60,325 nt of DNA, taken from positions 1-60,325 of the IMG/VR virus record IMGVR_UViG_3300030107_001017. The stretch is one strand, 5' to 3'. Source of the stretch: a virus (lineage: Duplodnaviria > Caudoviricetes). The notes below the pieces were generated by a model. That model had not been told where the DNA came from. It was given only the letters and a program-made list of their open reading frames with translations, and did not search any database. Position numbers and translations under genes: made by a program. This document shows, piece by piece, positions 1 through 60,325 of this stretch (positions within the stretch are counted from its first letter, which is position 1; each line of letters opens with the position of its first letter).

Positions 1-1960
1 GCCGATTGCGACATTAGGTGTTCCAGTAGTACAAGCGTCCCCAGCACCGTAACCCATAAATACATTGTTGTTTCCTGTTGTTACATTATAACCCGCAGCA
101 TGACCAACAAACGTGTTTTGAACTGCCGTTGTTACAGCCTCACCAGCTAAATAACCAAAAGCATTGTTGCCTGTTCCCGTACAAGCAGTTAAAGCCTTAA
201 ACCCCATAGCAACTAGCTGAGATGTAGTGGTAGCTTGAGAAATAGTATCTTTTCCAACAGCAGTATTACTACCTCCAGTAGTTAAAGAGCCGCCAGAGTC
301 ATTACCTATTAAGACATTATTTGACGATGTAGTTACAGCATCCCCAGCACCTTGCCCCACTGCGGTGTTACTGTTTCCAGTACTAGATACTTTGAGTGCA
401 TTGTGTCCAACAGCAGTGTTGTAACCAGCACCTGTATTAGCTTGAAGCGAGTGGGAGCCTACAGACGTGTTTCCCTCGCCCGTCTGATTAGCAGAAAGAG
501 CATCATAGCCAATCGCGGTGTTGTTTGATGCAGTAGTTAAAGCATCTAAAGCCGTTGCTCCAACTGCGGTGTTTTCTGTTCCCGTGGTGTTTGATAAAAG
601 CGCATCTTTTCCAACAGCCGTGTTATTTGCTGCTGTGTTATTTGTAAGAGCATCGTTTCCAACCGCTGTATTTGCGCTATTTGTACTATTAGACTGCAAG
701 GCTCCCTTACCAACAGCCGTGTTCGTGTTGCCTGTGGTTATAGAAGTTCCAGCTTGCTTGCCCACTGCTGTGTTGTTATTTCCCGTGGTGTTGGCTAGAA
801 GCGCACTTTTCCCTACTGCCGTTAAATTTGAGCCTGTGGTGTTAGACTCTAAAGCACTTGCCCCGACAGCCGTATTGTCAGACGCTGTGGTGTTTGCCTC
901 TAAAGCACCCTTCCCGACTGCGGTGTTAGAATCACCATTGCTCGCTCCTAAAGCACTTTTACCAATAGCCGTGTTTGATGCGCCTGTGGTGTTAGCATCT
1001 AATGCACTATGCCCAACTGAAGTATTGTTAGTGCCTGAAGTGTTAGCACCTAAAGCACCATGTCCAATAGCTACGTTAGCATCTGCGGTAGTAGCTGCAT
1101 CTAAAGCAGCAGTGCCGATGGCTATATTTTCGCTCCCCGTTGTAAGCGCACCTAACGAGTTAATTCCGACACCAACATTGTTCGATCCTGTTGTTATAAC
1201 GTCTCCAGAAACTCCACCGATCAAAGTATTTGACGTACCCGTAGTGATTGATGCGCCCGCTTGATAACCAATAGCTACGTTATAACCATCCGTACCAGCA
1301 TTTAATACTTTAAGTGCCTCAAAACCTACTGCAACATTGTTACCATTCCCATCTTCAGTAAGAAGCGCACTAGAGCCGACAGCTACGTTACTTCCCCCAG
1401 TTGTCAATGCGCCACCCGCATTGTCTCCAATCAAAGTGTTGTCAGACCCAGTGGTCAGGGCATCGCCAGCAGCTTCACCGATAGCTACGTTATCTGTACC
1501 TGTGGTAAGCCCTGTGCCAAACGCACCGCTACCAAGCCCTACGTTGCCTGTACCGCCTAGTACGTCGAGTACATCAGTAACCGCTGCTCCTGAACCAGCA
1601 CCGTCTGTAGCAACCATGCGGATACCGCCGTTTGGTATGACCACATTTGCGCCTGTACCTTGGCTTAGTGTAACTGTGTCACCAGCGGAGTTTTGAACCA
1701 CCCATACGTTAGAAAGAGTATTTGGAGCTAACGTGACTGTGCAAGCCTGTGAGAGAGAGGGCCAAAGAGCGAAATGCATCACTAGCACCGTCAGCCATCG
1801 TAATGGTTGCTGTACTAGCGTCCGAAAGAGCCTCGCTTCCTGTCCCAAATTTTTCAGCAATTAGCTCCAAATTAGTGTTCGTTGTTGTGCCCCACGTACC
1901 GCTACCATCTCCTGTAGCCATCTCGTTGAGCCGTAAATCATTTACATATGTGCTGGCCAT
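1..1960 (-). CDS. Tail fibre with NxAxGxxA (YadA/Hep-Hag-like beta-roll) repeats; frameshifted near 1750 and running off the left edge
   Basis: ORF 1709..1960 starts MASTYVNDLRLNEMATGDGSGTWG, a typical fibre N-terminus. After ...RSLALSL the sequence continues in another frame as SQACTVTLAPNTLSNVWVVQNSAG...NVAIG, and that frame is in phase with position 1. It is absent from the ORF track because it has no stop in the window. Confidence 0.85.
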
Positions 1961-1985
1961 ATCTATAATCCTTTGCTATCTATCG

Positions 1986-2014
1986 ATTATAATACTTTTT
2001 TCATTTATAGTTAA
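1986..2014 (-). promoter_or_regulatory. Sigma70-like promoter for the tail fibre gene
   Basis: Minus strand TTAACT-N17-TATAAT, 25 bp upstream of the ATG at 1960. Confidence 0.55.
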
Positions 2015-2772
2015 GCGACATCTTCCCAGGCTGGGTCTTGATTATCGCTCACAGCTGTCCAACTTGGGTCTTGACTGTCGTTAACTGCCGACCAATTTGG
2101 GTCTTGACTGTCGTCAATTAACCCCCATACGTTGATCATTGGTTCCCCTGCTGTTGCTGATACCCCTGTCAAAGAAACATTAGCGGCAGCGTCAAACGTA
2201 ACTGTACCAACGCTTCCTGTTGCTGATTGTCCTGTTGGAAAGACATTCATACCGAATATAAAGGTGAGGGTGCCTACCGCACCAGTAGCAGCTGATAGTG
2301 TAACTGGAACATTAGCCTCACCATCAACATCCACACCAACTGTGCCGACTGTACCGACCATAGTTGGCAAAACGGCTATCGCTTGACCATTTACCCCAGC
2401 TGTTGGAGCACCTGCTGTGCCTGCTTGACCTGTTGGGGTTACGTTAGCTGCAGCGTCAAACGTGGGGGTTCCGACCGCACCTGTACCTGCTTGACCTGTT
2501 GGGGTTACGTTAGCTGCAGCTGAAGTTGATGTTGTTCCTAGAGCTGAGGTTCCAGACTGTCCTGTTGGGGTTACGTTAGCTGCAGCGTCAAACGTGGGGG
2601 TTCCGACCGCACCTGTAGCAGATACTCCTGTTACAGATACATTGTTTTCAAGTATGAAAGTAAGAGAACCGACCGCACCTGTGGCTGATTGCCCAGTGAG
2701 TGTTACAGGGTTAGGCTCACCCCAAGTGTCAGAGCCCCATGTTCCTCGGCCCCAACCAGTTATACTAGCCAT
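2011..2772 (-). CDS. Thr/Gly/Ala-rich virion (tail) protein with 20-aa repeats
   Basis: N-terminal GWGRGTWGSDTWG, repeated FDAAANVTPTGQ..GAVG units, three C-terminal DSQDPxW-type repeats; lies in the tail module. Confidence 0.75.
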   Translation of the reverse strand: MASITGWGRGTWGSDTWGEPNPVTLTGQSATGAVGSLTFILENNVSVTGVSATGAVGTPTFDAAANVTPTGQSGTSALGTTSTSAAANVTPTGQAGTGAVGTPTFDAAANVTPTGQAGTAGAPTAGVNGQAIAVLPTMVGTVGTVGVDVDGEANVPVTLSAATGAVGTLTFIFGMNVFPTGQSATGSVGTVTFDAAANVSLTGVSATAGEPMINVWGLIDDSQDPNWSAVNDSQDPSWTAVSDNQDPAWEDVA

Positions 2773-2781
2773 AGGCTAACC

Positions 2782-3210
2782 TCAGGCTATTCGTATAATA
2801 GCTGTACTAGCTGCAGCGGCAGGAAAAACTATTGTAAAGTCTCCAGCTGTAGAGGTTTTATCTCCACCAAAATCAATTGTCGCTACCGACTTATTTGAAT
2901 CAGTGCTGTTGTATATCAAACATCCTCTGGCCGTAACTGTAGCTGTACCAAACGTAAGATCAGCAAAATCTGTGAACCCAGTTGTTCCTGAACTAGTTGG
3001 GTCTACTCTAGTCAAAGTTCCACCGCCAGCTGTGTAGTTAGTTCCGGTAACTTGGTTAGTGGTAGCGTATGCTGTTGTGGCCGCTCCCATAGTAGCAGAA
3101 CTAGTGTACAATGCTAATTTAAAAGTGTCTCCACCTGAGTTTTTAAAGTTATGCACTGCTTCTAATAGCTCTTTCTTAAAGCTGGTTGTTAATGTTGATG
3201 TAATGGCCAT
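2782..3210 (-). CDS. Virion structural (tail-associated) protein
   Basis: TTSFKKELL...DTFKLALYT...ARGCLIYN...DFGGDK pattern typical of phage tail/baseplate-associated proteins. Confidence 0.7.
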   Translation of the reverse strand: MAITSTLTTSFKKELLEAVHNFKNSGGDTFKLALYTSSATMGAATTAYATTNQVTGTNYTAGGGTLTRVDPTSSGTTGFTDFADLTFGTATVTARGCLIYNSTDSNKSVATIDFGGDKTSTAGDFTIVFPAAAASTAIIRIA

Positions 3211-3504
3211 CTATTTTAACTCCGTTAATATTTTAGCTAAATCCTCATGGCCCTGACGAGTCAGGATATTCCGCATAGTGCATCGCTCACTATTGATGCT
3301 CTCTTTAATATAATAAAGTATTGTCGAATAAATAGCTACTCGGAAGGCTTGGGCCTGTTGTCTCACATGGCCCTCAGCATTTTCTGAAATACCACAAATT
3401 CTATCTGTTGCTCTTTCTGCCCAGTACTCTGGTGGGTGTCCTCGGTTTTGTTGTGTATCCACGATAACGCTTCCGATACTACTCACTGTGTCTATTTCTA
3501 TCAT
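3211..3504 (-). CDS. Hypothetical protein
   Basis: 97-aa ORF packed tightly between its neighbours. Confidence 0.7.
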   Translation of the reverse strand: MIEIDTVSSIGSVIVDTQQNRGHPPEYWAERATDRICGISENAEGHVRQQAQAFRVAIYSTILYYIKESINSERCTMRNILTRQGHEDLAKILTELK

Positions 3505-3505
3505 A

Positions 3506-4243
3506 TTAATACCTTTTCGCTTCAGGAGGAGTACTTAAAATCGGTACTAATTCGGCTGTTTTTCGATTCTCCTCTTCTATTGCTTCGGTGTATTCTATAA
3601 ACCCTGTTTTATAAAACTCATTTGTTTCAGGATTGAGTAAAATCATTGGTGGGTTATTCAACCTATGATACCCGTAGATTTTATCTTGTATAGGAACATC
3701 CGTGTCAAGCAAGCCAGACCTAGGAGCAACACTCACAACTATTCCCGAAGTTATACACTTAGACAACCAAAACTCAACACAAGCGCGACCTGCTTCTGCA
3801 AAATGCAGATTACCTTTGTATGTAAAATCTACGCCGAACATATTGATTCTACCAACTTTGTTATACATAGCAAAAGCAATAGCAAAACAAACAGTGTTGT
3901 TTAAGTAAGAACTTCCAGTGGCTTCGACAACCTCTAAAAGAGGGAACTCAACTAAGTTTTCACATCGTTCGTCTAGTTCACATGTATAGATTGGACCAGG
4001 ATGAGTTTTTAATACTTTTCTCATCAATTTAGTCTGGCTACCTGCATCATCTGTGTCAAGAAAGCGACTGGCTGGGTCCAACATAAAGGTTCGATCTACT
4101 TGTCTAGCAATCCCTGCCATAGCATTGATTGCCCAGACTTCATCAAATTCGTTTCCGTGTGATATCGCTAGGTGGTAATCGAGTTGACTCTCGCCCATAG
4201 CGACGATGGCGATATTCGCCCCGTCAAGTTTTTCTATTCTCAT
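3506..4243 (-). CDS. Putative Maf/sialyltransferase-like Rossmann-fold glycosyltransferase
   Basis: IAIVAMGES...EVWAINA...YLNNTVCFAIAFA...INMFGVDF matches the layout of GT29/GT42/Maf-type CMP-sugar transferases. Confidence 0.5.
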   Translation of the reverse strand: MRIEKLDGANIAIVAMGESQLDYHLAISHGNEFDEVWAINAMAGIARQVDRTFMLDPASRFLDTDDAGSQTKLMRKVLKTHPGPIYTCELDERCENLVEFPLLEVVEATGSSYLNNTVCFAIAFAMYNKVGRINMFGVDFTYKGNLHFAEAGRACVEFWLSKCITSGIVVSVAPRSGLLDTDVPIQDKIYGYHRLNNPPMILLNPETNEFYKTGFIEYTEAIEEENRKTAELVPILSTPPEAKRY

Positions 4244-4890
4244 GCCTGTGGTGTTCTCCTTACTTGGTCATATCTATATTGATCTCGGGTAGATTTACCT
4301 TCCCCGAGATTTTTCATCAAAGCTAACGCTTCTTGAAATCTTGTCTCATAGATTGGTGATGTCTCGTAATTTTTTAGATACATCATGGCTTCTACTAAAG
4401 CACCATACAGTAAAGCATTAGGAGCGTTAGTTGACAACCAAGTTGTACCGGAATCACCTGCCGAAGTAAGGGATGATGGCCTATAAAAATAGTGTAACTC
4501 AAAAGTGTAGTTTGAATTTGGCGTAGGAGCCAATATAAAAGTATTTTCGTCGAACTCTGCGTAATACTTTGGTGTCCCTGTTGTAGAGGATGCGGGTGTG
4601 TAATCCCGAATAAAACTTGGGTGCTTTAGTAATAGGTAATTATAGTTAGAACTACTATCTATAACGGCTAAACTAAAGGGGGATAGGAAGTCAGTAGGTG
4701 CTCCTAAATATGCAGAACTAGCTGTCGCTGTGCCTGTTACGTTTTTTATAAAGTCGTCTAGCTGAACGGCTTTTAAAATACGTTCTTCCGATGTTTTTAT
4801 AAAGTCGTCTAAGTGTGTAACAAAAGTCGACTCCGTGGACTCAGAATAATCTTGTATTGCGGTTTTTAATGAAGAATATGTCCAACTCAT
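4240..4890 (-). CDS. Head-tail adaptor / tail tubular protein
   Basis: TYSSLKTAIQDY, GTPKYYA, LAPTP and TTWLSTNAPNALLYGALVEA motifs. Confidence 0.7.
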   Translation of the reverse strand: MSWTYSSLKTAIQDYSESTESTFVTHLDDFIKTSEERILKAVQLDDFIKNVTGTATASSAYLGAPTDFLSPFSLAVIDSSSNYNYLLLKHPSFIRDYTPASSTTGTPKYYAEFDENTFILAPTPNSNYTFELHYFYRPSSLTSAGDSGTTWLSTNAPNALLYGALVEAMMYLKNYETSPIYETRFQEALALMKNLGEGKSTRDQYRYDQVRRTPQA

Positions 4891-4894
4891 CTCA

Positions 4895-5257
4895 TCAACC
4901 CGTGGTTACTGTGACAGTGCCGACGCTACCTGTCACTTCTTCCATGTAAAAACTTGATCCTATAACATCATTATGGGCTACATCCATAGAAAGTCCTGTG
5001 ACTCCATCAGCGTTCTTAGTGTTTCCAGACCGCACAATTCCATATCCCGCAGTGGGAGCAGATTCTGTGGGTCTAGGTTGTTTTAACGCCTCGGGGTCTG
5101 CAGGTACATTCGAAGGTTGTAACTGTGGCTGTTTAGGCTCGTAACAGTCAGGGCAAACTTTTAACCCGTTCCACTCCATTTTCATTTCTAAATACTTATA
5201 GACAAATCCACATCTATCGCATTGAGCTTGTGAGTATTTTCCGACCGCATAAGCCAC
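4895..5257 (-). CDS. Conserved Zn-ribbon virion-module protein
   Basis: CDRCGF...VCPDCYEPKQPQL (two CxxC). Confidence 0.7.
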   Translation of the reverse strand: MAYAVGKYSQAQCDRCGFVYKYLEMKMEWNGLKVCPDCYEPKQPQLQPSNVPADPEALKQPRPTESAPTAGYGIVRSGNTKNADGVTGLSMDVAHNDVIGSSFYMEEVTGSVGTVTVTTG

Positions 5258-5931
5258 TAGATATAGCTCCTAGTCGGGACAAAATGTAGAGAAGTTCTAT
5301 TACGATCTTCATCAGCTGCAAGTTTAAAGTCTTGTTCGTATTGAGTTTTTAATATCGCTGCTTTTTCTGGGTTGCGTTTTAATGCGATATAGTAGGCCAA
5401 CCCACTGGCCATGCAAGGCATAAACCTTGAAGGAATTTCTGGATCCTGTGCAGAAGCAGATGCATCATCTATTCTTTGAATGGTGTTAGCAACCAATCTG
5501 TATGTGTATGTGCTGTCTGGGGTAGGCCACAACTTAACAACAGGCGTGGTTTGTCTATCTAAAAACAACTGGTTTGGTCTTCCTGTAGAAGATTTATCTG
5601 GTATGTTTAGATATTCTGTTCTACCTATTCTTGTGAGTTGAAGGTCTGTTGTAGTGGATCCGTCTATTTGTCGTATAACTGCGGATACTATGTCTATATC
5701 GTAAGAGTTCAGTGTGTAACTATTAGTGCCTGCGGTGAGGTTTGTGGTTACCTGCTCTATTGTCCAGAGGTTAACCCCTCTGTTAGACCAGTCTGCGAAC
5801 ATAATATTCAAAGACCTTCTAGCAGTCTCCGCGTCATATCCCGTTCTAAGTTCTAAACCAGCTAACTCATAGGCTTCCTCTATCGTATCAGCTATTGTTA
5901 GCTGAAATGTTTTAGTGCCAGAGGTAGCCAT
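5257..5931 (-). CDS. Head-tail connector/adaptor protein
   Basis: TARRSLNIMFADWSNRGVNLW, GRP, LWPTPD and GLAYYIA motifs; downstream of the capsid gene. Confidence 0.75.
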   Translation of the reverse strand: MATSGTKTFQLTIADTIEEAYELAGLELRTGYDAETARRSLNIMFADWSNRGVNLWTIEQVTTNLTAGTNSYTLNSYDIDIVSAVIRQIDGSTTTDLQLTRIGRTEYLNIPDKSSTGRPNQLFLDRQTTPVVKLWPTPDSTYTYRLVANTIQRIDDASASAQDPEIPSRFMPCMASGLAYYIALKRNPEKAAILKTQYEQDFKLAADEDRNRTSLHFVPTRSYI

Positions 5932-5934
5932 GAA

Positions 5935-6342
5935 TTAGTATTCTTTAATTACTGTCAAAACAATAACGTAAGAATCTCCGCTGGCGTGTCCCGTAGTTGT
6001 TAGCTTAATGTCACCCGTTTTCCCACTAGCGGCAGCGGTGTTTTGCAAGCCGCCCATGTAAGAAAAATCAACATCATCACTGAAGTCAGAGTTTAAATCC
6101 CAACATATTGTGTTTGTAGTAGCGTTCCACAAAAGTTTAATACTCATACCGAATGTTGAGTAATTTATTCTTTCTACTTTGCAACCTGTGCACGCAGCTC
6201 CATCTGAGCTGCGTGCGGCGAGAGCACTTACATCTACCTTAGTGACAGCCGACTCACCTGTGCCATCAGATGTGTTGGTTAGCTGTATGACAGCTTTTCT
6301 ATCATCATCAACTATAGTTGTTGAAGTTACTGCATCAGCCAT
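5935..6342 (-). CDS. Virion structural protein
   Basis: Beta-rich ORF in the head module (MADAVTS...TGDIKLTT). Confidence 0.65.
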   Translation of the reverse strand: MADAVTSTTIVDDDRKAVIQLTNTSDGTGESAVTKVDVSALAARSSDGAACTGCKVERINYSTFGMSIKLLWNATTNTICWDLNSDFSDDVDFSYMGGLQNTAAASGKTGDIKLTTTGHASGDSYVIVLTVIKEY

Positions 6343-6355
6343 GGTTTACTCCTAA

Positions 6356-6862
6356 TTACGCGTCAGCAAATGGTGTTACTAAGGTTCCAGAACCTAATGT
6401 TATGCCTTCTATCGCATACTTAGCGGAAGCTATAGCTGTTACCCTGATTATGCTACCAGCTAGGCCACCCTTAGTTGAACCGTTTAAAGTGACAACATCA
6501 TTAGACGCACCTGATATAAATGTCTTACCTGTGGCATTGTTAACACCAGTGTAAATACCACCTACAAATTTATCCGTGCCGTCTGTTAAAATGTCCATGT
6601 CTGTGGCAGCTGTTTCCACTACAAACAAGAAACTTGCACCTAAATTATTGAGCTGATTCGGATCGTCATCTCGTCCAGGAGCAGTGGCTACAATACTAGG
6701 TAAAGTGAATTTACCGTCTGCATCATTACATGTTAATACTTTACCAGCGTGTGAAGCCACAGTTAAAGAAGTGTCCGCTGTTAGACTAACCACTACAGCG
6801 TTACCAGCAGAAATAAAACCTGCTAGTGATTTAACTGGACCTGAGAAAGTTGATTTTGCCAT
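6356..6862 (-). CDS. Virion structural / head decoration protein
   Basis: MAKSTFSGPVKS N-terminus, strong AGGAGG Shine-Dalgarno, follows the major capsid gene. Confidence 0.7.
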   Translation of the reverse strand: MAKSTFSGPVKSLAGFISAGNAVVVSLTADTSLTVASHAGKVLTCNDADGKFTLPSIVATAPGRDDDPNQLNNLGASFLFVVETAATDMDILTDGTDKFVGGIYTGVNNATGKTFISGASNDVVTLNGSTKGGLAGSIIRVTAIASAKYAIEGITLGSGTLVTPFADA

Positions 6863-6879
6863 TTTTCCTCCTTGGGAAA

Positions 6880-6937
6880 CTCTATAGTCTTGGCGTTGTC
6901 TGCTAGGTCAGTCTATAGAGCAGTAGTTGATACCTAG
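6880..6937 (-). ncRNA. Candidate structured 5' leader RNA (stem plus pseudoknot)
   Basis: 8-bp stem CUCUAUAG/CUAUAGAG, inner CUG/CAG, loop ACCUAG complementary to the 5' CUAGGU. Confidence 0.5.
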
Positions 6938-6944
6938 AAAAAAT

Positions 6945-6973
6945 ATTCTATAGTAGATATTTTAAAAAAGAAA
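6945..6973 (-). promoter_or_regulatory. Sigma70-like promoter overlapping the capsid terminator
   Basis: TTTCTT-N17-TAGAAT. Confidence 0.45.
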
Positions 6974-6994
6974 GGGATCCGAAGATCCCTTTCT
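6964..6994 (-). terminator. Intrinsic terminator after the major capsid gene
   Basis: AGAAAGGGATC-TTCG-GATCCCTTTCT hairpin (cUUCGg loop) followed by a T run on the minus strand. Confidence 0.9.
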
Positions 6995-7017
6995 AACCAG
7001 TTTACAAGGAAACTGTA

Positions 7018-7926
7018 CTAGGCACCAGGAGATCCGTAGATTCCACGCCAATCACTGAATCCGAAAGAGTATCTTTCTCTCGCCTTGTATCGAACGTTAC
7101 CAGTTTCGAAGTCTCCTTCCATACCAGTGGTCATAGCAGCTCTTTCGAAGTGCTTCAACCCGTTCGGTGCATCGGTTTTGATAAAGAATGCATCTGTATC
7201 AGTCAGATAATGGTTAACGGTATAGCCTTCTGGCAACATCCCCATGTTTCTCATGGCGTTGATGTCGTTGTCTGAAGTCGCCACTCTACCAGGAGAATTC
7301 AATATCCTGTCTGCTACAAATTGTAGCTGAGGGGGAATAATCAGTTTTCTAGCTTGTACGTTGACCTTTATACCTCTTTCATCTTTGAATGCAGAGATGT
7401 CGATCAGTGCGTTTTCTAACGAAGTTTCGTTCAAATCCGCAGCGGTGCTAGGCTCATTAGAAAGATCACCAGCCGTTAGGGTTGGGTGATCAGTTGTCAT
7501 GAGTGGTTTACCGTCGCCTCCTGGGAAGGAGGTTGAAAAACCATTGTTAAGCACGTTAGCAGCTTTTACTTGCTTCGTGTTAGCCATTGATCTAGCTAAA
7601 GCTCTTGTGTATCTAGAGGAAAGCGTATCGTAGAGATTGTCTTCGATAGCTTCTTCTGTCAAAGAGAAAGCCAAAGCTATAGTTTCGTGAGTGTAACGAG
7701 ACGTGAAGGTTTCTTGTGCTGTATCGTAACTTACCGCCGCACCTTCTCCTTTAACAGGAGCTTGTGCGAAGCCTGATAACATCACTTCTTCCTCGAAAGC
7801 ACGGTCTGAAGTTTCTGTGTCGAAAATTTCAGCATGCTCGTTCTCGTAACGGTTATACTCGAGACCAAAAAGTGCATTCAGTCCTGGCTCGAGTTCCTTT
7901 ACCAGTTGTGCTCTATTAATAGCCAC
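7018..7926 (-). CDS. Major capsid protein
   Basis: MAINRAQLVKELEPGLNALFG...EEAIEDNLY...KLIIPP...RERYSFGFSDWRG, a recognisable capsid family; followed by a strong terminator. Confidence 0.9.
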   Translation of the reverse strand: MAINRAQLVKELEPGLNALFGLEYNRYENEHAEIFDTETSDRAFEEEVMLSGFAQAPVKGEGAAVSYDTAQETFTSRYTHETIALAFSLTEEAIEDNLYDTLSSRYTRALARSMANTKQVKAANVLNNGFSTSFPGGDGKPLMTTDHPTLTAGDLSNEPSTAADLNETSLENALIDISAFKDERGIKVNVQARKLIIPPQLQFVADRILNSPGRVATSDNDINAMRNMGMLPEGYTVNHYLTDTDAFFIKTDAPNGLKHFERAAMTTGMEGDFETGNVRYKARERYSFGFSDWRGIYGSPGA

Positions 7927-7939
7927 TTCTAATCACCTC

Positions 7940-8482
7940 TTAGTCGTTACCGTAAGTAGAAGCTGGGAATATGAAATACCCACGAGCGTATTGCGCATTA
8001 GCGGTATTATCTGGACGGTCCACATAAGCCACTAACTTCGCTATACCACTAGCGGTAGTCGTAGTCACACCTTCTTTCGAACGGTTGTTGTTGGTATCAC
8101 CTGCAGTTGTAGAGATAGTGTGTACTTTTCCTACATCTGCTTGTGAAGGAGTCCCAGTGAACTGGGCTTCATAAACAATGTTGGGATCAGCATACACATA
8201 TGCTTTTACGTTTGCAGAACCTAGAGTTGTTGTACCAGAGACAAATCTTCTTGTGAAGATTACCTCCCCGGAAGTGTTTTGGTATTCACAGCCACCAAAT
8301 ACGCCTAGTGGAGCATCAGTTGCTCCTCCTTGAAGTACATATCCACTTGTGAGCTTTACGACGTCACCTGAAAAGATATCGCCAGTAGCACCACTTTGAA
8401 TAGGAAACTCAGAAGGGCGTATGGTGCCTCCAGACATATGGTATGCTGGTGTGAATCCATTTGGGTCGTTGACATTCGCCAT
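7940..8482 (-). CDS. Capsid decoration / minor capsid protein
   Basis: IFSGDVV...LGVFGGCEY...DPNIVYEAQ; directly upstream of the major capsid gene. Confidence 0.7.
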   Translation of the reverse strand: MANVNDPNGFTPAYHMSGGTIRPSEFPIQSGATGDIFSGDVVKLTSGYVLQGGATDAPLGVFGGCEYQNTSGEVIFTRRFVSGTTTLGSANVKAYVYADPNIVYEAQFTGTPSQADVGKVHTISTTAGDTNNNRSKEGVTTTTASGIAKLVAYVDRPDNTANAQYARGYFIFPASTYGND

Positions 8483-8521
8483 TTAATTCACCTTAAAAGC
8501 CAATTATAAAATTAACGGTTC

Positions 8522-8995
8522 TTAAGAACCGCCTCCTTTACCAAATGTGACTTGAGTTCTCCTCTCAGGGTTGCTGAGAGGCATTCTATTGTCACTTTCT
8601 CGCATTAAATTTGAGTCGACGGCTTCCATCTGTTGTGTAGCCATTTGATTGTAGTAGGCACGTCGTTGTTCGACGGTTTCGACTGGCATTTTTGCGAGTA
8701 ATAACCCACCCACTCCGATTACACCAGCATGTCTACCTTCGTCTATAGTCGGTGCTTCAAACTCAGGGTGGTCCTCTGATCGAACAGGTTCCCATCCTTC
8801 ACGGATACGTTTAGACATATTCGCTTTGTCATCTTGTCCTACCATAGATTCGCGCAGCCATCTGTATACAAATCCTGGGGGTGGCGTTGGTGCGTCTAAT
8901 AAAGACGGTGGTCGCCATGGTTTTGGGCGAGCTTCTTTAGCTCGACTATCAGCAGATCGTGGAGCTCGATCTGTAGCGGTATTTTTATCTACCAT
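8522..8995 (-). CDS. Conserved head-module protein
   Basis: WRPPSLLDAP...YRWLR...REGWEPV...GVGGLLLAKMP. Confidence 0.7.
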   Translation of the reverse strand: MVDKNTATDRAPRSADSRAKEARPKPWRPPSLLDAPTPPPGFVYRWLRESMVGQDDKANMSKRIREGWEPVRSEDHPEFEAPTIDEGRHAGVIGVGGLLLAKMPVETVEQRRAYYNQMATQQMEAVDSNLMRESDNRMPLSNPERRTQVTFGKGGGS

Positions 8996-9003
8996 TTTAT
9001 CTC

Positions 9004-9933
9004 CTATCTTTTGACGTGTTTAGCGTATTCTTCAAGTGGCACTCCGAGTCTTTTTGCTATTGCAACCTCACTCGGTGTTAACTTGACTGTGCGTCCTTTT
9101 CCTGTTCCACTTCTAACTCCTCTGCTAGAATTAACAACATTCTCTTGAACGTTCGTTACTGGTGAGTCTTTTCCTCCGTATTTGTGGGGAAAAGCCTCTG
9201 CCATTCTTCTATCAACTTCTTGATAATAATCATCAGAAGCTGGATCAAATCCTTCATTTTCAACCAACTGCCTATGAAACGCGAAAGCACTCGTAGTCAT
9301 AGCCAAATCGTTACCGAACCACTCATTTTTCTTAGCCCATTCCTGTGCTTTTGAATCAGGTTGCGGCGGTGGTGCTTGCACTTGGGGTTGCGGCTGTTGG
9401 GCAAACTGTTGTTGAGGTTGTTGAACTTCAACAAGTTGCTCAGCTTTTTGTTGTTCGGGTTTAACCCGATTTAAACTTTCAAGCTCAACAGCAAGCGTTG
9501 CCACATCCTTCTGCGCAGCCAACATTTCATCTGTTTCCCCGAGATCGTGTGCTTTTTTATAACGATCTTCGGCAGCTGCAAGTTGGCTTTCAACTCTTGC
9601 ACTGTACTCATCATATAGGCTTTTATCTTTTTGTGAAAGTGATGCCTGAGTAGTGTTTAATTTTTCTTGAACATTCTTAGCATATTCAATCGCAGCTTGT
9701 TCTCTTCTTTCCGCTTCACGAATCTTATATGTCAGCTTGTTGATTCGTTTTTTAACAGACTCGCTATAGTCTGCTATTTCTTCTTCTTCAGATTTTTCTG
9801 CTACTGGTTGCGGTGCGGTTTGAACTTCAGCCTGTGATGTTTCTAGTTCAGGGGTTTGCTCTTCTGTTTCTTCTGTTTCAGTAGGTTCTAGCTCTATCTC
9901 TACTGATTCTTCTGCTTGCATGGGGTCAGCCAT
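9004..9933 (-). CDS. Capsid scaffolding protein
   Basis: Acidic N-terminus, coiled coil, C-terminal VKLTPSEVAIAKRLGVPLEEYAK; position between portal and capsid. Confidence 0.75.
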   Translation of the reverse strand: MADPMQAEESVEIELEPTETEETEEQTPELETSQAEVQTAPQPVAEKSEEEEIADYSESVKKRINKLTYKIREAERREQAAIEYAKNVQEKLNTTQASLSQKDKSLYDEYSARVESQLAAAEDRYKKAHDLGETDEMLAAQKDVATLAVELESLNRVKPEQQKAEQLVEVQQPQQQFAQQPQPQVQAPPPQPDSKAQEWAKKNEWFGNDLAMTTSAFAFHRQLVENEGFDPASDDYYQEVDRRMAEAFPHKYGGKDSPVTNVQENVVNSSRGVRSGTGKGRTVKLTPSEVAIAKRLGVPLEEYAKHVKR

Positions 9934-9957
9934 GATTAGCCTCCTTTAATTGCGTGA

Positions 9958-10383
9958 TTACTGTACATCCTCTGGGTTACTTATAACCGCCAGTACTTCA
10001 TCATCGTTTAGTAAGCGCAAGTCACCACCATCTATTTTGATTCTGGCTCCTGCGTATCTGCCAAAAATAATCCAATCTTTTTCCTTACACCATGGGCCAT
10101 TAGGAAATTTATTTTCATCTTTGTAAGCATCTGGCCCTAAGGATATTACGAAACCGACATTCGTAGCTAGTCTTTCTTTTTCAACGTAAGACTCAGCTAA
10201 GTGGATTCCACCTTTAGTTACTGTTTTTTGGCTGAAAGGAAGTATCAACAACCTGTACCCTGTAGGGCCAGGCAACTTAGTTATTTCTTCATGAACGGTT
10301 TCTGGATTAAACTCTTTTTTGGCTTCGACGTTCCTAACCATCTCTACGTGATCTGGTATCGGTTTTGGTGCATCAACTGACAT
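9958..10383 (-). CDS. groES: GroES-like co-chaperonin
   Basis: PTGYRLLILP...TKGGIHL...VISLGPDAY...FGRYAG...RLLNDDEVLA, a Cpn10 signature. Confidence 0.85.
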   Translation of the reverse strand: MSVDAPKPIPDHVEMVRNVEAKKEFNPETVHEEITKLPGPTGYRLLILPFSQKTVTKGGIHLAESYVEKERLATNVGFVISLGPDAYKDENKFPNGPWCKEKDWIIFGRYAGARIKIDGGDLRLLNDDEVLAVISNPEDVQ

Positions 10384-10573
10384 CTTCTTGCTCCTTGATG
10401 TTTTGCAGGTCTATTATTATTCTCTCGGCTGAACTAAGACCTGATAGTTCACCCAAAATTTTCTGATAGGCTTCCCAGTCCTTTACTCCTCCAGTCACTA
10501 AGATTTCTGTTAGGTCCTCTTGTCTTTTTCGTAGTTCTCTTAATACTTTATCTACTATATAAAGTGGATCCAC
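10373..10573 (-). CDS. Hypothetical helical protein
   Basis: GGVKDWEAYQKILGELSGL; directly upstream of the GroES-like gene. Confidence 0.7.
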   Translation of the reverse strand: MDPLYIVDKVLRELRKRQEDLTEILVTGGVKDWEAYQKILGELSGLSSAERIIIDLQNIKEQEDVS

Positions 10574-10849
10574 CTAACAGTTCCAGTCTCTACGTGCCCA
10601 GTAATTAGCACTACACCTATCGCTTTTTATGCCGCCGCTGCGAGCACAATAAGATTTTTTACGTTTTTTGTTTTCTTTGTGCATGCCTAAGTTAGCGTCA
10701 CCAAACGTAATACGTTTAATTCTGTTACCGTCACTGCTGCATTTAGAAACAAAAACAACTTTGCGTTTTTTACCGTATCCAGGTTCACCTTTACGAATAG
10801 CTCTCGGTCTATTGAGCGTTACTTTTTTACCTTGATATTCAGCCATCAC
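10574..10849 (-). CDS. Small basic protein
   Basis: K/R-rich; ITFGD...KSYCARS...ANYWARRDW. Confidence 0.7.
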   Translation of the reverse strand: MMAEYQGKKVTLNRPRAIRKGEPGYGKKRKVVFVSKCSSDGNRIKRITFGDANLGMHKENKKRKKSYCARSGGIKSDRCSANYWARRDWNC

Positions 10850-11154
10850 ATCATCCTTGTTTTTCTCAAACGGTTCTTCAGGACTATGCCGTTACCTCTA
10901 GAAACAGCTCCACCAAACTGCATCTTTTTCTTTTTCTTTTTGCCTTTTATTAAATCAGAGTCAGCCTTTCTTGCTCCACCTTTACCTGTAGCAAAACTTC
11001 TTACTCTTCCACAGCCCCAGCTGTGTGAACTTTGTCCGGGTCTGGAACCTGAACTAAAAAATGCACCCTGACCACGCTTATATACTTTATTGAGAGTGCT
11101 TTCTGATTTACCGCTGCTTTTAGCGTACTTTTTAACGCATGCTGGAGTTCCCAT
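10846..11154 (-). CDS. Small basic protein
   Basis: KVYKRGQGAFFSSGSRPG...WGCGRVRSF, poly-K, then MQFGGAV. Confidence 0.7.
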   Translation of the reverse strand: MGTPACVKKYAKSSGKSESTLNKVYKRGQGAFFSSGSRPGQSSHSWGCGRVRSFATGKGGARKADSDLIKGKKKKKKMQFGGAVSRGNGIVLKNRLRKTRMM

Positions 11155-11366
11155 TACTTTTTCCTCTTTTTCGGTTTTTTCTTAGCGTCTTTAGCTCGTG
11201 ACTTTTCTACAGCCTCGTAATCGGCTTTAGTCATTTTACCGGAAAGATACTTTTTTCTGGTTCGTAGTATTTCTTTTTCTCTCGCGCTGGGATTCTTAGC
11301 TCCAGCGAGGTATGCTCTAGGAACGCCTTTTTTAGTCTTACTAACTTTTGGAAATTTACGACGCAT
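11154..11366 (-). CDS. Small basic protein
   Basis: Very K/R-rich 70-aa ORF coupled to its neighbours. Confidence 0.7.
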   Translation of the reverse strand: MRRKFPKVSKTKKGVPRAYLAGAKNPSAREKEILRTRKKYLSGKMTKADYEAVEKSRAKDAKKKPKKRKK

Positions 11367-12034
11367 TAATCTTCGTACAAATTATTAAAAGTTATAGCAG
11401 GGTCGAGATAACTTTCATGGCCCTCAGCTGAGTGAATATACTGAGAAGGTGTGAAATCTGGAGCTCCTTCTCCTGTCACCCACAGAGCTGGGCTGGTCGC
11501 TCTGACTCTGTTGTTCGGTAATGCTACTAAATTTCCTTTCCATTTACAATCTTCTGTGATGTACATAACGTGGGACTGTTTGTGTTGGGCAGGATCATCA
11601 GCTATAGAGTTATCTGTGTAGTCTACAGTGAACATGTATTTCGCTCTGTAAAAGTCACCGTCTATTTTAGCTAACCACGGTGAAGAACTCACCCTATCCA
11701 TAACTACTACAGAGTGGTGTCTAGATTCACAATCCCACGGTTGTGCTAAATGATCTTCCATGGGTTCTCCCCACTCGTCAACTGGGATATCGGCTATTAA
11801 CCCCTGTATAGGCATTCTTGCCCACATGGCACCACCATGAAGATTCTTTTCTTTTGTTCCTTGAACTTCTGCGCCTGTGAAAACAACTTGAAAACTGAGA
11901 GATCGGTCGGGTATAGTGTTAACGGCTATAGCTAAAGCGTGTAGGTATTCTTGGTGGTAATCTTCATGATTAGCAGTAAACTCCTTCCTCACCCAGCATT
12001 TAAAGTGAGGAATGTTACTAATCAGGTATGGCAT
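11366..12034 (-). CDS. Conserved hypothetical phage protein
   Basis: MPYLISNIP...GGAMWARMPI...QPWDC...QHKQSH...LPNNRVR. Confidence 0.75.
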   Translation of the reverse strand: MPYLISNIPHFKCWVRKEFTANHEDYHQEYLHALAIAVNTIPDRSLSFQVVFTGAEVQGTKEKNLHGGAMWARMPIQGLIADIPVDEWGEPMEDHLAQPWDCESRHHSVVVMDRVSSSPWLAKIDGDFYRAKYMFTVDYTDNSIADDPAQHKQSHVMYITEDCKWKGNLVALPNNRVRATSPALWVTGEGAPDFTPSQYIHSAEGHESYLDPAITFNNLYED

Positions 12035-12364
12035 CTAGCAGTGTTTAGTGGTCTTTCTTCTATCCGGCATCACCGCACCGCAACCGCGATGCTTAGATTT
12101 TCTAATTTTAGCTTCGCCACCTGTGTTCATAAAACCCATACGGTTTCTTACTTCTTTGGGTAGCTTACGAAGACCTTTATTATCTTTAGGTACTTCTTTC
12201 AAAACTTCACCGCCACGGTTTTTACCCTGAGCTGTTTTTATTTGTGCTTCTGTTGGAGCACCTTTCTCGCCTTTTTTACGCATTCGTTCACCGCTTCCTG
12301 CAGCGATTCTTTTACGTTTAGCGTTAATGTTGGCCCAGAGTCCGGGTCTTTTTGTTTTAGCCAT
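12035..12364 (-). CDS. Small basic protein with GG motifs
   Basis: GLWANINAKRKRIAAGSGERMRK...NRGGEV...NTGGEA...RGCGAV. Confidence 0.7.
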   Translation of the reverse strand: MAKTKRPGLWANINAKRKRIAAGSGERMRKKGEKGAPTEAQIKTAQGKNRGGEVLKEVPKDNKGLRKLPKEVRNRMGFMNTGGEAKIRKSKHRGCGAVMPDRRKTTKHC

Positions 12365-12507
12365 TATCTTTTGGCTCTTCCACCTTTTTTCATACCTGTG
12401 CGCTTACCGCCTGTGGTTTTGTACTTAGTCTTTTTAGCACCACCACCCATCATCATACCTTTGCGCTTACCGCCTGTGGTTTTGTATTTACTTGTTTTCT
12501 TGTTCAT
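12364..12507 (-). CDS. 47-aa protamine-like basic peptide (not in ORF track)
   Basis: Translated by hand: MNKKTSKYKTTGGKRKGMMMGGGAKKTKYKTTGGKRTGMKKGGRAKR. It overlaps both neighbours by TAATG coupling and has an internal duplication. Confidence 0.8.
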   Translation of the reverse strand: MNKKTSKYKTTGGKRKGMMMGGGAKKTKYKTTGGKRTGMKKGGRAKR

Positions 12508-12704
12508 TATCTTGCTCCGCTAGGACTCGTGTTAAATTTTGTGCCTTTTGTAGCAGCACCCTTACCTTGGACTGTTTTTTGCCCAAGACCAAAAACGCTT
12601 TTGCTGGTTGAGTTAAGAATTGTTGTTCCTTTAACTGGTTCAGCTAGATTAATCTTTTTAGGAGCAGGAAAGCTCACACTTTTGTATTTAGTTGTATCTT
12701 TCAT
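12507..12704 (-). CDS. Small basic protein
   Basis: C-terminal GKGAATKGTKF; follows the portal gene. Confidence 0.7.
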   Translation of the reverse strand: MKDTTKYKSVSFPAPKKINLAEPVKGTTILNSTSKSVFGLGQKTVQGKGAATKGTKFNTSPSGAR

Positions 12705-15104
12705 TTACGCACCTTTTGTTGTAGAGTCGGATGATCGAACATCTCTCAATATTTGACCATACGTTTTATTAATATCTCCTTGGGCTCTGAGCAGGGCTTC
12801 TTCTCTATCTTGAGCTACTTTCATTTCTGCTATTGACTCTTGTGATTCTATTTTAGCTAAATCTACTTCGCTTCGTAAAGCGTCGGCTTGAGCCTTCTGA
12901 GCAAGTTCTTGTTGCTTCAACTGAACTATTGGGTCTACTTGAGCATTTTGTTGAGCTTGTATCAATGCTTGTTGTTGGCCTGTTACCTGTTGAGCAGCAT
13001 TAGCCGCAGCTAGTGCTATCTCATTCATTAGTTGTTGAGCTTGTTCTGGCGGCATTTGTTGCATTTGATCAAGGGGTGGCAACTGTTGGCCGAGGACTTG
13101 TTCAATCTGTTGTTTATACCCCATGGCTGTGTGTTCTTGTATGTTAGCTGAAATAGCTTGAAGAGCCACAGGGTTTTGCTGCATTTGTGGGTTTTGTAAA
13201 AACGCACTGTGGGCACCGATGTACGCATCATGATTTTGAAACTCAAACGCTTTTATAGGTTGTCCCATTATTGCGGCTTGCTGTTCGCTTATTGGGTCTC
13301 TTGGTGGAACCTCAGCTGGTTCAGGTAAGAGTAGCTCAATATTTTTGACCTCTAATGCTTCGTACATTCTTTTGTACGCTTCTCGTAAATTGTGTATATC
13401 CGGCGCGGCTTGAGCCATCTGTAGCTCTTGTTGAGCTAACATCACACGTTGTGCCATACTGAATATATTAGGGTCACTAACCGGAAGTATATCTATACGA
13501 TCATCGAAGTCTACTTGTTTGATCTCTTGACTGGCGTTAGCTACGGGGTAAGGATAGCTAGGGGGAAGGGATCTTGAGAATACACCAGCCAAGAGACGAA
13601 ACTCTTTTCTTTGAGCAAAATGCAACCGCTTATGTATAGCTGACATAACTTTTGTGCCGCGCTCTAACATTGCCACGGTAGTACCTACTGGTAATTGTTG
13701 GCTGCCGATATCGCCAACTTGCATGTCGGCTATGCTAGCGAACCTTCTGCCTGAATCAATCAATATTCCTAATAACTGACTAAGAACACTACTTGGTTCT
13801 TTATAGGGCAGCGGCATTAACGCATCTCTAATAGCACCACCAGGAACATCTACATCCCTAAATTCTCCGGGTCTTAACGGCTCATCTTCTCCTTGCACCC
13901 GCATACCACGTGCCTTGAACCCTGCAGGAAGGTTACTGAGCGTACCCGCATCAATCAACTGACGTAAAATAGAGGTCGTTGACTTAGTCAACCCGCCAAT
14001 CATGTGAATCAAGCCGAAACCATAAAAACCGAGTCCTGGAAGGAACTTATAGTGCACAAAATACTCTTTTTTACGGAATAATTCGTCGTTTATGGCCCAG
14101 TTTCGACGTATACTGAGGACTTCATTTGAGTCTTCTAGCATAGTAACTATGTATGGAACAGCAAAATCATACTCATCTACACCTTCTAACTCTAAATCGA
14201 CGTGTATTTCTAGTAACGTATACTCGTTATAGTCGCTACTAGGCTTACTGAGTCCTTGTAATTCGTCTATTTTCTCTTTTGCTTCGTCATATTCGACTTC
14301 TCCGGCCGAACCAAGCGGAATATCTCGGTAAATACCGTTTAATTGCATTTTTCTGATGTCATTTCCGGTCATATTAATGACATGAGTAATTCTTGGCGAC
14401 GTTTCTAGGTTAGTTGTGTCATAACTGACGACTAAATTCTCCGCTTTTACAAAAGCCGAAGTTGCGCGGCCTAATAGTGAGTCAAAATAGACTTTTTTGA
14501 AGGCAGAACCCGCCAAAGGTAGGTAAAAAAGCAAACTATCCATGTCTGGATCGTATTCTTGCATCACTTCTGTGATTTGGTAGTTCATAAACTCCTTGAC
14601 ACGTTGAGATTGTGCCATTATTTCGGGAGTTTCTAGTCCTACGATCTTTGTATTGACTGGACCGTTGGGTGGTAACAGCTCTTTATACGCTTGGGCTTGA
14701 AATTGAGTGGCTGCTTCTGACAATAATGGGTGGGTTACCCCACTAGCACCAGGAAAAGGCATGTCACGGTCTTCTGATTTTATACCTAAAAGGTCTAAAC
14801 CGTCACTGAATGTGGTTAGCCACTCGTGTCTTGACTCCTTATCCTCTTCAAAAGAGCCCATAAGTTCTGATGAAATCTCATTTAAAGAACTATCATCTAG
14901 CACCATGGCTAAATTCATGTTGTGTTCTTGTTCTTGCATTGCTGCCATTTCTGGCATGGGCAGCATTTCACCATCTTGCCCTACTTGGAACTCAACACCA
15001 CCTTCCGAGTCTTCCTCATCCGGCAGTTGTACTATTAGTTCCTCCTCTTCTTCTACGAGAAGAGGACTACCTTGATTGGGAAATCTTTGAACTTCTATTG
15101 CCAT
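12705..15104 (-). CDS. Portal protein
   Basis: PFPGASGVTHPLL, LPLAGSAFKKVY, GLGFYGFGLIH, LRQLIDAGTLSNLP; follows TerL. Confidence 0.9.
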   Translation of the reverse strand: MAIEVQRFPNQGSPLLVEEEEELIVQLPDEEDSEGGVEFQVGQDGEMLPMPEMAAMQEQEHNMNLAMVLDDSSLNEISSELMGSFEEDKESRHEWLTTFSDGLDLLGIKSEDRDMPFPGASGVTHPLLSEAATQFQAQAYKELLPPNGPVNTKIVGLETPEIMAQSQRVKEFMNYQITEVMQEYDPDMDSLLFYLPLAGSAFKKVYFDSLLGRATSAFVKAENLVVSYDTTNLETSPRITHVINMTGNDIRKMQLNGIYRDIPLGSAGEVEYDEAKEKIDELQGLSKPSSDYNEYTLLEIHVDLELEGVDEYDFAVPYIVTMLEDSNEVLSIRRNWAINDELFRKKEYFVHYKFLPGLGFYGFGLIHMIGGLTKSTTSILRQLIDAGTLSNLPAGFKARGMRVQGEDEPLRPGEFRDVDVPGGAIRDALMPLPYKEPSSVLSQLLGILIDSGRRFASIADMQVGDIGSQQLPVGTTVAMLERGTKVMSAIHKRLHFAQRKEFRLLAGVFSRSLPPSYPYPVANASQEIKQVDFDDRIDILPVSDPNIFSMAQRVMLAQQELQMAQAAPDIHNLREAYKRMYEALEVKNIELLLPEPAEVPPRDPISEQQAAIMGQPIKAFEFQNHDAYIGAHSAFLQNPQMQQNPVALQAISANIQEHTAMGYKQQIEQVLGQQLPPLDQMQQMPPEQAQQLMNEIALAAANAAQQVTGQQQALIQAQQNAQVDPIVQLKQQELAQKAQADALRSEVDLAKIESQESIAEMKVAQDREEALLRAQGDINKTYGQILRDVRSSDSTTKGA

Positions 15105-15123
15105 AGTATTGGGTTCCTATGTC

Positions 15124-16635
15124 TCAATAATAACTTATTTTCTTTCGGTATAAAACTTCTTCCTCGTAGTCACTAGGTAGCTTAATAAACCCGCCTTGTC
15201 TAAAACGCATGAGTGCTTGAGTGGTTGAGTCAACCAAATCATCGTGGTCTCCCGCAGGAAACGCTGCGCATTCTTCAATAACATCATGTGCCCAAGTGGT
15301 ATCGGGGTGCCAAACCATACCAGATTCAAACAACGGTGCACAACTATTGACTCTTGCAACCTTATCACTGCCTTTAGAGGGCGTGAAGTTTTGAACCGGA
15401 ATACCTACGTTGCGTAGTTCTTGGGTTAAGGGCATACCGGATGCCTTACCTTCTATTATCACTACGTCTGGTGACCAGTGCTCATATTGTTTGAACGCTT
15501 GCCCCTTGAGTTCTGGGAAGTTGTACTTACCCTTAACCACGTCGAGTAAAATAATGTGCGGTGCGTCTCCGTTGTAGATCTCGTCACCGCCTAGTCTACC
15601 TTCTGGGTAAAACACTCCCCATGTGGTTATGGCAGAATAGTCAGCCATCTCTGACTTCAAGAATGCTGTGTCGTAACTTTGAATAATATATTCACAGTTA
15701 GGTGGCTCATTATTTGGCCACTCCATCCACCACTCTCTTTTTATAAGTGCGCCTTCTTCTGAGGTGGGGTTCTGCATGTACTGAGCGTGCCATTTCGGGC
15801 CACCTCGTAAACTAGCCTTAACACTTTCTAGTTCATCTATCTCCCAGTATTCTGGCCAAAGTGGTTTACCGCTAGGCAATATAGCAGGTAACTCTATTAA
15901 CTCCCACTGATCGGCTTTAGGATCTCGGGCTGCATCTTTTAATAAACGGCCTGTTAAATCATTGACGTTCCACCTTGTCATTACTATGACAATGGACCCT
16001 CCTGGCTGAAGTCGCTGCCGTGGTCCAGAGGTGTACCACTCGTAAGTATCTTCCATGGACTTTGGGTTAAGTGCATCTTGCTCTGAGTGGGGGTCATCAA
16101 TAATAAATAGATCCGCGCCGCGACCCGCTAACGCACCGCCCACACCCGCCGCATAATACTCACCTTTGAGCTTGGGGTTTTTAGTATCTTGGGTTTCCCA
16201 TTTACCTGCTGCTTTTGAATCAGGGTTGATGGCTACGGAATCAAATATTCTTTGATAGTCTTCGGTTAACATCAAGTCACGAATTTTACGGCCGAACTTT
16301 ACCGCTAGGTCTGCAGTGTGCGTAGCCTGTAATATCTTGAGAGATGGATTACGGCCCACGAGATACGCTGGAAACATATGGCTAGCAAACTCAGACTTCG
16401 TGTGTCGTGGAGGCATGTTAATGATTAATCGCTTGACCTTGCCTGTAGCGATACGGTCAAATGCCTCGGCCATGGTTTTATGGTGTGCGCCTTGTATAAA
16501 ACTAGGCCACTGAGATTTTACAAAACCTAAAAAATCTGTTTGAGCGGTTTCTATCTCTTGTATTTCTTTTAGCCTTTCAGCTAACTCTAGGTGCTCTTTG
16601 AGAACATCCTCAGGCAGTTGATCCAGTTGGTTCAT
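15124..16635 (-). CDS. terL: Terminase large subunit
   Basis: Walker A variant MPPRHTKS, Walker B IIDDP, VMTRW, nuclease motifs SYDTA and HDDLVDS. Confidence 0.95.
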   Translation of the reverse strand: MNQLDQLPEDVLKEHLELAERLKEIQEIETAQTDFLGFVKSQWPSFIQGAHHKTMAEAFDRIATGKVKRLIINMPPRHTKSEFASHMFPAYLVGRNPSLKILQATHTADLAVKFGRKIRDLMLTEDYQRIFDSVAINPDSKAAGKWETQDTKNPKLKGEYYAAGVGGALAGRGADLFIIDDPHSEQDALNPKSMEDTYEWYTSGPRQRLQPGGSIVIVMTRWNVNDLTGRLLKDAARDPKADQWELIELPAILPSGKPLWPEYWEIDELESVKASLRGGPKWHAQYMQNPTSEEGALIKREWWMEWPNNEPPNCEYIIQSYDTAFLKSEMADYSAITTWGVFYPEGRLGGDEIYNGDAPHIILLDVVKGKYNFPELKGQAFKQYEHWSPDVVIIEGKASGMPLTQELRNVGIPVQNFTPSKGSDKVARVNSCAPLFESGMVWHPDTTWAHDVIEECAAFPAGDHDDLVDSTTQALMRFRQGGFIKLPSDYEEEVLYRKKISYY

Positions 16636-19600
16636 TAATATTTAAGATTCATCAATGGTCGATTGACTGTGCCACCACGAGCATAACCACCGAGTGGTCT
16701 TGAACCTCCAGGCATGGTGGAATCTTTTATCTGCATTCTTCCTCCTGGTTGTCTTATGGGGGCACCTTCTGGGATGCCGTCTATCGCTATTTTTCTTGAA
16801 GTTCCTGTAGTTTCGTTTACGAGCATTACTGAACCGTCGGCTCCTTGAATATATACATCGTCTGGGTGTGGACCACCCTGAATATATCTTCCACCGCCAC
16901 TGACACCTTGAGATTGAGACAATTGTGCACCTTGTGATCTTGGGTCGGGTATGGTGATTGAACGTTGAGGGTTTTCTATTCCTCCAGGAACTTGGGCTTC
17001 AGCTTCTTTTATTCTTCTAGCTAGGTCTTGATACTGAGCGGTTTCCCCTTGTATGTTGGGGTCCAACTTAAAACCTCTGTATGCATGATGGCCTGTGTCC
17101 TGTACACCATAGTCTCCTCTACCCCTAACCTTACCGAGATATTGTCCTACTGATTTTTTACCTAATGTCCCGAGAGCACCTATGCCTGGGATCAAACCAA
17201 CTATGGACAACGCTGACATGATGCTTGGTGCAAGGGCGTCACCATATTGTCCAGCTACTACAGATCTTACTGCGTCTCTGCCATATTTAGCTGCACTGGC
17301 GACATCGGCCGCGAATCCTGCTGGAGTTTCTCCGGCTATTATCTGAGCTATGATGGGGGCTTCTTCGTAGGCTTCTACACCACGGTCTAGTAAATCTTTT
17401 GATTGTCCCCCTTTATCAAAGTATTGAAGGGGCATCATTGGTCTATTATTCACTTCTCCTCCTTTATTCATAAGCACTTTTTGGAATGCTTCGCGTATTT
17501 CGGGAGTCATTTGTATTTCTAAAAATTTGTTGCGGTTATCGTCCGTTATTTGTTTAGCATTGAGTTTAATGCCGTACTCAGCTTCTATTCTTTTTATACC
17601 CTGTCTCGTTTTTTGATCATATTGACGTCCTCTACGAGCGGATGTTTTTCCTGGACTTAATCGGAGACGTGCATCATCATCGCCTAGCTCGTGGCTAAAC
17701 TGCTGCATTCTTGCTGGGGCTGTGCCTTGATCCATACCTGTTTGTCTTTGCAAGGCGTAATCATTAATAGGGAACCAAACAGCATCAATACGAGGGTCTA
17801 CCGCTGCATCATTCATCGACATCTTCATATGCATGGGGAACCAATCTTCAAACATGTGTAACTTCGCGTCACCCGTGTCTTGCTTAACAACCATTGCTTG
17901 TAGGTTAGGAGAGAAGGCTTGTATTGCGGCTTGCTTCATCGTGTTTCTTTCTCGTAGTGCTAATGCTGTTCTACTGTGTTGTTTGTCTATTGGATCGAAT
18001 AAAGCGTGAGCTTCTGAAATACCATCATTGTACTGCTGGTCTGTGATAAAACCTCCCTCTAAATCTGCCGCTAGCTGATCCATTATACGGGATCTTTTAC
18101 GATTTACTTTATCGTAGTCGTAATCCATTCTTTTTACAGCGCGTTGATAGACTTCTTCAGAAGTTAGCTCTCTACCTAATTCTTGGTTATACTCTTTGGT
18201 GTTAAAACCGAACATGTTGTTAATTTGGTTGTTTTGAGTTTCTATGTAGTCCCTGTAGTTTTGTACCTCTTTTTTCCAATCATCGACTGTGTATCCTGGT
18301 TTAAGGTTTGGCTCTACTACTTGATCTAAATACTCTCCGGCATCTGCGTCCATACTTGAGTAATGTCCGGAAGCAGAACGTTGAGTTCCAGAACCACTAA
18401 AGTCCATACCGAAATCGAAATAAGTGTCTTCGGGCCTTGTTGTGCCTAAACGATATGCGATGTCATTACCTCTAACCGTAAAACCAAGCGTTTCCTGAAG
18501 GTTTTCTGCGTTATCACCAGCAGAAATTTTTTGTAAAACTTCGTCTTTTCTTTCAGGTCCTAACATACCGTACATCCCAGATTGGCCCTCGGCTGGGATT
18601 AAAACACGTTTGCCAGGTTCGTTGGGGTTAGTGCCGGAACCGAGAGGAGCCTTTACCTGATACACACCACTGCGTGTATGGAACACACGGTTGACCGCAT
18701 TTGAATCTCTGGGTGTATTTCTTATGTCTAGTGACCGTACCCCTGCGCCAACCTCTGGGTGTCCACCGTCAGGTAATACAAACTCGAACTTTTCTGGTGA
18801 GACGCTTACATTCTTTTCTGTGTATCTTAACAGCGGTAAAGTTCTGGCGGCTTCGGATATGCTTCTGGGGTTTTCGTCTGTGGGAATCATTGGCATATAG
18901 GTGGTGCCGCGCGAAGTGTCCAGTGCGTTTTGATCCTGCCCCCATATGTCAGTTCTTAGTCCGTCATCTACTTCTTCGGATGCTACTTGCATACTTGGTC
19001 TTGAGTCGACTTGCTGATGTATTTTGGGTTTATTGCGGCCGATCTCATCTAATACTTCTTGTAGGGTGGCCTTACCTTCTTTCATCTGCTCTGGGATCCA
19101 CTCATTAAACTGACGCTCAAGGTTCGCACGAGCTGCACCAGGAACAGAGTCTAGTGTGCTTTGTATCAACCCTCTTACGTTGTACTTTTTGTATGGGTTT
19201 TGAAACTGCTTATTATTGAGTATGGACCTTTCGGCCATGGTCTCTATTGTGAATGGTTGACCTGTTATGTCCACTTGGTCCCAATATTCTTCAGGAAAAC
19301 CCTGTTCATATGCGTCTTCTCTTGCTTCGTAGTTGTATGCTGCTCCTCTTGGGCTGGTGTCTTCGATTGTGTATTGTGTGGGGGTGACTCTGAGCTTTGC
19401 GGCTTGTTCTCTTAAAAAATCAGTACCTTTCCTAGTCACTGAACCAGGGACAAAGGGCAATGCGCCAAGGGCCGCGATCCCTGTTCCAATGTACGGCGAC
19501 CCTCCTTCAGTGGCTAGGTGATAACCTTCACGGATACCTTCTATGTCCCCGTAACCAGGGATCATGTCTATTGTGTCGACTATTCCTTGGGAGAGGCGAT

Positions 19601-19703
19601 TGGCTCGGTAGCGATCGTCCATGTAACCGAAAACATTCTCCGCGATCCACTGCTTGCGTTTTTCAGACGGCGAAGGCTCATACGGTAAGATTTGTGTAGC
19701 CAT
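16635..19703 (-). CDS. Large polyvalent protein with two pre-toxin-TG-like hairpins
   Basis: DMIPGYGD...AALGALPFVPG at the N-terminus and a second GETPAG...SIVGLIPGIG. Each module ends in a GGxVN(N)RPxMxLxY motif. Confidence 0.6.
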   Translation of the reverse strand: MATQILPYEPSPSEKRKQWIAENVFGYMDDRYRANRLSQGIVDTIDMIPGYGDIEGIREGYHLATEGGSPYIGTGIAALGALPFVPGSVTRKGTDFLREQAAKLRVTPTQYTIEDTSPRGAAYNYEAREDAYEQGFPEEYWDQVDITGQPFTIETMAERSILNNKQFQNPYKKYNVRGLIQSTLDSVPGAARANLERQFNEWIPEQMKEGKATLQEVLDEIGRNKPKIHQQVDSRPSMQVASEEVDDGLRTDIWGQDQNALDTSRGTTYMPMIPTDENPRSISEAARTLPLLRYTEKNVSVSPEKFEFVLPDGGHPEVGAGVRSLDIRNTPRDSNAVNRVFHTRSGVYQVKAPLGSGTNPNEPGKRVLIPAEGQSGMYGMLGPERKDEVLQKISAGDNAENLQETLGFTVRGNDIAYRLGTTRPEDTYFDFGMDFSGSGTQRSASGHYSSMDADAGEYLDQVVEPNLKPGYTVDDWKKEVQNYRDYIETQNNQINNMFGFNTKEYNQELGRELTSEEVYQRAVKRMDYDYDKVNRKRSRIMDQLAADLEGGFITDQQYNDGISEAHALFDPIDKQHSRTALALRERNTMKQAAIQAFSPNLQAMVVKQDTGDAKLHMFEDWFPMHMKMSMNDAAVDPRIDAVWFPINDYALQRQTGMDQGTAPARMQQFSHELGDDDARLRLSPGKTSARRGRQYDQKTRQGIKRIEAEYGIKLNAKQITDDNRNKFLEIQMTPEIREAFQKVLMNKGGEVNNRPMMPLQYFDKGGQSKDLLDRGVEAYEEAPIIAQIIAGETPAGFAADVASAAKYGRDAVRSVVAGQYGDALAPSIMSALSIVGLIPGIGALGTLGKKSVGQYLGKVRGRGDYGVQDTGHHAYRGFKLDPNIQGETAQYQDLARRIKEAEAQVPGGIENPQRSITIPDPRSQGAQLSQSQGVSGGGRYIQGGPHPDDVYIQGADGSVMLVNETTGTSRKIAIDGIPEGAPIRQPGGRMQIKDSTMPGGSRPLGGYARGGTVNRPLMNLKY

Positions 19704-19749
19704 AAAAAATTTTGCAAAAAATTTTGGAATAGGTCTTTTATCTCGTCCT

Positions 19750-19778
19750 AGTGTAGTTCACGGTCTGAAAAAAGTAAA
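19750..19778 (-). promoter_or_regulatory. Promoter for the packaging/structural operon
   Basis: TTTACT-N17-TACACT. Confidence 0.6.
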
Positions 19779-19909
19779 ATCCTATTCCAGTGTATCTGAA
19801 AAACTTAGCCTTTAGTAGTTACTATTAGCGTTAACGTATAAGGGGGCAGGGGGTCCATCGGATCGGAAGTTGGGTGGTGGTCAAAAAAGCAAGTTCAGAC
19901 GGTGGTCGT

Positions 19910-19938
19910 AAAAAAGCCACCGCCAACTTGGCGGTGGC
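19910..19938 (-). terminator. Intrinsic terminator
   Basis: GCCACCGCC(AA)/(TT)GGCGGTGGC hairpin plus T6 after ORF 19956..20195. Confidence 0.85.
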
Positions 19939-19955
19939 CCACGGGACGGGACCCG

Positions 19956-20195
19956 CTACTTAGTAGCGGGGGATTCTAAGGTGATGAAGCCCTTAGCGAT
20001 ATCGTACTTGATATCGGCGGCGTTAACGAGGCGGGATTCTAGCGCAGCGCGGACCGTTTGACCGTTGAGCGTAGTATGACGGTCGGCGTTATGCTGAGCG
20101 CGAGCTACCTTACCGGTAGCGGTGTAGATAGCGTTGAGGTCAAGATTGCCGCTATTGATTTTGACGGCAGGTTTTTTATTAGCTTTAGTAGACAT
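19956..20195 (-). CDS. Small basic protein, DIKYD-domain paralogue 1
   Basis: Aligns with 23319..23621 and with the C-terminus of 28478..29065; has its own promoter and terminator. Confidence 0.85.
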   Translation of the reverse strand: MSTKANKKPAVKINSGNLDLNAIYTATGKVARAQHNADRHTTLNGQTVRAALESRLVNAADIKYDIAKGFITLESPATK

Positions 20196-20244
20196 ATTTA
20201 AATTCCTAAGTTAGTTAATGACTTACTACCTAAGTAGTGAAACT

Positions 20245-20331
20245 ATTATCTCTTAAGTAAAGTTAGAAGTAAAGCACCGTGTCATACTGTTTAGTTATAA
20301 ACATATAACTAGAAGTAAAGTTAAAAGTAAA
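20245..20331 (-). promoter_or_regulatory. Tandem promoters with repeated TTTACTT boxes
   Basis: TTTACT-N17-GATAAT (20273-20245). A second pair of TTTACTT boxes lies at 20313-20331 with a weaker -10. Confidence 0.65.
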
Positions 20332-20338
20332 CCTAAAA

Positions 20339-20817
20339 TCAGATCACAACGCCTGTTTAATAATTCAGATCACACTGCCATCGCAATCGGACCATGCACA
20401 ACGGATCATGGTTTACAGAAGATTACGCATGATCACATTGCGATCAGACTTCGGACTTCTGATCATGCGCCATGGGCCAGGAGCCATGGTGCGATCAGAT
20501 CATGTAAAAAGGTTCATGGCTTACAGAGGATTATGATGGCAAATAACAACGGATTTATTCTTACAGAGGATCATGGTCCAAGGTATAATAGAACAGGGAC
20601 CATGTTCTATTGGCTTATTGACCACCACCCCCAGATCTGATGATCATGGTGCTTGTTCCAGGGACTTTTGTCCGTAGCACAAGGACGGATCAAAAGTAGG
20701 TTCTATATATAGTGTCACAATTCTGATAAATATCGTTCTAAAAGTCTTTCAGACGTTTTATGTCGACTATCTACTGTTACCAGCACAGTACCACGAACCA
20801 CGTTCCATGGTCCATAT
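20339..20817. repeat. Degenerate short-repeat array rich in GATC and CATG
   Basis: 12 GATC and 11 CATG counted in 20342-20691; TTACAGARGAT three times; heptamer run TACCACG-AACCACG-TTCCATG-GTCCATA near 20789-20816. Confidence 0.8.
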
Positions 20818-20828
20818 TACATAGTCCC

Positions 20829-20922
20829 AGCTAATAGGTCGCTAATAGGTTAGCCAATAACCACGTTAAAGGGATCTAGATAGAGGGTTCCAGACCTTAC
20901 CCTATTGGCTTATTGGCTATTG
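20829..20922 (+). repeat. Iteron-like element, copy A (candidate origin)
   Basis: AGCTAATA-N5-CTAATA-N6-CCAATAAC-N31-GACC-N4-CCTATTGG-CTTATTG; an inverted copy lies at 43088-43173. Confidence 0.7.
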
Positions 20923-20985
20923 TGAGATATTTTACGAAAACAAAAACGTAAAATTCGTGAGAGCTAATATAGAAACAGCTTACTG

Positions 20986-21246
20986 TTATTCATAGCCCTC
21001 TACCCATTGAAGGAGGGTGGGTTCATCCACAGCAGCGAAGGCTTGACCAGCAGTATCAAATGTTTTATAGGTGCCCCACTTCCTATCTCTATAGTTGTAG
21101 TTTGTGTTATTGAGCAGCACATAGGTTCCATCAGACAATATGGTCAGTGTACGGGTTTCATCAATCACCCAGCTACGTGCTTCTGTCATGGGGTCGATGC
21201 TGTTTAAAACATCGACAGCTCTTTCTATCGTATATTGTTCACTCAT
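20986..21246 (-). CDS. Hypothetical protein
   Basis: Last ORF of the small-gene cluster; coupled to the upstream gene. Confidence 0.7.
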   Translation of the reverse strand: MSEQYTIERAVDVLNSIDPMTEARSWVIDETRTLTILSDGTYVLLNNTNYNYRDRKWGTYKTFDTAGQAFAAVDEPTLLQWVEGYE

Positions 21247-21674
21247 ATTCTATCTCGATCGATGTTCTTCCATCTAAACCTCACATACTCAGTAAGCGCA
21301 GACGACAGGTTACTGCCGTTAAGGCTGACGGCTAAGTACCAGTAATCGTTGAACTCTGGATGAGGTGTCCTAGCTATTTTAATGACATTGTAAATGTCTT
21401 GGTTACCGAGACGGTACACCTGACTACTGTCGTAGACATAGTTCCACTCTAGACCCGCTAGGTATTCTTCATAGCGATCGATTATGCCGTCGTCTTCGCT
21501 AAAGTAGTAGCCAACCTCGTCGATGTCTACGAGTAATTCCTCAAGCAAGCTAACCACACGATTAGTCTCATGAGGAGTGTGGTTGGGGTCTTCCAGTATC
21601 TGCTTGCTTTCTTCTATGTAGGAGGAGACCATTACAGGCCTCCATGTGAAAGTGTCAACTTCTTTGAGTTCCAT
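21243..21674 (-). CDS. Acidic hypothetical protein
   Basis: 143-aa ORF in an operon with Shine-Dalgarno. Confidence 0.7.
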   Translation of the reverse strand: MELKEVDTFTWRPVMVSSYIEESKQILEDPNHTPHETNRVVSLLEELLVDIDEVGYYFSEDDGIIDRYEEYLAGLEWNYVYDSSQVYRLGNQDIYNVIKIARTPHPEFNDYWYLAVSLNGSNLSSALTEYVRFRWKNIDRDRI

Positions 21675-21676
21675 AT

Positions 21677-21883
21677 TTATTCCTTATACTTAAAGCCGAA
21701 AGGCTGATCAATTTGAGTAAGGCCGAGAGCTTCAATAATTACACTTTGAGCATGCTCTAGCTGTTCGTTACCGTTAGGCGTGAGGTTCTCTATTATGAGT
21801 TTTACAGCTTCCGGAACTGCGTTAGGATTTAGTTGAAGGTCTTTATAAACTTCCCACTGCATGGACTGATTATCTTTAGGCAT
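21677..21883 (-). CDS. Hypothetical protein
   Basis: Shine-Dalgarno AAGGGGG; operon packing. Confidence 0.7.
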   Translation of the reverse strand: MPKDNQSMQWEVYKDLQLNPNAVPEAVKLIIENLTPNGNEQLEHAQSVIIEALGLTQIDQPFGFKYKE

Positions 21884-21931
21884 TTTGCCCCCTTAGTTAT
21901 TTAACTTAACTAAGTATAAGGGCGAACGTAT

Positions 21932-22147
21932 TCAATCCTTAGCAACGTTCTTATTATTGGGGTGTTCACCGTAATAGTCTATCACAAACTGATCAATGGA
22001 AGCTGGCAACCCTTTGAGCAATACCTCATTCTTCCACTCTTCAGGTTGGTGAAGGCTCGTAACAGTAAAACGTAAACCGTGCTTGTCTGCCAACTCTAGC
22101 ACACGGTCCACTTTCTTATCATCAATATTATTTAGCGTGAGTTCCAT
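21932..22147 (-). CDS. Hypothetical protein
   Basis: AGGAG Shine-Dalgarno; operon packing. Confidence 0.65.
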   Translation of the reverse strand: MELTLNNIDDKKVDRVLELADKHGLRFTVTSLHQPEEWKNEVLLKGLPASIDQFVIDYYGEHPNNKNVAKD

Positions 22148-22338
22148 GGTTTGTCTCCTTCTGGGTTAAGCACAAGTCTTTCTTTGTGAAAGCCATTCCT
22201 GTTCCTGCTGGTTAGACCGAATACTTTTGTCTTTTCACTGAGCGAACGTTCAGTGCTAACACCACCAGGAATCTGTTTTATTTTGCCTCCTTTTTTCAAG
22301 AAGGCTTCGATGTCTTTGTTGATGTCGTCAGAGTCCAC
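22132..22338 (-). CDS. Small protein with a SutA-like IEAFLKKGGKIKQIP motif (possible RNA polymerase binder)
   Basis: The motif resembles the Pseudomonas SutA RNAP-binding helix; recognised by eye only. Confidence 0.5.
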   Translation of the reverse strand: MDSDDINKDIEAFLKKGGKIKQIPGGVSTERSLSEKTKVFGLTSRNRNGFHKERLVLNPEGDKPWNSR

Positions 22339-22569
22339 CTACATACTCCTGTGTTGTTTTTTCCGTTCTTGACTAAAACGACGATACTTAACAGCGTTGT
22401 GCAACGTCACCCAGTCATTGTGGCTCATGGACTTGGCCATTGATAAGATTGGGGTTTTATCGGTAAACCCATACTTCTCCTTCATCTTTTCCCATACGGC
22501 TACGTGCTTATAGTCTTCGTGTAGTCGCGCGTCGTAGTCGCTGAGCTCGGGATAGTTTATGTCATTCAT
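22339..22569 (-). CDS. Hypothetical protein
   Basis: Operon packing. Confidence 0.65.
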   Translation of the reverse strand: MNDINYPELSDYDARLHEDYKHVAVWEKMKEKYGFTDKTPILSMAKSMSHNDWVTLHNAVKYRRFSQERKKQHRSM

Positions 22570-22777
22570 CTTTTTTCCTTGTATCTGTGTAGTCTAGATC
22601 CTCGATGGCACACGTTACTCGGTCAAGCACAGCTGAGCAAGTTTCAGGTTCGTGAGCACATTCGGGGTCAAAGATCTTGAGCGTGTTATTCATTATAGCA
22701 TCGGCGATGAGCACTAACTCATCCATGTTAAACGAAACCTCTATTTTTCCTCCGTCATTCATATCATCAGTCTCCAT
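22562..22777 (-). CDS. Acidic hypothetical protein
   Basis: Operon packing; AGGAG Shine-Dalgarno. Confidence 0.65.
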   Translation of the reverse strand: METDDMNDGGKIEVSFNMDELVLIADAIMNNTLKIFDPECAHEPETCSAVLDRVTCAIEDLDYTDTRKKDE

Positions 22778-22979
22778 TATTCAAGCTCCTACATTCCCAG
22801 AAAAGCACTGAGAACCAAGCGGTCCATAAGGATAAATTGATAATCACGATAGTGAAAGGAGACCAATCAGTCTCCGTGTTTAAGTAATAGCTGACCCCGC
22901 CACTAGCGGAGGCCGTAACAGCCACCGTCAGTAACAGGAAAACAACCACGGTAAGTAAGTGTCTAACAACCCAGCTCAT
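22767..22979 (-). CDS. Small two-TM membrane protein
   Basis: Two hydrophobic segments. Confidence 0.65.
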   Translation of the reverse strand: MSWVVRHLLTVVVFLLLTVAVTASASGGVSYYLNTETDWSPFTIVIINLSLWTAWFSVLFWECRSLNNGD

Positions 22980-23194
22980 GCGTCGTCCTTGACGATGCTA
23001 CGGTTGAGGTGAGAAGCTAGAAATCGCATGGGTAAAACCTTCACGTCTGCGCAAACGTCGCAACAGCGACCCTCGTCAGCCATGGGCCACGGGTCATTAC
23101 CCGTAGTCCAGTAAACCTTACCCTCAGCAGTGCGTTTATGCTCAATAGGGCCGTCGCATAAACAGCAGGTTAAAACTTCATGTACATCAGTCAT
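22976..23194 (-). CDS. Zn-finger hypothetical protein
   Basis: CCLC...GNDPWP...GRCCDVC. Confidence 0.7.
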   Translation of the reverse strand: MTDVHEVLTCCLCDGPIEHKRTAEGKVYWTTGNDPWPMADEGRCCDVCADVKVLPMRFLASHLNRSIVKDDA

Positions 23195-23273
23195 ACGTGC
23201 TCCTAGTAATTAACTATAACTAGGTTACTAACGATCACCGTTAGTCCCTAGGAACGTTCTTTATAATGGGTAT

Positions 23274-23312
23274 AAAAAAGGCCCAGTGACGCAAGGGGTC
23301 GTCAACTGGGCC
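23274..23312 (-). terminator. Intrinsic terminator
   Basis: GGCCCAGT(T)GAC...GTCACTGGGCC hairpin plus T6 after ORF 23319..23621. Confidence 0.8.
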
Positions 23313-23318
23313 AAGGGG

Positions 23319-23621
23319 CTAAGGCATCATATACATGAAGCCTTTCTTCAAATCGTAACGAATGTCACGAGAGTCAACTAGTCGGGTAGCTAGTGCTTCC
23401 CTTATTGTCTTACCGTCTAGTGACTTATGACGCTCAGCATTGTGCGTAGCACGAGCTGTCTTCTCAGGGTTATCTTTTAAAACCGCGTCAAGGTTAAGAC
23501 CACCGGAGTTAACTTTGGCAGTCGTGGTGCTCGCTATGTCGCCTAAAGATTTAGACGCCTTAGGAGCGGTTGGTGCAGTCGCCTTAGGACTAGCTTTTTT
23601 GGCTGTAGTAGACTTAGTCAT
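23319..23621 (-). CDS. Small basic protein, DIKYD-domain paralogue 2, with an AKP-rich N-terminal tail
   Basis: KVNSGGLNLDA...ARATHNAERH..LDGKTIREAL..RLV...DIRYDLKKGF. Confidence 0.85.
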   Translation of the reverse strand: MTKSTTAKKASPKATAPTAPKASKSLGDIASTTTAKVNSGGLNLDAVLKDNPEKTARATHNAERHKSLDGKTIREALATRLVDSRDIRYDLKKGFMYMMP

Positions 23622-23672
23622 CTAACCATCTTCCTTTGTTACGGGTCACCTTAATTAGTAACCTTGCAAACT

Positions 23673-23701
23673 AGTATATAGTGAAGTAAAGCGAAGTAAA
23701 G
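23673..23701 (-). promoter_or_regulatory. Promoter with tandem CTTTACTT
   Basis: TTTACT-N16-TATACT with a second CTTTACTT in the spacer. Confidence 0.65.
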
Positions 23702-23707
23702 TTATAA

Positions 23708-23881
23708 TTAAGCATGATCAAGTTTTCTTTTTGTCCACTCTTCCCAAACTTTGACTGCTGTAATTCGATCAAGGTCAAAAAAATCTTGTAGCACTTTAGG
23801 TGCACCAAACATGTTGATAGAGCCAGATTCTTTGAGTTCGTCTAAAAACTGCAACAGCTCTTGTTTCTCTTTTTCTTCCAT
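23708..23881 (-). CDS. Conserved small phage protein
   Basis: FLDELKESGSINMFGA motif; start re-assigned to MEEKEK using the AGGAGG Shine-Dalgarno. Confidence 0.75.
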   Translation of the reverse strand: MEEKEKQELLQFLDELKESGSINMFGAPKVLQDFFDLDRITAVKVWEEWTKRKLDHA

Positions 23882-23882
23882 T

Positions 23883-24020
23883 TTAGAACCTCCTGTATGT
23901 AATGGCATCTTGAATGTATTCGTAAATATAATAACCCACTAAACCCCAAACTCCTGCAATAACGCACCACTTGAACAGAAACCACGGAAGCGTCAGAACA
24001 AACCATAGAATATCGATCAT
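23883..24020 (-). CDS. 45-aa membrane peptide (not in ORF track)
   Basis: MIDILWFVLTLPWFLFKWCVIAGVWGLVGYYIYEYIQDAITYRRF; AGGAG Shine-Dalgarno; ATGA overlap with the upstream gene. Confidence 0.7.
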   Translation of the reverse strand: MIDILWFVLTLPWFLFKWCVIAGVWGLVGYYIYEYIQDAITYRRF

Positions 24021-24217
24021 ACTTCTTCTCCTTCTTTAAATGTATCTTCTAACTTGTCAGACATCAAAAAGGCAACAGTTTTGCCAGAAACTATGAGCCA
24101 ACCGTTAGGACTAACTTCGTACACGTTTTCACCTATGAATGTTCTTTCCTCAAAGTATGCCTCGAGGAAAAAATCTAAGTCGTCAAAGGTGTCAAACTTG
24201 ACTGTGTTAAACTTCAT
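24017..24217 (-). CDS. Hypothetical protein
   Basis: Operon packing. Confidence 0.65.
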   Translation of the reverse strand: MKFNTVKFDTFDDLDFFLEAYFEERTFIGENVYEVSPNGWLIVSGKTVAFLMSDKLEDTFKEGEEV

Positions 24218-24785
24218 CGTCGCGCGTCACCTCACCGTTGAAGTTATCGTCTTCATCAACGAAACGCCAGCGCATCTCAAGGTCTTTGTCGAATCCTGGC
24301 TGAGACAGGTAAACCATAAGCGCACGCATAATAGGCCGAGGCTCCATCCACGCTGTAAAAAACGTATAGGTAATCTGGTTACGGAGCTCATCTACAGCGG
24401 TCAGCTTATACTCTACTTCGTAAGCATTCCACTTAGTACCCCAGTTTTGTACGCACCAGTCGTACCACTTAGCTGTACCGTATTGACGCTCAAGGCGTTT
24501 TATCGTAAAAGAGTCTAGACCGTGCTTTTCTACCCACTCTAGTCGTGGAAAGTCAAAAGGTTTTTTATCAAGGTTACAATCAGCAGAGCTGTGCCACTTA
24601 GTAGCCGAATAATAGTGGGTAGTGCCGCCTGAGTCGAGATACTGTACGTCGTTAAGCTCTTCAGGCATGGGGACTAGTTGGTTAAAGTCGAACAAGGTGT
24701 CCTCATTAGCTAGAAACTCCATGATATTTAGGATATCAACAGAGCACGAGCGTATGGTCACTTGATTAGAGCAATGGTTGGGCAT
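24207..24785 (-). CDS. YubB/DUF1281-like ferredoxin-fold protein
   Basis: MPNHCSN...FDFNQLVPMPEEL...WYDWCVQNWGTKWN...FFTAW.EP. Confidence 0.8.
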   Translation of the reverse strand: MPNHCSNQVTIRSCSVDILNIMEFLANEDTLFDFNQLVPMPEELNDVQYLDSGGTTHYYSATKWHSSADCNLDKKPFDFPRLEWVEKHGLDSFTIKRLERQYGTAKWYDWCVQNWGTKWNAYEVEYKLTAVDELRNQITYTFFTAWMEPRPIMRALMVYLSQPGFDKDLEMRWRFVDEDDNFNGEVTRDDEV

Positions 24786-24812
24786 ACGAGCCTCCTTAGT
24801 ATTAATATAATA

Positions 24813-25409
24813 CTACTTTAAAGGCCCACGCTTTTTATCTATAGGAACTATCTTATTATTCTTAACAAGGTAGCGTTCTTGTTTTCTTTTATTTTGTAGC
24901 CTGCTACGAGGACTCCAATAATCTCCAGGACCAGCTACTGAACCAGAACCATTCCACAGTGACCAACTGCCGCCTCTATTGCCGCCTCTTTTGCTTGGTT
25001 TTATCCCGAGGTGTTCGTGTATTTTTAGACGTCTTTTATTGTACTCCGTGATGTCTTTTATGCCGACTGCTTTCAAGTTTTGTAAAAATTTATGGTGCTT
25101 TCTTTGGGAATACTCTTTTTGATATGTTTTTGCTGCCTCTTTTAAGACTGCAAAAATTTTGGTGATGTCCTCTACAACACGCCAGTCGTCAGCATTATTT
25201 TCTGCAGCTTCGTAGACGCCTTCTGGAAGATTACAGATAGGTATGCCACCGTATCCAACCGAATCGGGCCATGAGTCATGATCATCCGGGGAAACTGGCG
25301 GTGGTTTTTTGGTCGTGGTGTTACGGTAACAGCCTGTAGAGCAGTAATTTCCCATTCCTTCGCCAAGATTATATTTTGTACCACAAACAACACATGTTTT
25401 AACTTCCAT
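24813..25409 (-). CDS. Hypothetical protein with an N-terminal Zn finger and basic C-terminus
   Basis: CVVCG...YCSTGC. Confidence 0.65.
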   Translation of the reverse strand: MEVKTCVVCGTKYNLGEGMGNYCSTGCYRNTTTKKPPPVSPDDHDSWPDSVGYGGIPICNLPEGVYEAAENNADDWRVVEDITKIFAVLKEAAKTYQKEYSQRKHHKFLQNLKAVGIKDITEYNKRRLKIHEHLGIKPSKRGGNRGGSWSLWNGSGSVAGPGDYWSPRSRLQNKRKQERYLVKNNKIVPIDKKRGPLK

Positions 25410-25437
25410 TAAAACACTCCAGCGGTGGAATTAGCCC

Positions 25438-25559
25438 TTTGTATGAAAACCCGAGCTGGATTGGCCCTAGCTCAGTCGCGGTGTCGGGCGTCACACACAT
25501 TCCACCTGGATACGCCACCTGGAGATACCGCAGCGTTAGGAAGACAACCGCTCTACAAA
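25438..25559. ncRNA. Candidate multi-branched structured RNA
   Basis: Intergenic; closing stem TTTGTA/TACAAA enclosing three hairpins. Confidence 0.5.
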
Positions 25560-25565
25560 TACTGT

Positions 25566-25796
25566 TCATTTTTCTTTCTCATCATCTACTACTAAAACCT
25601 CTTCTAATATTCCTTTTGCGTTTACCCTGATTGAGTGAGAGAGTGCATCCTTAAACACAGCGTGAAAAACCTTACTCGCTTCTTCAATCGTGTAGGGTTT
25701 TTGACCATACTCGTCTCGCTCCTCAGAGTTTAAGACAAACCATTTTTGAAAGTTCTCGTCGTAGGATAAGTTATTGTTATACTTAAAGTTTTCCAC
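25566..25796 (-). CDS. Hypothetical protein
   Basis: GTG start with AGGAGG; YNNNLSYDENFQKWF..NSEER motif. Confidence 0.7.
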   Translation of the reverse strand: MENFKYNNNLSYDENFQKWFVLNSEERDEYGQKPYTIEEASKVFHAVFKDALSHSIRVNAKGILEEVLVVDDEKEK

Positions 25797-25822
25797 AGAA
25801 CCTCCTTTTAGCTTATACTTAA

Positions 25823-25851
25823 ACCATAGGTTGCGGCTATTTGAAAGTAAA
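25823..25851 (-). promoter_or_regulatory. Sigma70-like promoter
   Basis: TTTACT-N17-TATGGT. Confidence 0.6.
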
Positions 25852-25934
25852 CTAAAAGTTTAGGAATCTAGGGAACAGCCCGTTGAGACCACTGGTGGGC
25901 TAACCCAGGATGGAAAGGATGACTAATCCTCGGT

Positions 25935-26402
25935 CTAATGCTCTTCGTATTCCCCCTCTATCAAAGTTCCGGGAGGAAGAACCCCGCCTGTCTCATGATA
26001 TAATTCTTGCATCCGTGCTAGGACTTCATCCTTTGACATAGTGTCTACTCTGTTAACAGTTAGTTCACTCCTGTTAACGTAAAGACCCGCTGCCTTACCC
26101 CTAGCCACTTCAGCAGTTACCGCAGCGGACCACGCTCCATTGCGCATGGCTCCGTCACGAATCTCTTTTAGGTCAACTAGGTGAGTACCGAGAGTGAGTT
26201 CTGCTTTGTCAGCAGCTTTAGTTTGCAGTTCGTGTATGCGGTTTTTGACCAGAGGGTTTTGATCACTAGACAACACAGTCCCAGCTCTACCTGCATTCTT
26301 TTCGCTGTACCCTGCTTGCTGAGCAGCGTCTTTTTTACGCATACCTTTAGCAACGTTCTGAGCAAACTTTTCTTGCTTAGGTGTCAGCTTTTTCTCACTC
26401 AT
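25935..26402 (-). CDS. terS: Terminase small subunit-like HTH protein
   Basis: LTPKQEKFA...AAQQAGYSEKNA...NPLVKNRIHEL. Confidence 0.7.
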   Translation of the reverse strand: MSEKKLTPKQEKFAQNVAKGMRKKDAAQQAGYSEKNAGRAGTVLSSDQNPLVKNRIHELQTKAADKAELTLGTHLVDLKEIRDGAMRNGAWSAAVTAEVARGKAAGLYVNRSELTVNRVDTMSKDEVLARMQELYHETGGVLPPGTLIEGEYEEH

Positions 26403-26644
26403 TCTTTTCTCCAGACTTTTACAACATAGTCGTTAGGAGGAATCTCTATTTTTCTAGTGACAAATTTTTTATTGTTTCTTCTGCCATAGTTACAGGCAGC
26501 AACTCTCAATCGTTGTACGTCTCCAGGTTCACAGTCTTCAATAGTGAAGTGCTGTCCCACACTCATCTTATGAAAATCATACTTATTATTTCTAGGCATG
26601 ACTTCAGGTATGGGTGTACCTTCTTCAATGGGTGATACTTTCAT
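26399..26644 (-). CDS. Small putative DNA-binding protein
   Basis: IEEGTPIP...KYDFHKMSVGQHF...KKFVTR...VKVWR. Confidence 0.7.
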   Translation of the reverse strand: MKVSPIEEGTPIPEVMPRNNKYDFHKMSVGQHFTIEDCEPGDVQRLRVAACNYGRRNNKKFVTRKIEIPPNDYVVKVWRKE

Positions 26645-26654
26645 AGGCTCCTTA

Positions 26655-27023
26655 TTAAGTAGTAACTAAAGTTAGGTCAGGTTTCTTGGGTTGTGCTGGG
26701 GGAACTTTTTCAAATGAATCCCAAAGATGCATATCACAGTCAATTATGACACTTGACAGCTCTGGAAAATAAATAGTGATTCTCATGTGTGGCTCACACG
26801 GTTTACCAGCCTTGTGCTCGTGTATCATAAGCTCTCTAGCCGGAAAATAAATTTCGTCAAATTTGCGGTAACCCATTGATTTTATTTTCTTTTTAGCGTC
26901 TTTCTTTAAGCGTTTGAGATCTAAGCGTCTGTTAAAACCTTTTCTGTCGGCAACTTGTTGTATTGTTTCTATGTCTTTCCAGACAAGCCTCTTCATATCA
27001 GACAGGCTATTTTCCATGATCAT
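26655..27023 (-). CDS. Hypothetical protein
   Basis: AGGAG Shine-Dalgarno; own promoter. Confidence 0.7.
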   Translation of the reverse strand: MIMENSLSDMKRLVWKDIETIQQVADRKGFNRRLDLKRLKKDAKKKIKSMGYRKFDEIYFPARELMIHEHKAGKPCEPHMRITIYFPELSSVIIDCDMHLWDSFEKVPPAQPKKPDLTLVTT

Positions 27024-27051
27024 ACAACTCTCCTTATTTATATAAAGGTTA

Positions 27052-27080
27052 ACTTTAATTAACTTATAAAAAATAATAAA
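27052..27080 (-). promoter_or_regulatory. Sigma70-like promoter
   Basis: TTTATT-N17-TAAAGT. Confidence 0.5.
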
Positions 27081-27093
27081 GCATAGATGCTTA

Positions 27094-27516
27094 TTATGCT
27101 AGATGTTGATCTTCTATTATTCTTTTTCTTAGGCTCGTTGAAGAAAATCCATGCTCTCTTTTATTATAGTACAAGGTGCCATCTTCTATGCTACAAAGTG
27201 CGCTACCTGTGAAGTTTCTACCAGAATAATCTTGACCGATTATTCTGATGTCCCACCGCACAGTCTTTAGAATGTCTAGCAGTTCTTCTTCAGTGTTGTA
27301 TAGAATAATTTCATCAACGTATCTGCAACCTCTGAGCTGAACTTGTCTTTCGACTATGCTCTGCACTGGTCTATTTTTAGTCGTAGGTCTATCTATTGTA
27401 GGGTCACTTTGTAACCCTACAATCAAATAGTCACAAACAGTTTTTGCTTCCTCAAGCATGAACACATGCCCAGCATGAAAAAGATCAAAAGAACCAAAAG
27501 TGATTCCTATCTTCAC
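27094..27516 (-). CDS. TagD-like glycerol-3-phosphate cytidylyltransferase
   Basis: TFGSFDLFHAGH (HxGH), LIVGLQSD, YVDEI, GQDY, SSTSLR. Confidence 0.85.
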   Translation of the reverse strand: MKIGITFGSFDLFHAGHVFMLEEAKTVCDYLIVGLQSDPTIDRPTTKNRPVQSIVERQVQLRGCRYVDEIILYNTEEELLDILKTVRWDIRIIGQDYSGRNFTGSALCSIEDGTLYYNKREHGFSSTSLRKRIIEDQHLA

Positions 27517-27698
27517 TAGGCCATGTCCTCATAACGACCATCAAGCATGGCTGTTATTTCATCTTCAAAGGCGTTTATTTCTTTAAGCACCTCTTGAGTT
27601 TTGTAGTGAGCACCTAATTTAGCCCTGACTATTCCTCGAACTCTGTCGAGTATGTCTTCGTAACCATCGTAAGATTTTATTTCTGTTTTATGTTTCAT
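27516..27698 (-). CDS. Hypothetical 60-aa protein
   Basis: Start re-assigned to MKHKTEI using the GGAGG Shine-Dalgarno. Confidence 0.6.
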   Translation of the reverse strand: MKHKTEIKSYDGYEDILDRVRGIVRAKLGAHYKTQEVLKEINAFEDEITAMLDGRYEDMA

Positions 27699-28401
27699 TT
27701 CCACCTCCGTATAACCAGAATACCAATAAATATCGATCACCGTCTTCCTCAACAGGTAGTCCACGGTGCATGTGTGTAAAGCTAGGAAAGAACAAAGCGT
27801 GACCATTCGGTAATGGTTCTACCGTGGTTCGGCCATGAAACTCAGTGCCACCACCAGTGTAGTTTCCTGTGTTCAGAGGAACAACCATACTGATGTCAGC
27901 AGTTTGATCATGATGCCAAGCCCCCTGCTTTTTATCTTGTATGTTGTAGTTAGCAATCTGTATGCTTGCTGCTGCGTTGCTATACCGTTGCCAAATTGAC
28001 ATAAAGATTGGGTTCATTACATTAAAAACTACGCCAAGCATCGAGTTGAATAACTCAGGGCATTTTTCATGTAAAACGATTTCAGGTATTTGTCTCAGCT
28101 CGTCCTCACCCTCGTTAGGGGCAAAGGAAAACTGAGCCTTCATATTTTCTATTTCATCCAACATTGTGGAGCAAAACTCTTCCGTAAACAAAGGGACTGA
28201 GTATATATCGTGACCATGGTCAGTGACATATTCTTGTAGTATGTTTTCTACACTGAGCTGACCGTCACTTTCCTGAAACGCCTTCAAGCTGTCCATAGAA
28301 TCTCTGGTTAACTCAAGAGTAGTCTTATCAAGCATCCACTCTGCTTTTATGGTTAAAATAAAGTTTTTTACTAGATACGGTGGGGTTGGAGGGGGCTGCA
28401 T
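27688..28401 (-). CDS. 2OG-Fe(II) dioxygenase, lysyl/prolyl-hydroxylase-like
   Basis: PLFTEEFC...WHHD...VPLN..YTGGGTEF...HMHRGLPV..GDRYLLVFW. Confidence 0.85.
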   Translation of the reverse strand: MQPPPTPPYLVKNFILTIKAEWMLDKTTLELTRDSMDSLKAFQESDGQLSVENILQEYVTDHGHDIYSVPLFTEEFCSTMLDEIENMKAQFSFAPNEGEDELRQIPEIVLHEKCPELFNSMLGVVFNVMNPIFMSIWQRYSNAAASIQIANYNIQDKKQGAWHHDQTADISMVVPLNTGNYTGGGTEFHGRTTVEPLPNGHALFFPSFTHMHRGLPVEEDGDRYLLVFWLYGGGNET

Positions 28402-28477
28402 TTACGCTCCACTAAATTCTTTAGGTTAGGTAGGGTAACTATAAGGCTAGTTAAAAACACGCTCCAGCGGCCTTGCA

Positions 28478-29065
28478 TTACGCCAGTATTTCCGCGTATC
28501 CACACTTGATATCGTATTTGATATCAGCTAGTGTTATCTCGGGGTGTTTTTCTAAAATCGTACTGAGCTTAGACCTCCTATACAACGCGAGACGAGCAGC
28601 GTTTTTCTCAGACTTAGGCTGTTTACCTGTTGCTGCTATCTTTGAGCTAGGGTCTATGGTGACTCTGGTGCGCTTAGTTGGTTCTGGTTTTTTCACTGTA
28701 GCGGCCATCTTTTCTCCTGTTTTAGTTTCAGTTTGTTTTTCTTCAGGCTTCCTTAGATGAGCAGCCTTGCCAAAATCTTTTTCTTCTGCGGGTTTCACGA
28801 AAGGTCTAAAATAGTTCCAAAAAATATTGTGGGCTTCTTTTCTACTTTCAAATGTTTTTCTCTCGCCTGTATGCAGTTCGTAAATTTCCGTGGCTTTTTG
28901 TGTAGATAGCCAAGGAGGAGCGGAGTACTTAGCAGGGTCACTAAAGTATGCTGAACCTGCTATCAGGTCACCTATCTTTGAGTTGTCGGTTAAAACTATT
29001 CTAGTCCAGTCGATGCCATCGGGGGTGTTAGCAACAAAAACTAAAGTCTCTACAGGGTCGTGCAT
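28478..29065 (-). CDS. Two-domain protein with C-terminal DIKYD-domain paralogue 3
   Basis: C-terminus ATGKQPKSEKNAAR...LADIKYDIKCGY. Confidence 0.75.
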   Translation of the reverse strand: MHDPVETLVFVANTPDGIDWTRIVLTDNSKIGDLIAGSAYFSDPAKYSAPPWLSTQKATEIYELHTGERKTFESRKEAHNIFWNYFRPFVKPAEEKDFGKAAHLRKPEEKQTETKTGEKMAATVKKPEPTKRTRVTIDPSSKIAATGKQPKSEKNAARLALYRRSKLSTILEKHPEITLADIKYDIKCGYAEILA

Positions 29066-29111
29066 GTGGTCCTCTTAATCTTGTTTCTCGTTTCTTATTT
29101 AACCTGAGTTA

Positions 29112-29140
29112 AGGTTAAAAATCAAGGACAGAAAAGTAAA
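29112..29140 (-). promoter_or_regulatory. Sigma70-like promoter
   Basis: TTTACT-N17-TAACCT. Confidence 0.6.
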
Positions 29141-29174
29141 GGAACAGTGTCAATAAGTTTGACACCGTTCCTTT
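29132..29174 (-). terminator. Hairpin terminator after the DUF932 gene
   Basis: AAAGGAAC-N-GTGTCAA / TTGACAC-N-GTTCCTTT followed by ACTTTT. Confidence 0.7.
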
Positions 29175-29180
29175 GGTGGT

Positions 29181-30209
29181 CTATGCAGCTTCGGCGTACT
29201 CTATTGCCTTGTTCATAGCCTTTTGCTTGAGGGAGGCACGGTTACCGAACCATGCGTTATGGAGGGAAGCGTCGCGGTCATGACCCCACTTATGGTCAAC
29301 CACAAACGTAACAGCATTCATAGCCCCCCACCAAGTACCTTTAGAGGACTTGAGGGTAGCTCCGGGCTGTTCATCTATAGCTTGGTGTACCATGCTAGGG
29401 ATACGCTTAAACTCATCAACCATAGATTGACGGGTAGCGATGGCGCGAGTGTCACTCATCGTTTCTATTTCCTTCTGGGCTTTTAGTAAGTCCGGTTGAA
29501 ACAGGTCAGCGATATAAGTAACGACTGAGTTTTTGTTAAACTTCTTAGAGCTAAGAAACTCTGCGCTTTCTTTAAACTCTTTCATTCTCTCACCCGCTAG
29601 GCCGAGGGCTTCTTCAGCTGCGCCGAAAACCTCACTGTCTAACGCTTTAACATGAGGCATCTTAAACCCTACTCTAGTGCGGTCAGCTAGAGCCATGGTC
29701 AGCGTATTGTTACAAACTACGCGAATGGGCGTAAACCGTATCTCATTAGACTTACCCCACTTATGAGACACGCTCACTAGTAAATAACCCAGCACACGGT
29801 CGTCGCCAGGAAGGGTAAAATCTTTACTGACGTTAGCTAACCCCCACACCTGCTCGCCTCCTTTGAGAGAGCCTGCAGTTTCCATGGTCATTTGGCCAGC
29901 GTCGGTAAACTTTTTGAAAAATTCAAAAGCGTCCCTGTTTTGACTGGGTACGAACCGTTTACCACATGGGCCAAAAGTTTTGTTATCGCTGTCCCTGACT
30001 AACACGTAGTAGTCCTCTACACCGATTAAATCGTTAGAGGCGTTTACGTCGGGGTCCGCGTGTGTAAATAAATGACGCTTACTTACTGTCCAATCAAGCT
30101 CAGCAGCAATCAACATTTCTTCAGGCGTTAGGTTATCCTCAACCTTAACACCCAGGCCATGCCAAGGTACTTCTCCAGCATAAGCCATTGTTTCTACAGC
30201 AGCAACCAT
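29181..30209 (-). CDS. DUF932/DUF945-family (LGT_TIGR03299-like) protein
   Basis: MAYAGEVPWHGLG...QNRDAF...ETAGSL.GG...TPIRVVCNNTL...GTWWGAMNAVT. Confidence 0.9.
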   Translation of the reverse strand: MVAAVETMAYAGEVPWHGLGVKVEDNLTPEEMLIAAELDWTVSKRHLFTHADPDVNASNDLIGVEDYYVLVRDSDNKTFGPCGKRFVPSQNRDAFEFFKKFTDAGQMTMETAGSLKGGEQVWGLANVSKDFTLPGDDRVLGYLLVSVSHKWGKSNEIRFTPIRVVCNNTLTMALADRTRVGFKMPHVKALDSEVFGAAEEALGLAGERMKEFKESAEFLSSKKFNKNSVVTYIADLFQPDLLKAQKEIETMSDTRAIATRQSMVDEFKRIPSMVHQAIDEQPGATLKSSKGTWWGAMNAVTFVVDHKWGHDRDASLHNAWFGNRASLKQKAMNKAIEYAEAA

Positions 30210-30314
30210 AAGTTTCTCCTTTCTTTATTTAGTAGCGGTTAGCTGTATGCTTGGCCTATAACTACTAAATATAGGGCTATGATATATTGGTTAACTTAAG
30301 AGTATAGGATAATC

Positions 30315-30707
30315 TTAAAGAATATTAGCAACAATGTCTAGCCAATCTTCAAAGGTTATCACAGCGGTTTTTGTCAAGTCTCTTTCACCGCTTGTTAGAA
30401 CATAGAGGGGAAGACAAACTCTGATTGGCTGGTGGTTGTACTTCCATATCAGAACAGGAATAGTTTCTCCACACGCAGCAGTTACCTGTTCCCACCAAAC
30501 ATCTCTATACCAGTTCCCATTTTGATATCGTTTACACTCTATTGTGTGCTTGGGAATATTTAAATCGCCTAAATCTTTTTCTTGATACTGCTCTAGGTTT
30601 CTTTTGACTTTGTAATCAATTCCTTTTTCTTCAAAAAATGTATTGAGTTTATTCGCAATGTCTCTTTCAAAACTTGCACCTTTGTTTCTTGAATTTATTT
30701 TTCCCAT
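30315..30707 (-). CDS. PD-(D/E)XK Holliday junction resolvase-like nuclease
   Basis: SRNKGASFER...GDL...IECKR...WWEQ. Confidence 0.85.
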   Translation of the reverse strand: MGKINSRNKGASFERDIANKLNTFFEEKGIDYKVKRNLEQYQEKDLGDLNIPKHTIECKRYQNGNWYRDVWWEQVTAACGETIPVLIWKYNHQPIRVCLPLYVLTSGERDLTKTAVITFEDWLDIVANIL

Positions 30708-31003
30708 TACTTTTTAGTCTTTATCAGTCTGATCTTTTTAAGTGACATCCAATCACGCATCAACTCGTTAAGAGTTTTAACATTCGCATCTGGGAACTCC
30801 TCTCTGTAGCTTTTGTACACATTATTGTATTCTTCAAGACCTTTATAGTAGTTACCGTTGCCGAGTTTACAGAACCGAATAATCTGCCAAATCCTCTGTT
30901 TAGTAAGACCATACTTCAGTCCGAGATCCTCCATCGTAATGTTGCTATTTGTGTAGGTCATGTGGACATTAAAGTATAGATCTTTTAACTCACGTCTTGT
31001 CAT
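30707..31003 (-). CDS. Sigma70 region-4-like HTH protein
   Basis: TMEDLGLKYGLTKQRIWQII; start placed at MTRREL. Confidence 0.7.
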   Translation of the reverse strand: MTRRELKDLYFNVHMTYTNSNITMEDLGLKYGLTKQRIWQIIRFCKLGNGNYYKGLEEYNNVYKSYREEFPDANVKTLNELMRDWMSLKKIRLIKTKK

Positions 31004-32876
31004 TGAAATAGTCCTCGTAGTGTATAACATCACCCCAGTTTTTACCTATCTCTGCGTCTACTTTATTAGGTACTTTTAATTCAACGCAGTCTCTCATAAT
31101 CTCTATGGCTTTTTCACAATCTTTCTTATCGCTTACAGAAATGTTTAGCTCGTCGTGCACCTGAGTGTGAGCTAAGAAACCTTCCTTAGCCAAGTCAACC
31201 ATGGCTTTTTTAGTCATGTCTGCTGCTGAACCTTGTATTAAACGGTTCATTGCTTTATAGGTGTAGGCTCTTTTTAATCTGCCGCCATATTCATCCATAG
31301 CGCGTTCTAACGGTAACGGCAGCTCCCTGCGGTCAAACGGTTCATAGAGGTTAAATCGGCATTTACGGCCCAATAAAGTTTTAACAAAACCCCTGTTAGA
31401 ACCCATACGAGCCGCAGAGTCGCGTAGGCCACGGATAAACGGTACACGCTCATGATACTGGTCAAATAATATTTCAGCCTCCTCTGGGCTGATTCCTAGC
31501 TGAGTGGTTAGCTTATCTTTACCCATACCGTAGCTCAGTCCTAGGTTGATAATCTTAGCTTCCTTACGACTTATGTTAGCCATGTCCGCTACAATCTGGT
31601 GAAAATCTGCGTCATCATAGGCATACTCCAGAGCAGCTTCTTCCGCACCTTCCTGCTGAGTAAGAACAGAGTAGTGAACCGTAAGGCGTGGTTCTTGTTG
31701 AGAGTAATCAAAACACCCCCAATGAGAATCTTGTTCCGGTATAAAAAGACTGCGTATTAATTTACCAATCATAGGGTCACGTGCAGGGACTTGCTGAAGG
31801 TTAGGGTTAGAGCAACTGAACCTTCCTGTAACTGTGCCTCCGTTATCAGATCTTAGTGGGTGTAGCTCACCGTGTATTCTGCCGTCAACAAGATGCTCTA
31901 GTATCATCTTATCTATGAATGTAGTTCTGGCTTTGTTAAGTTTTCTAGCTTTGGCGATAGCCATGGGAAGTTTATGGTCGTGTTCCTCTAGCCAATTAGC
32001 AACAAAACTAGGTGCCTGAGTCTTAGGTGTTTTAGGGTAGTCTAGACCAGCTCTATCAAAAACTTGAGCTAGAGATTGAGCTGCCCATAGGTCAGGTTCT
32101 ACTCCATACCACCGTTTAATTTCTTTTGTTATTTTATTCTCTTCTCTTTGCAGCTGTTTCTTTACCTGATCAGCTTTATCTACATCTATCCTCACCCCCA
32201 TGCTACGCATGTTTATGAGTATGGGTATGAGAGAGGTTTCTAGTTTATAGATGTCTGCAACGTCTTCTGTTGCCACACCTTCTTTTAATATTTGCCACAG
32301 TCTATAGGTCAGGTCGGCATCCTGTTCTGCATAAGCTCCTACATACTTAGCCTCGAGTTTATACATCTCAGCTTTGGGATCAACACCAAAAGCCTGTGCA
32401 GCTTCGTCCAGCATAGACTCATCTTTTTCTTCACGGAGGTATAGCTTACCCAGCGTATTTAAAGAGTAGCTGTACTGGTTCTCATTCAGTAGAGGCGCAG
32501 CCATCATAGTATCGTGTATGGTTCCACTTATCTCGTAGCCTGCACGTTTTAACCAGCCTACATCGTACTGAGCGTTGTGGAATATTTTTTCACTAGGAGC
32601 GTCTAGCTGTTTTTGAAACCATCTACGCACTACCTCCCCGTCTAGATTACCACCAGCTGTGTGAGCAATAGGAAAGTAACCCTTGTACCCTTCAGTAGCT
32701 ACGGCTATGCCTATGATATCTCCTCTGTCCTTGAACGCCCACCCTGGACCATGAGACATAAGCCACGGGTCACAAGTCTCTAGGTCAATGGCTAACTCTT
32801 TTACGTTAGTCAAGTCAGGAAAAGAGGTTGGTGGTTTCCAGTCAGCCTCGGGTGGGAACAATAGTTCTTGAGTCAT
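30990..32876 (-). CDS. polA: DNA polymerase family A with 3'-5' exonuclease
   Basis: DLET, FHNAQYD, YAEQDA, TGRFSCSNPNLQQ, DYSQQEPR, RKEAKIINLGLSYG, QVHDEL. Confidence 0.97.
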   Translation of the reverse strand: MTQELLFPPEADWKPPTSFPDLTNVKELAIDLETCDPWLMSHGPGWAFKDRGDIIGIAVATEGYKGYFPIAHTAGGNLDGEVVRRWFQKQLDAPSEKIFHNAQYDVGWLKRAGYEISGTIHDTMMAAPLLNENQYSYSLNTLGKLYLREEKDESMLDEAAQAFGVDPKAEMYKLEAKYVGAYAEQDADLTYRLWQILKEGVATEDVADIYKLETSLIPILINMRSMGVRIDVDKADQVKKQLQREENKITKEIKRWYGVEPDLWAAQSLAQVFDRAGLDYPKTPKTQAPSFVANWLEEHDHKLPMAIAKARKLNKARTTFIDKMILEHLVDGRIHGELHPLRSDNGGTVTGRFSCSNPNLQQVPARDPMIGKLIRSLFIPEQDSHWGCFDYSQQEPRLTVHYSVLTQQEGAEEAALEYAYDDADFHQIVADMANISRKEAKIINLGLSYGMGKDKLTTQLGISPEEAEILFDQYHERVPFIRGLRDSAARMGSNRGFVKTLLGRKCRFNLYEPFDRRELPLPLERAMDEYGGRLKRAYTYKAMNRLIQGSAADMTKKAMVDLAKEGFLAHTQVHDELNISVSDKKDCEKAIEIMRDCVELKVPNKVDAEIGKNWGDVIHYEDYFNDKT

Positions 32877-33557
32877 TTACGCTGCAGCCTCCCTACACAT
32901 ATTTTGTTTACCGAAATAACACCACTTACACTTGAACTTAGAAGGGTTGGCAGGAAACTCTTCAGCCGTGGTCATAGCGAGTGCTCGTTGATTAAGTTTT
33001 TCTTGTTTGGCTTTTATGCTTTGTGGTGTGTAGATATACCTATCTATCTTACCATGGTCCAAGTACCACATTTCTGTCTGGATACTTTCTAGTTCTGGAT
33101 AACGGTTTAATGCTACGGCACCGTAAAGCTCACACTGCTCTCTGTGTGTTTCTTGATTACCGTCGTAACGTCCTGTCTTAAAATCAATAACACGAGCCTC
33201 TTTAGAGATTCCTTCCTCGTACACAAAGGCGTCTACTTTAGCTCTACCCCATGTGTCTTCTTCAAACCAACCAGTTTTCTGCCAGTTTTTATCTACAGCC
33301 CAGTCACTTTCACAAAACACATGGCCGTGAATGTACAAGTCTCTTAGAACTTCAAACGCCTCTTCAAACTCTTTGAGCTGAGAAGGTATCTCTTCGTAAT
33401 TACCTCTGATATATTCTTCACAGAGTTTGTGCATATCCTTTCCTCTATCCATTGCTGGACTTCCAGGTTCTTTTATCTTTTTGATAAACTTAAACTCTGC
33501 TTGTTTAGGGCACTTTTCAAAACAGCTTAGTCGGCTGTAAGACCATTGTTCAATCAT
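32877..33557 (-). CDS. Cas4/RecB-like PD-(D/E)XK exonuclease
   Basis: WSYSRL..FEKCP, KVD, IDFKTG, Q.ELY, C-terminal CKWC...C. Confidence 0.9.
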   Translation of the reverse strand: MIEQWSYSRLSCFEKCPKQAEFKFIKKIKEPGSPAMDRGKDMHKLCEEYIRGNYEEIPSQLKEFEEAFEVLRDLYIHGHVFCESDWAVDKNWQKTGWFEEDTWGRAKVDAFVYEEGISKEARVIDFKTGRYDGNQETHREQCELYGAVALNRYPELESIQTEMWYLDHGKIDRYIYTPQSIKAKQEKLNQRALAMTTAEEFPANPSKFKCKWCYFGKQNMCREAAA

Positions 33558-34611
33558 GACTACTCCAGGTATATTCGTTGTCTTTCATTCGTCTACTAAA
33601 CCAATCCCAGCATACTTTTCTCCAGTCGCTGGCTTCACACTTGGCTATTTCTAGTATAGCTTCTTTCTGTTCGTCCAACTTCCAGTGCCACCAAGCGTCC
33701 TGTATAGGCACAGCTACATCTGAGAAAAATGGTTCACTGTATTCAATATCCTTTTGAAAAGGAGTCCTGCCCAAGAATTTTAATAAGTCTAAATCCCAGT
33801 CCTCTATGGTGGCGTTCACCATAGGGTAGTATGTTTGGTTTGTGCGGTATGGGTTTGAGTTGATGAGTTCTTTCATTGTGAAAAAATCAAACGCATCGAT
33901 TTCTGAAAACTTGTCCACTAGTTTATTAAACACATCTGTGTAGGCGTGATAGTTGTCGCTCACTTGATAATACTTACCGACACCCACACGCAAAGCCCCA
34001 GCCATGTACTCTTGCAACATTGACATGTGTACAGCGTTGGCCCCATACGCTCCCCAGATGATATCGTTTGACCTATTACAGACCGTCATCTGTAGACGAT
34101 TATCAGCATCAATCTTGAAATAGATAGAAGTATTACACGGTACATCCTTACCGTCTCTGTCTAAATCTGATACTGCGTCCCACATCTGTAAAACACAGCG
34201 TCTATCTGTTGGGTCTTCTTTTAGTCTTTTTATGATTATACTGAGTTGGTCTATGGACTGATCATTTGTCCGGTCTGTCCAGTACTCTCTCCATCTCCAG
34301 CCATACGCACCCCACAGAGTTTTACCGTCATCGCTGTACCGCTTCATACCCTTGTTGAATTGGTAGACATAGTCCAAGTCATGTCTACCCCCAAGCATCC
34401 ACAAACTCTCCATAAAATGAAAGAATGGGTTAGCATCTCTCTGCTCCCAAAACAACACTCTTTCTTGTGGTCTGTGGTATACCGTAGTGACGGGACACTC
34501 AGACTCTCTCACCGGACCATTCCTACTGTCTCTAGTTATACCATGAACCTCGAGAAGTTCTAACCCTCTCAGTAGAGCATCGTGTACGTTTCTTACCTCA
34601 ATTACTTGCAT
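33550..34611 (-). CDS. Thymidylate synthase homologue, probable dUMP hydroxymethylase
   Basis: SRNGPV, RDANPFFHFMESLWMLGGR, GAYG, catalytic PCN, RSND..WGAYGAN (the Asn indicates dUMP specificity). Confidence 0.85.
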   Translation of the reverse strand: MQVIEVRNVHDALLRGLELLEVHGITRDSRNGPVRESECPVTTVYHRPQERVLFWEQRDANPFFHFMESLWMLGGRHDLDYVYQFNKGMKRYSDDGKTLWGAYGWRWREYWTDRTNDQSIDQLSIIIKRLKEDPTDRRCVLQMWDAVSDLDRDGKDVPCNTSIYFKIDADNRLQMTVCNRSNDIIWGAYGANAVHMSMLQEYMAGALRVGVGKYYQVSDNYHAYTDVFNKLVDKFSEIDAFDFFTMKELINSNPYRTNQTYYPMVNATIEDWDLDLLKFLGRTPFQKDIEYSEPFFSDVAVPIQDAWWHWKLDEQKEAILEIAKCEASDWRKVCWDWFSRRMKDNEYTWSSHD

Positions 34612-35383
34612 TTTCTACCCCTTCTTTATATGCTTTTTTCCAACCTATAACCACGTCTTTACGGGGCAAGCCGTTCCAAGCTGTTTTAGTTTGTTTTTCT
34701 ACCACCTTTACACAGGTTGGGTGAAGCTCGTTCAGCCTTTCCGCTCCTGCATTATGTACATCTATCGTTCGCCATTCACTACACCCACCGTCGGCGTTAG
34801 AGGATTTTTGACCTTGTGCGTAGTAGTAACTTACCTTACACGCTTTCCCTCTTCTAAGAAGCTGTAGAGAAATATCAAAATCTTCCATCACCTGTGTTCG
34901 ACCCCACTCTACATCAGAGGGGAAGGCGTCAAGGTTATACCCCAGCACTCGCATATATCTGGTATTCTCAACCGATAGAGTCTCTACACGATTATTACCT
35001 TCTCTAGCACTTACCCCAACATGAGCATAACCTTGATCCATCCACTCATCTAATAACCCGAACAAGGCAGGATACTCACTAGAATCTAGATACCTCAAAT
35101 GCCAGTCTGTCGGGTTTTTACGAATATAAAAACGTAAGTCATCATCTAACATGACAATGCGTGGATCGTCTGTGTTCTCCACTATGTACTTCCTCTTTGG
35201 GCCTATACCTGTCATCCCTTCAGGAATAACCATCTTAGGTGTGTCTGGGTAGTTGTGGTACTGGTCCAGTTCATCTGGGTCTACGACTAGAACCACAGAG
35301 CCGTCAGTTTGCATGCTTTTAGGAAACCAGTTCAAGGTCTCCTGATTATATGCTCTACCCCTTGTGGGGATGTATATCTTCAT
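34598..35383 (-). CDS. TAGT/GREB1-like DNA glycosyltransferase (GT-A)
   Basis: IYIPTRGR...VMLDDDL (DxD)...MEDFDISLQLL..G...GGCS. Confidence 0.8.
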   Translation of the reverse strand: MKIYIPTRGRAYNQETLNWFPKSMQTDGSVVLVVDPDELDQYHNYPDTPKMVIPEGMTGIGPKRKYIVENTDDPRIVMLDDDLRFYIRKNPTDWHLRYLDSSEYPALFGLLDEWMDQGYAHVGVSAREGNNRVETLSVENTRYMRVLGYNLDAFPSDVEWGRTQVMEDFDISLQLLRRGKACKVSYYYAQGQKSSNADGGCSEWRTIDVHNAGAERLNELHPTCVKVVEKQTKTAWNGLPRKDVVIGWKKAYKEGVENASN

Positions 35384-35844
35384 TACTTTTCTCCTGTGCT
35401 GCCGAAGCCGCCTTTGCTTCTGTTAGTTGTTTCACTGAACTCTAATACAGGGGTCCAGTGAACATTCACCACAGGTATAACCACCAGTTGTGCTATTCTT
35501 TGGCCCACTTCTACATGAAACGATTGAGTGCCGTTGTTAGTTAGAGGGACAATCAATTCCCCTTGATAGTCCGAGTCTATTATACCAAGTGTATTAGTCA
35601 GGTGTATCTTTTTTATACCCAAGCTAGAACGAGGGACAAGTAATCCACACAACATAGGGTCATTTAGAAAAATAGCCAGACCAGTGTGGAAAGAGTGAGA
35701 CTCTCCTGGTTTCAGGATATACCCTTCCCCCGAACGTAAGTCCAATCCTGCTGAACCTGAGGTAGCGTAGCCAGGCAGAATCTCTTGACCACACTTATCT
35801 GGTAACTTTGTGTCAATTAGCTTGATTTCTATTTTACTTTGCAT
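35383..35844 (-). CDS. dut: Trimeric dUTPase
   Basis: GSAGLDL, PRSSLG, GIIDSDYQGE, RIAQLV, RSKGGFGSTG; start placed at MQSKIE. Confidence 0.95.
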   Translation of the reverse strand: MQSKIEIKLIDTKLPDKCGQEILPGYATSGSAGLDLRSGEGYILKPGESHSFHTGLAIFLNDPMLCGLLVPRSSLGIKKIHLTNTLGIIDSDYQGELIVPLTNNGTQSFHVEVGQRIAQLVVIPVVNVHWTPVLEFSETTNRSKGGFGSTGEK

Positions 35845-35845
35845 T

Positions 35846-36211
35846 TTAGTTCTCTTTTCTTGTTGATGGAAACTCAGGCTGATCTGGGAACATAGGTTCA
35901 ATTGGTTCTTTTTCCCTTTTTACTAACCGATTTTTAGTTGTATAAGACTCAACTAAAAGAAGATACCTTCTCAGATCTCGTATGTCGTCTAGTATCCCTG
36001 TGTCGCTGGAATCTTGAGAGATTGTGTGGAATATATCCCAACCATCTTTTTTAACCTGATTCTCAATCCTATCCCATTTACGAGCCAGCATCATAAATGC
36101 GCCTACCCCACCACGGTCACGCCAGCTGTCGCCATAGCTTGTTTCTGCTTTCTTCAATTTTTGTACATCTATATCTGCCAATGATTGAATGTCTCTAAAA
36201 TTTGCTGGCAT
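35846..36211 (-). CDS. Nmad1/MazG-like all-alpha nucleotide pyrophosphatase
   Basis: SYGDSW..RGG.G....RKWDRI...DDIRDLRRY. Confidence 0.7.
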   Translation of the reverse strand: MPANFRDIQSLADIDVQKLKKAETSYGDSWRDRGGVGAFMMLARKWDRIENQVKKDGWDIFHTISQDSSDTGILDDIRDLRRYLLLVESYTTKNRLVKREKEPIEPMFPDQPEFPSTRKEN

Positions 36212-36212
36212 A

Positions 36213-37091
36213 CTATCCTCCTTTGTACTTATATTTTGCTCTGGGTCTGCCTTCTCCTAGCCTTACCCTTTCATACTTATCGTATTCACAGAGGCAGTGT
36301 TCAATATCTCTCATCTCTAGTCCGTCTATCCAATATGCTAGATACCTGAGGTGGTCTTGCATCCCCTCCTCAGAAGGATAGGTCTCGATTTCTGTTGAGA
36401 GGTCTAATAAATCTTTCATCTCTTCTGTTAGCTGATGGGTTTTGATAGTTTGATTGACGGGCCTACCGTGTATTCTGTTCAACCCTCTCTGAGCTCCTGG
36501 ACCTGCATTAGCCCACGAGTATATATCGTCCGCGTTTTGTAGGTGCACAGTCCACCTTAGATCACTAACTACCTCATAAGCCATAAACCCACTAAACCCA
36601 GCGTATGGTAGGTATTCTCTCCAGGACTTTTCTAAGGAGTCTCTGTGTAGTGTGGGTTGGTTTTTATAGAGTGGGGTAAGTATCTTATCTACAGTCTGTT
36701 CCACTTTAGTACCGCCCAACGTACCAGTGAGCATATACGCTCCTGTGTAGACCTTATCTCCTCTATCCATTCTTGCCTGCATTATAGACTTGACTCTTTC
36801 AGGCTCCCACTCTTCAGGAAACCCTATCTCCTCTAGTGTTTCTGGCCAGTTAATTTGACGAGCTACCGCCATAGAGAACGGTAGGTTAGGGTGATCCGCA
36901 TAAGGCTCTCGCCAGTTATTCTCTATCCATTGAGTGACTGTATCTAGTTCACGGAACACGTTACAAAAACTATAGGTCTGAAGTATCTCATCATCAGTCC
37001 ATGGCCAACTGTGGCCTTCCTCGCGTTTAAGGTATATTCGGTGTCTTTCATTTATGTAGTAAAAAAACCTTTTTAAATTTTCTTGTACCAT
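36213..37091 (-). CDS. aGPT-Pplase1-type (alpha-glutamyl/putrescinyl thymine pyrophosphorylase clade 1) helical DNA-modification protein
   Basis: ERHRIY..R..G..WPWTDDEIL..Y.FCNVFRELD...FMAYEVVSDL...GPGA.RGL...IEHCLCEYDKY. Confidence 0.85.
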   Translation of the reverse strand: MVQENLKRFFYYINERHRIYLKREEGHSWPWTDDEILQTYSFCNVFRELDTVTQWIENNWREPYADHPNLPFSMAVARQINWPETLEEIGFPEEWEPERVKSIMQARMDRGDKVYTGAYMLTGTLGGTKVEQTVDKILTPLYKNQPTLHRDSLEKSWREYLPYAGFSGFMAYEVVSDLRWTVHLQNADDIYSWANAGPGAQRGLNRIHGRPVNQTIKTHQLTEEMKDLLDLSTEIETYPSEEGMQDHLRYLAYWIDGLEMRDIEHCLCEYDKYERVRLGEGRPRAKYKYKGG

Positions 37092-37540
37092 ACAGGTATC
37101 TCCCTTTTAGTCCATTGGGCAAAATGCTTCTCACCGTTATAATAATTACGGTAAGCTGTAACAGGGTCGTCAGTAACTTTATACTGGTCGGGCATACATT
37201 GTGGGTGTTGTTGTAGCCCTTTACTTTCTATCAAAGGAGGAGGTAGAGACTTAACTATATCAGCTGATTTATGGTTAGCTGACCTACCGTACCGCCAGCA
37301 AAACTCCTCATTTAAACGTAAGGCTAACTCCTTGAGCCATAGCCAGTTATCAAGACTAGCTCCAGACCATAGGGTACACGGGTGTTTGGCGTGTACTGGC
37401 TTATACGGGGCAGTCTGGTTATTAGACCATAAGGCGGTACAAAGCATCTGAGCAGACTCTAATATCATCTTTGATACGTGCTTATCACAGTGTACTTGGG
37501 CACATAATTTAGGTGTGGTATCTAATTTAAATATATTCAT
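37073..37540 (-). CDS. denV: Pyrimidine-dimer DNA glycosylase (T4 endonuclease V-like)
   Basis: MNIF.LD....CAQ.HCDKHV.KMILESAQML...HPC..W...PQCMP...AYRNYY. Confidence 0.8.
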   Translation of the reverse strand: MNIFKLDTTPKLCAQVHCDKHVSKMILESAQMLCTALWSNNQTAPYKPVHAKHPCTLWSGASLDNWLWLKELALRLNEEFCWRYGRSANHKSADIVKSLPPPLIESKGLQQHPQCMPDQYKVTDDPVTAYRNYYNGEKHFAQWTKREIPVWYKKI

Positions 37541-37550
37541 ACGAGTTTAG

Positions 37551-37576
37551 TTTACTTTACTTGTAAAGGTAAAGTA
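37551..37576. promoter_or_regulatory. Imperfect palindrome of TTTAC units upstream of the modification operon
   Basis: TTTACTTTAC-TT-GTAAAGGTAAA. Confidence 0.45.
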
Positions 37577-37600
37577 TAGGAATTTTGTTAAAAATTTTTG

Positions 37601-38179
37601 TCACAAACCTGTCCTAAACGTCAGGCTAATTCTCCTACCTGACCCCTCTATAGGTGGCACTGAATGGGTAGTCTTCATTTGAGAATGTCCATCAAACAAT
37701 ATGGCGTCACCATCCTCCATAATGTAGTTATATTCTTTCACCCATTTACTGGGAGTTTTAGTATCACTGGTGTTGGTGTGTTTCTTTACATTGTACTGAT
37801 ACTCTCTAAAGTTAATTAGTCGAGGAGCACCGAAAGAAACGCTCAAAACAATATCATCGAGTGTGGGGACTGTGTCAGAGTGGTGAGGTATCCACTCTTC
37901 TCCTGTTTCGTACAGACCGCAAAGGCAGAAAGTAAATTTTAACTGTTTACCCAAAGTTTGATTAACATACGCTTCTGCGACACTTTTTTCATGAAGTAGT
38001 TGAGTGGTCCATGGTTCAGGTTCGTATTTTTTACCTGCGTATTCAAAGACAGACGTGCCATAGCCCTTTGTTTTTCTACCTTTGACCACCTCACCGTTAA
38101 ACACCCTGTGAGTGGGGTTATCCCAACTGAATATTTTAGGACTGTGGCCAGTAAAAAGACCTTTAGTAAATTTAATCAT
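37601..38179 (-). CDS. AlkB-family 2OG-Fe(II) dioxygenase
   Basis: Y..G...IPHHSD...SVSFGAPR...HSVPP...RISLTFR. Confidence 0.85.
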   Translation of the reverse strand: MIKFTKGLFTGHSPKIFSWDNPTHRVFNGEVVKGRKTKGYGTSVFEYAGKKYEPEPWTTQLLHEKSVAEAYVNQTLGKQLKFTFCLCGLYETGEEWIPHHSDTVPTLDDIVLSVSFGAPRLINFREYQYNVKKHTNTSDTKTPSKWVKEYNYIMEDGDAILFDGHSQMKTTHSVPPIEGSGRRISLTFRTGL

Positions 38180-39672
38180 ACAAATAAAAACTCCTTGCGT
38201 GTCTTGCCTCTAACTAAATGCAGGTTGTTTTTAGTTCTTGTTACGCCTACATAAAATGCCCTGCATTCATTATCAGGGTTTTTATACAGCTCGTCCCATG
38301 TTTTAGTGGCTAGGTCTGTTAATAACACAACGTTCTCACATTCACCGCCTTTAGCTGCGTGTATAGTGTTCAACCTGATTTGAGAAGACATAAGTTTTTC
38401 ACCATGTCTAAGACACGAAATCACATACTCCCTTTGAGTATTACCGATCAAATCAAAACATTCATGCCATATGCTATCAACTAGTAGACCATGGTCCTCC
38501 TTTAATTGTGCTAGGTTGAGAAGCATATCGTCTTGTACAGTCTTAAGAGTTTTATATCCTCTTTTTACACCTCTATCAACCTTCATGTAGTTATAGATTT
38601 TTCTTATTCTACCAGCCTCTATAGACTTACCTTTACGAAGGTTTTCCCAGTCTCGTATGGCATTTATCAAAGTCTCGGATACTGATGGCTTATTGCCTTT
38701 TAAGTAAACACGACCATTAACCTTTAAATGTTCTTCTACCGCATTTAACAGATAATTATTTCTAGCTAAAAATAACCAGTCTCCCTTACTTATGTCTACA
38801 TGTTCAAAGCTGGTGTGGTGACTGACTGTTCCTTCCTCTTCCTTGGGTTCCCAGACCTTCTCTTTTCTGTTACCTATACGTTTCACGACACCGAGTGCGA
38901 TATCATGTACTTTTCTAGGTACACGATAAGACTGCTTCAAATACGTGTTGTTACCCTTTAAATTGATAAAATGCTCGACGTCTGCACCAGCCCAACGATA
39001 GATAGCTTGATCGTCATCACCAGCTATGTACACATGCTCGACATTTTCAGCTAGTTTCTGTATACACCGCCACTGAAGAGCAGACAAGTCTTGTGCCTCA
39101 TCAACTATCAATACCTCTAAACTAGGTGAACCTCTAGACTGTAAAAACATCTCTAACATGTCTGTGTAGTCTATTAAGAAGTTAGCTTCTTTGTAGTTTT
39201 TGTAGTTCTTGATAAACCAGTCAAAGTGAAGCCATGATATATTTGAGTTAGAACCGTTCCACTGCTCTCTGAACCCAACGCAACGGTTTCTTGCCATGTT
39301 TTCTAGAAATAACATGGTGTCACCCTTACTAGTCAAAGCCAGTAAATTTTCACCGTCCCAAGCTGAACTGATTCTTTCGCCGACGCTCTTACTAAACTCT
39401 CTCAGATTACCTCTATCCATAACATCACTTCTAGATAAAGACAGCCAGTGGTAGCAGAGAGAGTGTAGTGTTCTAAAATAAGTTAGCTCTTCGACATCGT
39501 AACCGAACTTCTCAACTGCTCTAGTAAGAGCCTCGTTCGCGGCTTTTTTAGTAAACGCTACATACCCCAGCTTTTCAGGCCTCACACCTGACTCTAAAAA
39601 TTGCTCAACTTTGTCTAAAAGATACGTAGTCTTGCCCGTGCCAGGAGGGCCAAGTACCACGTTCCACGTCAC
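38176..39672 (-). CDS. UvrD-like SF1 helicase
   Basis: GPPGTGKT, FTKKAA, DEAQD, GDDDQAIY, TIHAAKGGE, YVGVTR. Confidence 0.95.
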   Translation of the reverse strand: MTWNVVLGPPGTGKTTYLLDKVEQFLESGVRPEKLGYVAFTKKAANEALTRAVEKFGYDVEELTYFRTLHSLCYHWLSLSRSDVMDRGNLREFSKSVGERISSAWDGENLLALTSKGDTMLFLENMARNRCVGFREQWNGSNSNISWLHFDWFIKNYKNYKEANFLIDYTDMLEMFLQSRGSPSLEVLIVDEAQDLSALQWRCIQKLAENVEHVYIAGDDDQAIYRWAGADVEHFINLKGNNTYLKQSYRVPRKVHDIALGVVKRIGNRKEKVWEPKEEEGTVSHHTSFEHVDISKGDWLFLARNNYLLNAVEEHLKVNGRVYLKGNKPSVSETLINAIRDWENLRKGKSIEAGRIRKIYNYMKVDRGVKRGYKTLKTVQDDMLLNLAQLKEDHGLLVDSIWHECFDLIGNTQREYVISCLRHGEKLMSSQIRLNTIHAAKGGECENVVLLTDLATKTWDELYKNPDNECRAFYVGVTRTKNNLHLVRGKTRKEFLFV

Positions 39673-41180
39673 AGAGTTTTCTCCTCAAAGTCTTTAGCTT
39701 CTAGCCCACCGTCATCTTCTCTATACTCAAACTCATCTATGTACCAGACATTAGTTCCTCGACCTTTGATGTTAAAGAACTTATGCTTGGCTTTGAGGTC
39801 TCTCAACTTAGAAGCGACTCGGTTAGTCTCCATGTCTGTGAATCTATGCTTAACTAAATACTCTTTAAGGTCTTTTATCCTAAAGTATGTTTTACCATCT
39901 TCTGTGTAAGGTTTACCCAGGAGTATCTCATCTCTTGTATTAGCTTGAGCCATATCAGTACAGAAAGATTCAAGCAACTCCATAAACTGGCCCTCTATGG
40001 TTACATCTTCACTGACTTCAATAACCTCCATACCACTATCCATTAAAGTCTGTATGAGGTTTTGCCAAGCTCTATCGTTCATGCGTGGAGGCATCATATT
40101 GAGTAATTCCATGCATGCACGTTGAAATTTTAGCTGATTCTGGAGCTGTTCTGTATTTAATTCAAGACGTTTATCGTTAATAGATAAGAACCAGAGTGGT
40201 GGTTTTGTGTCTAATTTAGATAAACTAGAGAAAGTGGGCATAGTATTCCCGCCACCAACACCGAACTTACACATCCTGCACTTAGATACATTACAGTATG
40301 ATTTAATAGGCTCGTCACTACACTTGTAGTTATAGTCTTTCTTCTTTAAAGTGCTTATCAAAGTAAGCACCTCTTGAGCAGGTAGGGGAGGGTGAACGTA
40401 CTTACGATTGTACTCCTCTATCTCAGTTTCCCAATTTTCAGGGTCTGACTTTTTAAGATAGACACCTACATTAAATAAACCGTTGTTTCGTGTACCTTCA
40501 GGGAATCCCTGCTCTAACAAAACCTGAAGACACGGCGGTCCTTCTAGCATGTCATTCACTATCGGGACTTCTAACTCAATTAATTCTTGATGGCTTATAC
40601 AACGCTTTTCTACAAACTCTATGAACTTACTCAATGTAAGAGCTTTTCCTTTAATGTCAAAGCCATATCTCAGGGACTCATCTCCTTCGAAATATGGCAT
40701 GTTAAGCCAACTACCTATGTCACCTCGCTCGACTAAAACTTCTCTTTGTTTAGGAAATATCTCTACTCCCCCGTAACCCAGTCCTGCTGCTATTTCTCTT
40801 AATTTATCCTGCATGTCAGCAGCCGGAACTTTTTCCCTAAGGAAACAAAAAACATGTGCGCCACCGCTTTTACTGCGACAAACCACCAGCGGTAGTTTAA
40901 ATTCCTCTATTTTAGCTACTAGCTTTTCTAGGTCTAGTGAGTAGACATCTATGTCTATAGCTCCCCACTTGACTGAATTTTCTTCGTCTATCGGTATGAC
41001 CCCTAGACCCTCTACCCCTGCTACATGGTCTTGCCAATGTTTTAAACTGGCCCCAGCAGTTTTAATTGTTTTTGCTTTTCCTTGTGTTTTCTGTCCTAGC
41101 GAAGCACTTTCTACTTTAAAACTTCCGTGAGCTCGACTCGAGCCATGGAATATTTCATGCAGTTTTTGTGCTATATCCAA
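39669..41180 (-). CDS. AEP-type primase with a PriCT-like domain
   Basis: WGAIDID, RSKSGGAH, EIFPKQ, LNMPY, PPC, EGTRNNGLF. Confidence 0.85.
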   Translation of the reverse strand: MDIAQKLHEIFHGSSRAHGSFKVESASLGQKTQGKAKTIKTAGASLKHWQDHVAGVEGLGVIPIDEENSVKWGAIDIDVYSLDLEKLVAKIEEFKLPLVVCRSKSGGAHVFCFLREKVPAADMQDKLREIAAGLGYGGVEIFPKQREVLVERGDIGSWLNMPYFEGDESLRYGFDIKGKALTLSKFIEFVEKRCISHQELIELEVPIVNDMLEGPPCLQVLLEQGFPEGTRNNGLFNVGVYLKKSDPENWETEIEEYNRKYVHPPLPAQEVLTLISTLKKKDYNYKCSDEPIKSYCNVSKCRMCKFGVGGGNTMPTFSSLSKLDTKPPLWFLSINDKRLELNTEQLQNQLKFQRACMELLNMMPPRMNDRAWQNLIQTLMDSGMEVIEVSEDVTIEGQFMELLESFCTDMAQANTRDEILLGKPYTEDGKTYFRIKDLKEYLVKHRFTDMETNRVASKLRDLKAKHKFFNIKGRGTNVWYIDEFEYREDDGGLEAKDFEEKTL

Positions 41181-41205
41181 TTATCACGCTCCGATTTTGA
41201 TTTGA

Positions 41206-41223
41206 GTGGAGGTTTCCCTCCAC
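41206..41223 (-). other. GAAA-loop hairpin between the SSB-like and primase genes
   Basis: GTGGAGG-GAAA-CCTCCAC with no U tract. Confidence 0.5.
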
Positions 41224-41239
41224 CCATAACACCACTCTA

Positions 41240-42022
41240 CTAAAAAGGAGATTCTTCCTCAGCTTTTCCAAAACTAGCGTCAAAGTTTATGCTTTCTTTG
41301 AACTGTTTGGCGGCTTCGTAGAGAAACATCTCTTCGTCACCTAACTGACCCAGAAGCTCAATGTTCCAGCCGAACCAGTTACCGAGGTCATTAGACTCTG
41401 GTACTGTAGTCAGCTTGTACTTATGGCTATAAATCGGTGGTGTAAACACCCTACCGTCTCCCGCTTTTACCTTGAGCGTAGAAGCCACTGAGTTCCAGGC
41501 TCTCGACTTTTTGAGTTGTGTACCGGACATTGGTATCATAACTGTTTGAAAAGAGTCACCGTCAACAACTAAAGCGTAATGCGTAGCCGACGTCTGGATG
41601 TAATTACCGTTCTCTAACACATCCTGATTCTTATCGTTTTTAGTGGTCTGTTGAAGTATGGCTTGATCAGTGTGTTGTTTTACTAAACCACCACCGTCTT
41701 CTCTAGGTTGCCACTCTAAGTAGTACCTCTTATAAGTAACAGGTATCACTTCACAGCCCTTTTCGCCTTGGAAAAGTTCACGTGTTACCGTGTTAGTTAT
41801 ATCTCCCGCTGCAGAGTCTTTGATGTATTTACCATCACGACTGTTGACTTCAGGGCTAAGTGCCTGTAGTATTTTCAGTCTGGGTACAGTCACATCCTCT
41901 GCACCGATATTCTCTAGGCCACTACCAGCGTCCTCTTCGAACACGGACAATGCTGTTAAGGCTGTAGAGGATTTCTCTGCTACTTCGTTAGTTTTTTCTT
42001 CGTTAGTTTTTTCTTTGGTCAT
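41240..42022 (-). CDS. Putative single-stranded DNA-binding protein
   Basis: VPRLKILQALSPE...MSGTQLKKSRAWN...GNWFGW; acidic C-terminal EEESPF. Confidence 0.7.
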   Translation of the reverse strand: MTKEKTNEEKTNEVAEKSSTALTALSVFEEDAGSGLENIGAEDVTVPRLKILQALSPEVNSRDGKYIKDSAAGDITNTVTRELFQGEKGCEVIPVTYKRYYLEWQPREDGGGLVKQHTDQAILQQTTKNDKNQDVLENGNYIQTSATHYALVVDGDSFQTVMIPMSGTQLKKSRAWNSVASTLKVKAGDGRVFTPPIYSHKYKLTTVPESNDLGNWFGWNIELLGQLGDEEMFLYEAAKQFKESINFDASFGKAEEESPF

Positions 42023-42567
42023 TTTGTCACCTTTATTTTTTGCCCTATATAGACATTAAAGGTTTCTAAAGGCAGGGCGACACCTTTTTCCACCTGCTCC
42101 TTGACAGTAGCTTTGAGAGTCATGGGTTCTACCCACTTCTTCTGTACGAGGTCGTGTCCTTCCTCTTCTAGCTTTGCCATGAGTTCCTGTGCAGCATCGT
42201 TTTCTTCTCTACCGAAACTAGCCGATACTGTATTCTTTATAATATCTCCTAACTCGTTTTCCTGTAGCCATTTGAAAGCTGCATCACGAGTCTCGTCTGT
42301 TATTCTAGCTGAGTAATAATTAGTAACAGAGAGGGTCGTACCATCTGTCAGTTTGATTTCACTGAGTCCTTGCTCTAGGAGAGCGTTAGGCAGTGTGTCC
42401 TCACTTAATTTTCTACGGTCATCTTTCCACAATTTAAGTTCTGCCTCTAGCCTCTCTATCTCTTCGTCCATTTGTGTCAGCTTTCTACTCAGCTGACTAA
42501 TGTTAGTCAGGTCATCTACTTTTATGTCTAACTGACTCTCTTCTTCCATCTCATCTAAGATGCTCAT
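42019..42567 (-). CDS. Coiled-coil replication-associated protein
   Basis: AFKWL.EN.LGDIIKN...VEPMTLKA.VKE motif; adjacent to the SSB-like gene. Confidence 0.7.
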   Translation of the reverse strand: MSILDEMEEESQLDIKVDDLTNISQLSRKLTQMDEEIERLEAELKLWKDDRRKLSEDTLPNALLEQGLSEIKLTDGTTLSVTNYYSARITDETRDAAFKWLQENELGDIIKNTVSASFGREENDAAQELMAKLEEEGHDLVQKKWVEPMTLKATVKEQVEKGVALPLETFNVYIGQKIKVTK

Positions 42568-42878
42568 ATCTTTACCTCCAGCGGATAGTATTTGTATTGA
42601 CGGTTATCCCACTTTAGGAATTTTACACGTCCTTGGTTATATTCGGCAGCTACAGCAGTGCATACGCCTATCGCTGCAGGATCCCCTATAGGTAACAAAA
42701 AGTCCTCGTCGTTAAAACCACGTAATGAATAACGTATGATATGAACCACATCATCAGGGTTCCAAGTGATATTAGGGGATCTATCGTCTAGTATGAAACT
42801 AAAGTCACCATAGTCTTGTGCAGATACGATGTTTTTCTTAGGGTCGGGTTTTTGTACAATATATACTGTTGGATCCAT
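42564..42878 (-). CDS. Conserved hypothetical protein
   Basis: First gene of the replication operon; DFLLPIGDP...LKWD. Confidence 0.75.
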   Translation of the reverse strand: MDPTVYIVQKPDPKKNIVSAQDYGDFSFILDDRSPNITWNPDDVVHIIRYSLRGFNDEDFLLPIGDPAAIGVCTAVAAEYNQGRVKFLKWDNRQYKYYPLEVKI

Positions 42879-43087
42879 CTCTTGTCTCTTAGTTCTTACT
42901 AACCTTCTCGATTTTACCTACTTAATATATAGGCGTATATAAAAAGTTAGGCATCAATAGGACGGTGTGCCACTGCCAAGGCTTTCACATAATAGGCGTC
43001 ACCGTCAACACCTTATCTACTACCCTATTTATTATAAGGTAATTTAATTTTCGTAATACCAACTATGCTTAAATTTTTAAAAACTCT

Positions 43088-43178
43088 CAATAAACTAATA
43101 GGCCATGGTCAAAAATATATGTAAAACAGTGCGTTGGGAAGTTATTGGTAATCGTATTAGGTGGGTATTAGCTATTAG
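43088..43178 (-). repeat. Iteron-like element, copy B (candidate origin)
   Basis: Minus strand AGCTAATA-N5-CTAATA-N6-CCAATAAC-N30-GACC-N4-CCTATTAG-TTTATTG. Confidence 0.7.
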
Positions 43179-43202
43179 TTCTTAATTATGCTAAAACATG
43201 TA

Positions 43203-43231
43203 TTTATTTTGCTACTTTACTATTAGATACT
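43203..43231 (+). promoter_or_regulatory. Promoter of the SNF2 helicase gene
   Basis: TTTATT-N17-GATACT with CTTTACT in the spacer. Confidence 0.55.
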
Positions 43232-43260
43232 ATCTAGAGCCTTATTAAGAAACGAGAAAC

Positions 43261-44703
43261 TTGAACGACTTTATATTTAAAACTCTACCTTATCAGCACC
43301 AGCTAGACGCACTAAAAGAATCACACGACAGGAAGGTGTTTGCACTTTTCATGGAGATGGGTTGCGGTAAGTCTAAGGTAGCTATTGATAATTTCGTACA
43401 CCTACATAGAGAAGGAAACATAAACGGTGTGTTAGTGCTAGCTCCTAAGGGGGTCTATGATACTTGGTTTAGTAAAGAGATACCTAACCATATACCAGAT
43501 CAAGTAGACTACCACGTAGTCAAATGGTCTAACTCAACTTCTCAGAAAAATTTAAAATGTCTTCAAACTTTATTTGAAGAGCCAGACCGACTCAACATAT
43601 TAATCATGAACATAGAGGCTTTGAGCACGAAAAAAGGCACAAGGTTTGTCACTGACTTTTTATTTAAAAGAAAGTGTATGTTTATAATAGACGAGAGTAC
43701 AACGATAAAAAACCATAAAGCTAAAAGAACTGTCAATGCTGTAAGGCTCGGTAAATATGCTCACTATAGAAGAATATTGACAGGTTCTCCTGTGACAAAA
43801 AGTCCACTAGACTTGTACAGTCAAGCATACTTTCTAGATCCAGCTTTACTCGGGTACAACAGCTACTTCGCTTTTAGAGCTAGATACGCTAATTTAGTTG
43901 ACCGTTCTGCTAGCGGTAGGACGTTCAAGCAGGTACTAGGGTACAAAAACCTTACAGAATTAAACCAGAGTCTCCTTAAATTTAGCTGTAGAGTACTAAA
44001 AAAGGATTGTTTAGACTTACCTGATAAAGTTTATCTTAGAAGAACTATTCAAATGACAGATGAACAAAAGCGGGTATACAAAGAATTACAAAAGCAAGCG
44101 AGGGCTTCTCTAAGCAAAGGCACAGTAACAATTACTCATTTGATAACTCAAATCATAAGACTTCATCAGGTTTCTTGTGGGTTTGTTGGTCTTGATGGTG
44201 GTGGTGTGGATGAACTACCTAGCCATAGATTAACCGAGCTAATGGAGATACTAGAAGAGACTGACGGTAAGGTTATCATTTGGGCTAACTACAGGCACGA
44301 CATACAAAAGATTCAAGATGAACTTACTCGTGTGTATGGAGAAGAATCAGTGGGAACTTATCACGGAGATGTTACACAAGACCGCAGAGCAGAAGTCATT
44401 AATCAGTTTCAAGACCCGGATAGTTCACTTCGGTTTTTCGTTGGTAATACACAGACAGGAGGATACGGCATCACATTGACTGAAGCTAATACAGTTATTT
44501 ATTATTCAAATAACTACGATTTAGAAAAGAGGCTGCAGTCTGAGGATCGTGCACACAGGATAGGTCAAACAGATAAAGTCACCTATGTAGATATAGTTTG
44601 TGAACGCACAGTTGATGAGAAGATAGTTAAGTCTTTAAGACAAAAACAGAATATAGCGCAGACTGTACTAGGTGAAGAAAAATGGAAAGATTGGTTAACC
44701 TAA
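43261..44703 (+). CDS. SNF2-family (SF2) helicase
   Basis: MEMGCGKS, IIDES, LTGSP, GGYGITL, QSEDRAHRIGQ. Confidence 0.95.
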   Translation: MNDFIFKTLPYQHQLDALKESHDRKVFALFMEMGCGKSKVAIDNFVHLHREGNINGVLVLAPKGVYDTWFSKEIPNHIPDQVDYHVVKWSNSTSQKNLKCLQTLFEEPDRLNILIMNIEALSTKKGTRFVTDFLFKRKCMFIIDESTTIKNHKAKRTVNAVRLGKYAHYRRILTGSPVTKSPLDLYSQAYFLDPALLGYNSYFAFRARYANLVDRSASGRTFKQVLGYKNLTELNQSLLKFSCRVLKKDCLDLPDKVYLRRTIQMTDEQKRVYKELQKQARASLSKGTVTITHLITQIIRLHQVSCGFVGLDGGGVDELPSHRLTELMEILEETDGKVIIWANYRHDIQKIQDELTRVYGEESVGTYHGDVTQDRRAEVINQFQDPDSSLRFFVGNTQTGGYGITLTEANTVIYYSNNYDLEKRLQSEDRAHRIGQTDKVTYVDIVCERTVDEKIVKSLRQKQNIAQTVLGEEKWKDWLT

Positions 44704-46190
44704 CCCCCAGCGTCCACTGGATCAGTTTTCTTGCCTCCTCCAGCGACGCCGCCAGTAAAACCGCCACCGCCTATTGAACCGCCACCACCGCCCATTGAAC
44801 CGACAGTGCCACCACCTGTGCCCGCACTGGTTATCATTGCATCAATAGCTCTGTCCATAAAAGTTTGAGTAGGTGCGTCATAATCATAAACCATACCAGA
44901 CTCAACAGTTCCAGGTTGACTAGGCAAGTTTCTAAGAGAACTATCCCACCTTCCTGTTATGGCGTCATCCCCTACACCGAATGGAGTAATACTAGAAGCA
45001 AAAGGACTACTCCCCAATAAAACTCCGTCATATGTTGGTGAACTTAAAGAATCTACAAGAGCATCGACGCTTTGTTGTGTGTCCATTATTGTCGGGTCAA
45101 CGATCTGTTGTGTGTCTAAAAGATCTCTTAAAAATGCGTTAGTTGCAACATCTGTGTCTGAAAATTGATTCACTTCGTCTGCAACTGATTGGGCAAGTGA
45201 TTGTGGAGACAAAGAATCCATTATGTTATCTACTTGATTTAAATTTTCTGAGAAATCAATATTTCTAGCCCTTTCCATAGAAGCTCTAACATTCCAAGGC
45301 ATGCGATCTTGTAGATCAGTTATCGCTTGTCTTATTGGATTATCAACAGTTTTATCATCAACTCTTTCCAATAATGCCCCCGTTATCCCTAACGGATTAA
45401 CGGAATCGTCCACAAATTTTTCTATAGGAGCTGCTCCTCTGTTGAGAACATCACCTATTCTGCTAGTAATTGCTCCTACTCCTGGTATTTTGTTGACTAG
45501 GTCACCTAAATTGGAAAAACCTTTGCTAAAAACATTAGCAAATCTTTCACCGAATTCTGGTATGTACCCTAGACCTGTGTAAAGAGCTAAAGCATCTCCG
45601 GCTACGTTTGCTGCTGGCCCGATATTAGGATCATACTCAAAAGCACCTATTCCTTCGTTTGTTTGAAAACTAGAATAAGGGTTATAGTTTAGATTGTTCA
45701 TAAACCCAGCGTTACTGATTGGCATTGTTCCCATGTCTTGGTACGCAAGATTCCCCATTTGACCTTCTGTCATTGGGACTATGCCTGCTTGACCGCTAGT
45801 TACGGCAACGGGATTAGCTTGGTCTGTAGCAACTCCACCAGTGAAACTGTTATCTTCTACAGAATCATCATCTTCGGTTGAATCATCACCTGCGCTTGGG
45901 TTACCAGTTAAATATGGAAGAAATGTATCCCGCTGCATCGCCATCATTGCTGCTCGATCGTCTGCGCCACCTGGATCAGTCATTGCTGGGTTTATAAGAG
46001 ATTCTAAACCGCCTTGACTAGCAGGGCTACGATTGTACATTCTTATCAATGGGTTGATAGCTGGTACTTGTGGATTAGTCATATCTATACGCAATAAAGG
46101 CTTATTGTACGCGGATCCTCCTTGTTGAGGAGCTTCATACACCCTCATAGGCATGCCTGTTCTTGGATCAATTAGTTGATCAGTCGACAT
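44700..46190 (-). CDS. Putative internal virion (ejection) protein
   Basis: Last gene of the large-protein block after the nozzle; acidic with a Gly-rich tail. Confidence 0.55.
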   Translation of the reverse strand: MSTDQLIDPRTGMPMRVYEAPQQGGSAYNKPLLRIDMTNPQVPAINPLIRMYNRSPASQGGLESLINPAMTDPGGADDRAAMMAMQRDTFLPYLTGNPSAGDDSTEDDDSVEDNSFTGGVATDQANPVAVTSGQAGIVPMTEGQMGNLAYQDMGTMPISNAGFMNNLNYNPYSSFQTNEGIGAFEYDPNIGPAANVAGDALALYTGLGYIPEFGERFANVFSKGFSNLGDLVNKIPGVGAITSRIGDVLNRGAAPIEKFVDDSVNPLGITGALLERVDDKTVDNPIRQAITDLQDRMPWNVRASMERARNIDFSENLNQVDNIMDSLSPQSLAQSVADEVNQFSDTDVATNAFLRDLLDTQQIVDPTIMDTQQSVDALVDSLSSPTYDGVLLGSSPFASSITPFGVGDDAITGRWDSSLRNLPSQPGTVESGMVYDYDAPTQTFMDRAIDAMITSAGTGGGTVGSMGGGGGSIGGGGFTGGVAGGGKKTDPVDAGG

Positions 46191-46191
46191 T

Positions 46192-49179
46192 TTATTCTCC
46201 GTATCCGTACTTTAATGGCACACCTAAGTTTCTAACCACGTGACCGCCTCGATTAAGTGTCGGCCTGAGTTGTTCATCTGGCCCAAACATAATAGATTCC
46301 ATCGGGGTCATATCGGATTGTAGTGTGGGTTGATCTATTTCTTCTCTGTAAAATAATCGACCTAACTCTCTCACTGCTCCCCGCACTGCTGGGTTTTTCT
46401 GCCACCTGTCTTTCATTATGACATCGTATAGTTTGTCAGGGTCGGACAGTAGTTGAAGTTGTTTTCTGGCAGCGTTACCACCGTAAATAGTTTTAACCGC
46501 TGTAAGAACACGACCGGGAGTTGTAAACAAGCCCACATAAGCACGAGCTAAAGAATTTATACTATTGAGTAAGAAATGATCTTCTTCAGATAATTTTGCT
46601 GTGCCTAGATTATCGTAGGGTTTTAGTTTCTGAGTAATATCGTTTAACTGAGCTACGAATTTTTTACCGAACCAGACTTCCATAGCGTCACCATGGTTGT
46701 CTAAGTATTGTTCCATTCTAGAGGCGTTAAAAATATCTTGATTCAAAGAGCCTTTAGTTTGTGTTTTTTCCATAAAGTCTTTAAAAATATAAGACTTATA
46801 AGAATCAAGTAATTCTTGGTTACCGTGTGTTGTGACTGCGTCGAACAGTTCTCTCGTCGGTGTAACTTCTCCAGGCTTCCATGTGTCTCTGAATATTAAT
46901 TCAGGTTTATTCAGGTTCGCAGCTATAGGAGCTAAGTTAGTTGAACTGTTTATTTGATCTCTTGTTTTTGCTAGACTTATTTCATTTTGTTTGAAAGTCT
47001 TAGCAAAAGCTTCCGCACTATCAAACTGAGCTAGTTCGTCTTCGGTGAAAAACTTTCGTAAGATCGCACCATTTCTAGCCATAAAGTTATCAAAGGCTGT
47101 TGCTGATTTAGGCTTTAATACACCGCCCTGCTCAGTTAGCACTTTTTCTTTGAACTCGTTTTTTAAACCAGCTTTTAGACCTATCAATCCATCCGCGTTT
47201 TGGGGGTCTAGTAATATCTTGTTTATGTACTCAGGAGAGTCTAATGTGCCGTCAGCTCTTTCAGTGATGTTAGAACGGAAAAAATTCACTAAACCTTCAT
47301 AGGCTTGTTTATCACCTTGAGCATATTTATCTGCGCTAACATTTTGAATTTTCAACATGTTATTCAAGAGTCTATTGTTAAAGTCTTCGTTTAATTGTCT
47401 GTACGAAGCTTCCGCTGCCTCAAACGCAGCTAATGCACCTTCTCCTCCTTTTCGTTTGAGAGCGTCTCTACGAATACTCAACATACTGTCTCGTATGGTG
47501 ATTAAGTCATCTACGTTTTTTCCTAGGTCACTTTGTTGTCTTATTATTGATCTAAGCTCACTCAAGTCGTTCACAAAAACACTGTGAGGCTTCATTTTAC
47601 CATCGTTGATTGATTTTAAAATAGCCTGTAGTCTTTTAGCTTCTCTAGGATCTGCGAAGGCTTGTTGTTTAACGATGTTTTCCATACGTCTGACAGGTTT
47701 CAGTAATTTACTGTAGTCGTAAGGTTTTATATTTCCTTTGAATCCTGCTGCTGTGGCGGCTTCATCGTATGCATCATCTACTTGCTGAAGTGCTGTATCT
47801 TTCGCTTGTTGAAAAGTAGCTCTTATACTAGAACCAGCTGTAGCAGGGTCCATGGACCCTTCAACTAGTTCCCCGAATATTCTATCTGACTCAAGGTTTA
47901 AGTTTTCTAAATCCCTTTCTGCTTGAACCATTCTAGGGTTCGTATCTAAAGCCTCTTGAGCAACTTCTCTAAACTCCTGTCCTCTTACAGATCTTGCTGC
48001 TGCACCACCTTCCTCTCCGACTAACTCCCTAGTTATTCCTTGAGTTTCAAACGGCTCAACAGCACTCTCCATGGCTTCTCGTTCTTGAGCACCATACAAA
48101 GACCTAAGTTCTTCGCCCACATCTGTGGCTTTTTCTGCCTCAGCTCTGAGAGCTTGTTCTGCTCCTTCTACTTGACTAGATGTTATGGGTACGCCTTCAT
48201 CGGCTGCAGCTATCATAACTTGGGGAGAAGTCATTTGAGAAGTATCACCAGATATTTTATTGTATGACTCAATGAACTCATTTTCATCAAGCGGGAAAGC
48301 TCTTCCTGGACTCGCTACACCAAAAGCCATCTTAGCCAGTTTAAATAACCCAACGCCACCAATACTGAAAAGAGCTGTCATCCCAGCTTCTTTCATAGCT
48401 TGTCCATTTATATCATAGTCTTCTGGTAGATAACCTTGACTGTCTAACCAGTTTAAATTCTGTAAACGCCAGACATAAGTCGCTAAAGTTTCAGCTGCCA
48501 TGGCTGCTCCACCAGCAGCTACGGGATTACCGCCAGTGACGATTCCAGCCGTTAAACCACCAGCTATACCAGCCCCGACTTCAGCAACTAACGGCTCAGC
48601 AAACGCCAGCAGTTCTCCTCTATCTATTCCTGGAGGATTAACCACGGTGGGTTGGTTATTGTTCAATGGGTCGTTGAATATTAATTCATTCGTGTTGGGT
48701 TCTACTCTTACATTATAATCGTAAGTGGGAGAAATACCATGGTCCTGCGCATAATTTTTTTGAACCACTCTCTGCACATAGTTCGGGTCGCTGCCTACGT
48801 CAGAAGGTAAAAAAGAAATTTGACGGATTATGTCTCCCGTAGCACCGCCCGTAAAATCCACACCTGTGTATTCCGCTCTAATTTGAGGGTCAGCAGTCGG
48901 TAGGTATTTTTCTATGAAGTATGGGTCATCCGCTTTGATGCCAGCTTCTATGGCTTGTTGTTTCCTACGTCTATCCTCCATAAAAGTCCCGACTGAAGAA
49001 AATGGACTCGGGTTAAACCCTTGCTCAGTCTGGGGTTGGTAACCGAACTGAGTCAACTTTTGTAAATCTAGGTCTGCTAATGCTTGTTGTTGAGCTTGTG
49101 ATGATGCAGCTTGGCCTAGTAACCCAGCTTCATAGTCATCTAAAAGAGCATCAATATCTATTATATCGTTTTGAGCCAT
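46192..49179 (-). CDS. Large internal virion (ejection) protein
   Basis: 995 aa, helical, Gly/Ala hydrophobic hairpin, C-terminal NRGGHV motif. Confidence 0.65.
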   Translation of the reverse strand: MAQNDIIDIDALLDDYEAGLLGQAASSQAQQQALADLDLQKLTQFGYQPQTEQGFNPSPFSSVGTFMEDRRRKQQAIEAGIKADDPYFIEKYLPTADPQIRAEYTGVDFTGGATGDIIRQISFLPSDVGSDPNYVQRVVQKNYAQDHGISPTYDYNVRVEPNTNELIFNDPLNNNQPTVVNPPGIDRGELLAFAEPLVAEVGAGIAGGLTAGIVTGGNPVAAGGAAMAAETLATYVWRLQNLNWLDSQGYLPEDYDINGQAMKEAGMTALFSIGGVGLFKLAKMAFGVASPGRAFPLDENEFIESYNKISGDTSQMTSPQVMIAAADEGVPITSSQVEGAEQALRAEAEKATDVGEELRSLYGAQEREAMESAVEPFETQGITRELVGEEGGAAARSVRGQEFREVAQEALDTNPRMVQAERDLENLNLESDRIFGELVEGSMDPATAGSSIRATFQQAKDTALQQVDDAYDEAATAAGFKGNIKPYDYSKLLKPVRRMENIVKQQAFADPREAKRLQAILKSINDGKMKPHSVFVNDLSELRSIIRQQSDLGKNVDDLITIRDSMLSIRRDALKRKGGEGALAAFEAAEASYRQLNEDFNNRLLNNMLKIQNVSADKYAQGDKQAYEGLVNFFRSNITERADGTLDSPEYINKILLDPQNADGLIGLKAGLKNEFKEKVLTEQGGVLKPKSATAFDNFMARNGAILRKFFTEDELAQFDSAEAFAKTFKQNEISLAKTRDQINSSTNLAPIAANLNKPELIFRDTWKPGEVTPTRELFDAVTTHGNQELLDSYKSYIFKDFMEKTQTKGSLNQDIFNASRMEQYLDNHGDAMEVWFGKKFVAQLNDITQKLKPYDNLGTAKLSEEDHFLLNSINSLARAYVGLFTTPGRVLTAVKTIYGGNAARKQLQLLSDPDKLYDVIMKDRWQKNPAVRGAVRELGRLFYREEIDQPTLQSDMTPMESIMFGPDEQLRPTLNRGGHVVRNLGVPLKYGYGE

Positions 49180-51722
49180 TATGGTGCTGAGCTCGCTCGT
49201 TTAATGTAATCAACTATCGCTTTATACTCGGGTGAATTTAGGCCCAATGACTTTCTTAAATTAGCAGTGTAAGCAAGTCGTTTATCCTTGTCTAAGGTCA
49301 TATAGTGTTCATAAACTTGATGAAGTGTTCTCTGGCCATCACCGGAAAGCGCGTCGCCTCCTGGCAACGGTTTGCTAGCAGTTCCTGTTGGAGCAGAAAT
49401 AGTTTTATCGACCCCACCGTCCGTGGACACTTGTCTCCTGCTTCGTAGGCGTTCTCTTCTTTGGCCTATGGTTTCTGACCCCTCGGTCGGTGCGTAATCA
49501 TTATCTTTGGTTACGATATCCCTAAATTGATATTCCAGTATTGGTACTGTTCCTTCTCCATCTGGGTTTTTCATTTTAGCAGAGCTTAACCGTAAATTAG
49601 AATCCACATACTTATCAACATAGTCTATCGCATTAAACTCAAGGTTATTTAGAAGGGTTCTAAACTCTCTTTCTGATGTGGCGTAGGCACCTGCTCTTGT
49701 CATAAATCGTTTAATATCTTCATTAGATATGTCACGACCTTTTTGTCCCTCTAGCATCGCACTCGTAAGAGCTAATTGAAACACTAAAGTTTCTGCTTCT
49801 TTTTTCTTCAAACCTGAGTTAACTAAAAACTTACCGAAGCCGCTTTCTTCTACATAGTCTCCGAGACCAAGACCGTCTTTAAGTTTATCATAGCTAACAG
49901 TCTGACCGTCCTGTATGAATCGCCAGCCTTTGTCTTTTCCTGAGAAAATTTTACTGAGCTGATCAACTTCGTTTATAACCCTACGGCCACCAGCTGTCAA
50001 AGTTCCAGCCACACCGAAAAACAGAGGTGTACCTTGTTGAGCACCTGTGTCTAAGACAGATTTTATTTCATCTATTGTGGAGAGTATTCGGTTTCTATTA
50101 AAGTTTGCGGCTTTATAGTTTGTTTCAAATTCTCTGACAACTCTTGAAACATCTTTTTGACTTAATAACCCTGTGATAAAATTAGCGTTGCCAATAACAG
50201 GTAAACCTTTTTCGTCAAAAGCAATCAACATTTGATCGTCTATGGGGATATATCTGGCAGTACCTGCTTTAGCTTGGTCTCTGAGCACACTAGAGTCAAC
50301 ATAAACATTTTTATTGAGAACGGTATCGAATGCTGTTTTTAATGAAGAATTCTTAGCAAGGTTGATCTTTTTACCTTCCTGTTGAAGAGCTTTAGCCTCT
50401 ACTGGCCTAAGCATTTGATTAACACCGTCCACGTTGTAAAGTTTATACTCGCCCATCGTGTTTCCGACTTGAATATCGTCATAAAGACCTGAGTCAATCA
50501 AAGTTTTAGCTGCTTGGTCTGTTAGTGCTTTAACCACTTTATTACCAGCACCATCAGTAATTGTGAAGTTTTTTAAGACTTGACCTGTTTCGGTCCATTT
50601 ACCAGTGATTGGCAAACCATTCACAAAACCTTGTTGTAACTGTGCATCGGTAAGAGGAACAGGGAGTTGATACCCTTGTACTTTATACAAGTCTACATTA
50701 GGCTGCTTGGTTGCTAATGCTCTAGCCATGGCTCTTTGGTCTTTTAGATCCGCTATATACATGTTAGTAGCAAAATCCATGATACCTTTTTTCTCTGCTA
50801 AATCTAGACCTAATATTTTTTCTTTGTATTTTCTCTCTTCTTTATTTCTGGCCATGCCGTAGTTCAAAAACGCTTTAGATAAAGCACTACCCCAGCTCTC
50901 ACCTTTTTCACCGGACTGAATCAAAGCTGCACCCGCAAGCATGAATGGCAATGATTTATCTGGTTGAGGTATCAACTCTTTAAGATCGTCTACGTCATAG
51001 AATATTTCAGCTGCTTGTTTATATATTTCCAGCTGCTTCTTTAAGTCTTCAGGGTTGCCTGGATCGAATAAACTGTTCATACGTGTCATCGTATTCATAG
51101 TCTTTACAGCGTCTTCGTCATCCACACCGTTAGCAGAAGCTCCTACCATAGAAGCTAAAGCAGCTCTTTTAGACAAATCGTTCTCTATGTCTAAACCGTC
51201 TGTATCTTGATCCTCTAAATCTACACCATTATTTTCCATGGCTCGATGTATCGCTGCTTCTTCTAGATATCTACGAGGGTTGACTGGGTCTTCTAAAGTT
51301 ATTGTGTTAGAAACAAGATCAGTCATGGTGTTACCCTGATCTACAAAACTATCTAGTTCAGGAGACTCCTGTACCAACGATTCAATGCCTATCGGTGGAG
51401 GAGTTTGTTCTGGTAAATACGGTTGTCTTTGTGGATTAGCCATGGCTGAGGCATTATCCGGAAAACCGAACTCAGTAGTTGGTGCTGGTTGTGGTGCTCT
51501 TGGTCCGAGAATTTGAACAATTGTATCGGGTGCAACACCAGTCATTTGAGAAATCTCGTCTAAGGGTACACCCTCTCTACTCAATCGAATAATTGTTTGT
51601 TCGATAGATTGTTCTCTTTCTCTAGTTGGTGTTAAATCTAAAGAAGTACCAAAAGGATTAGGACGATTGATAAAATCGTCACTCATTCCGAGTCCCCTTA
51701 GTAATTCTTCTCTAGTCGCCAT
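49179..51722 (-). CDS. Large internal virion (ejection) protein
   Basis: 847 aa; position within the ejection block. Confidence 0.6.
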   Translation of the reverse strand: MATREELLRGLGMSDDFINRPNPFGTSLDLTPTREREQSIEQTIIRLSREGVPLDEISQMTGVAPDTIVQILGPRAPQPAPTTEFGFPDNASAMANPQRQPYLPEQTPPPIGIESLVQESPELDSFVDQGNTMTDLVSNTITLEDPVNPRRYLEEAAIHRAMENNGVDLEDQDTDGLDIENDLSKRAALASMVGASANGVDDEDAVKTMNTMTRMNSLFDPGNPEDLKKQLEIYKQAAEIFYDVDDLKELIPQPDKSLPFMLAGAALIQSGEKGESWGSALSKAFLNYGMARNKEERKYKEKILGLDLAEKKGIMDFATNMYIADLKDQRAMARALATKQPNVDLYKVQGYQLPVPLTDAQLQQGFVNGLPITGKWTETGQVLKNFTITDGAGNKVVKALTDQAAKTLIDSGLYDDIQVGNTMGEYKLYNVDGVNQMLRPVEAKALQQEGKKINLAKNSSLKTAFDTVLNKNVYVDSSVLRDQAKAGTARYIPIDDQMLIAFDEKGLPVIGNANFITGLLSQKDVSRVVREFETNYKAANFNRNRILSTIDEIKSVLDTGAQQGTPLFFGVAGTLTAGGRRVINEVDQLSKIFSGKDKGWRFIQDGQTVSYDKLKDGLGLGDYVEESGFGKFLVNSGLKKKEAETLVFQLALTSAMLEGQKGRDISNEDIKRFMTRAGAYATSEREFRTLLNNLEFNAIDYVDKYVDSNLRLSSAKMKNPDGEGTVPILEYQFRDIVTKDNDYAPTEGSETIGQRRERLRSRRQVSTDGGVDKTISAPTGTASKPLPGGDALSGDGQRTLHQVYEHYMTLDKDKRLAYTANLRKSLGLNSPEYKAIVDYIKRASSAP

Positions 51723-53413
51723 TATGAAAATCTATTAAATGCACCATATGCGGTTAAAGCTGTGCCTAGACCTTGCATTAATGGGTTAGTGTCATTACCT
51801 GTAGAACCTTGTGCTACTGTTTGTCCTCCTAAAGCAGGAGCAAAACCTGCGCCCAGGCCACCAATCTGGGCGAATGTCTGTAGCGGCTGGTTGTATTGAC
51901 CGACAAAATTCTGGTAAGCTAGGTCTAGACCTCTTTGATCCATTCCTCTTTGCATACCGCCCATACCCATCATTCTATTAATGTCTTGGCCTTGTAGTGC
52001 ACTTACACCTTGACCGAACCCAGCCATCTGTTGACCAGCACCACCGTACAGCTGCCCTAAACCAGATCCAGCCCTAAATAAATCAGTACCAGCACCACCG
52101 TATATGTTGGCTAAATTACCGCCCAAACTGCCTATACCGCCAGCTGTACTACCGTAAACTCCAGCTAAATTTTGGCCCATTCCAGCTAACTGAGTACCCA
52201 TTCCAGCCCTTTGACCTGCCATCCGACCTAAAGCCCCAGCCTGAGCTAACTGACCTCTTTGTCCTGCTAAACCCAGACCACCTAACGCTTGACCAGCTGC
52301 TAATTGTTGTTGACCAGAGGCTAAACCAAGACCACCTAACGCTTGACCACGTTGCATTTTTTGAGCTTCGGTCGATAGTCCTAGTCGGCCTAATTGGGAG
52401 CCTATGCTGGCTTGTTGTGCGCCTAGTCCTGCTAATAAATTCGCTTGACCTGCTTGGCGAGCTTGTTGATTTTCAAAAGCGGTTTGAGCTCTTCTTGCTG
52501 CGTCTTGATAACCGCCCGAACGTATCGCCCCTATTTGAGAAGCGGCACCTCTGGCTGCTGCATCAGCTAATTCCCCTGCTTGAAGCCGACTGCGAGAACC
52601 TCCAAAAGATCCTGCACCAACCTCACTAGCTCTACGAGCTATATCGCCTTGAGCCAACCCTTTCCGAACATCCTCCATGGTTTGTTGAACGACTTGTTCT
52701 TCAAATGGATTGTAGAAACTTTCTATACCTGCAGGGTCAAAACGGCCAGTAGCCCCATATCCAGTCATGGCCGATTCACCGAGACGACCACTTGCACCCT
52801 GTAGCATGCTTCTAGCTTCACGAGGGTCAAACTGAGCCGACCGAATATCTCCATACGCTTCTGAAAGATTTGCTGGAGAACCTCTAATCATTCCTTGAGC
52901 TTCACTTAAATCTGCGCCAGCTCCTGTTGCTAGATTAAATGCTTGATTTAACTGACCACCTGCTTGACCAATTTGTCCCACACCAGCATCATAAGCTGAG
53001 CGAGCTATCCCAGGAGTTTGTCTCAACAAAGCCTGAGCCTCGTCTGTGCTCATTTGTCCGGCAGACACAGCTCGGTTAATGTAGTCTCGAGTTTGGTTAT
53101 AGGCTCCGGTGGCTTTATCCAATCCTTGTTCGGTTAGTTGTTCACCCCTTTGATAATACGGTAAATAACTCCCCATACCTTCCGCTGTCATGCGGAAACC
53201 TTCTTGTTCTGCTGGTGTGAACCCAGCTATACGTTGTCCGGAATATGTGTACGGATTAGCTCCTTCTACACCAAAAGTGCTTAATCTATTAACAAGCTCT
53301 TGATTCAATAGGGGCATTATTCCAGGAACGCCCTCTTGACCTCCAGCAAAAAATTGTGCTAAGTAATTAGGAGGGAGCTGCTCTACTCTTTGGTATGTAT
53401 TTTCTGTTGACAT
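51722..53413 (-). CDS. Gly/Ala/Gln-rich DNA pilot / ejection protein
   Basis: YSGQRIAGFTP...FYNPFEEQVV...GSFGGSR; amphipathic GQA repeats. Confidence 0.7.
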   Translation of the reverse strand: MSTENTYQRVEQLPPNYLAQFFAGGQEGVPGIMPLLNQELVNRLSTFGVEGANPYTYSGQRIAGFTPAEQEGFRMTAEGMGSYLPYYQRGEQLTEQGLDKATGAYNQTRDYINRAVSAGQMSTDEAQALLRQTPGIARSAYDAGVGQIGQAGGQLNQAFNLATGAGADLSEAQGMIRGSPANLSEAYGDIRSAQFDPREARSMLQGASGRLGESAMTGYGATGRFDPAGIESFYNPFEEQVVQQTMEDVRKGLAQGDIARRASEVGAGSFGGSRSRLQAGELADAAARGAASQIGAIRSGGYQDAARRAQTAFENQQARQAGQANLLAGLGAQQASIGSQLGRLGLSTEAQKMQRGQALGGLGLASGQQQLAAGQALGGLGLAGQRGQLAQAGALGRMAGQRAGMGTQLAGMGQNLAGVYGSTAGGIGSLGGNLANIYGGAGTDLFRAGSGLGQLYGGAGQQMAGFGQGVSALQGQDINRMMGMGGMQRGMDQRGLDLAYQNFVGQYNQPLQTFAQIGGLGAGFAPALGGQTVAQGSTGNDTNPLMQGLGTALTAYGAFNRFS

Positions 53414-54672
53414 TATGCTCTCCCTAGGCCCATCATTGCAGCTTTATCTTCATTCATAGCCATCATGTTATACAAGGTCCGAATACCCTCTGAATGATTC
53501 CCATTACCCACTCCTTTGACAGCTTGTTTAGTCATGACAAACTCTCCGTCAGCTAACATAGCGGGTATTGTATCTTCGTCACCAGAACCACCAGAATCAG
53601 AAACACCACCCCCAGTCTTTCTTAAATCTAGTTCTGGTATTTCACTTCCATCTTGTATCCTTCCTCCGTTTTTGACATTAACTCTTTGAAATTGTGGGAA
53701 AAGTAATTCGCTATACTCTTTATTTCTCATAGCCTCTTCTATTTGTTGGGCGGTTGAGGCTGTAGTTCCGAGACTTGGACTGGTTGTCGCTACATACGGA
53801 TTCATTGCAGATACAGAACTGCCAGCAGATTGATATTGCTGTGGTATGGTGGCTGGTCTAAGTGGTGCTTGCAGATATCCACCTAATTGACCAGATGGAT
53901 CAGGCATTCTTGATTCGTCTTCTCCAGGTTCAAAACCACCGAGGGCGGCTAGTCCTAAACCAGCAGCCCCCATTTTTTGAAATGTGCTTAATTTATCAAA
54001 CGTGTCACCTATCTTTGGAATAGTTGTTCCAGGAGCTGTTTGTCCAGGAGCTATCATATCACCAAGATTAGCACCGACATTTTGGAAAAGTGCGCCAATA
54101 CCTTTAGCTTGTGTTGGGTTAGCACCAAAAGTGTACATTGAGTTTTGACTGAAAGGATTCAAAGAAGCTATTCCTTTTGAAAATCCTTGGCCGCCAGTTA
54201 ACCCCATTCCTTGGGCTATATTCCCACCGATATACCCCTGTGCAGCACCTTTTACCGCGCCACCGACGTCTCCTTCTTTAACCGCACCGCCAATACCTCC
54301 ACCAATAGCAGCTCCAGCAGGACCACCTATAGCAAAACCTACAACTTGACCAATGACAGGGGCAGCTTTTTTAAGAAATTTACCAATCTTTTTAAAAAAC
54401 CCGAACTCTGGGACTCCGGTCAATGGGTTGATAGAGTTTTCAAAATGGCCTACTTGATACTGATATGGGTTTAATTCATGTCTCTCGAATGCATCAAACA
54501 GCTGTCTTTTTAATACAGGGTCATCAGCGATAGGGCGAGGAAGTACCATTTCTCCAGGAGTTAGGTGTCCTATGGTGGTATCGCCATAGCGACCGTGAAT
54601 CGCTAAAGCATGACGTGCATCAGCTAAATCTTCTAAACTTTGTATACCTTGAGTCTGCATAGCTATGTTCAA
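53413..54672 (-). CDS. Internal virion protein
   Basis: GRYGDT..GHLTPGE, SINPLTGVPEFGFFKK, GSGDEDTIPAMLADGEFVMT; exact start uncertain. Confidence 0.75.
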   Translation of the reverse strand: MNIAMQTQGIQSLEDLADARHALAIHGRYGDTTIGHLTPGEMVLPRPIADDPVLKRQLFDAFERHELNPYQYQVGHFENSINPLTGVPEFGFFKKIGKFLKKAAPVIGQVVGFAIGGPAGAAIGGGIGGAVKEGDVGGAVKGAAQGYIGGNIAQGMGLTGGQGFSKGIASLNPFSQNSMYTFGANPTQAKGIGALFQNVGANLGDMIAPGQTAPGTTIPKIGDTFDKLSTFQKMGAAGLGLAALGGFEPGEDESRMPDPSGQLGGYLQAPLRPATIPQQYQSAGSSVSAMNPYVATTSPSLGTTASTAQQIEEAMRNKEYSELLFPQFQRVNVKNGGRIQDGSEIPELDLRKTGGGVSDSGGSGDEDTIPAMLADGEFVMTKQAVKGVGNGNHSEGIRTLYNMMAMNEDKAAMMGLGRA

Positions 54673-54727
54673 CTCCTGTAGCCATTAAGTTTAACTAATC
54701 CAAACAACATTGTATATTCTTTACAAA

Positions 54728-55057
54728 TCATAGAGTAATCGTGGTTGCACCGTTAAGTTTAAGTGTCACTTTTCCTACAGCCCCCGTAGCATACAGACCT
54801 CGATCGTTTTGAGGAGTACTGATAGCTAACCAGTAACTACCTGTCCAAACCTCTAAAGACTCATTGTTGGTGTTCCAGACTATACTTCCTTCGTTAAACC
54901 CTAGTTTTCCTTTTTCTGTGTCGTCGATCTGTCGTATGTTATCTGGATCAAACTCACCTAGGTTAAGTTCTAATACTCGAACTAAACGATTATACGTGTC
55001 ACTACTAACAGACTGCTCTTGTTCTAGTGGAAGTCTTGTTACGAGCAGTTTACTCAT
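54728..55057 (-). CDS. Tail-associated small protein
   Basis: Follows the nozzle; GSIVWNT....LEVWTG. Confidence 0.65.
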   Translation of the reverse strand: MSKLLVTRLPLEQEQSVSSDTYNRLVRVLELNLGEFDPDNIRQIDDTEKGKLGFNEGSIVWNTNNESLEVWTGSYWLAISTPQNDRGLYATGAVGKVTLKLNGATTITL

Positions 55058-56919
55058 CTTCTGCCGTCTGGTCTAATATCCAAACGAGTAGCTCCGAGTC
55101 GCCAACCTGTTTCTGTATTAGCTGGTACGTTATCATCGTCTGATTCTAACCTAACCACTGCCTGTCTAGCTCTTGCCCTGACGTGGTTTTGTTTAGTAGA
55201 GCTAGAAATGACAGACGTGCTGTTAGTGCTCAAATCTTCTCCGGGAAAATTACGGGTTTTCAAAACCATATTGACCTGACCACCGCTACTGTTGCTTAAA
55301 AACCTAACATCAGGGATGATTTTATTTATGAAAGCGAATTGTTCTCCATCACCTATATCAAAATCTGAAGATTCAATGTAAACATTTGTCATTGGGCTAC
55401 CGTCTGCATCAAACCCTGTTTCTTGTTCATAAAGATAACCATCCAAGGTGGCTCGTGGGTAGGGTTCTACTCCAGCATCTAGCCAAGCGTGTCGTTCTAA
55501 AAGACCATAAGACCAAACTTGCTCACTGTAATTATAGACAACGTATTTATCTATTTCGGTAGAACTAGCCGAACAATAAAACCAACCGACTTCATCAAAC
55601 TGTGTGTTGCTAAAAGCATGGACTTTAAACGCTTGAGATGAATTAAAATCGTCAAAAACATAGGTCAAAACAGAACAAGGTATTTTCTTGATCGATCCTG
55701 TGTAAACATAAAAATTATCGTAACCCATCCAAAAAACACCAGTCGGGGCGGTGACTGCACCTTTAGGTGACATTAATCCTGTGTTTTCATTTATCAGGTT
55801 GATTCCGAATGTATAAGGTGGGCCAATAAACTGCATACTGTATAGAGCTGTGTCAGTCCATATTAAGATTTCTTGTCTTGCTTTTACGGCTCCGATGATT
55901 TGACTACCGGAGGAAAGTCTCAGTTCTCCTGCTGTGTTAGTGCTGCGTGCCTCAAAATCTAATGCGTTTTCTTGATCACTAAATGCAACTAACATTGGGT
56001 CACTTTCACCGCTGCGAGAAGAGTTTTCCATAGGATCAGCACCTAAAACTATTAAGTGTCTGTCTTTTTCTGAAGTTAACACCTGTAAACCTATGGTGGG
56101 TACATCAACAGCTCCTGCTATTCCTGCAAGTTTTATAGCTCGTACTGAAGTTCCACTGTTCTCAACCCATTTGTAAATACTCCCCCCACGAGGACAAATC
56201 ATCAAATCTTCACCGAAATGATCTTGAGACCATAAACGTAGTTGGTTACTAGAAGACAGTGCACTGGAGCTGCCCCACGTGCCAGCTCCCCACGTACCAG
56301 TTCCCCAACCAGTACCTGCGACAAATACGTCAAGTCCGACTGTGATCTGATACGTGCCTACCGTGCTACCGCCTCCGTTGCCGCTATCGCTCGCGTTAGC
56401 GGTTACAGTGGCTCCAGAAGTATCTTTAGCTTCTATAGTGTATGTACTCGTGCTGGGAACTGTGGATATTTGATACTCTTGATTCAAGACCGCTGCTGTT
56501 ACATTACCTCCCAGACTGGCTGCTCCACTAAAGGTAACAAAATCATTGGCTGCTGCTCCGTGGCTTGTGTCTGTTACAGTGATTGTTGCGTCACCGTTTG
56601 TAGCAGAAAATGTTACGTCCCCAGCACTAGTTGTACTTCGTATCGGAGTGATGTCATCAAAATCATCACCCGCTTTTATGTAAAATTTCCAGGTTGTTCC
56701 CACACCAAGATATTTTGTGCCACCTAAAGAGACCCAACCATGCAGTGATCGTGCTTTTCCTAAAAAAGTATTTAATGTGTCTTTAGCCCACCCACCTATT
56801 TTTTGAGGTCGACCATTTTTAAAACGAATAAGGTTAGCGTCAAACCACCCACCTTCGTTATCATAATCGGTTCCCTCTCTGTTTATTCCAGGCCTGAATA
56901 CAAACTTATTTAAAGGCAT
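55054..56919 (-). CDS. Tail nozzle / stabilisation protein (tail tubular B-like)
   Basis: PGINRE...IRF..GRPQKIGGW, FSDQE, NTAG..RL..GS, WTD, FDEVGWFY, WRLG..RLDIRPDGRR. Confidence 0.8.
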   Translation of the reverse strand: MPLNKFVFRPGINREGTDYDNEGGWFDANLIRFKNGRPQKIGGWAKDTLNTFLGKARSLHGWVSLGGTKYLGVGTTWKFYIKAGDDFDDITPIRSTTSAGDVTFSATNGDATITVTDTSHGAAANDFVTFSGAASLGGNVTAAVLNQEYQISTVPSTSTYTIEAKDTSGATVTANASDSGNGGGSTVGTYQITVGLDVFVAGTGWGTGTWGAGTWGSSSALSSSNQLRLWSQDHFGEDLMICPRGGSIYKWVENSGTSVRAIKLAGIAGAVDVPTIGLQVLTSEKDRHLIVLGADPMENSSRSGESDPMLVAFSDQENALDFEARSTNTAGELRLSSGSQIIGAVKARQEILIWTDTALYSMQFIGPPYTFGINLINENTGLMSPKGAVTAPTGVFWMGYDNFYVYTGSIKKIPCSVLTYVFDDFNSSQAFKVHAFSNTQFDEVGWFYCSASSTEIDKYVVYNYSEQVWSYGLLERHAWLDAGVEPYPRATLDGYLYEQETGFDADGSPMTNVYIESSDFDIGDGEQFAFINKIIPDVRFLSNSSGGQVNMVLKTRNFPGEDLSTNSTSVISSSTKQNHVRARARQAVVRLESDDDNVPANTETGWRLGATRLDIRPDGRR

Positions 56920-56921
56920 TA

Positions 56922-57362
56922 CTAATATCCCAACATTTTGTCTCTTAATCTTTCAGCTCTTTCTCCAACTTGCTCAGACCAACGACTATCCATCATTTCT
57001 TCAGCTGCCGTTTCCCAGTCCTCAAGCTCTAAAGCTGCTAAAAAGTTTTTAAAACCACGGAGTCTAGGGTAACCTAAATTAAAACACATATTAGCCAGAA
57101 CTCTCTGTCTGGTTTCTGGTAGAGTTCTCCACCAAGGGAGATTTTTATCTAGTTCCTCACAAACTGTGTCAATATCTTCGTTAAAACATTGTGTCACTCG
57201 TTCTTCAGAAACTGGTGTGCCGAGAGGTTGTCCGTGCTCTTCATCTGATTTTTTGACTAAGTGACCTATACCAAAAGTGGCGTAACCTAAATGATCTTCA
57301 TATACTTCGTATACACAACCCTCATCTAGTTTAAGTTCTTCTTCTAATTTAGCTCTATCCAT
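56922..57362 (-). CDS. Endolysin, T4-lysozyme-like (GH24)
   Basis: DEG....YEDHLGYATFGIGH...NMCFNLG...EMMDSRW..QVG.RA.RL. Confidence 0.92.
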   Translation of the reverse strand: MDRAKLEEELKLDEGCVYEVYEDHLGYATFGIGHLVKKSDEEHGQPLGTPVSEERVTQCFNEDIDTVCEELDKNLPWWRTLPETRQRVLANMCFNLGYPRLRGFKNFLAALELEDWETAAEEMMDSRWSEQVGERAERLRDKMLGY

Positions 57363-57735
57363 CTTCAGCCTCTTGTTGAGTATCTTGTTCTCTATAATAT
57401 TTTAAAATACTCAAGACCTGACGCAAATACCTTTTTACTTCAGCCATGTTAGTAGAAAGGTTCTCGTACCCTTTAGTCGTTAAGGCATACCATGCATTGG
57501 TGGGGGCTTTACCTTCGTTCAAGTCATCGAGATATTCTTGCATAAGTTCTGGATTTAACACCGTCCATTCTACAGGAACAGGTTCTATTTGATTGGGCAG
57601 TGGGGGGTGATAAGTAGGTGCTTTCTTTACCACTGTCACTACTTCTACAGGTTTTACTTCAGGAATGTCTCGACCTGAACCGAGTATAGAGCAACCGCTA
57701 ATCAGCAGCAGGAACAGAAATATTAATGTTTTCAT
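57355..57735 (-). CDS. o-spanin (lipoprotein)
   Basis: MKTLIFLFLLLISGC lipobox, Pro-rich, overlaps the i-spanin. Confidence 0.8.
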   Translation of the reverse strand: MKTLIFLFLLLISGCSILGSGRDIPEVKPVEVVTVVKKAPTYHPPLPNQIEPVPVEWTVLNPELMQEYLDDLNEGKAPTNAWYALTTKGYENLSTNMAEVKRYLRQVLSILKYYREQDTQQEAEDG

Positions 57736-58141
57736 CAAATTGTGTTTCATCGGTAATGGTTTTAAGATCACTTAGCACTGACTTGGTGCCACGGTTGATA
57801 ATATTCTCGATAAGTTTCGGCTTCCTGATGGACAACACATCCATGGAGTGCCGTGAGAACTTTTTTCTGATATCGGTTACCTCGTTTTGAGCCATCATGT
57901 TTTCTTTCTGTAGACGTTCTACTTGAGCAAGCATAAGGTCATGGTTTTGAATAGTTTGTTTTAGGTTGTCGTTTTGTTCTTCTATGGTGCGCTCTAGGGT
58001 TTTTTGGTTCTGGATTGATTGTTCTAACCTTATATGAAACGCATCAATCTCAGCCTGAGACTTGTCATAATACATTTTGAAAGACCCTGCTAGAAAAACA
58101 AGGGCGATACCTAAACCAATACTTAATTTAAATCCCATCAT
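57698..58141 (-). CDS. i-spanin
   Basis: N-terminal TM plus a long coiled coil, upstream of the lipoprotein. Confidence 0.8.
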   Translation of the reverse strand: MMGFKLSIGLGIALVFLAGSFKMYYDKSQAEIDAFHIRLEQSIQNQKTLERTIEEQNDNLKQTIQNHDLMLAQVERLQKENMMAQNEVTDIRKKFSRHSMDVLSIRKPKLIENIINRGTKSVLSDLKTITDETQFDENINISVPAAD

Positions 58142-58602
58142 TTAAAAATCAATATGACCCCTCCAATCAAGATAAATGCACAAAGTAACCCTATTGCTGT
58201 TACTCCCATAATCAACCATATCTGTTGAATCATTTTCTTTCGGGCGGCGGCTCTGGCCTTAATAGCCTCCATCTGTCGTTTGTGGTTGGCTTTCTGCCTC
58301 GCTTTAGCTTCGTCCCATCTTTGCAACAAAGCTGGATCATGGATAACTAACATATCATGCAGTGATTTTTCCCATTGATCACGACGGTGTTTAATGCTTT
58401 CTAGTTTCAATAACTCTTGTGAACTAAGATTGTTGATTATTGAGTCTTTCTTTTCACGCTCAAAAGAATCTAGCGCATCACTAAATCCTTGCATCAATTC
58501 AACTGCTTTCGCAGCCCCGTCGCCAACCTCATTTAATTTATTGATGGCGGTGGATATAGTAGACAGGATTGCACCCGCCGCTGCTACACTTTCAATTATC
58601 AT
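58138..58602 (-). CDS. Membrane protein (coiled coil with C-terminal TM)
   Basis: Hydrophobic C-terminus; located in the lysis region. Confidence 0.7.
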   Translation of the reverse strand: MIIESVAAAGAILSTISTAINKLNEVGDGAAKAVELMQGFSDALDSFEREKKDSIINNLSSQELLKLESIKHRRDQWEKSLHDMLVIHDPALLQRWDEAKARQKANHKRQMEAIKARAAARKKMIQQIWLIMGVTAIGLLCAFILIGGVILIFK

Positions 58603-58611
58603 TGTAAACCT

Positions 58612-58932
58612 CTACGGTTTACGCGACATATAGGCTGTCGCTCCGAAATACAGACCTATGATGCTGGCTTGACTAAGGAACAACATATCGCTCAGTGAAG
58701 ACAAGGTTGATAAACGTTCTTCTGGTACAAAAGGTAATAGCGGCAATAGTGAGTATAACACCATAGAAGACATAGCTACCCAAGCAATACGCCTTTGTGA
58801 ATCTTGCTTTTCTTCTCTTAAATCTAATTCTAACATTTGAGTAGCGCGTTCAAGTTCTTCGTCACTAACAGTGCCGTCTTGGTCTATGTCATATTTAGCC
58901 CAAACAGAATTTTCTTGTAACTTCTTAACCAT
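58612..58932 (-). CDS. Putative holin with an EF-hand-like loop
   Basis: DIDQDGTVSDEE followed by two TM segments (IAWVAM..., IIGLYFG). Confidence 0.65.
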   Translation of the reverse strand: MVKKLQENSVWAKYDIDQDGTVSDEELERATQMLELDLREEKQDSQRRIAWVAMSSMVLYSLLPLLPFVPEERLSTLSSLSDMLFLSQASIIGLYFGATAYMSRKP

Positions 58933-58934
58933 AA

Positions 58935-59162
58935 CTAATCCCAAAACTTTTGGTTGGCTCCAGCCATCACTGGCTTGCAGTAAGCGGTTATGTTGTGTTG
59001 TTTGATGCCCCCTCTACAACGGACATCTCGACAATTATGTTCTATCCAATATGCAAATTGCTGACATCTATGGATGTCTCTAAATAACATTTGCTCCGAA
59101 CCTTGCGTTACGTTGCCTTCTATGACTGTAACTAACATAAAGGCCAGTATTGTGCCTTTCAT
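58935..59162 (-). CDS. Small secreted Cys-containing protein
   Basis: Hydrophobic N-terminus, FRDIHRC..FA, AYCKP. Confidence 0.65.
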   Translation of the reverse strand: MKGTILAFMLVTVIEGNVTQGSEQMLFRDIHRCQQFAYWIEHNCRDVRCRGGIKQHNITAYCKPVMAGANQKFWD

Positions 59163-59165
59163 TTC

Positions 59166-59375
59166 TCATAAAAACTTTGCAGCCACTATAGTAGCCACCA
59201 TGAATGGATATACGCCCCAAATCATCATTTCTAGTTTTTTAAACTTTTCAGAACCCTCATTCAACCGTTCCTCTATTCGTTCGTATCTTAAAGCGCACTC
59301 TCTTTGGTGGGTTTTTAATTCGGCTAGGGTTTGCTGAGAATCTGAAACTTTAGCTTGGGTTCTTTTAGCAGCCAT
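59166..59375 (-). CDS. Small coiled-coil plus TM protein (XhlA/holin-like)
   Basis: HQRECALRY...LEMMIWGVYPF. Confidence 0.7.
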   Translation of the reverse strand: MAAKRTQAKVSDSQQTLAELKTHQRECALRYERIEERLNEGSEKFKKLEMMIWGVYPFMVATIVAAKFL

Positions 59376-59608
59376 TACTGTTGCTCCGCATTAGCTGCTT
59401 CTAGCTGTTGTGAGTACCAGTTAAATGCTGCTACATAGGTGTCTAGTTGCTTTTGATTAGCATTGATTAAATTAGTAATCTGACCAATCTGCTCTCTAAG
59501 CTCGTCCATACGAGCGGTTAACATCTCAGGGGTAGGAGGAAGTTGAGCAACCTCTGCCTCTTCTACAACCTCTGCGTCTACGATTTCTTCAGTGCCTTGT
59601 TCCGTCAT
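59375..59608 (-). CDS. Acidic coiled-coil protein (possible tail-fibre chaperone)
   Basis: Composition and position. Confidence 0.55.
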   Translation of the reverse strand: MTEQGTEEIVDAEVVEEAEVAQLPPTPEMLTARMDELREQIGQITNLINANQKQLDTYVAAFNWYSQQLEAANAEQQ

Positions 59609-60290
59609 CTTCTACCTTCCAAACATTCAAATTTGCGGCAACAGTACGCCGTTCACCTTCGCCCTCAAACGGGTAAACCATGTGTGTTAGCCAGCTAGGA
59701 AACATCAAGAACTTCCCTACTTCTGGCTTGATTACAAAACTTTGCGGAGGAGCTAACCGCTCTACATCTAATAAACTATTACGACCATAACTGAATGCCA
59801 GACACCCATCTGCATTTCCACTAGAGTTATACAGACTATACTCAGGGCTTCCCGCTGTGGGCTGATCTAGGATTTGTTGGGGTACTTTTGTCCAACAGGT
59901 GCAGGAGACTCCCATAATGGTTTTAGTGCCATGATCGTGCATTGGGTTGTAATCTCCCTGATAACTATGCACCGACCACAACTCGTCTGTAAGAACCTCT
60001 CTTTTACCTTTTAGTGGGTTACCAGAGTGAGCGCAGAACTGCTTGACGTAATCCATCGCCAGACCCTGAATCGTCCAGTTAAAGTCTTTTAACTCTTCAC
60101 AATGATGATCCATCGTAAGCTGTTGTCCGTGGGCTATCTGCCCGACTAATGTACCCGCATGGCTCTTGCGTTCTTGATCTACCATTAACTTATCTAGGTA
60201 GTCATTAAGAGTCCCTACCATACTTTCCGATAGCTGTGCTTCCAGCATAAACACCGCTGGTAAAGAATGAAGCGTAAAGTGTTGCTCCAT
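59589..60290 (-). CDS. 2OG-Fe(II) dioxygenase (TIGR02466-like)
   Basis: WSV...GDYNPMHDH...FPSWLTHMVYPF..EGERRTVAAN. Confidence 0.85.
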   Translation of the reverse strand: MEQHFTLHSLPAVFMLEAQLSESMVGTLNDYLDKLMVDQERKSHAGTLVGQIAHGQQLTMDHHCEELKDFNWTIQGLAMDYVKQFCAHSGNPLKGKREVLTDELWSVHSYQGDYNPMHDHGTKTIMGVSCTCWTKVPQQILDQPTAGSPEYSLYNSSGNADGCLAFSYGRNSLLDVERLAPPQSFVIKPEVGKFLMFPSWLTHMVYPFEGEGERRTVAANLNVWKVEDDGTRH

Positions 60291-60325
60291 TAGCTAGGGA
60301 TTACAAAGTTGTTATTAGGTACAGG
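60290..60325 (-). CDS. 3' end of a truncated tail-associated gene
   Basis: Reads PVPNNNFVIPS-stop with a TAATG overlap into the next gene. Confidence 0.55.
   Translation of the reverse strand, partial: PVPNNNFVIPS

Follow-up and report, generated by a model that had tools for sequence, protein, structure and literature searches.

Phage SPO1, in which thymine is replaced through a dUMP hydroxymethylase route, encodes TF1, a small, basic DNA-binding protein of the HU family. Homing endonucleases carry accessory DNA-binding modules of the NUMOD/IENR type. TF1 prefers DNA containing 5-hydroxymethyluracil (hmU) (Grove et al. 1996, cited in PMC3969353). Dinoflagellate DNA is described as having abundant 5-hmU, and DVNP and the dinoflagellate histone-like proteins (HLPs) are thought to package this hmU-rich chromatin (PMC11071213).

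Here we describe three genes from an uncultured marine phage that is predicted to modify its own thymine (IMG/VR record IMGVR_UViG_3300030107_001017, analysed over its whole length of 60,325 nucleotides and hereafter called the window). In our judgement, these genes somewhat probably make up a phage-specific family whose common element is a winged-helix-like module of about 60 amino acids, not described before and predicted to bind nucleic acid. The genes and their parts are as follows:

19956-20195, minus strand: c1, an ORF of 79 aa
residues 1-14 of c1, minus strand: basic tail
19959-20153, minus strand: c1 module (residues 15-79)
23319-23621, minus strand: c2, an ORF of 100 aa
residues 1-38 of c2, minus strand: tail rich in K, A, S, T and P
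23322-23507, minus strand: c2 module (residues 39-100)
28478-29065, minus strand: c3, an ORF of 195 aa
28766-29065, minus strand: c3 N-terminal domain (residues 1-100)
about 28664-28765, minus strand: c3 disordered basic linker
28481-28663, minus strand: c3 module (residues 135-195)

A first-pass annotation of this DNA had proposed three paralogues of an unannotated domain of about 60 aa, and this was borne out by BLASTP, by hhalign and, for c1 and c3, by AlphaFold. With BLASTP, c1 matched c2 at 51% identity over 63 aa (E 4e-23) and c3 at 30% over 71 aa (E 2e-6), and the match between c2 and c3 covered the DI[KR]YD stretch only (E 0.003). When alignments of orthologues were compared using hhalign, profile matches were obtained between c1 and c2 (99.9% probability, E 7.6e-33), between c2 and c3 (81.1%, E 1.2e-5) and between c1 and c3 (96.1%, E 3.4e-9), the last bearing on profile similarity of the third copy, which had been set beforehand as a test. 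The signature of the module consists of T-G-K-x-[AP]-[RK]-[AS]-x-x-N-x-x-R (helix 1 and the residues preceding it), G-x-T-V-x-x-A-L (helix 2) and D-[IL]-[KR]-Y-D-[IL]-x-x-G-[FY] (helix 3 and the final strand). It was indeed unannotated: searches of Pfam-A and PHROGs v4 with c1, c2 and c3 returned nothing better than E 0.066 (cut-off E ≤ 0.05), and no PDB sequence matched the module proteins. Metagenomic homologues numbered 72 of 73 candidates for c1 (E ≤ 0.01), and c2 had 48 homologues among 62 candidates. The family is small, with 43 representatives (three of them spurious) among 1.84 billion proteins. All five records rated 100% complete (G000-G003 and G009) hold exactly three copies.

Outside the module, the Lys-rich flexible segments noted at first reading were recovered in c1, c2 and c3 and are predicted to be disordered, with four K among the 14 residues of the c1 tail, seven among the 38 of the c2 tail and 12 K+R per 39 residues of the c3 linker. 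AlphaFold confidence is low for c1 residues 1-10 (pLDDT 56) and falls below 50 across c3 linker residues 102-134. The proteins c1 and c2, with pI values of 9.99 and 10.05 against a median of 5.33 for the window proteome (n=80), would represent minimal forms of module plus basic disordered tail, and in c3 the disordered basic linker would tie the module to a separate N-terminal domain. Two relatives are not basic, which speaks against DNA binding: gp18 of phage PhiJL001 (pI 5.25) and P0165 from the dinoflagellate Karlodinium veneficum (pI 6.45). Like c1 and c2, TF1 is small, basic and phage-encoded, but its family and fold are unrelated—there was no Bac_DNA_binding match in Pfam, no HU chain in the structure lists and the model is not HU-like—and TF1 is a single gene, whereas the family described here comprises three paralogues.

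AlphaFold models of c1 (pLDDT 89; E23-26, H34-43, H48-54, H59-68, E71-74) and of the c3 module (pLDDT about 87; E142-145, H153-159, H167-173, H179-187, E191-194) have one beta-alpha-alpha-alpha-beta topology in common, in which a three-helix bundle is associated with a beta-sheet of non-canonical strand order. Searched independently, the two models brought up winged-helix domains almost exclusively, all at Z ≤ 5.9 and hence below the structure-comparison tool's own noise level, given that Z < 8 may reflect a common arrangement. For c1, these matches were GATOR1 (Z 4.9) and the PriA WH domain (Z 4.5), followed by RRE, MarR, ArsR, BlaI and Z-alpha domains; for the c3 module, they were FAM91A1 (Z 5.9), GATOR1 (5.4) and PriA WH (4.8), followed by MarR, ArsR, ScpB and Z-alpha. 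Foldseek against the PDB gave no match at E ≤ 0.001, its weak best match (E 0.66) being the DNA-bound PriA WH domain. Because the structural matches are nearly all winged helices, the structure prediction and Foldseek comparison recommended in the first-pass annotation suggest a fold class rather than demonstrate it, no match having risen above noise.

The module resembles winged-helix domains such as those of PriA and of MarR, ArsR and BlaI in having a three-helix core on a small beta-sheet within about 60 residues. However, its elements run in the order beta-alpha-alpha-alpha-beta, with a strand at either end, instead of alpha-beta-alpha-alpha-beta-beta. The models of c1 and the c3 module lack a predicted hairpin wing, and by sequence or profile the module matches none of the Pfam families. 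Helix 3, usually the recognition helix, is acidic and its most conserved stretch includes D61 and D65, a point against DNA binding; conserved basic residues are found on helix 1. Helices 2 and 3 are separated by an insertion in the dinoflagellate and T5orf172-fused forms of the module.

Several of the structural matches—RRE domains, GATOR1, ESCRT-II and RPA32C—are protein- or peptide-binding winged helices, as might be expected if the module were such a domain and its carriers were host-takeover or anti-defence factors working through protein-protein contacts, with the host nucleoid protein, RNA polymerase or a defence sensor as candidate targets. That the proteins are small, clade-restricted and multi-copy, that they are encoded amid many small uncharacterised ORFs and that gp18 is acidic would all be in keeping with such a role. 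We nonetheless hold it to be very unlikely, as there was no match to a PHROGs anti-defence family, the module genes are strongly conserved across phages (50-86% identity) in a way unlike fast-evolving counter-defence genes, and a single bacterial protein target is hard to reconcile with nuclease fusions and with repeats in very basic eukaryotic proteins.

Among these fusions, P0177 combines an HNH domain (PF01844, E 8e-7) with the module, and P0163 combines it with T5orf172 (PF10544, E 7e-4, barely above threshold at 20.5 bits versus a cut-off of 20), placing the module where nucleases carry DNA-binding modules. The likeness to NUMOD/IENR modules lies in a small helical module C-terminal to an HNH or GIY-YIG-type (T5orf172) nuclease domain, but no sequence relation was detected, and the module described here also occurs in free-standing, multi-copy small proteins. 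No Pfam family was matched by gp18 or by the module portions of the fusions.

The only named cellular carriers found were dinoflagellates. Tandem copies occur in Lys-rich proteins: P0157 from Durusdinium trenchii has three copies of the module and a net charge of +58 (E 4.8e-13), P0165 has two copies (E 2.3e-8) and P0166, which has no named source, has four matched stretches (E 4.6e-8). The resemblance to DVNP and histone-like proteins is that of basic, Lys-rich dinoflagellate proteins with relatives in viruses or bacteria. However, P0157 and P0165 had no matching Pfam family up to E ≤ 10, a scan of P0157, P0165, P0166 and P0176 at that threshold gave no DVNP match in a library copy that may lack the DVNP model, and the relatives of the dinoflagellate module proteins are tailed phages, rather than the donors named in the relevant passages of PMC11071213. 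The module is common to a phage with predicted thymine modification, DNA-cutting enzymes and dinoflagellates, algae with DNA rich in the related base 5-hydroxymethyluracil.

In our reading, nucleic acid is the most likely ligand of the module, probably in the form of double-stranded DNA. We base this on the winged-helix-like fold class, the basic tails and pI of about 10, the HNH and T5orf172 fusions and the tandem copies in dinoflagellate proteins rich in Lys. The functional proposal made at first reading (DNA coating, reading of a modified base, or anti-defence or host takeover) is upheld in part: the indirect evidence is strongest for DNA binding, reading of a modified base gains support by association, and the results are neutral on anti-defence or host takeover.

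The elements surrounding the three genes are:

20245-20331, minus strand: c1 promoter region, with tandem TTTACTT pairs at 20313-20331 and 20255-20273
19905-19941, minus strand: intrinsic terminator after c1, an 11-bp perfect stem then a T-run
23673-23701, minus strand: c2 promoter, with a tandem TTTACTT pair at 23684-23700
23274-23312, minus strand: intrinsic terminator after c2, a G+C-rich hairpin then TTTTTT
29134-29174, minus strand: element containing the hairpin terminator (29138-29174) of the upstream DUF932 gene

Both c1 and c2 are self-contained cassettes that open with a tandem TTTACTT -35 and a -10 hexamer and close with a strong terminator, the proximal pair of c1 leading into TTTACT-17-GATAAT and the pair of c2 into TTTACT-16-TATACT. 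The terminators are as strong as first claimed: that of c1 (stem arms 19916-19926 and 19928-19938) folds at -28 kcal/mol (z -3.97) and that of c2 at -22 kcal/mol (z -6.48), each equalled in 0 of 200 shuffles. Each gene would be made from its own sigma-70-type promoter and closed by its intrinsic terminator, as would suit small DNA-binding proteins with an architectural or regulatory task that are made in large amounts, and production may be abundant and early. A search for RNA runs containing this DNA found none. As previously described, c1 stands alone, with non-coding flanks of 790 nt upstream and 252 nt downstream. The c3 gene has no terminator (fold z +1.3), and its transcript probably also covers the downstream 2OG oxygenase gene. 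The place of c1 beside a predicted terminus, proposed at first reading, was not confirmed. No end repeats were found in the window record; the relative G002 has a 123-nt end repeat between its c3-like and c2-like genes, which may be merely a product of circular assembly.

A TTTACT promoter had been ascribed to each gene, which holds for c1 and c2 but is weak for c3, where there is no clear promoter: its single CTTTACTT (29134-29141) has a poor -10 and overlaps the U-tract of the DUF932 gene terminator, making a promoter role ambiguous. The DUF932 hairpin and CCTTTACTT are kept in L005, while L008 has CCTTTACAT and L007 has none. All six minus-strand CTTTACTT sites in the window lie upstream of c1, c2 or c3, although the total on both strands (eight versus 4.9 expected) is not significant by itself. 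The tandem form TTTACTT-N(3-5)-TTTACTT, with a repeat spacing of 10-12 nt, was seen three times against 0.03 expected (reached in 0 of 100 shuffles), twice before c1 and once before c2 and nowhere else in the window. The promoter arrangement of c1 also precedes c1 orthologues in related contigs, and the c2 tandem promoter is kept in relatives. Of the orthologues, 14 of 16 in L004-L011 and 9 of 11 from genomes further removed have one TTTACT or more in the 170 nt before the gene, some of these loci being near-duplicates.

This pattern might also arise if c1 and c2 were Cro-type autoregulatory, sequence-specific transcription factors acting on the tandem repeats, which overlap the -35 and spacer regions of their own promoters; they would also bind the lone sites at further early promoters, and would shut off early transcription or redirect the host polymerase. 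The restriction of the tandem form to c1 and c2 and its conservation upstream of orthologues fit such factors, as do a spacing of about one helical turn, the confinement of intergenic TTTACT sites to 19.7-29.2 kb and the winged-helix repressors among the structural matches. We consider this quite unlikely, however: TTTACTT lies 16-17 nt from -10-like hexamers, the correct distance for a -35 element, and also precedes two operons without a module gene (ORF 25796-25566 and the 1022-aa/TerL operon), which marks it as a promoter element rather than a private operator. The exact tandem form is missing in G002, G004 and G005, and nuclease fusions and multi-copy dinoflagellate proteins are unlike a factor with one fixed operator. 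The CTTTACTT repeats more likely serve as -35 elements of promoters than as binding sites private to these proteins.

The window also carries genes for thymidine hypermodification:

33550-37091, minus strand: thymidine-hypermodification cassette
33550-34611, minus strand: TS-like gene (Pfam Thymidylat_synt, 1.6e-21)
34598-35383, minus strand: TAGT glycosyltransferase (Pfam TAGT, 9.8e-26)
35383-35901, minus strand: dUTPase (Pfam dUTPase, 4.7e-30)
36213-37091, minus strand: PF18723 gene, HMUDK_hel / aGPT-Pplase1-type (Pfam, E 8.7e-48)

This cassette is collinear with gp19-gp28 of PhiJL001 (34-46% identity), a phage in which the module gene gp18 ends within the first part of gp19, the PF18723 gene. 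The gp18 protein matches the module (hhalign 94.8%, E 5.1e-8; profile search E 4.1e-6) and is the best BFVD match of both the c1 and c3 models. PF18723 occurs in 11 of the 12 other module-bearing viral records (G001, all five of G002-G006, four of the five in G007-G011, and PhiJL001), the one record without it being a 36%-complete fragment, and none of four cultured TerL relatives has the module, PF18723 or a TS-like gene.

Together with the precedent of TF1 and the hmU-rich DNA that PMC11071213 describes for dinoflagellates, these observations would be consistent with the module serving specifically as a reader or organiser of hmU-type DNA, with a preference for hmU, glycosylated or hypermodified DNA; the phage could then treat its genome separately from the host's, marking, compacting or regulating it, and dinoflagellates would use module repeats on hmU-rich chromosomes. 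Some role in reading such DNA is plausible, but so specific a function, though possible, seems to us unlikely. The co-occurrence proposed for checking in the first-pass annotation held in one direction only: the module was present in just one of 12 cultured PF18723 phages sampled out of 95 records, that one being PhiJL001, and SPO1-type phages gave no tblastn match. Co-occurrence with the pathway is thus not obligatory, and the module belongs to one marine branch as an accessory and lies outside the core of the pathway. Moreover, the positive viral records all share one homologous, collinear PF18723-TAGT-TS-PolA cassette, so that the association may rest on one or two evolutionary events, and the carriers are all marine, a distribution for which a shared gene pool could account.

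It is likewise unlikely, and we offer it as speculation, that the module is a dedicated domain for binding hmU- or glycosyl-hmU-DNA, exchanged between marine phages with hmdU-derived genomes and dinoflagellates. Were this so, tandem copies in Lys-rich proteins would constitute a third, phage-related class of dinoflagellate chromatin protein beside DVNPs and HLPs, and in the phage the three paralogues would tell its modified genome apart from other DNA and organise it.

The c1-c3 genes are surrounded by many small ORFs without an assigned function. In P0095-P0097, the c3 module is preceded by another N-terminal part.

IMG/VR rates the window record of 60,325 nt as 100% complete; it has no end repeats and nearly all of its genes lie on the minus strand. 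The three open reading frames that the first-pass annotation described as paralogues of a ~60-residue DIKYD domain (hereafter the module) are all present as described:

19956-20195, minus strand: c1, open reading frame of 79 aa
23319-23621, minus strand: c2, open reading frame of 100 aa
28478-29065, minus strand: c3, open reading frame of 195 aa

BLASTP aligned c1 with c2 over 63 residues (51% identity, E 4e-23) and c1 with c3 over 71 residues (30% identity, E 2e-6), while the match between c2 and c3 was confined to the DI[KR]YD stretch (E 0.003). Each copy has its own distinct set of orthologues in marine metagenomes—72 proteins for c1 (from 73 candidates), 48 for c2 (from 62) and 25 for c3 (from 333)—and none carries an informative name. 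Alignments were built from the window's c1 with 33 of its 72 orthologues (A2), c2 with 23 of 48 (A3) and c3 with 24 of 25 (A1). Profile–profile comparison joined c1 to c2 (E 7.6e-33, probability 99.9%), and the kinship claimed for the third copy stands because its matches to c1 (64 columns, E 3.4e-9, 96.1%) and to c2 (E 1.2e-5, 81.1%) are significant.

All five records rated 100% complete (G000–G003 and G009) carry exactly three copies. The family duplicates and rearranges locally: two related loci (L090, G003:46101-46800; L091, G004:30767-31493) hold two divergent c1-like genes, head to head across a common spacer bearing TTTACTT, and two others (L007 and L010) each hold two c1-like copies in tandem.

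Searches with c1, c2 and c3 matched nothing in Pfam or PHROGs and no sequence in the PDB. The AlphaFold model of c1, computed from a 59-row alignment (A4), has a mean pLDDT of 89 and comprises a strand (residues 23–26), three helices (34–43, 48–54 and 59–68) and a closing strand (71–74), with residues 1–10 poorly ordered. The c3 model has three parts: an N-terminal domain (1–100), a linker (102–134, pLDDT <50) and the C-terminal module (pLDDT ~87), whose elements follow in an order identical to that of c1, so that the proposed check by structure prediction bore out a common strand–three helices–strand arrangement. Foldseek returned no PDB match at E ≤ 0.001, the weak best match being the DNA-bound winged-helix domain of PriA. 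An exhaustive structural search gave best Z scores of 4.9 for c1 and 5.9 for the c3 module, below the level that the tool deems informative, so the matches to these models point to a winged-helix fold class only; almost every row in both lists was a winged-helix domain, including GATOR1, FAM91A1, PriA, RRE domains, MarR, ArsR, BlaI, Z-alpha, ScpB and RPA32C. In the ESM Atlas, the query protein's own viral cluster stood alone at 0.94, lower rows serving as leads only, and complex prediction for two copies of c1 scored 0.00, which gives no verdict.

The N-terminal domain of c3 (28766-29065) is modelled as three strands and two helices (pLDDT 70–94) and has no known family. Rows from the structural search with whole c3 aligned nearly all to the module, so this domain was barely sampled. 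Among relatives of c3 (P0095–P0097 and P0156), an unrelated N-terminal part is swapped in, with linker and module unchanged.

When 1.84 billion representative proteins were searched with the module profile, 43 matched at E ≤ 0.001, 23 of them at E ≤ 1e-10; three of the 43 (P0171, P0173 and P0174) were discarded as false positives, being YWTD/PKD repeat proteins that add up many tiny scores. The module follows an HNH domain in one protein (P0177, E 8e-7) and a T5orf172 domain in another (P0163, E 7e-4, barely past the cut-off), and several further proteins place it behind other N-terminal parts. Multi-copy proteins with a named source come from dinoflagellates: two adjacent proteins on a 166-kb contig of Durusdinium trenchii contain three full modules each (E 4.8e-13; net charge of the Durusdinium module protein +58) and a Karlodinium veneficum protein contains two (E 2.3e-8). 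A further protein (P0166) has four matched stretches. No Pfam family was detected in the multi-copy proteins, even at E ≤ 10. Searches of viral contigs for the nuclease-fusion context recovered only the HNH part of P0177, and nothing for P0163 or P0151. Among cultured phages, neither megablast of 19500-24000 nor tblastn of c1 produced a match, and tblastn of c3 gave a single one at chance level (E 0.1).

The best match for both the c1 and c3 models in a viral structural search was Gp18 of the marine siphovirus PhiJL001, the C-terminus of which aligns with the profile of the module (hhalign 94.8%, E 5.1e-8; genome search E 4.1e-6). The stop codon of gp18 overlaps the start of gp19, PhiJL001's PF18723 gene, which is followed by genes for a TET-associated glycosyltransferase (TAGT), Nmad5 and a thymidylate-synthase-like (TS-like) protein whose annotation notes a similarity to SPO1 dUMP hydroxymethylase. 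Full-length comparison of gp18 with c3 by hhalign aligned the module alone (37.7%, E 3.4e-4), resemblance between the N-terminal domains being by eye; Foldseek aligned 162 columns (E 1e-4), yet with TM scores of 0.27/0.34. Relatives of gp18 in cultured phages were partial N-terminal matches only. The window's open reading frame at 37073-37540, which like gp18 lies upstream of a PF18723 gene, was considered as a fourth copy and rejected (hhalign 0.07%, BLASTP E 1.2).

Two genes upstream of gp18, gp16 (L097, 10929-11507) matches the dATP/dGTP diphosphohydrolase N-terminal domain (E 1e-22), which hints at purine-nucleotide manipulation beside thymidine modification in PhiJL001. At 41240-42878 the window has three consecutive genes matching Pam3 gp34-, gp33- and gp32-like families; of these, PhiJL001 also has the gp33/gp34-like pair (28–32% identity), which there heads the common replication and modification cassette.

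In the window as a whole, Pfam searches identified a protein of family PF18723 (E 8.7e-48) together with a TET-associated glycosyltransferase, a TS-like protein and a dUTPase, as well as three 2OG oxygenases. Proteins related to the PF18723 one bear the annotation aGPT-Pplase1 or 5-hmdU DNA kinase domain protein. We took PF18723 solely as a marker of thymidine hypermodification, because in phage M6 the kinase proper is the adjacent P-loop protein, according to the accessible text of PMC8989533. The suggested co-occurrence of module and hmdU-modification genes held in one direction: PF18723 accompanies the module in G001, in all five of G002–G006 and in four of five of G007–G011, the exception being a 36%-complete fragment. 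In the other direction it failed, since among 12 diverse cultured PF18723 phages (of 95 records) PhiJL001 alone has the module. The nearest cultured phages by TerL (HTVC027P, 023Pt_psg01, DSL-LC04 and HTVC023P; 55–61% identity) lack the module, PF18723 and the TS-like gene alike (none of four in each case).

Directly downstream of c3, with no intervening terminator, lie a 2OG-Fe(II) oxygenase gene and a cytidylyltransferase-like gene (27094-28401), which may be additional enzymes of DNA or nucleotide modification, transcribed together with c3. The TS-like gene of the complete relative G001 (C1:22604-23626) has one in-frame TAA within its match to the window's protein.

We lean slightly towards a module that binds nucleic acid, most likely DNA, given its nuclease fusions, its repeated occurrence in strongly basic proteins, the basic tails, the high pI of c1 and c2 (near 10, against a proteome median of 5.3) and the fold class. 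The nucleoid-like coating proposed at first in its simple form is opposed by the acidic gp18, the near-neutral Karlodinium protein and the acidic helix 3. Peptide-binding winged helices in the structural match lists speak against it too, and a takeover role through protein binding is possible. Returning to DNA binding, a specific preference for hmU-type (5-hydroxymethyluracil) DNA is suggested by three associations—the phage modification cassette, the gp18–gp19 overlap and the dinoflagellate carriers—and we nevertheless consider it unlikely: besides the rarity of the module among cultured PF18723 phages, every carrier is marine and the positive records are not independent, because the window and PhiJL001 have a collinear PF18723–TAGT–TS–PolA cassette in common (34–46% identity). 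The precedent is SPO1 TF1, reported by Grove et al. (1996) to prefer hmU-containing DNA.

Dinoflagellate DNA is rich in 5-hmU, and its known packaging proteins include virus-derived ones; in its accessible text, the 2024 genome-wide mapping of 5-hmU counts the roles played by histones, DVNPs and HLPs among the open questions, names no dinoflagellate reader protein for this base and does not use the word 'reader' (PMC11071213). The accessible text on the hypermodified-thymidine pathway describes enzymes, with no occurrence of 'DNA-binding' or 'winged', and the gene clusters from metaviromes presented in its Figure 2 and supplements might already contain this clade (PMC8989533). The accessible literature on 5-hmdU DNA kinase, PhiJL001 and dinoflagellate 5-hmU contained no prior description of the module, bearing in mind that text searches cannot detect a domain by sequence. 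The module is compact, its fold is predicted with confidence, and it occurs in three settings: phages with an hmdU cassette, fusions to nucleases and Lys-rich proteins of dinoflagellates. It offers a concrete, cheap candidate for comparing T-DNA with hmU-DNA. Were it no more than an ordinary DNA-binding domain, it would still constitute a new family, through which well over 100 cluster representatives of abundant marine phages, at present 'hypothetical', could be annotated.

Each copy had also been credited with its own promoter. Occurrences of CTTTACTT in the window (8 observed, 4.9 expected) are not in significant excess, and all six minus-strand copies lie just upstream of c1, c2 and c3. 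The tandem form TTTACTT-N(3-5)-TTTACTT occurs three times against 0.03 expected, twice upstream of c1 and once upstream of c2, with the first hexamer 16–17 nt from GATAAT or TATACT; autoregulation via these repeats is possible. Nine of the 26 minus-strand TTTACT sites are intergenic, though non-coding sequence amounts to 3,071 nt (5% of the window), and two of the nine precede genes without the module (the open reading frame 25796-25566 and the operon of a 1022-aa protein and TerL). From this enrichment and these two sites, TTTACTT is best read as the phage's −35 box, the tandem form being particular to c1 and c2. The promoter claim therefore stands for those two and falters for c3, whose single copy of the element overlaps the U-tract belonging to the preceding gene's terminator hairpin and is paired with a poor −10. 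Strong terminators were recovered after c1 (−28 kcal/mol, z −4.0) and c2 (−22 kcal/mol, z −6.5), neither equalled in stability by any of 200 shuffles, while the same folding test found none after c3 (z +1.3). Hairpins suspected by eye in the 5′ UTRs were not significant (z −0.17, −1.34 and +0.27).

The layout recurs: 14 of 16 orthologues in relatives (L004–L011), and 9 of 11 from genomes farther removed, have one or more TTTACT in the 170 nt upstream, several of these loci being near-duplicates; G001 and G003 possess the exact tandem, which G002, G004 and G005 lack. No RNA run is listed as containing 19700-29200, and three metatranscriptome runs from related samples contain hardly any of its words. 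This 9.5-kb stretch of small open reading frames contains every one of the nine intergenic minus-strand TTTACT sites, with none ahead of the replication or structural modules, a distribution that suggests a distinct early region read by the host polymerase, with another promoter type elsewhere.

Upstream of c1, 790 nt of non-coding sequence (20196-20985) are dense in short direct and inverted repeats (nine direct families and 14 inverted pairs) with GATC and CCATGG cores, and in related contigs c1 orthologues too are preceded by similar sequence rich in GATC. This stretch could be a replication origin or packaging site, and may be the 'terminus' of the first-pass annotation. Beside the portal gene, five very basic small open reading frames (10574-12704, pI 10.4–11.4) may encode internal virion or DNA-condensing proteins, and the gap at 12365-12506 contains a direct repeat resembling a Lys/Gly-rich coding unit.

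Follow-up and report, generated by a model that had tools for sequence, protein, structure and literature searches.

A spacing-conserved array of short boxes forms an inverted pair around the replication arm of uncultured marine phages and may act as a regulatory element

Sets of short sites are known from several phages. In the early/late switch region of phage phi29, the p4 sites, together with p6, form multiple short sites located between or beside divergent promoters, and in phage lambda the two inverted operator sets OL and OR flank a block of genes, with promoters reading outward, and can be joined by OL-OR looping. Phage P4 possesses octamer boxes in both orientations at two loci several kb apart, ori and crr, which are bound by alpha, a primase-helicase with a C-terminal winged-helix domain. 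Arrays of short boxes flanking a spacer are also known from the pac sites of P1 and SPP1, and multi-box arms from the ends of Mu and Tn7. In addition, a study on SPP1 describes oriL and oriR as two binding regions for one protein, which are separated by kilobases and one of which adjoins or lies within the replication genes, and proposes that the protein bound at oriR acts as a fork barrier (PMC3485210). For the phage group considered here, a limited search found no literature on the cis-control of replication or gene timing: PMC9599517 contains no mention of an origin, promoter, inverted repeat, intergenic region or SNF2, the single literature match to the 15-mer TTATTGGCTTATTGG was an unrelated neuroscience paper, and a transcriptome study of a distant relative (PMC12753301) gives gene-level timing in a supplement.

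The stretch of DNA analysed in this study (the window) is a complete phage genome of 60,325 bp, from a group that encodes hypermodified-thymidine genes and a replication module related to that of the abundant HTVC023P-type pelagiphages. It contains two copies, A and B, of an element with a common layout, in which approximately 40 bases that are not conserved separate three direct YYAATA boxes from a pair of inverted TATTRG boxes (Table 1). Copy A (+) reads AGCTAATA-ggtcg-CTAATA-ggttag-CCAATAAC-31 nt-GACC-ttac-CCTATTGG-CTTATTG, and copy B (-) reads AGCTAATA-cccac-CTAATA-cgatta-CCAATAAC-30 nt-GACC-atgg-CCTATTAG-TTTATTG. An initial sequence-only reading had reported these strings as two inverted copies with conserved spacing, and both were recovered as described. 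A 33-nt left-arm pattern (three mismatches or fewer) matched the window only at 20829-20861 (+) and 43141-43173 (-) and had no match in 100 dinucleotide shuffles. The density of CYAATA boxes reaches 6 per 150 bp at both copies, against 0.19 expected, and no other 150-bp segment of the genome holds more than two. The full unit exceeds the length of about 95 bp initially assigned to the element and can include an outer inverted box, an AT-rich tract and a distal forward box. The outer box and box 1 of copy A constitute the dyad TATTAC-N10-CTAATA. The tract of copy B includes a box (43053-43058) that reads TATTAC on the strand of the element, and a TATAAT hexamer lies 16 nt downstream of it; this was judged by eye to be a promoter, although the promoter scans did not report it. 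Outside copy A there is a lone half-site resembling the right arm, and the relative G005 has a similar box pair at the equivalent place. Isolated dyads of the form TATTRN-N8-11-NYAATA, apart from the two copies, number 4-9 per genome compared with 1.6-4.5 in simulated sequences, a modest excess at most.

Table 1. Positions of the element, its neighbouring genes and the candidate binding proteins in the window
Feature	Position	Strand	Remark
Non-coding block holding copy A	20508..20993	.	most conserved stretch among strain-level relatives
Lone right-arm-like half-site CTATTGGCTTATTGAC	20607..20622	+	210 bp outside copy A
Outer inverted box TATTAC of copy A	20815..20820	+	10 bp outside box 1
Copy A core: CTAATA, CTAATA, CCAATA, 43-nt spacer, TATTGG ct TATTGG	20831..20916	+	box starts 11 and 12 bp apart
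Copy A AT-rich tract 3' of right arm	20917..20985	+	70% A+T in first 50 nt; conserved block stops at 20985
Copy A distal forward box CTAATA	20964-20969	+	terminates AT-rich tract
Candidate binder 1: 98-aa protein, sigma70-region-4.2-like HTH	30707..31003	-	encoded after DNA polymerase gene
Candidate binder 2: AEP primase	39669..41180	-	PriCT-like motif, 4 conserved cysteines, C-terminal winged-helix-like domain
Replication operon gene 1, Pam3 gp32-like	42564..42878	-	right-arm side of copy B
Copy B AT-rich tract 3' of right arm	43037..43086	-	78% A+T
Copy B core: CTAATA, CTAATA, CCAATA, 42-nt spacer, TATTAG tt TATTGA	43087..43171	-	
Copy B additional direct box CTAATA	43173..43178	-	abuts core, SNF2 side
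SNF2-family helicase gene	43261..44703	+	reads away from copy B left arm

The same architecture was recovered as an inverted pair when related genomes were searched. Exactly two copies, on opposite strands and 20-24.5 kb apart, were present in all five complete related genomes, and a sixth contig (G009) also held both; the search pattern, drafted after the copies had been seen, gave no match in three GenBank outgroups or in 100 simulations each of the window and of G006. Loose scans for box density were unspecific in A+T-rich relatives, and the architecture pattern was therefore used instead. The inverted pairing around the replication arm is kept in six of the seven genomes or contigs examined for both copies; in G007, copy B is present and a canonical copy A was not found, with the contig breaking near the expected site. 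Among a set of 80 loci, 15 carry the element, in every case on the gene strand and 884-1241 bp upstream of the gp34-like gene. These represent 15 of the 16 closest relatives, the remaining one having one box with a single mismatch, and the 64 more distant loci were without it (0/64). No match to GenBank phages was obtained by megablast (20000-24000) or blastn (19700-21000). A scan of IMG/VR with TTATTGGCTTATTGGC returned 43 stretches, of which only four (L018, L021, L022 and L036) were true elements, the others being rejected as coding DNA, other repeats or chance. In DSL-LC04, no alternative motif common to its divergent gap and other gaps was detected.

The geometry of the element is strongly maintained. 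As had been noted from the two copies in the window, boxes and spacings are conserved and spacers are not, with identities over 18 copies from relatives of 0.84 in the boxes and 0.40 in the central spacer, a box 1 to box 2 distance of 11 bp in 18/18 copies and a core length of 83-87 bp. The GACC shared by the two window copies, however, is absent from most relatives. Each copy comprises 5-7 boxes at fixed spacing, and each box is 6 bp, far shorter than typical iterons; the outer inverted box occurs in 11/19 copies, including all six A copies, and the distal forward box in 14/19. The 50 nt located 3' of the right arm have a mean A+T content of 74%, above the values of the source DNA (62%) and the central spacer (59%). 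The left, three-box arm points outward, to SNF2 or to the late/packaging genes, in 10 of 10 copies from five genomes, and the right arm and AT-rich tract point to the replication arm. Proteins neighbouring the element are only 42-72% identical across genomes. In a strain-level comparison that drew on contigs of marine metagenomes, the copy A block differed at 2/457 and 4/486 letters (0.4-0.8%) and the adjoining coding DNA at 18/542 and 59/836 letters, with differences of 2.6-7% in the flanking genes. The conservation of boxes, spacing and position, together with that of the copy A block among strains, strongly supports the earlier suggestion that the element is probably under selection for protein binding, and it would represent a strongly constrained, clade-wide control region in uncultured marine phages of approximately 60 kb. 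Two other kinds of element were not supported. For an initiation hairpin in single-stranded DNA, folding gave z-scores of -1.8/-1.3 in copy A and +1.7/+1.1 in copy B, with no stable fold common to both. For a structured RNA, the sole Rfam match at E<=1 in either region was a chance-level snoRNA (E 0.81) outside the element.

The gene content of the region between the copies (20986-42878), which includes an AEP primase, a UvrD-like helicase, DNA polymerase A and thymidine-hypermodification genes, agrees with the initial view that they bracket the early/replication/modification arm. Gene positions likewise place copy B in a divergent gap, as proposed, with the SNF2 gene (+) on one side and the replication operon (-, from 42878 downward) on the other, in which the gp32-like gene is followed by gp33-like, gp34-like, AEP primase and helicase genes. 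Copy A is located just past the final gene of the early arm, which is transcribed leftward. In G002, copy A is adjoined by a hairpin and then a T-run, a terminator as judged by eye; a separate repeat-rich or GATC-rich non-coding stretch adjoins it in the window, G005 and G006. The box architecture could help in orienting and annotating genomes of this kind, since it lies where the early and late arms have their borders. The restriction to two copies per genome, in inverted orientation and at the two borders of one and the same arm in every case, would be compatible with boundary elements, either bridged by the same protein so that the 20-24 kb arm is looped out, or acting as a roadblock or insulator against early-late read-through without direct control of promoters. 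The position of copy A relative to the early genes, the terminator-like hairpin beside it in G002 and the precedent of OL-OR looping in lambda point in this direction. However, the promoter register of copy B, described below, suggests local action, and we consider boundary elements improbable.

The surroundings of copy A also bear on packaging. In G002 and G008, copy A is found approximately 100 bp upstream of terS-terL, and its arrays of short boxes flanking a spacer recall the pac sites of P1 and SPP1, as would be expected of a pac site for the small terminase. However, terS is located approximately 5-10 kb from copy A, within the early arm, in the window, G005 and G006, copy B in the gap between SNF2 and the replication operon is never near terS and shows no packaging link, and two inverted sites would launch packaging in opposite directions, making this function very unlikely. 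Inversion of the arm had been suggested as well, and the inverted orientation of the copies, with multi-box arms reminiscent of the ends of Mu or Tn7, could indicate recombination sites or the ends of a transposable unit. This suggestion was not upheld, as the orientation of the arm relative to the late genes is constant in 6/6 genomes with both copies, no change of strand is seen at the 11 contig joints that were listed in four metagenome runs, and no integrase, invertase or transposase family was detected in the ORFs scanned, which included only part of the small ORFs; a recombination function is hardly credible.

Copy B is fixed in register between two divergent sigma70-like promoters. One of them, with a score of 11/12, begins 64-69 bp past the right arm in 10 of 13 B copies, the AT-rich tract leading into it, and an outward promoter begins 7 or 20 bp from box 1 in 9/13; in G002, both B promoters take the form YYAATA-N3/4-TTTACT. 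Among the A copies, a sigma70-like promoter was found near the left arm in only one of six, and none was found past the right arm in the six scanned. The best reading of the element, which we put forward tentatively, is a multi-site regulatory array, namely an operator or enhancer of a transcription switch, and we infer that a protein binds it. Each copy is an array of approximately 190 bp of short duplex-DNA boxes with the core YAATA, on which several molecules of one sequence-specific phage protein may assemble. In the outward arm, the outer inverted box precedes three direct boxes in helical phase; two inverted boxes, 8 bp apart, are located about 45-50 bp further in, followed by the AT-rich tract and one forward box. 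The two arrays mark both borders of the replication/early arm, that of copy B lying between the SNF2-side and replication-operon promoters, with each -35 preceded by a box at a distance of a few bp, and that of copy A at the head of the late/packaging genes, and their occupancy could affect transcription from these borders. Against this reading, sigma70-like promoters are scarce at the A copies, which nevertheless retain the right arm, the AT-rich tract and also the distal box, features that a pure promoter-operator function would not need.

The retention at copy A of the whole unit, including its right half, with no promoter found past the right arm, instead favours a twin or bipartite replication origin, a serious rival that was already proposed in the sequence-only reading and that we regard as possible, although unlikely. 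The arrays would then bind an initiator, for instance the AEP primase by means of the winged-helix-like domain at its C terminus, and unwinding would take place in the AT-rich tract. One copy would fire beside the replication operon, and its inverted counterpart would serve as another origin, as a helper in cis or as a polar fork barrier that triggers the switch to concatemer synthesis. Copy B abuts the replication operon, and the phased short boxes are present in both orientations and flank the AT-rich tract. Precedents for such an arrangement are P4 ori and crr and, in SPP1, two regions bound by the origin protein (PMC3485210). For the predicted model of the primase C-terminal domain, which spans the last ~180 residues, matches to winged-helix structures are weak (5vfx, probability 0.97, E 0.08) and below significance. 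However, the B copies are in fixed register with two promoters, A+T richness is expected of promoter regions too, and outgroups that encode an orthologous primase (39-47% identity) do not have the element in the equivalent gap. The repeat-rich or GATC-rich stretch beside copy A in the window, G005 and G006 is another ori or pac candidate. In five genomes, GC and AT skew reflect the orientation of the genes and do not shift at either copy, so the skew check gave no origin signal, although with nearly all genes on one strand skew is uninformative as an origin test. Twin origins are not the best-supported function of the pair. A further combination would be a long-range device in which one protein bridges A and B into a 20-24 kb loop around the replication arm, B is the firing origin and A a polar fork barrier, and occupancy of the barrier switches on concatemer synthesis and the late/packaging promoter. 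If true, this decidedly improbable device would couple replication, late transcription and packaging through one pair of cis-elements, and, for a lytic phage, a pair acting at long range would be an unusually large-scale case of paired sites for regulation or replication initiation.

For the regulatory array, the likeliest binder would be the clade-specific 98-aa HTH protein resembling sigma70 region 4, whose recognition helix reads SKQRxWQI. Of the 11 genomes or contigs with the element, 10 encode a full-length orthologue, the exception being a fragment that is 54% complete, and no full-length orthologue was found in eight outgroups; tblastn gave no match at E<=1e-3 in three outgroups, and in four of the other five there were only HTH-only matches of 13-23 bits. 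This co-occurrence spans one clade and therefore amounts to about one evolutionary event, and thymidine hypermodification and other genes show the same distribution. The profile of the protein matches RpoD region 4.2 (E 5e-5) and Pfam Mor at 17.9 bits, below the curated cut-off of 24.9, while its predicted structure (pLDDT 88) returned nothing at E<=0.001 with Foldseek, only non-significant generic HTH matches. The AEP primase is the second candidate; Foldseek found no match at E<=0.001 for its C-terminal model, and comparison with PDB and NCBIfam gave nothing further than the AEP domain. With a target of 190 bp and two named candidate proteins, binding can be tested in vitro without a cultured host.

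Compared with known systems, the element resembles the phi29 switch region and the lambda operators in having several short sites between or beside divergent promoters. It differs from them in its 6-bp boxes, 3+2 arrangement and fixed gap of 45-50 bp, in the lack of an adjacent repressor gene, in the distance of 20-24 kb between the sets, and in that copy A is mostly without sigma70-like promoters at a fixed distance. With SPP1 it shares two clusters of sites on one phage genome, one of them by the replication genes; however, the box sequences and layout are unrelated, and SPP1 employs the origin-binding protein G38P with a DnaB-type helicase and a loader, genes that were not found in the window. 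P4 is comparable in that its boxes are likewise short, face both ways and are grouped at two loci separated by several kb. However, P4 alpha is another type of primase, fused to a helicase, whereas the AEP primase of the window has no helicase domain and its winged-helix assignment is weak. Mor/C of phage Mu and the small sigma-region-4-type activators (PF08765, PF04545) are comparable in the size of the candidate binder (approximately 100 aa), its region-4-type HTH, and the TATT/AATA-type dyads upstream of -35 positions, but the arrays described here contain 5-7 boxes rather than one dyad per promoter.

The element is best described, from its sequence, as a duplex-DNA array of multiple sites that is strongly selected and predicted to bind protein. 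Its box layout in the window, proposed earlier by a sequence-only reading, was confirmed at both copies, each comprising three direct YYAATA boxes (boxes 1 to 3, the left arm), a spacer, and two inverted TATTRG boxes (the right arm). A 33-nt left-arm pattern allowing up to three mismatches matched solely at 20829-20861 (+) and 43141-43173 (-), and in none of 100 shuffles. CYAATA boxes reached six per 150 bp at both copies, against 0.19 expected and at most two in every other 150-bp window. Across 18 copies, box 1 and box 2 were always 11 bp apart (18/18), with 12-14 bp between boxes 2 and 3, 45-50 bp separating box 3 from the first inverted box, 8-9 bp between the inverted boxes, and a total length of 83-87 bp. 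Mean pairwise identity was 0.84 in the boxes versus 0.40 in the central spacer, bearing out the earlier claim that boxes and spacings are conserved and spacers are not. The proposed extent of about 95 bp held for the layout but not for the length, as the unit is longer: an outer inverted box lies 9-10 bp beyond box 1 in 11/19 copies, all six A copies among them, the first 50 nt past the right arm average 74% A+T versus 62% in the source DNA (19 copies), and an additional forward box lies 47-63 nt beyond the right arm in 14/19. No prior description of the element was found in the open-access full-text literature. Two other candidates were rejected: single-strand folding, the fold not being common to copies A and B, and a structured RNA, for which Rfam returned a single match, at chance level (E 0.81) and lying outside the element.

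No DNA-level match to the element region was found among GenBank phages, the closest named relatives by protein being DSL-LC04, 023Pt_psg01, and MW202510 (primase identity 40-48%); closer relatives are present in IMG/VR. A relaxed architecture pattern (three NYAATA boxes, 28-52 nt, two TATTRN boxes) was found in 15 of 80 loci retrieved with the gp34-like protein, always on the gene strand and 884-1241 bp upstream of the gene for this protein (15/15). These loci account for all but one of the 16 closest relatives, and that one has a single mismatch in one box; the pattern occurred at no position in the 64 more distant loci. Related genomes conserve the element as two inverted copies: a stricter pattern gave exactly two matches per genome, on opposite strands, in all five complete genomes (window, G002, G005, G006, and G008, with separations of 22.3, 20.5, 21.7, 24.5, and 20.0 kb, respectively), and none in three GenBank outgroups or in genomes simulated for the window and for G006 (100 each). 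A sixth contig, G009, also carries both copies, inverted and 22.6 kb apart, and contig G007 carries copy B only, breaking near the site expected for copy A. The architecture pattern was drawn up post hoc, with the copies already seen; this is offset because the left arm alone gives two matches per genome versus 0.01-0.04 expected, and the 64 distant loci form an independent negative control.

The window record is a complete virus of 60,325 bp (G+C 42.7%), with nearly all genes on the minus strand. The thymidine-hypermodification genes imply that the T-rich boxes may bear modified bases in virion DNA. The product of the 68-aa SutA-domain ORF is likely an early protein aimed at host RNAP, and the domain hints at a gammaproteobacterial host.

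Features of the window, with observations on related genomes where available
Feature	Position	Strand	Remarks
Lysis, virion, ejection-protein genes	60290 down to 44700		
496-aa ORF	44700-46190		Adjoins SNF2 gene; no Pfam, PHROG, or NCBIfam match; no tblastn match in compared genomes
SNF2-family helicase gene	43261-44703	+	Single plus-strand gene
Copy B	43087-43171	-	
Arm called early/replication/modification in the sequence-only reading	42878 down to 20986		Pam3 gp32-, gp33-, and gp34-like genes, AEP primase, UvrD-like helicase, DNA polymerase A; also exonuclease, thymidylate-synthase-like enzyme, 5-hmdU DNA kinase, dUTPase, small terminase, numerous small ORFs
AEP primase	39669-41180	-	
155-aa conserved protein of unknown function	37073-37540		Within early arm; first gene between copy B and SNF2 gene in G002 (30302-30787) and G008 (~41424-41915)
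Thymidine-hypermodification set	33550-37091		Thymidylate-synthase-like enzyme, glucosyltransferase-like PHROG, dUTPase, 5-hmdU DNA kinase (PF18723)
HTH protein, candidate binder	30707-31003		98 aa; HTH matches RpoD region 4.2, E 5e-5
Small terminase gene	25935-26402		Within early arm, as in G005 and G006
68-aa ORF	22132-22338		SutA RNA-polymerase-binding domain (PF20661, E 1e-10)
86-aa ORF	20986-21246		Adjoins copy A
Copy A	20831-20916	+	
Non-coding stretch	20196-20985		
79-aa ORF, 1022-aa ORF, large terminase, portal, capsid, tail genes	20195 down to 1		
1022-aa ORF	16635-19703		Upstream of terL; no Pfam, PHROG, or NCBIfam match; no tblastn match in compared genomes
Periodic repeats, 51-nt and 66-nt	65-2700		Long runs within tail-fibre-like ORFs at record start

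The same orientation holds in all five genomes (10/10 copies): outermost is the three-box arm, pointing to the SNF2 gene at copy B and to the late/packaging genes at copy A, and innermost, on the replication-arm side, are the two-box arm and its AT-rich tract. The suggestion that the copies are paired sites for inversion did not hold, the arm having one orientation in all genomes and the 11 listed contig joints showing no strand switch. The ORFs that were scanned yielded no recombinase family, and we give hardly any credence to the copies as recombination sites. A boundary or looping role for the inverted pair is improbable. In G002 and G008, the small terminase gene (terS) is directly upstream of terL (8988-9551 and 20618-21148, respectively), with copy A some 100 bp upstream of the pair. 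Outward of copy A in the window, G005, and G006, where terS has moved into the early arm, is a long non-coding stretch, GATC-rich in all three and repeat-rich in the window. With the terminase genes so placed, the copies themselves are very improbable as pac sites. Beside copy A, a 26-nt unit (ACAACGGATCATGGTTTACAGAAGAT type) occurs four times at non-coding positions 20330-20660, where GATC/TGATCA, CCATGG, and GGACC motifs are also numerous; the equivalent place is GATC- and GGACC-rich in G005 and G006, not in G002 and G008. This repeat-rich stretch could be an origin or pac region.

An inward sigma70-like promoter with 11/12 matches (TTTACT or TTTATT, 17 bp, then TATGAT, TATCAT, or TATAAT) starts 64-69 bp past the right arm in 10 of 13 B copies, and nine of the 13 have an outward promoter whose start is 7 or 20 bp away from box 1. 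By the same criteria, only one of six A copies has an outward promoter, and none of the six has a comparable promoter past the right arm, G005 showing a weak match at 145 bp. The window's own two copies scored low in consensus promoter scans; by eye, TATTAC-16 nt-TATAAT follows the AT tract of its copy B. A CCYTATATAG-like motif, seen by eye 49-103 bp outside the outer box in the A copies of all five complete genomes (window 20703-20712; equivalent sites in G002, G005, G006, and G008), may belong to a late promoter. TTTACT, also the -35-like hexamer of promoters flanking copy B in relatives, recurs as TTTACT-N4-6-TTTACT pairs in minus-strand intergenic gaps (20215-20335, 23680-23700, and 37555-37575).

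One candidate binder, the HTH protein, gave a Pfam Mor match below threshold, a confident model (pLDDT 88), and no significant Foldseek match; some of its 116 metagenomic homologues are labelled YlxM/UPF0122 or carry Sigma70_r4. Full-length orthologues occurred in 10 of 11 genomes or contigs bearing the element and in none of eight outgroups, a co-occurrence that is a single-clade correlation; of the five further genomes among these outgroups, four gave nothing beyond HTH-only matches of 13-23 bits. Our favoured reading, held tentatively and at somewhat under an even chance, is that the element is a regulatory switch region, because the promoter register is fixed at copy B, the outward-facing arm heads the SNF2 and late units, and a region-4-type HTH protein co-occurs with the element.

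A strain 99% related to the window differs from it at nine positions within the 383-bp gap; five of these are in degenerate box flanks (two boxes), and the TATT cores are unchanged. In strain-level relatives from metagenome contigs, block 20508-20993 has 2/457 and 4/486 differences versus 18/542 and 59/836 in the adjoining coding DNA. Strains from metagenome runs X11 and X15 have 29 nt in place of the 86-aa ORF, and X8 has 11 nt; the breakpoint is exactly where the conserved non-coding block ends.

The main rival to the regulatory switch, that the copies form a twin or bipartite replication origin, appears rather unlikely. A complete unit, AT-rich tract included, is retained at copy A with no promoters nearby, and copy B abuts the replication operon, both in favour of an origin; GC skew, proposed earlier as a check, tracks gene orientation. 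The primase, a second candidate binder, combines an AEP domain with a PriCT-like motif and four conserved cysteines, and the best fold matches of its modelled C-terminal domain (pLDDT 79-91) were winged-helix DNA binders, with non-significant scores. A precedent for an origin is offered by SPP1, in which the origin protein has two sites, the second proposed to be a fork barrier (PMC3485210).
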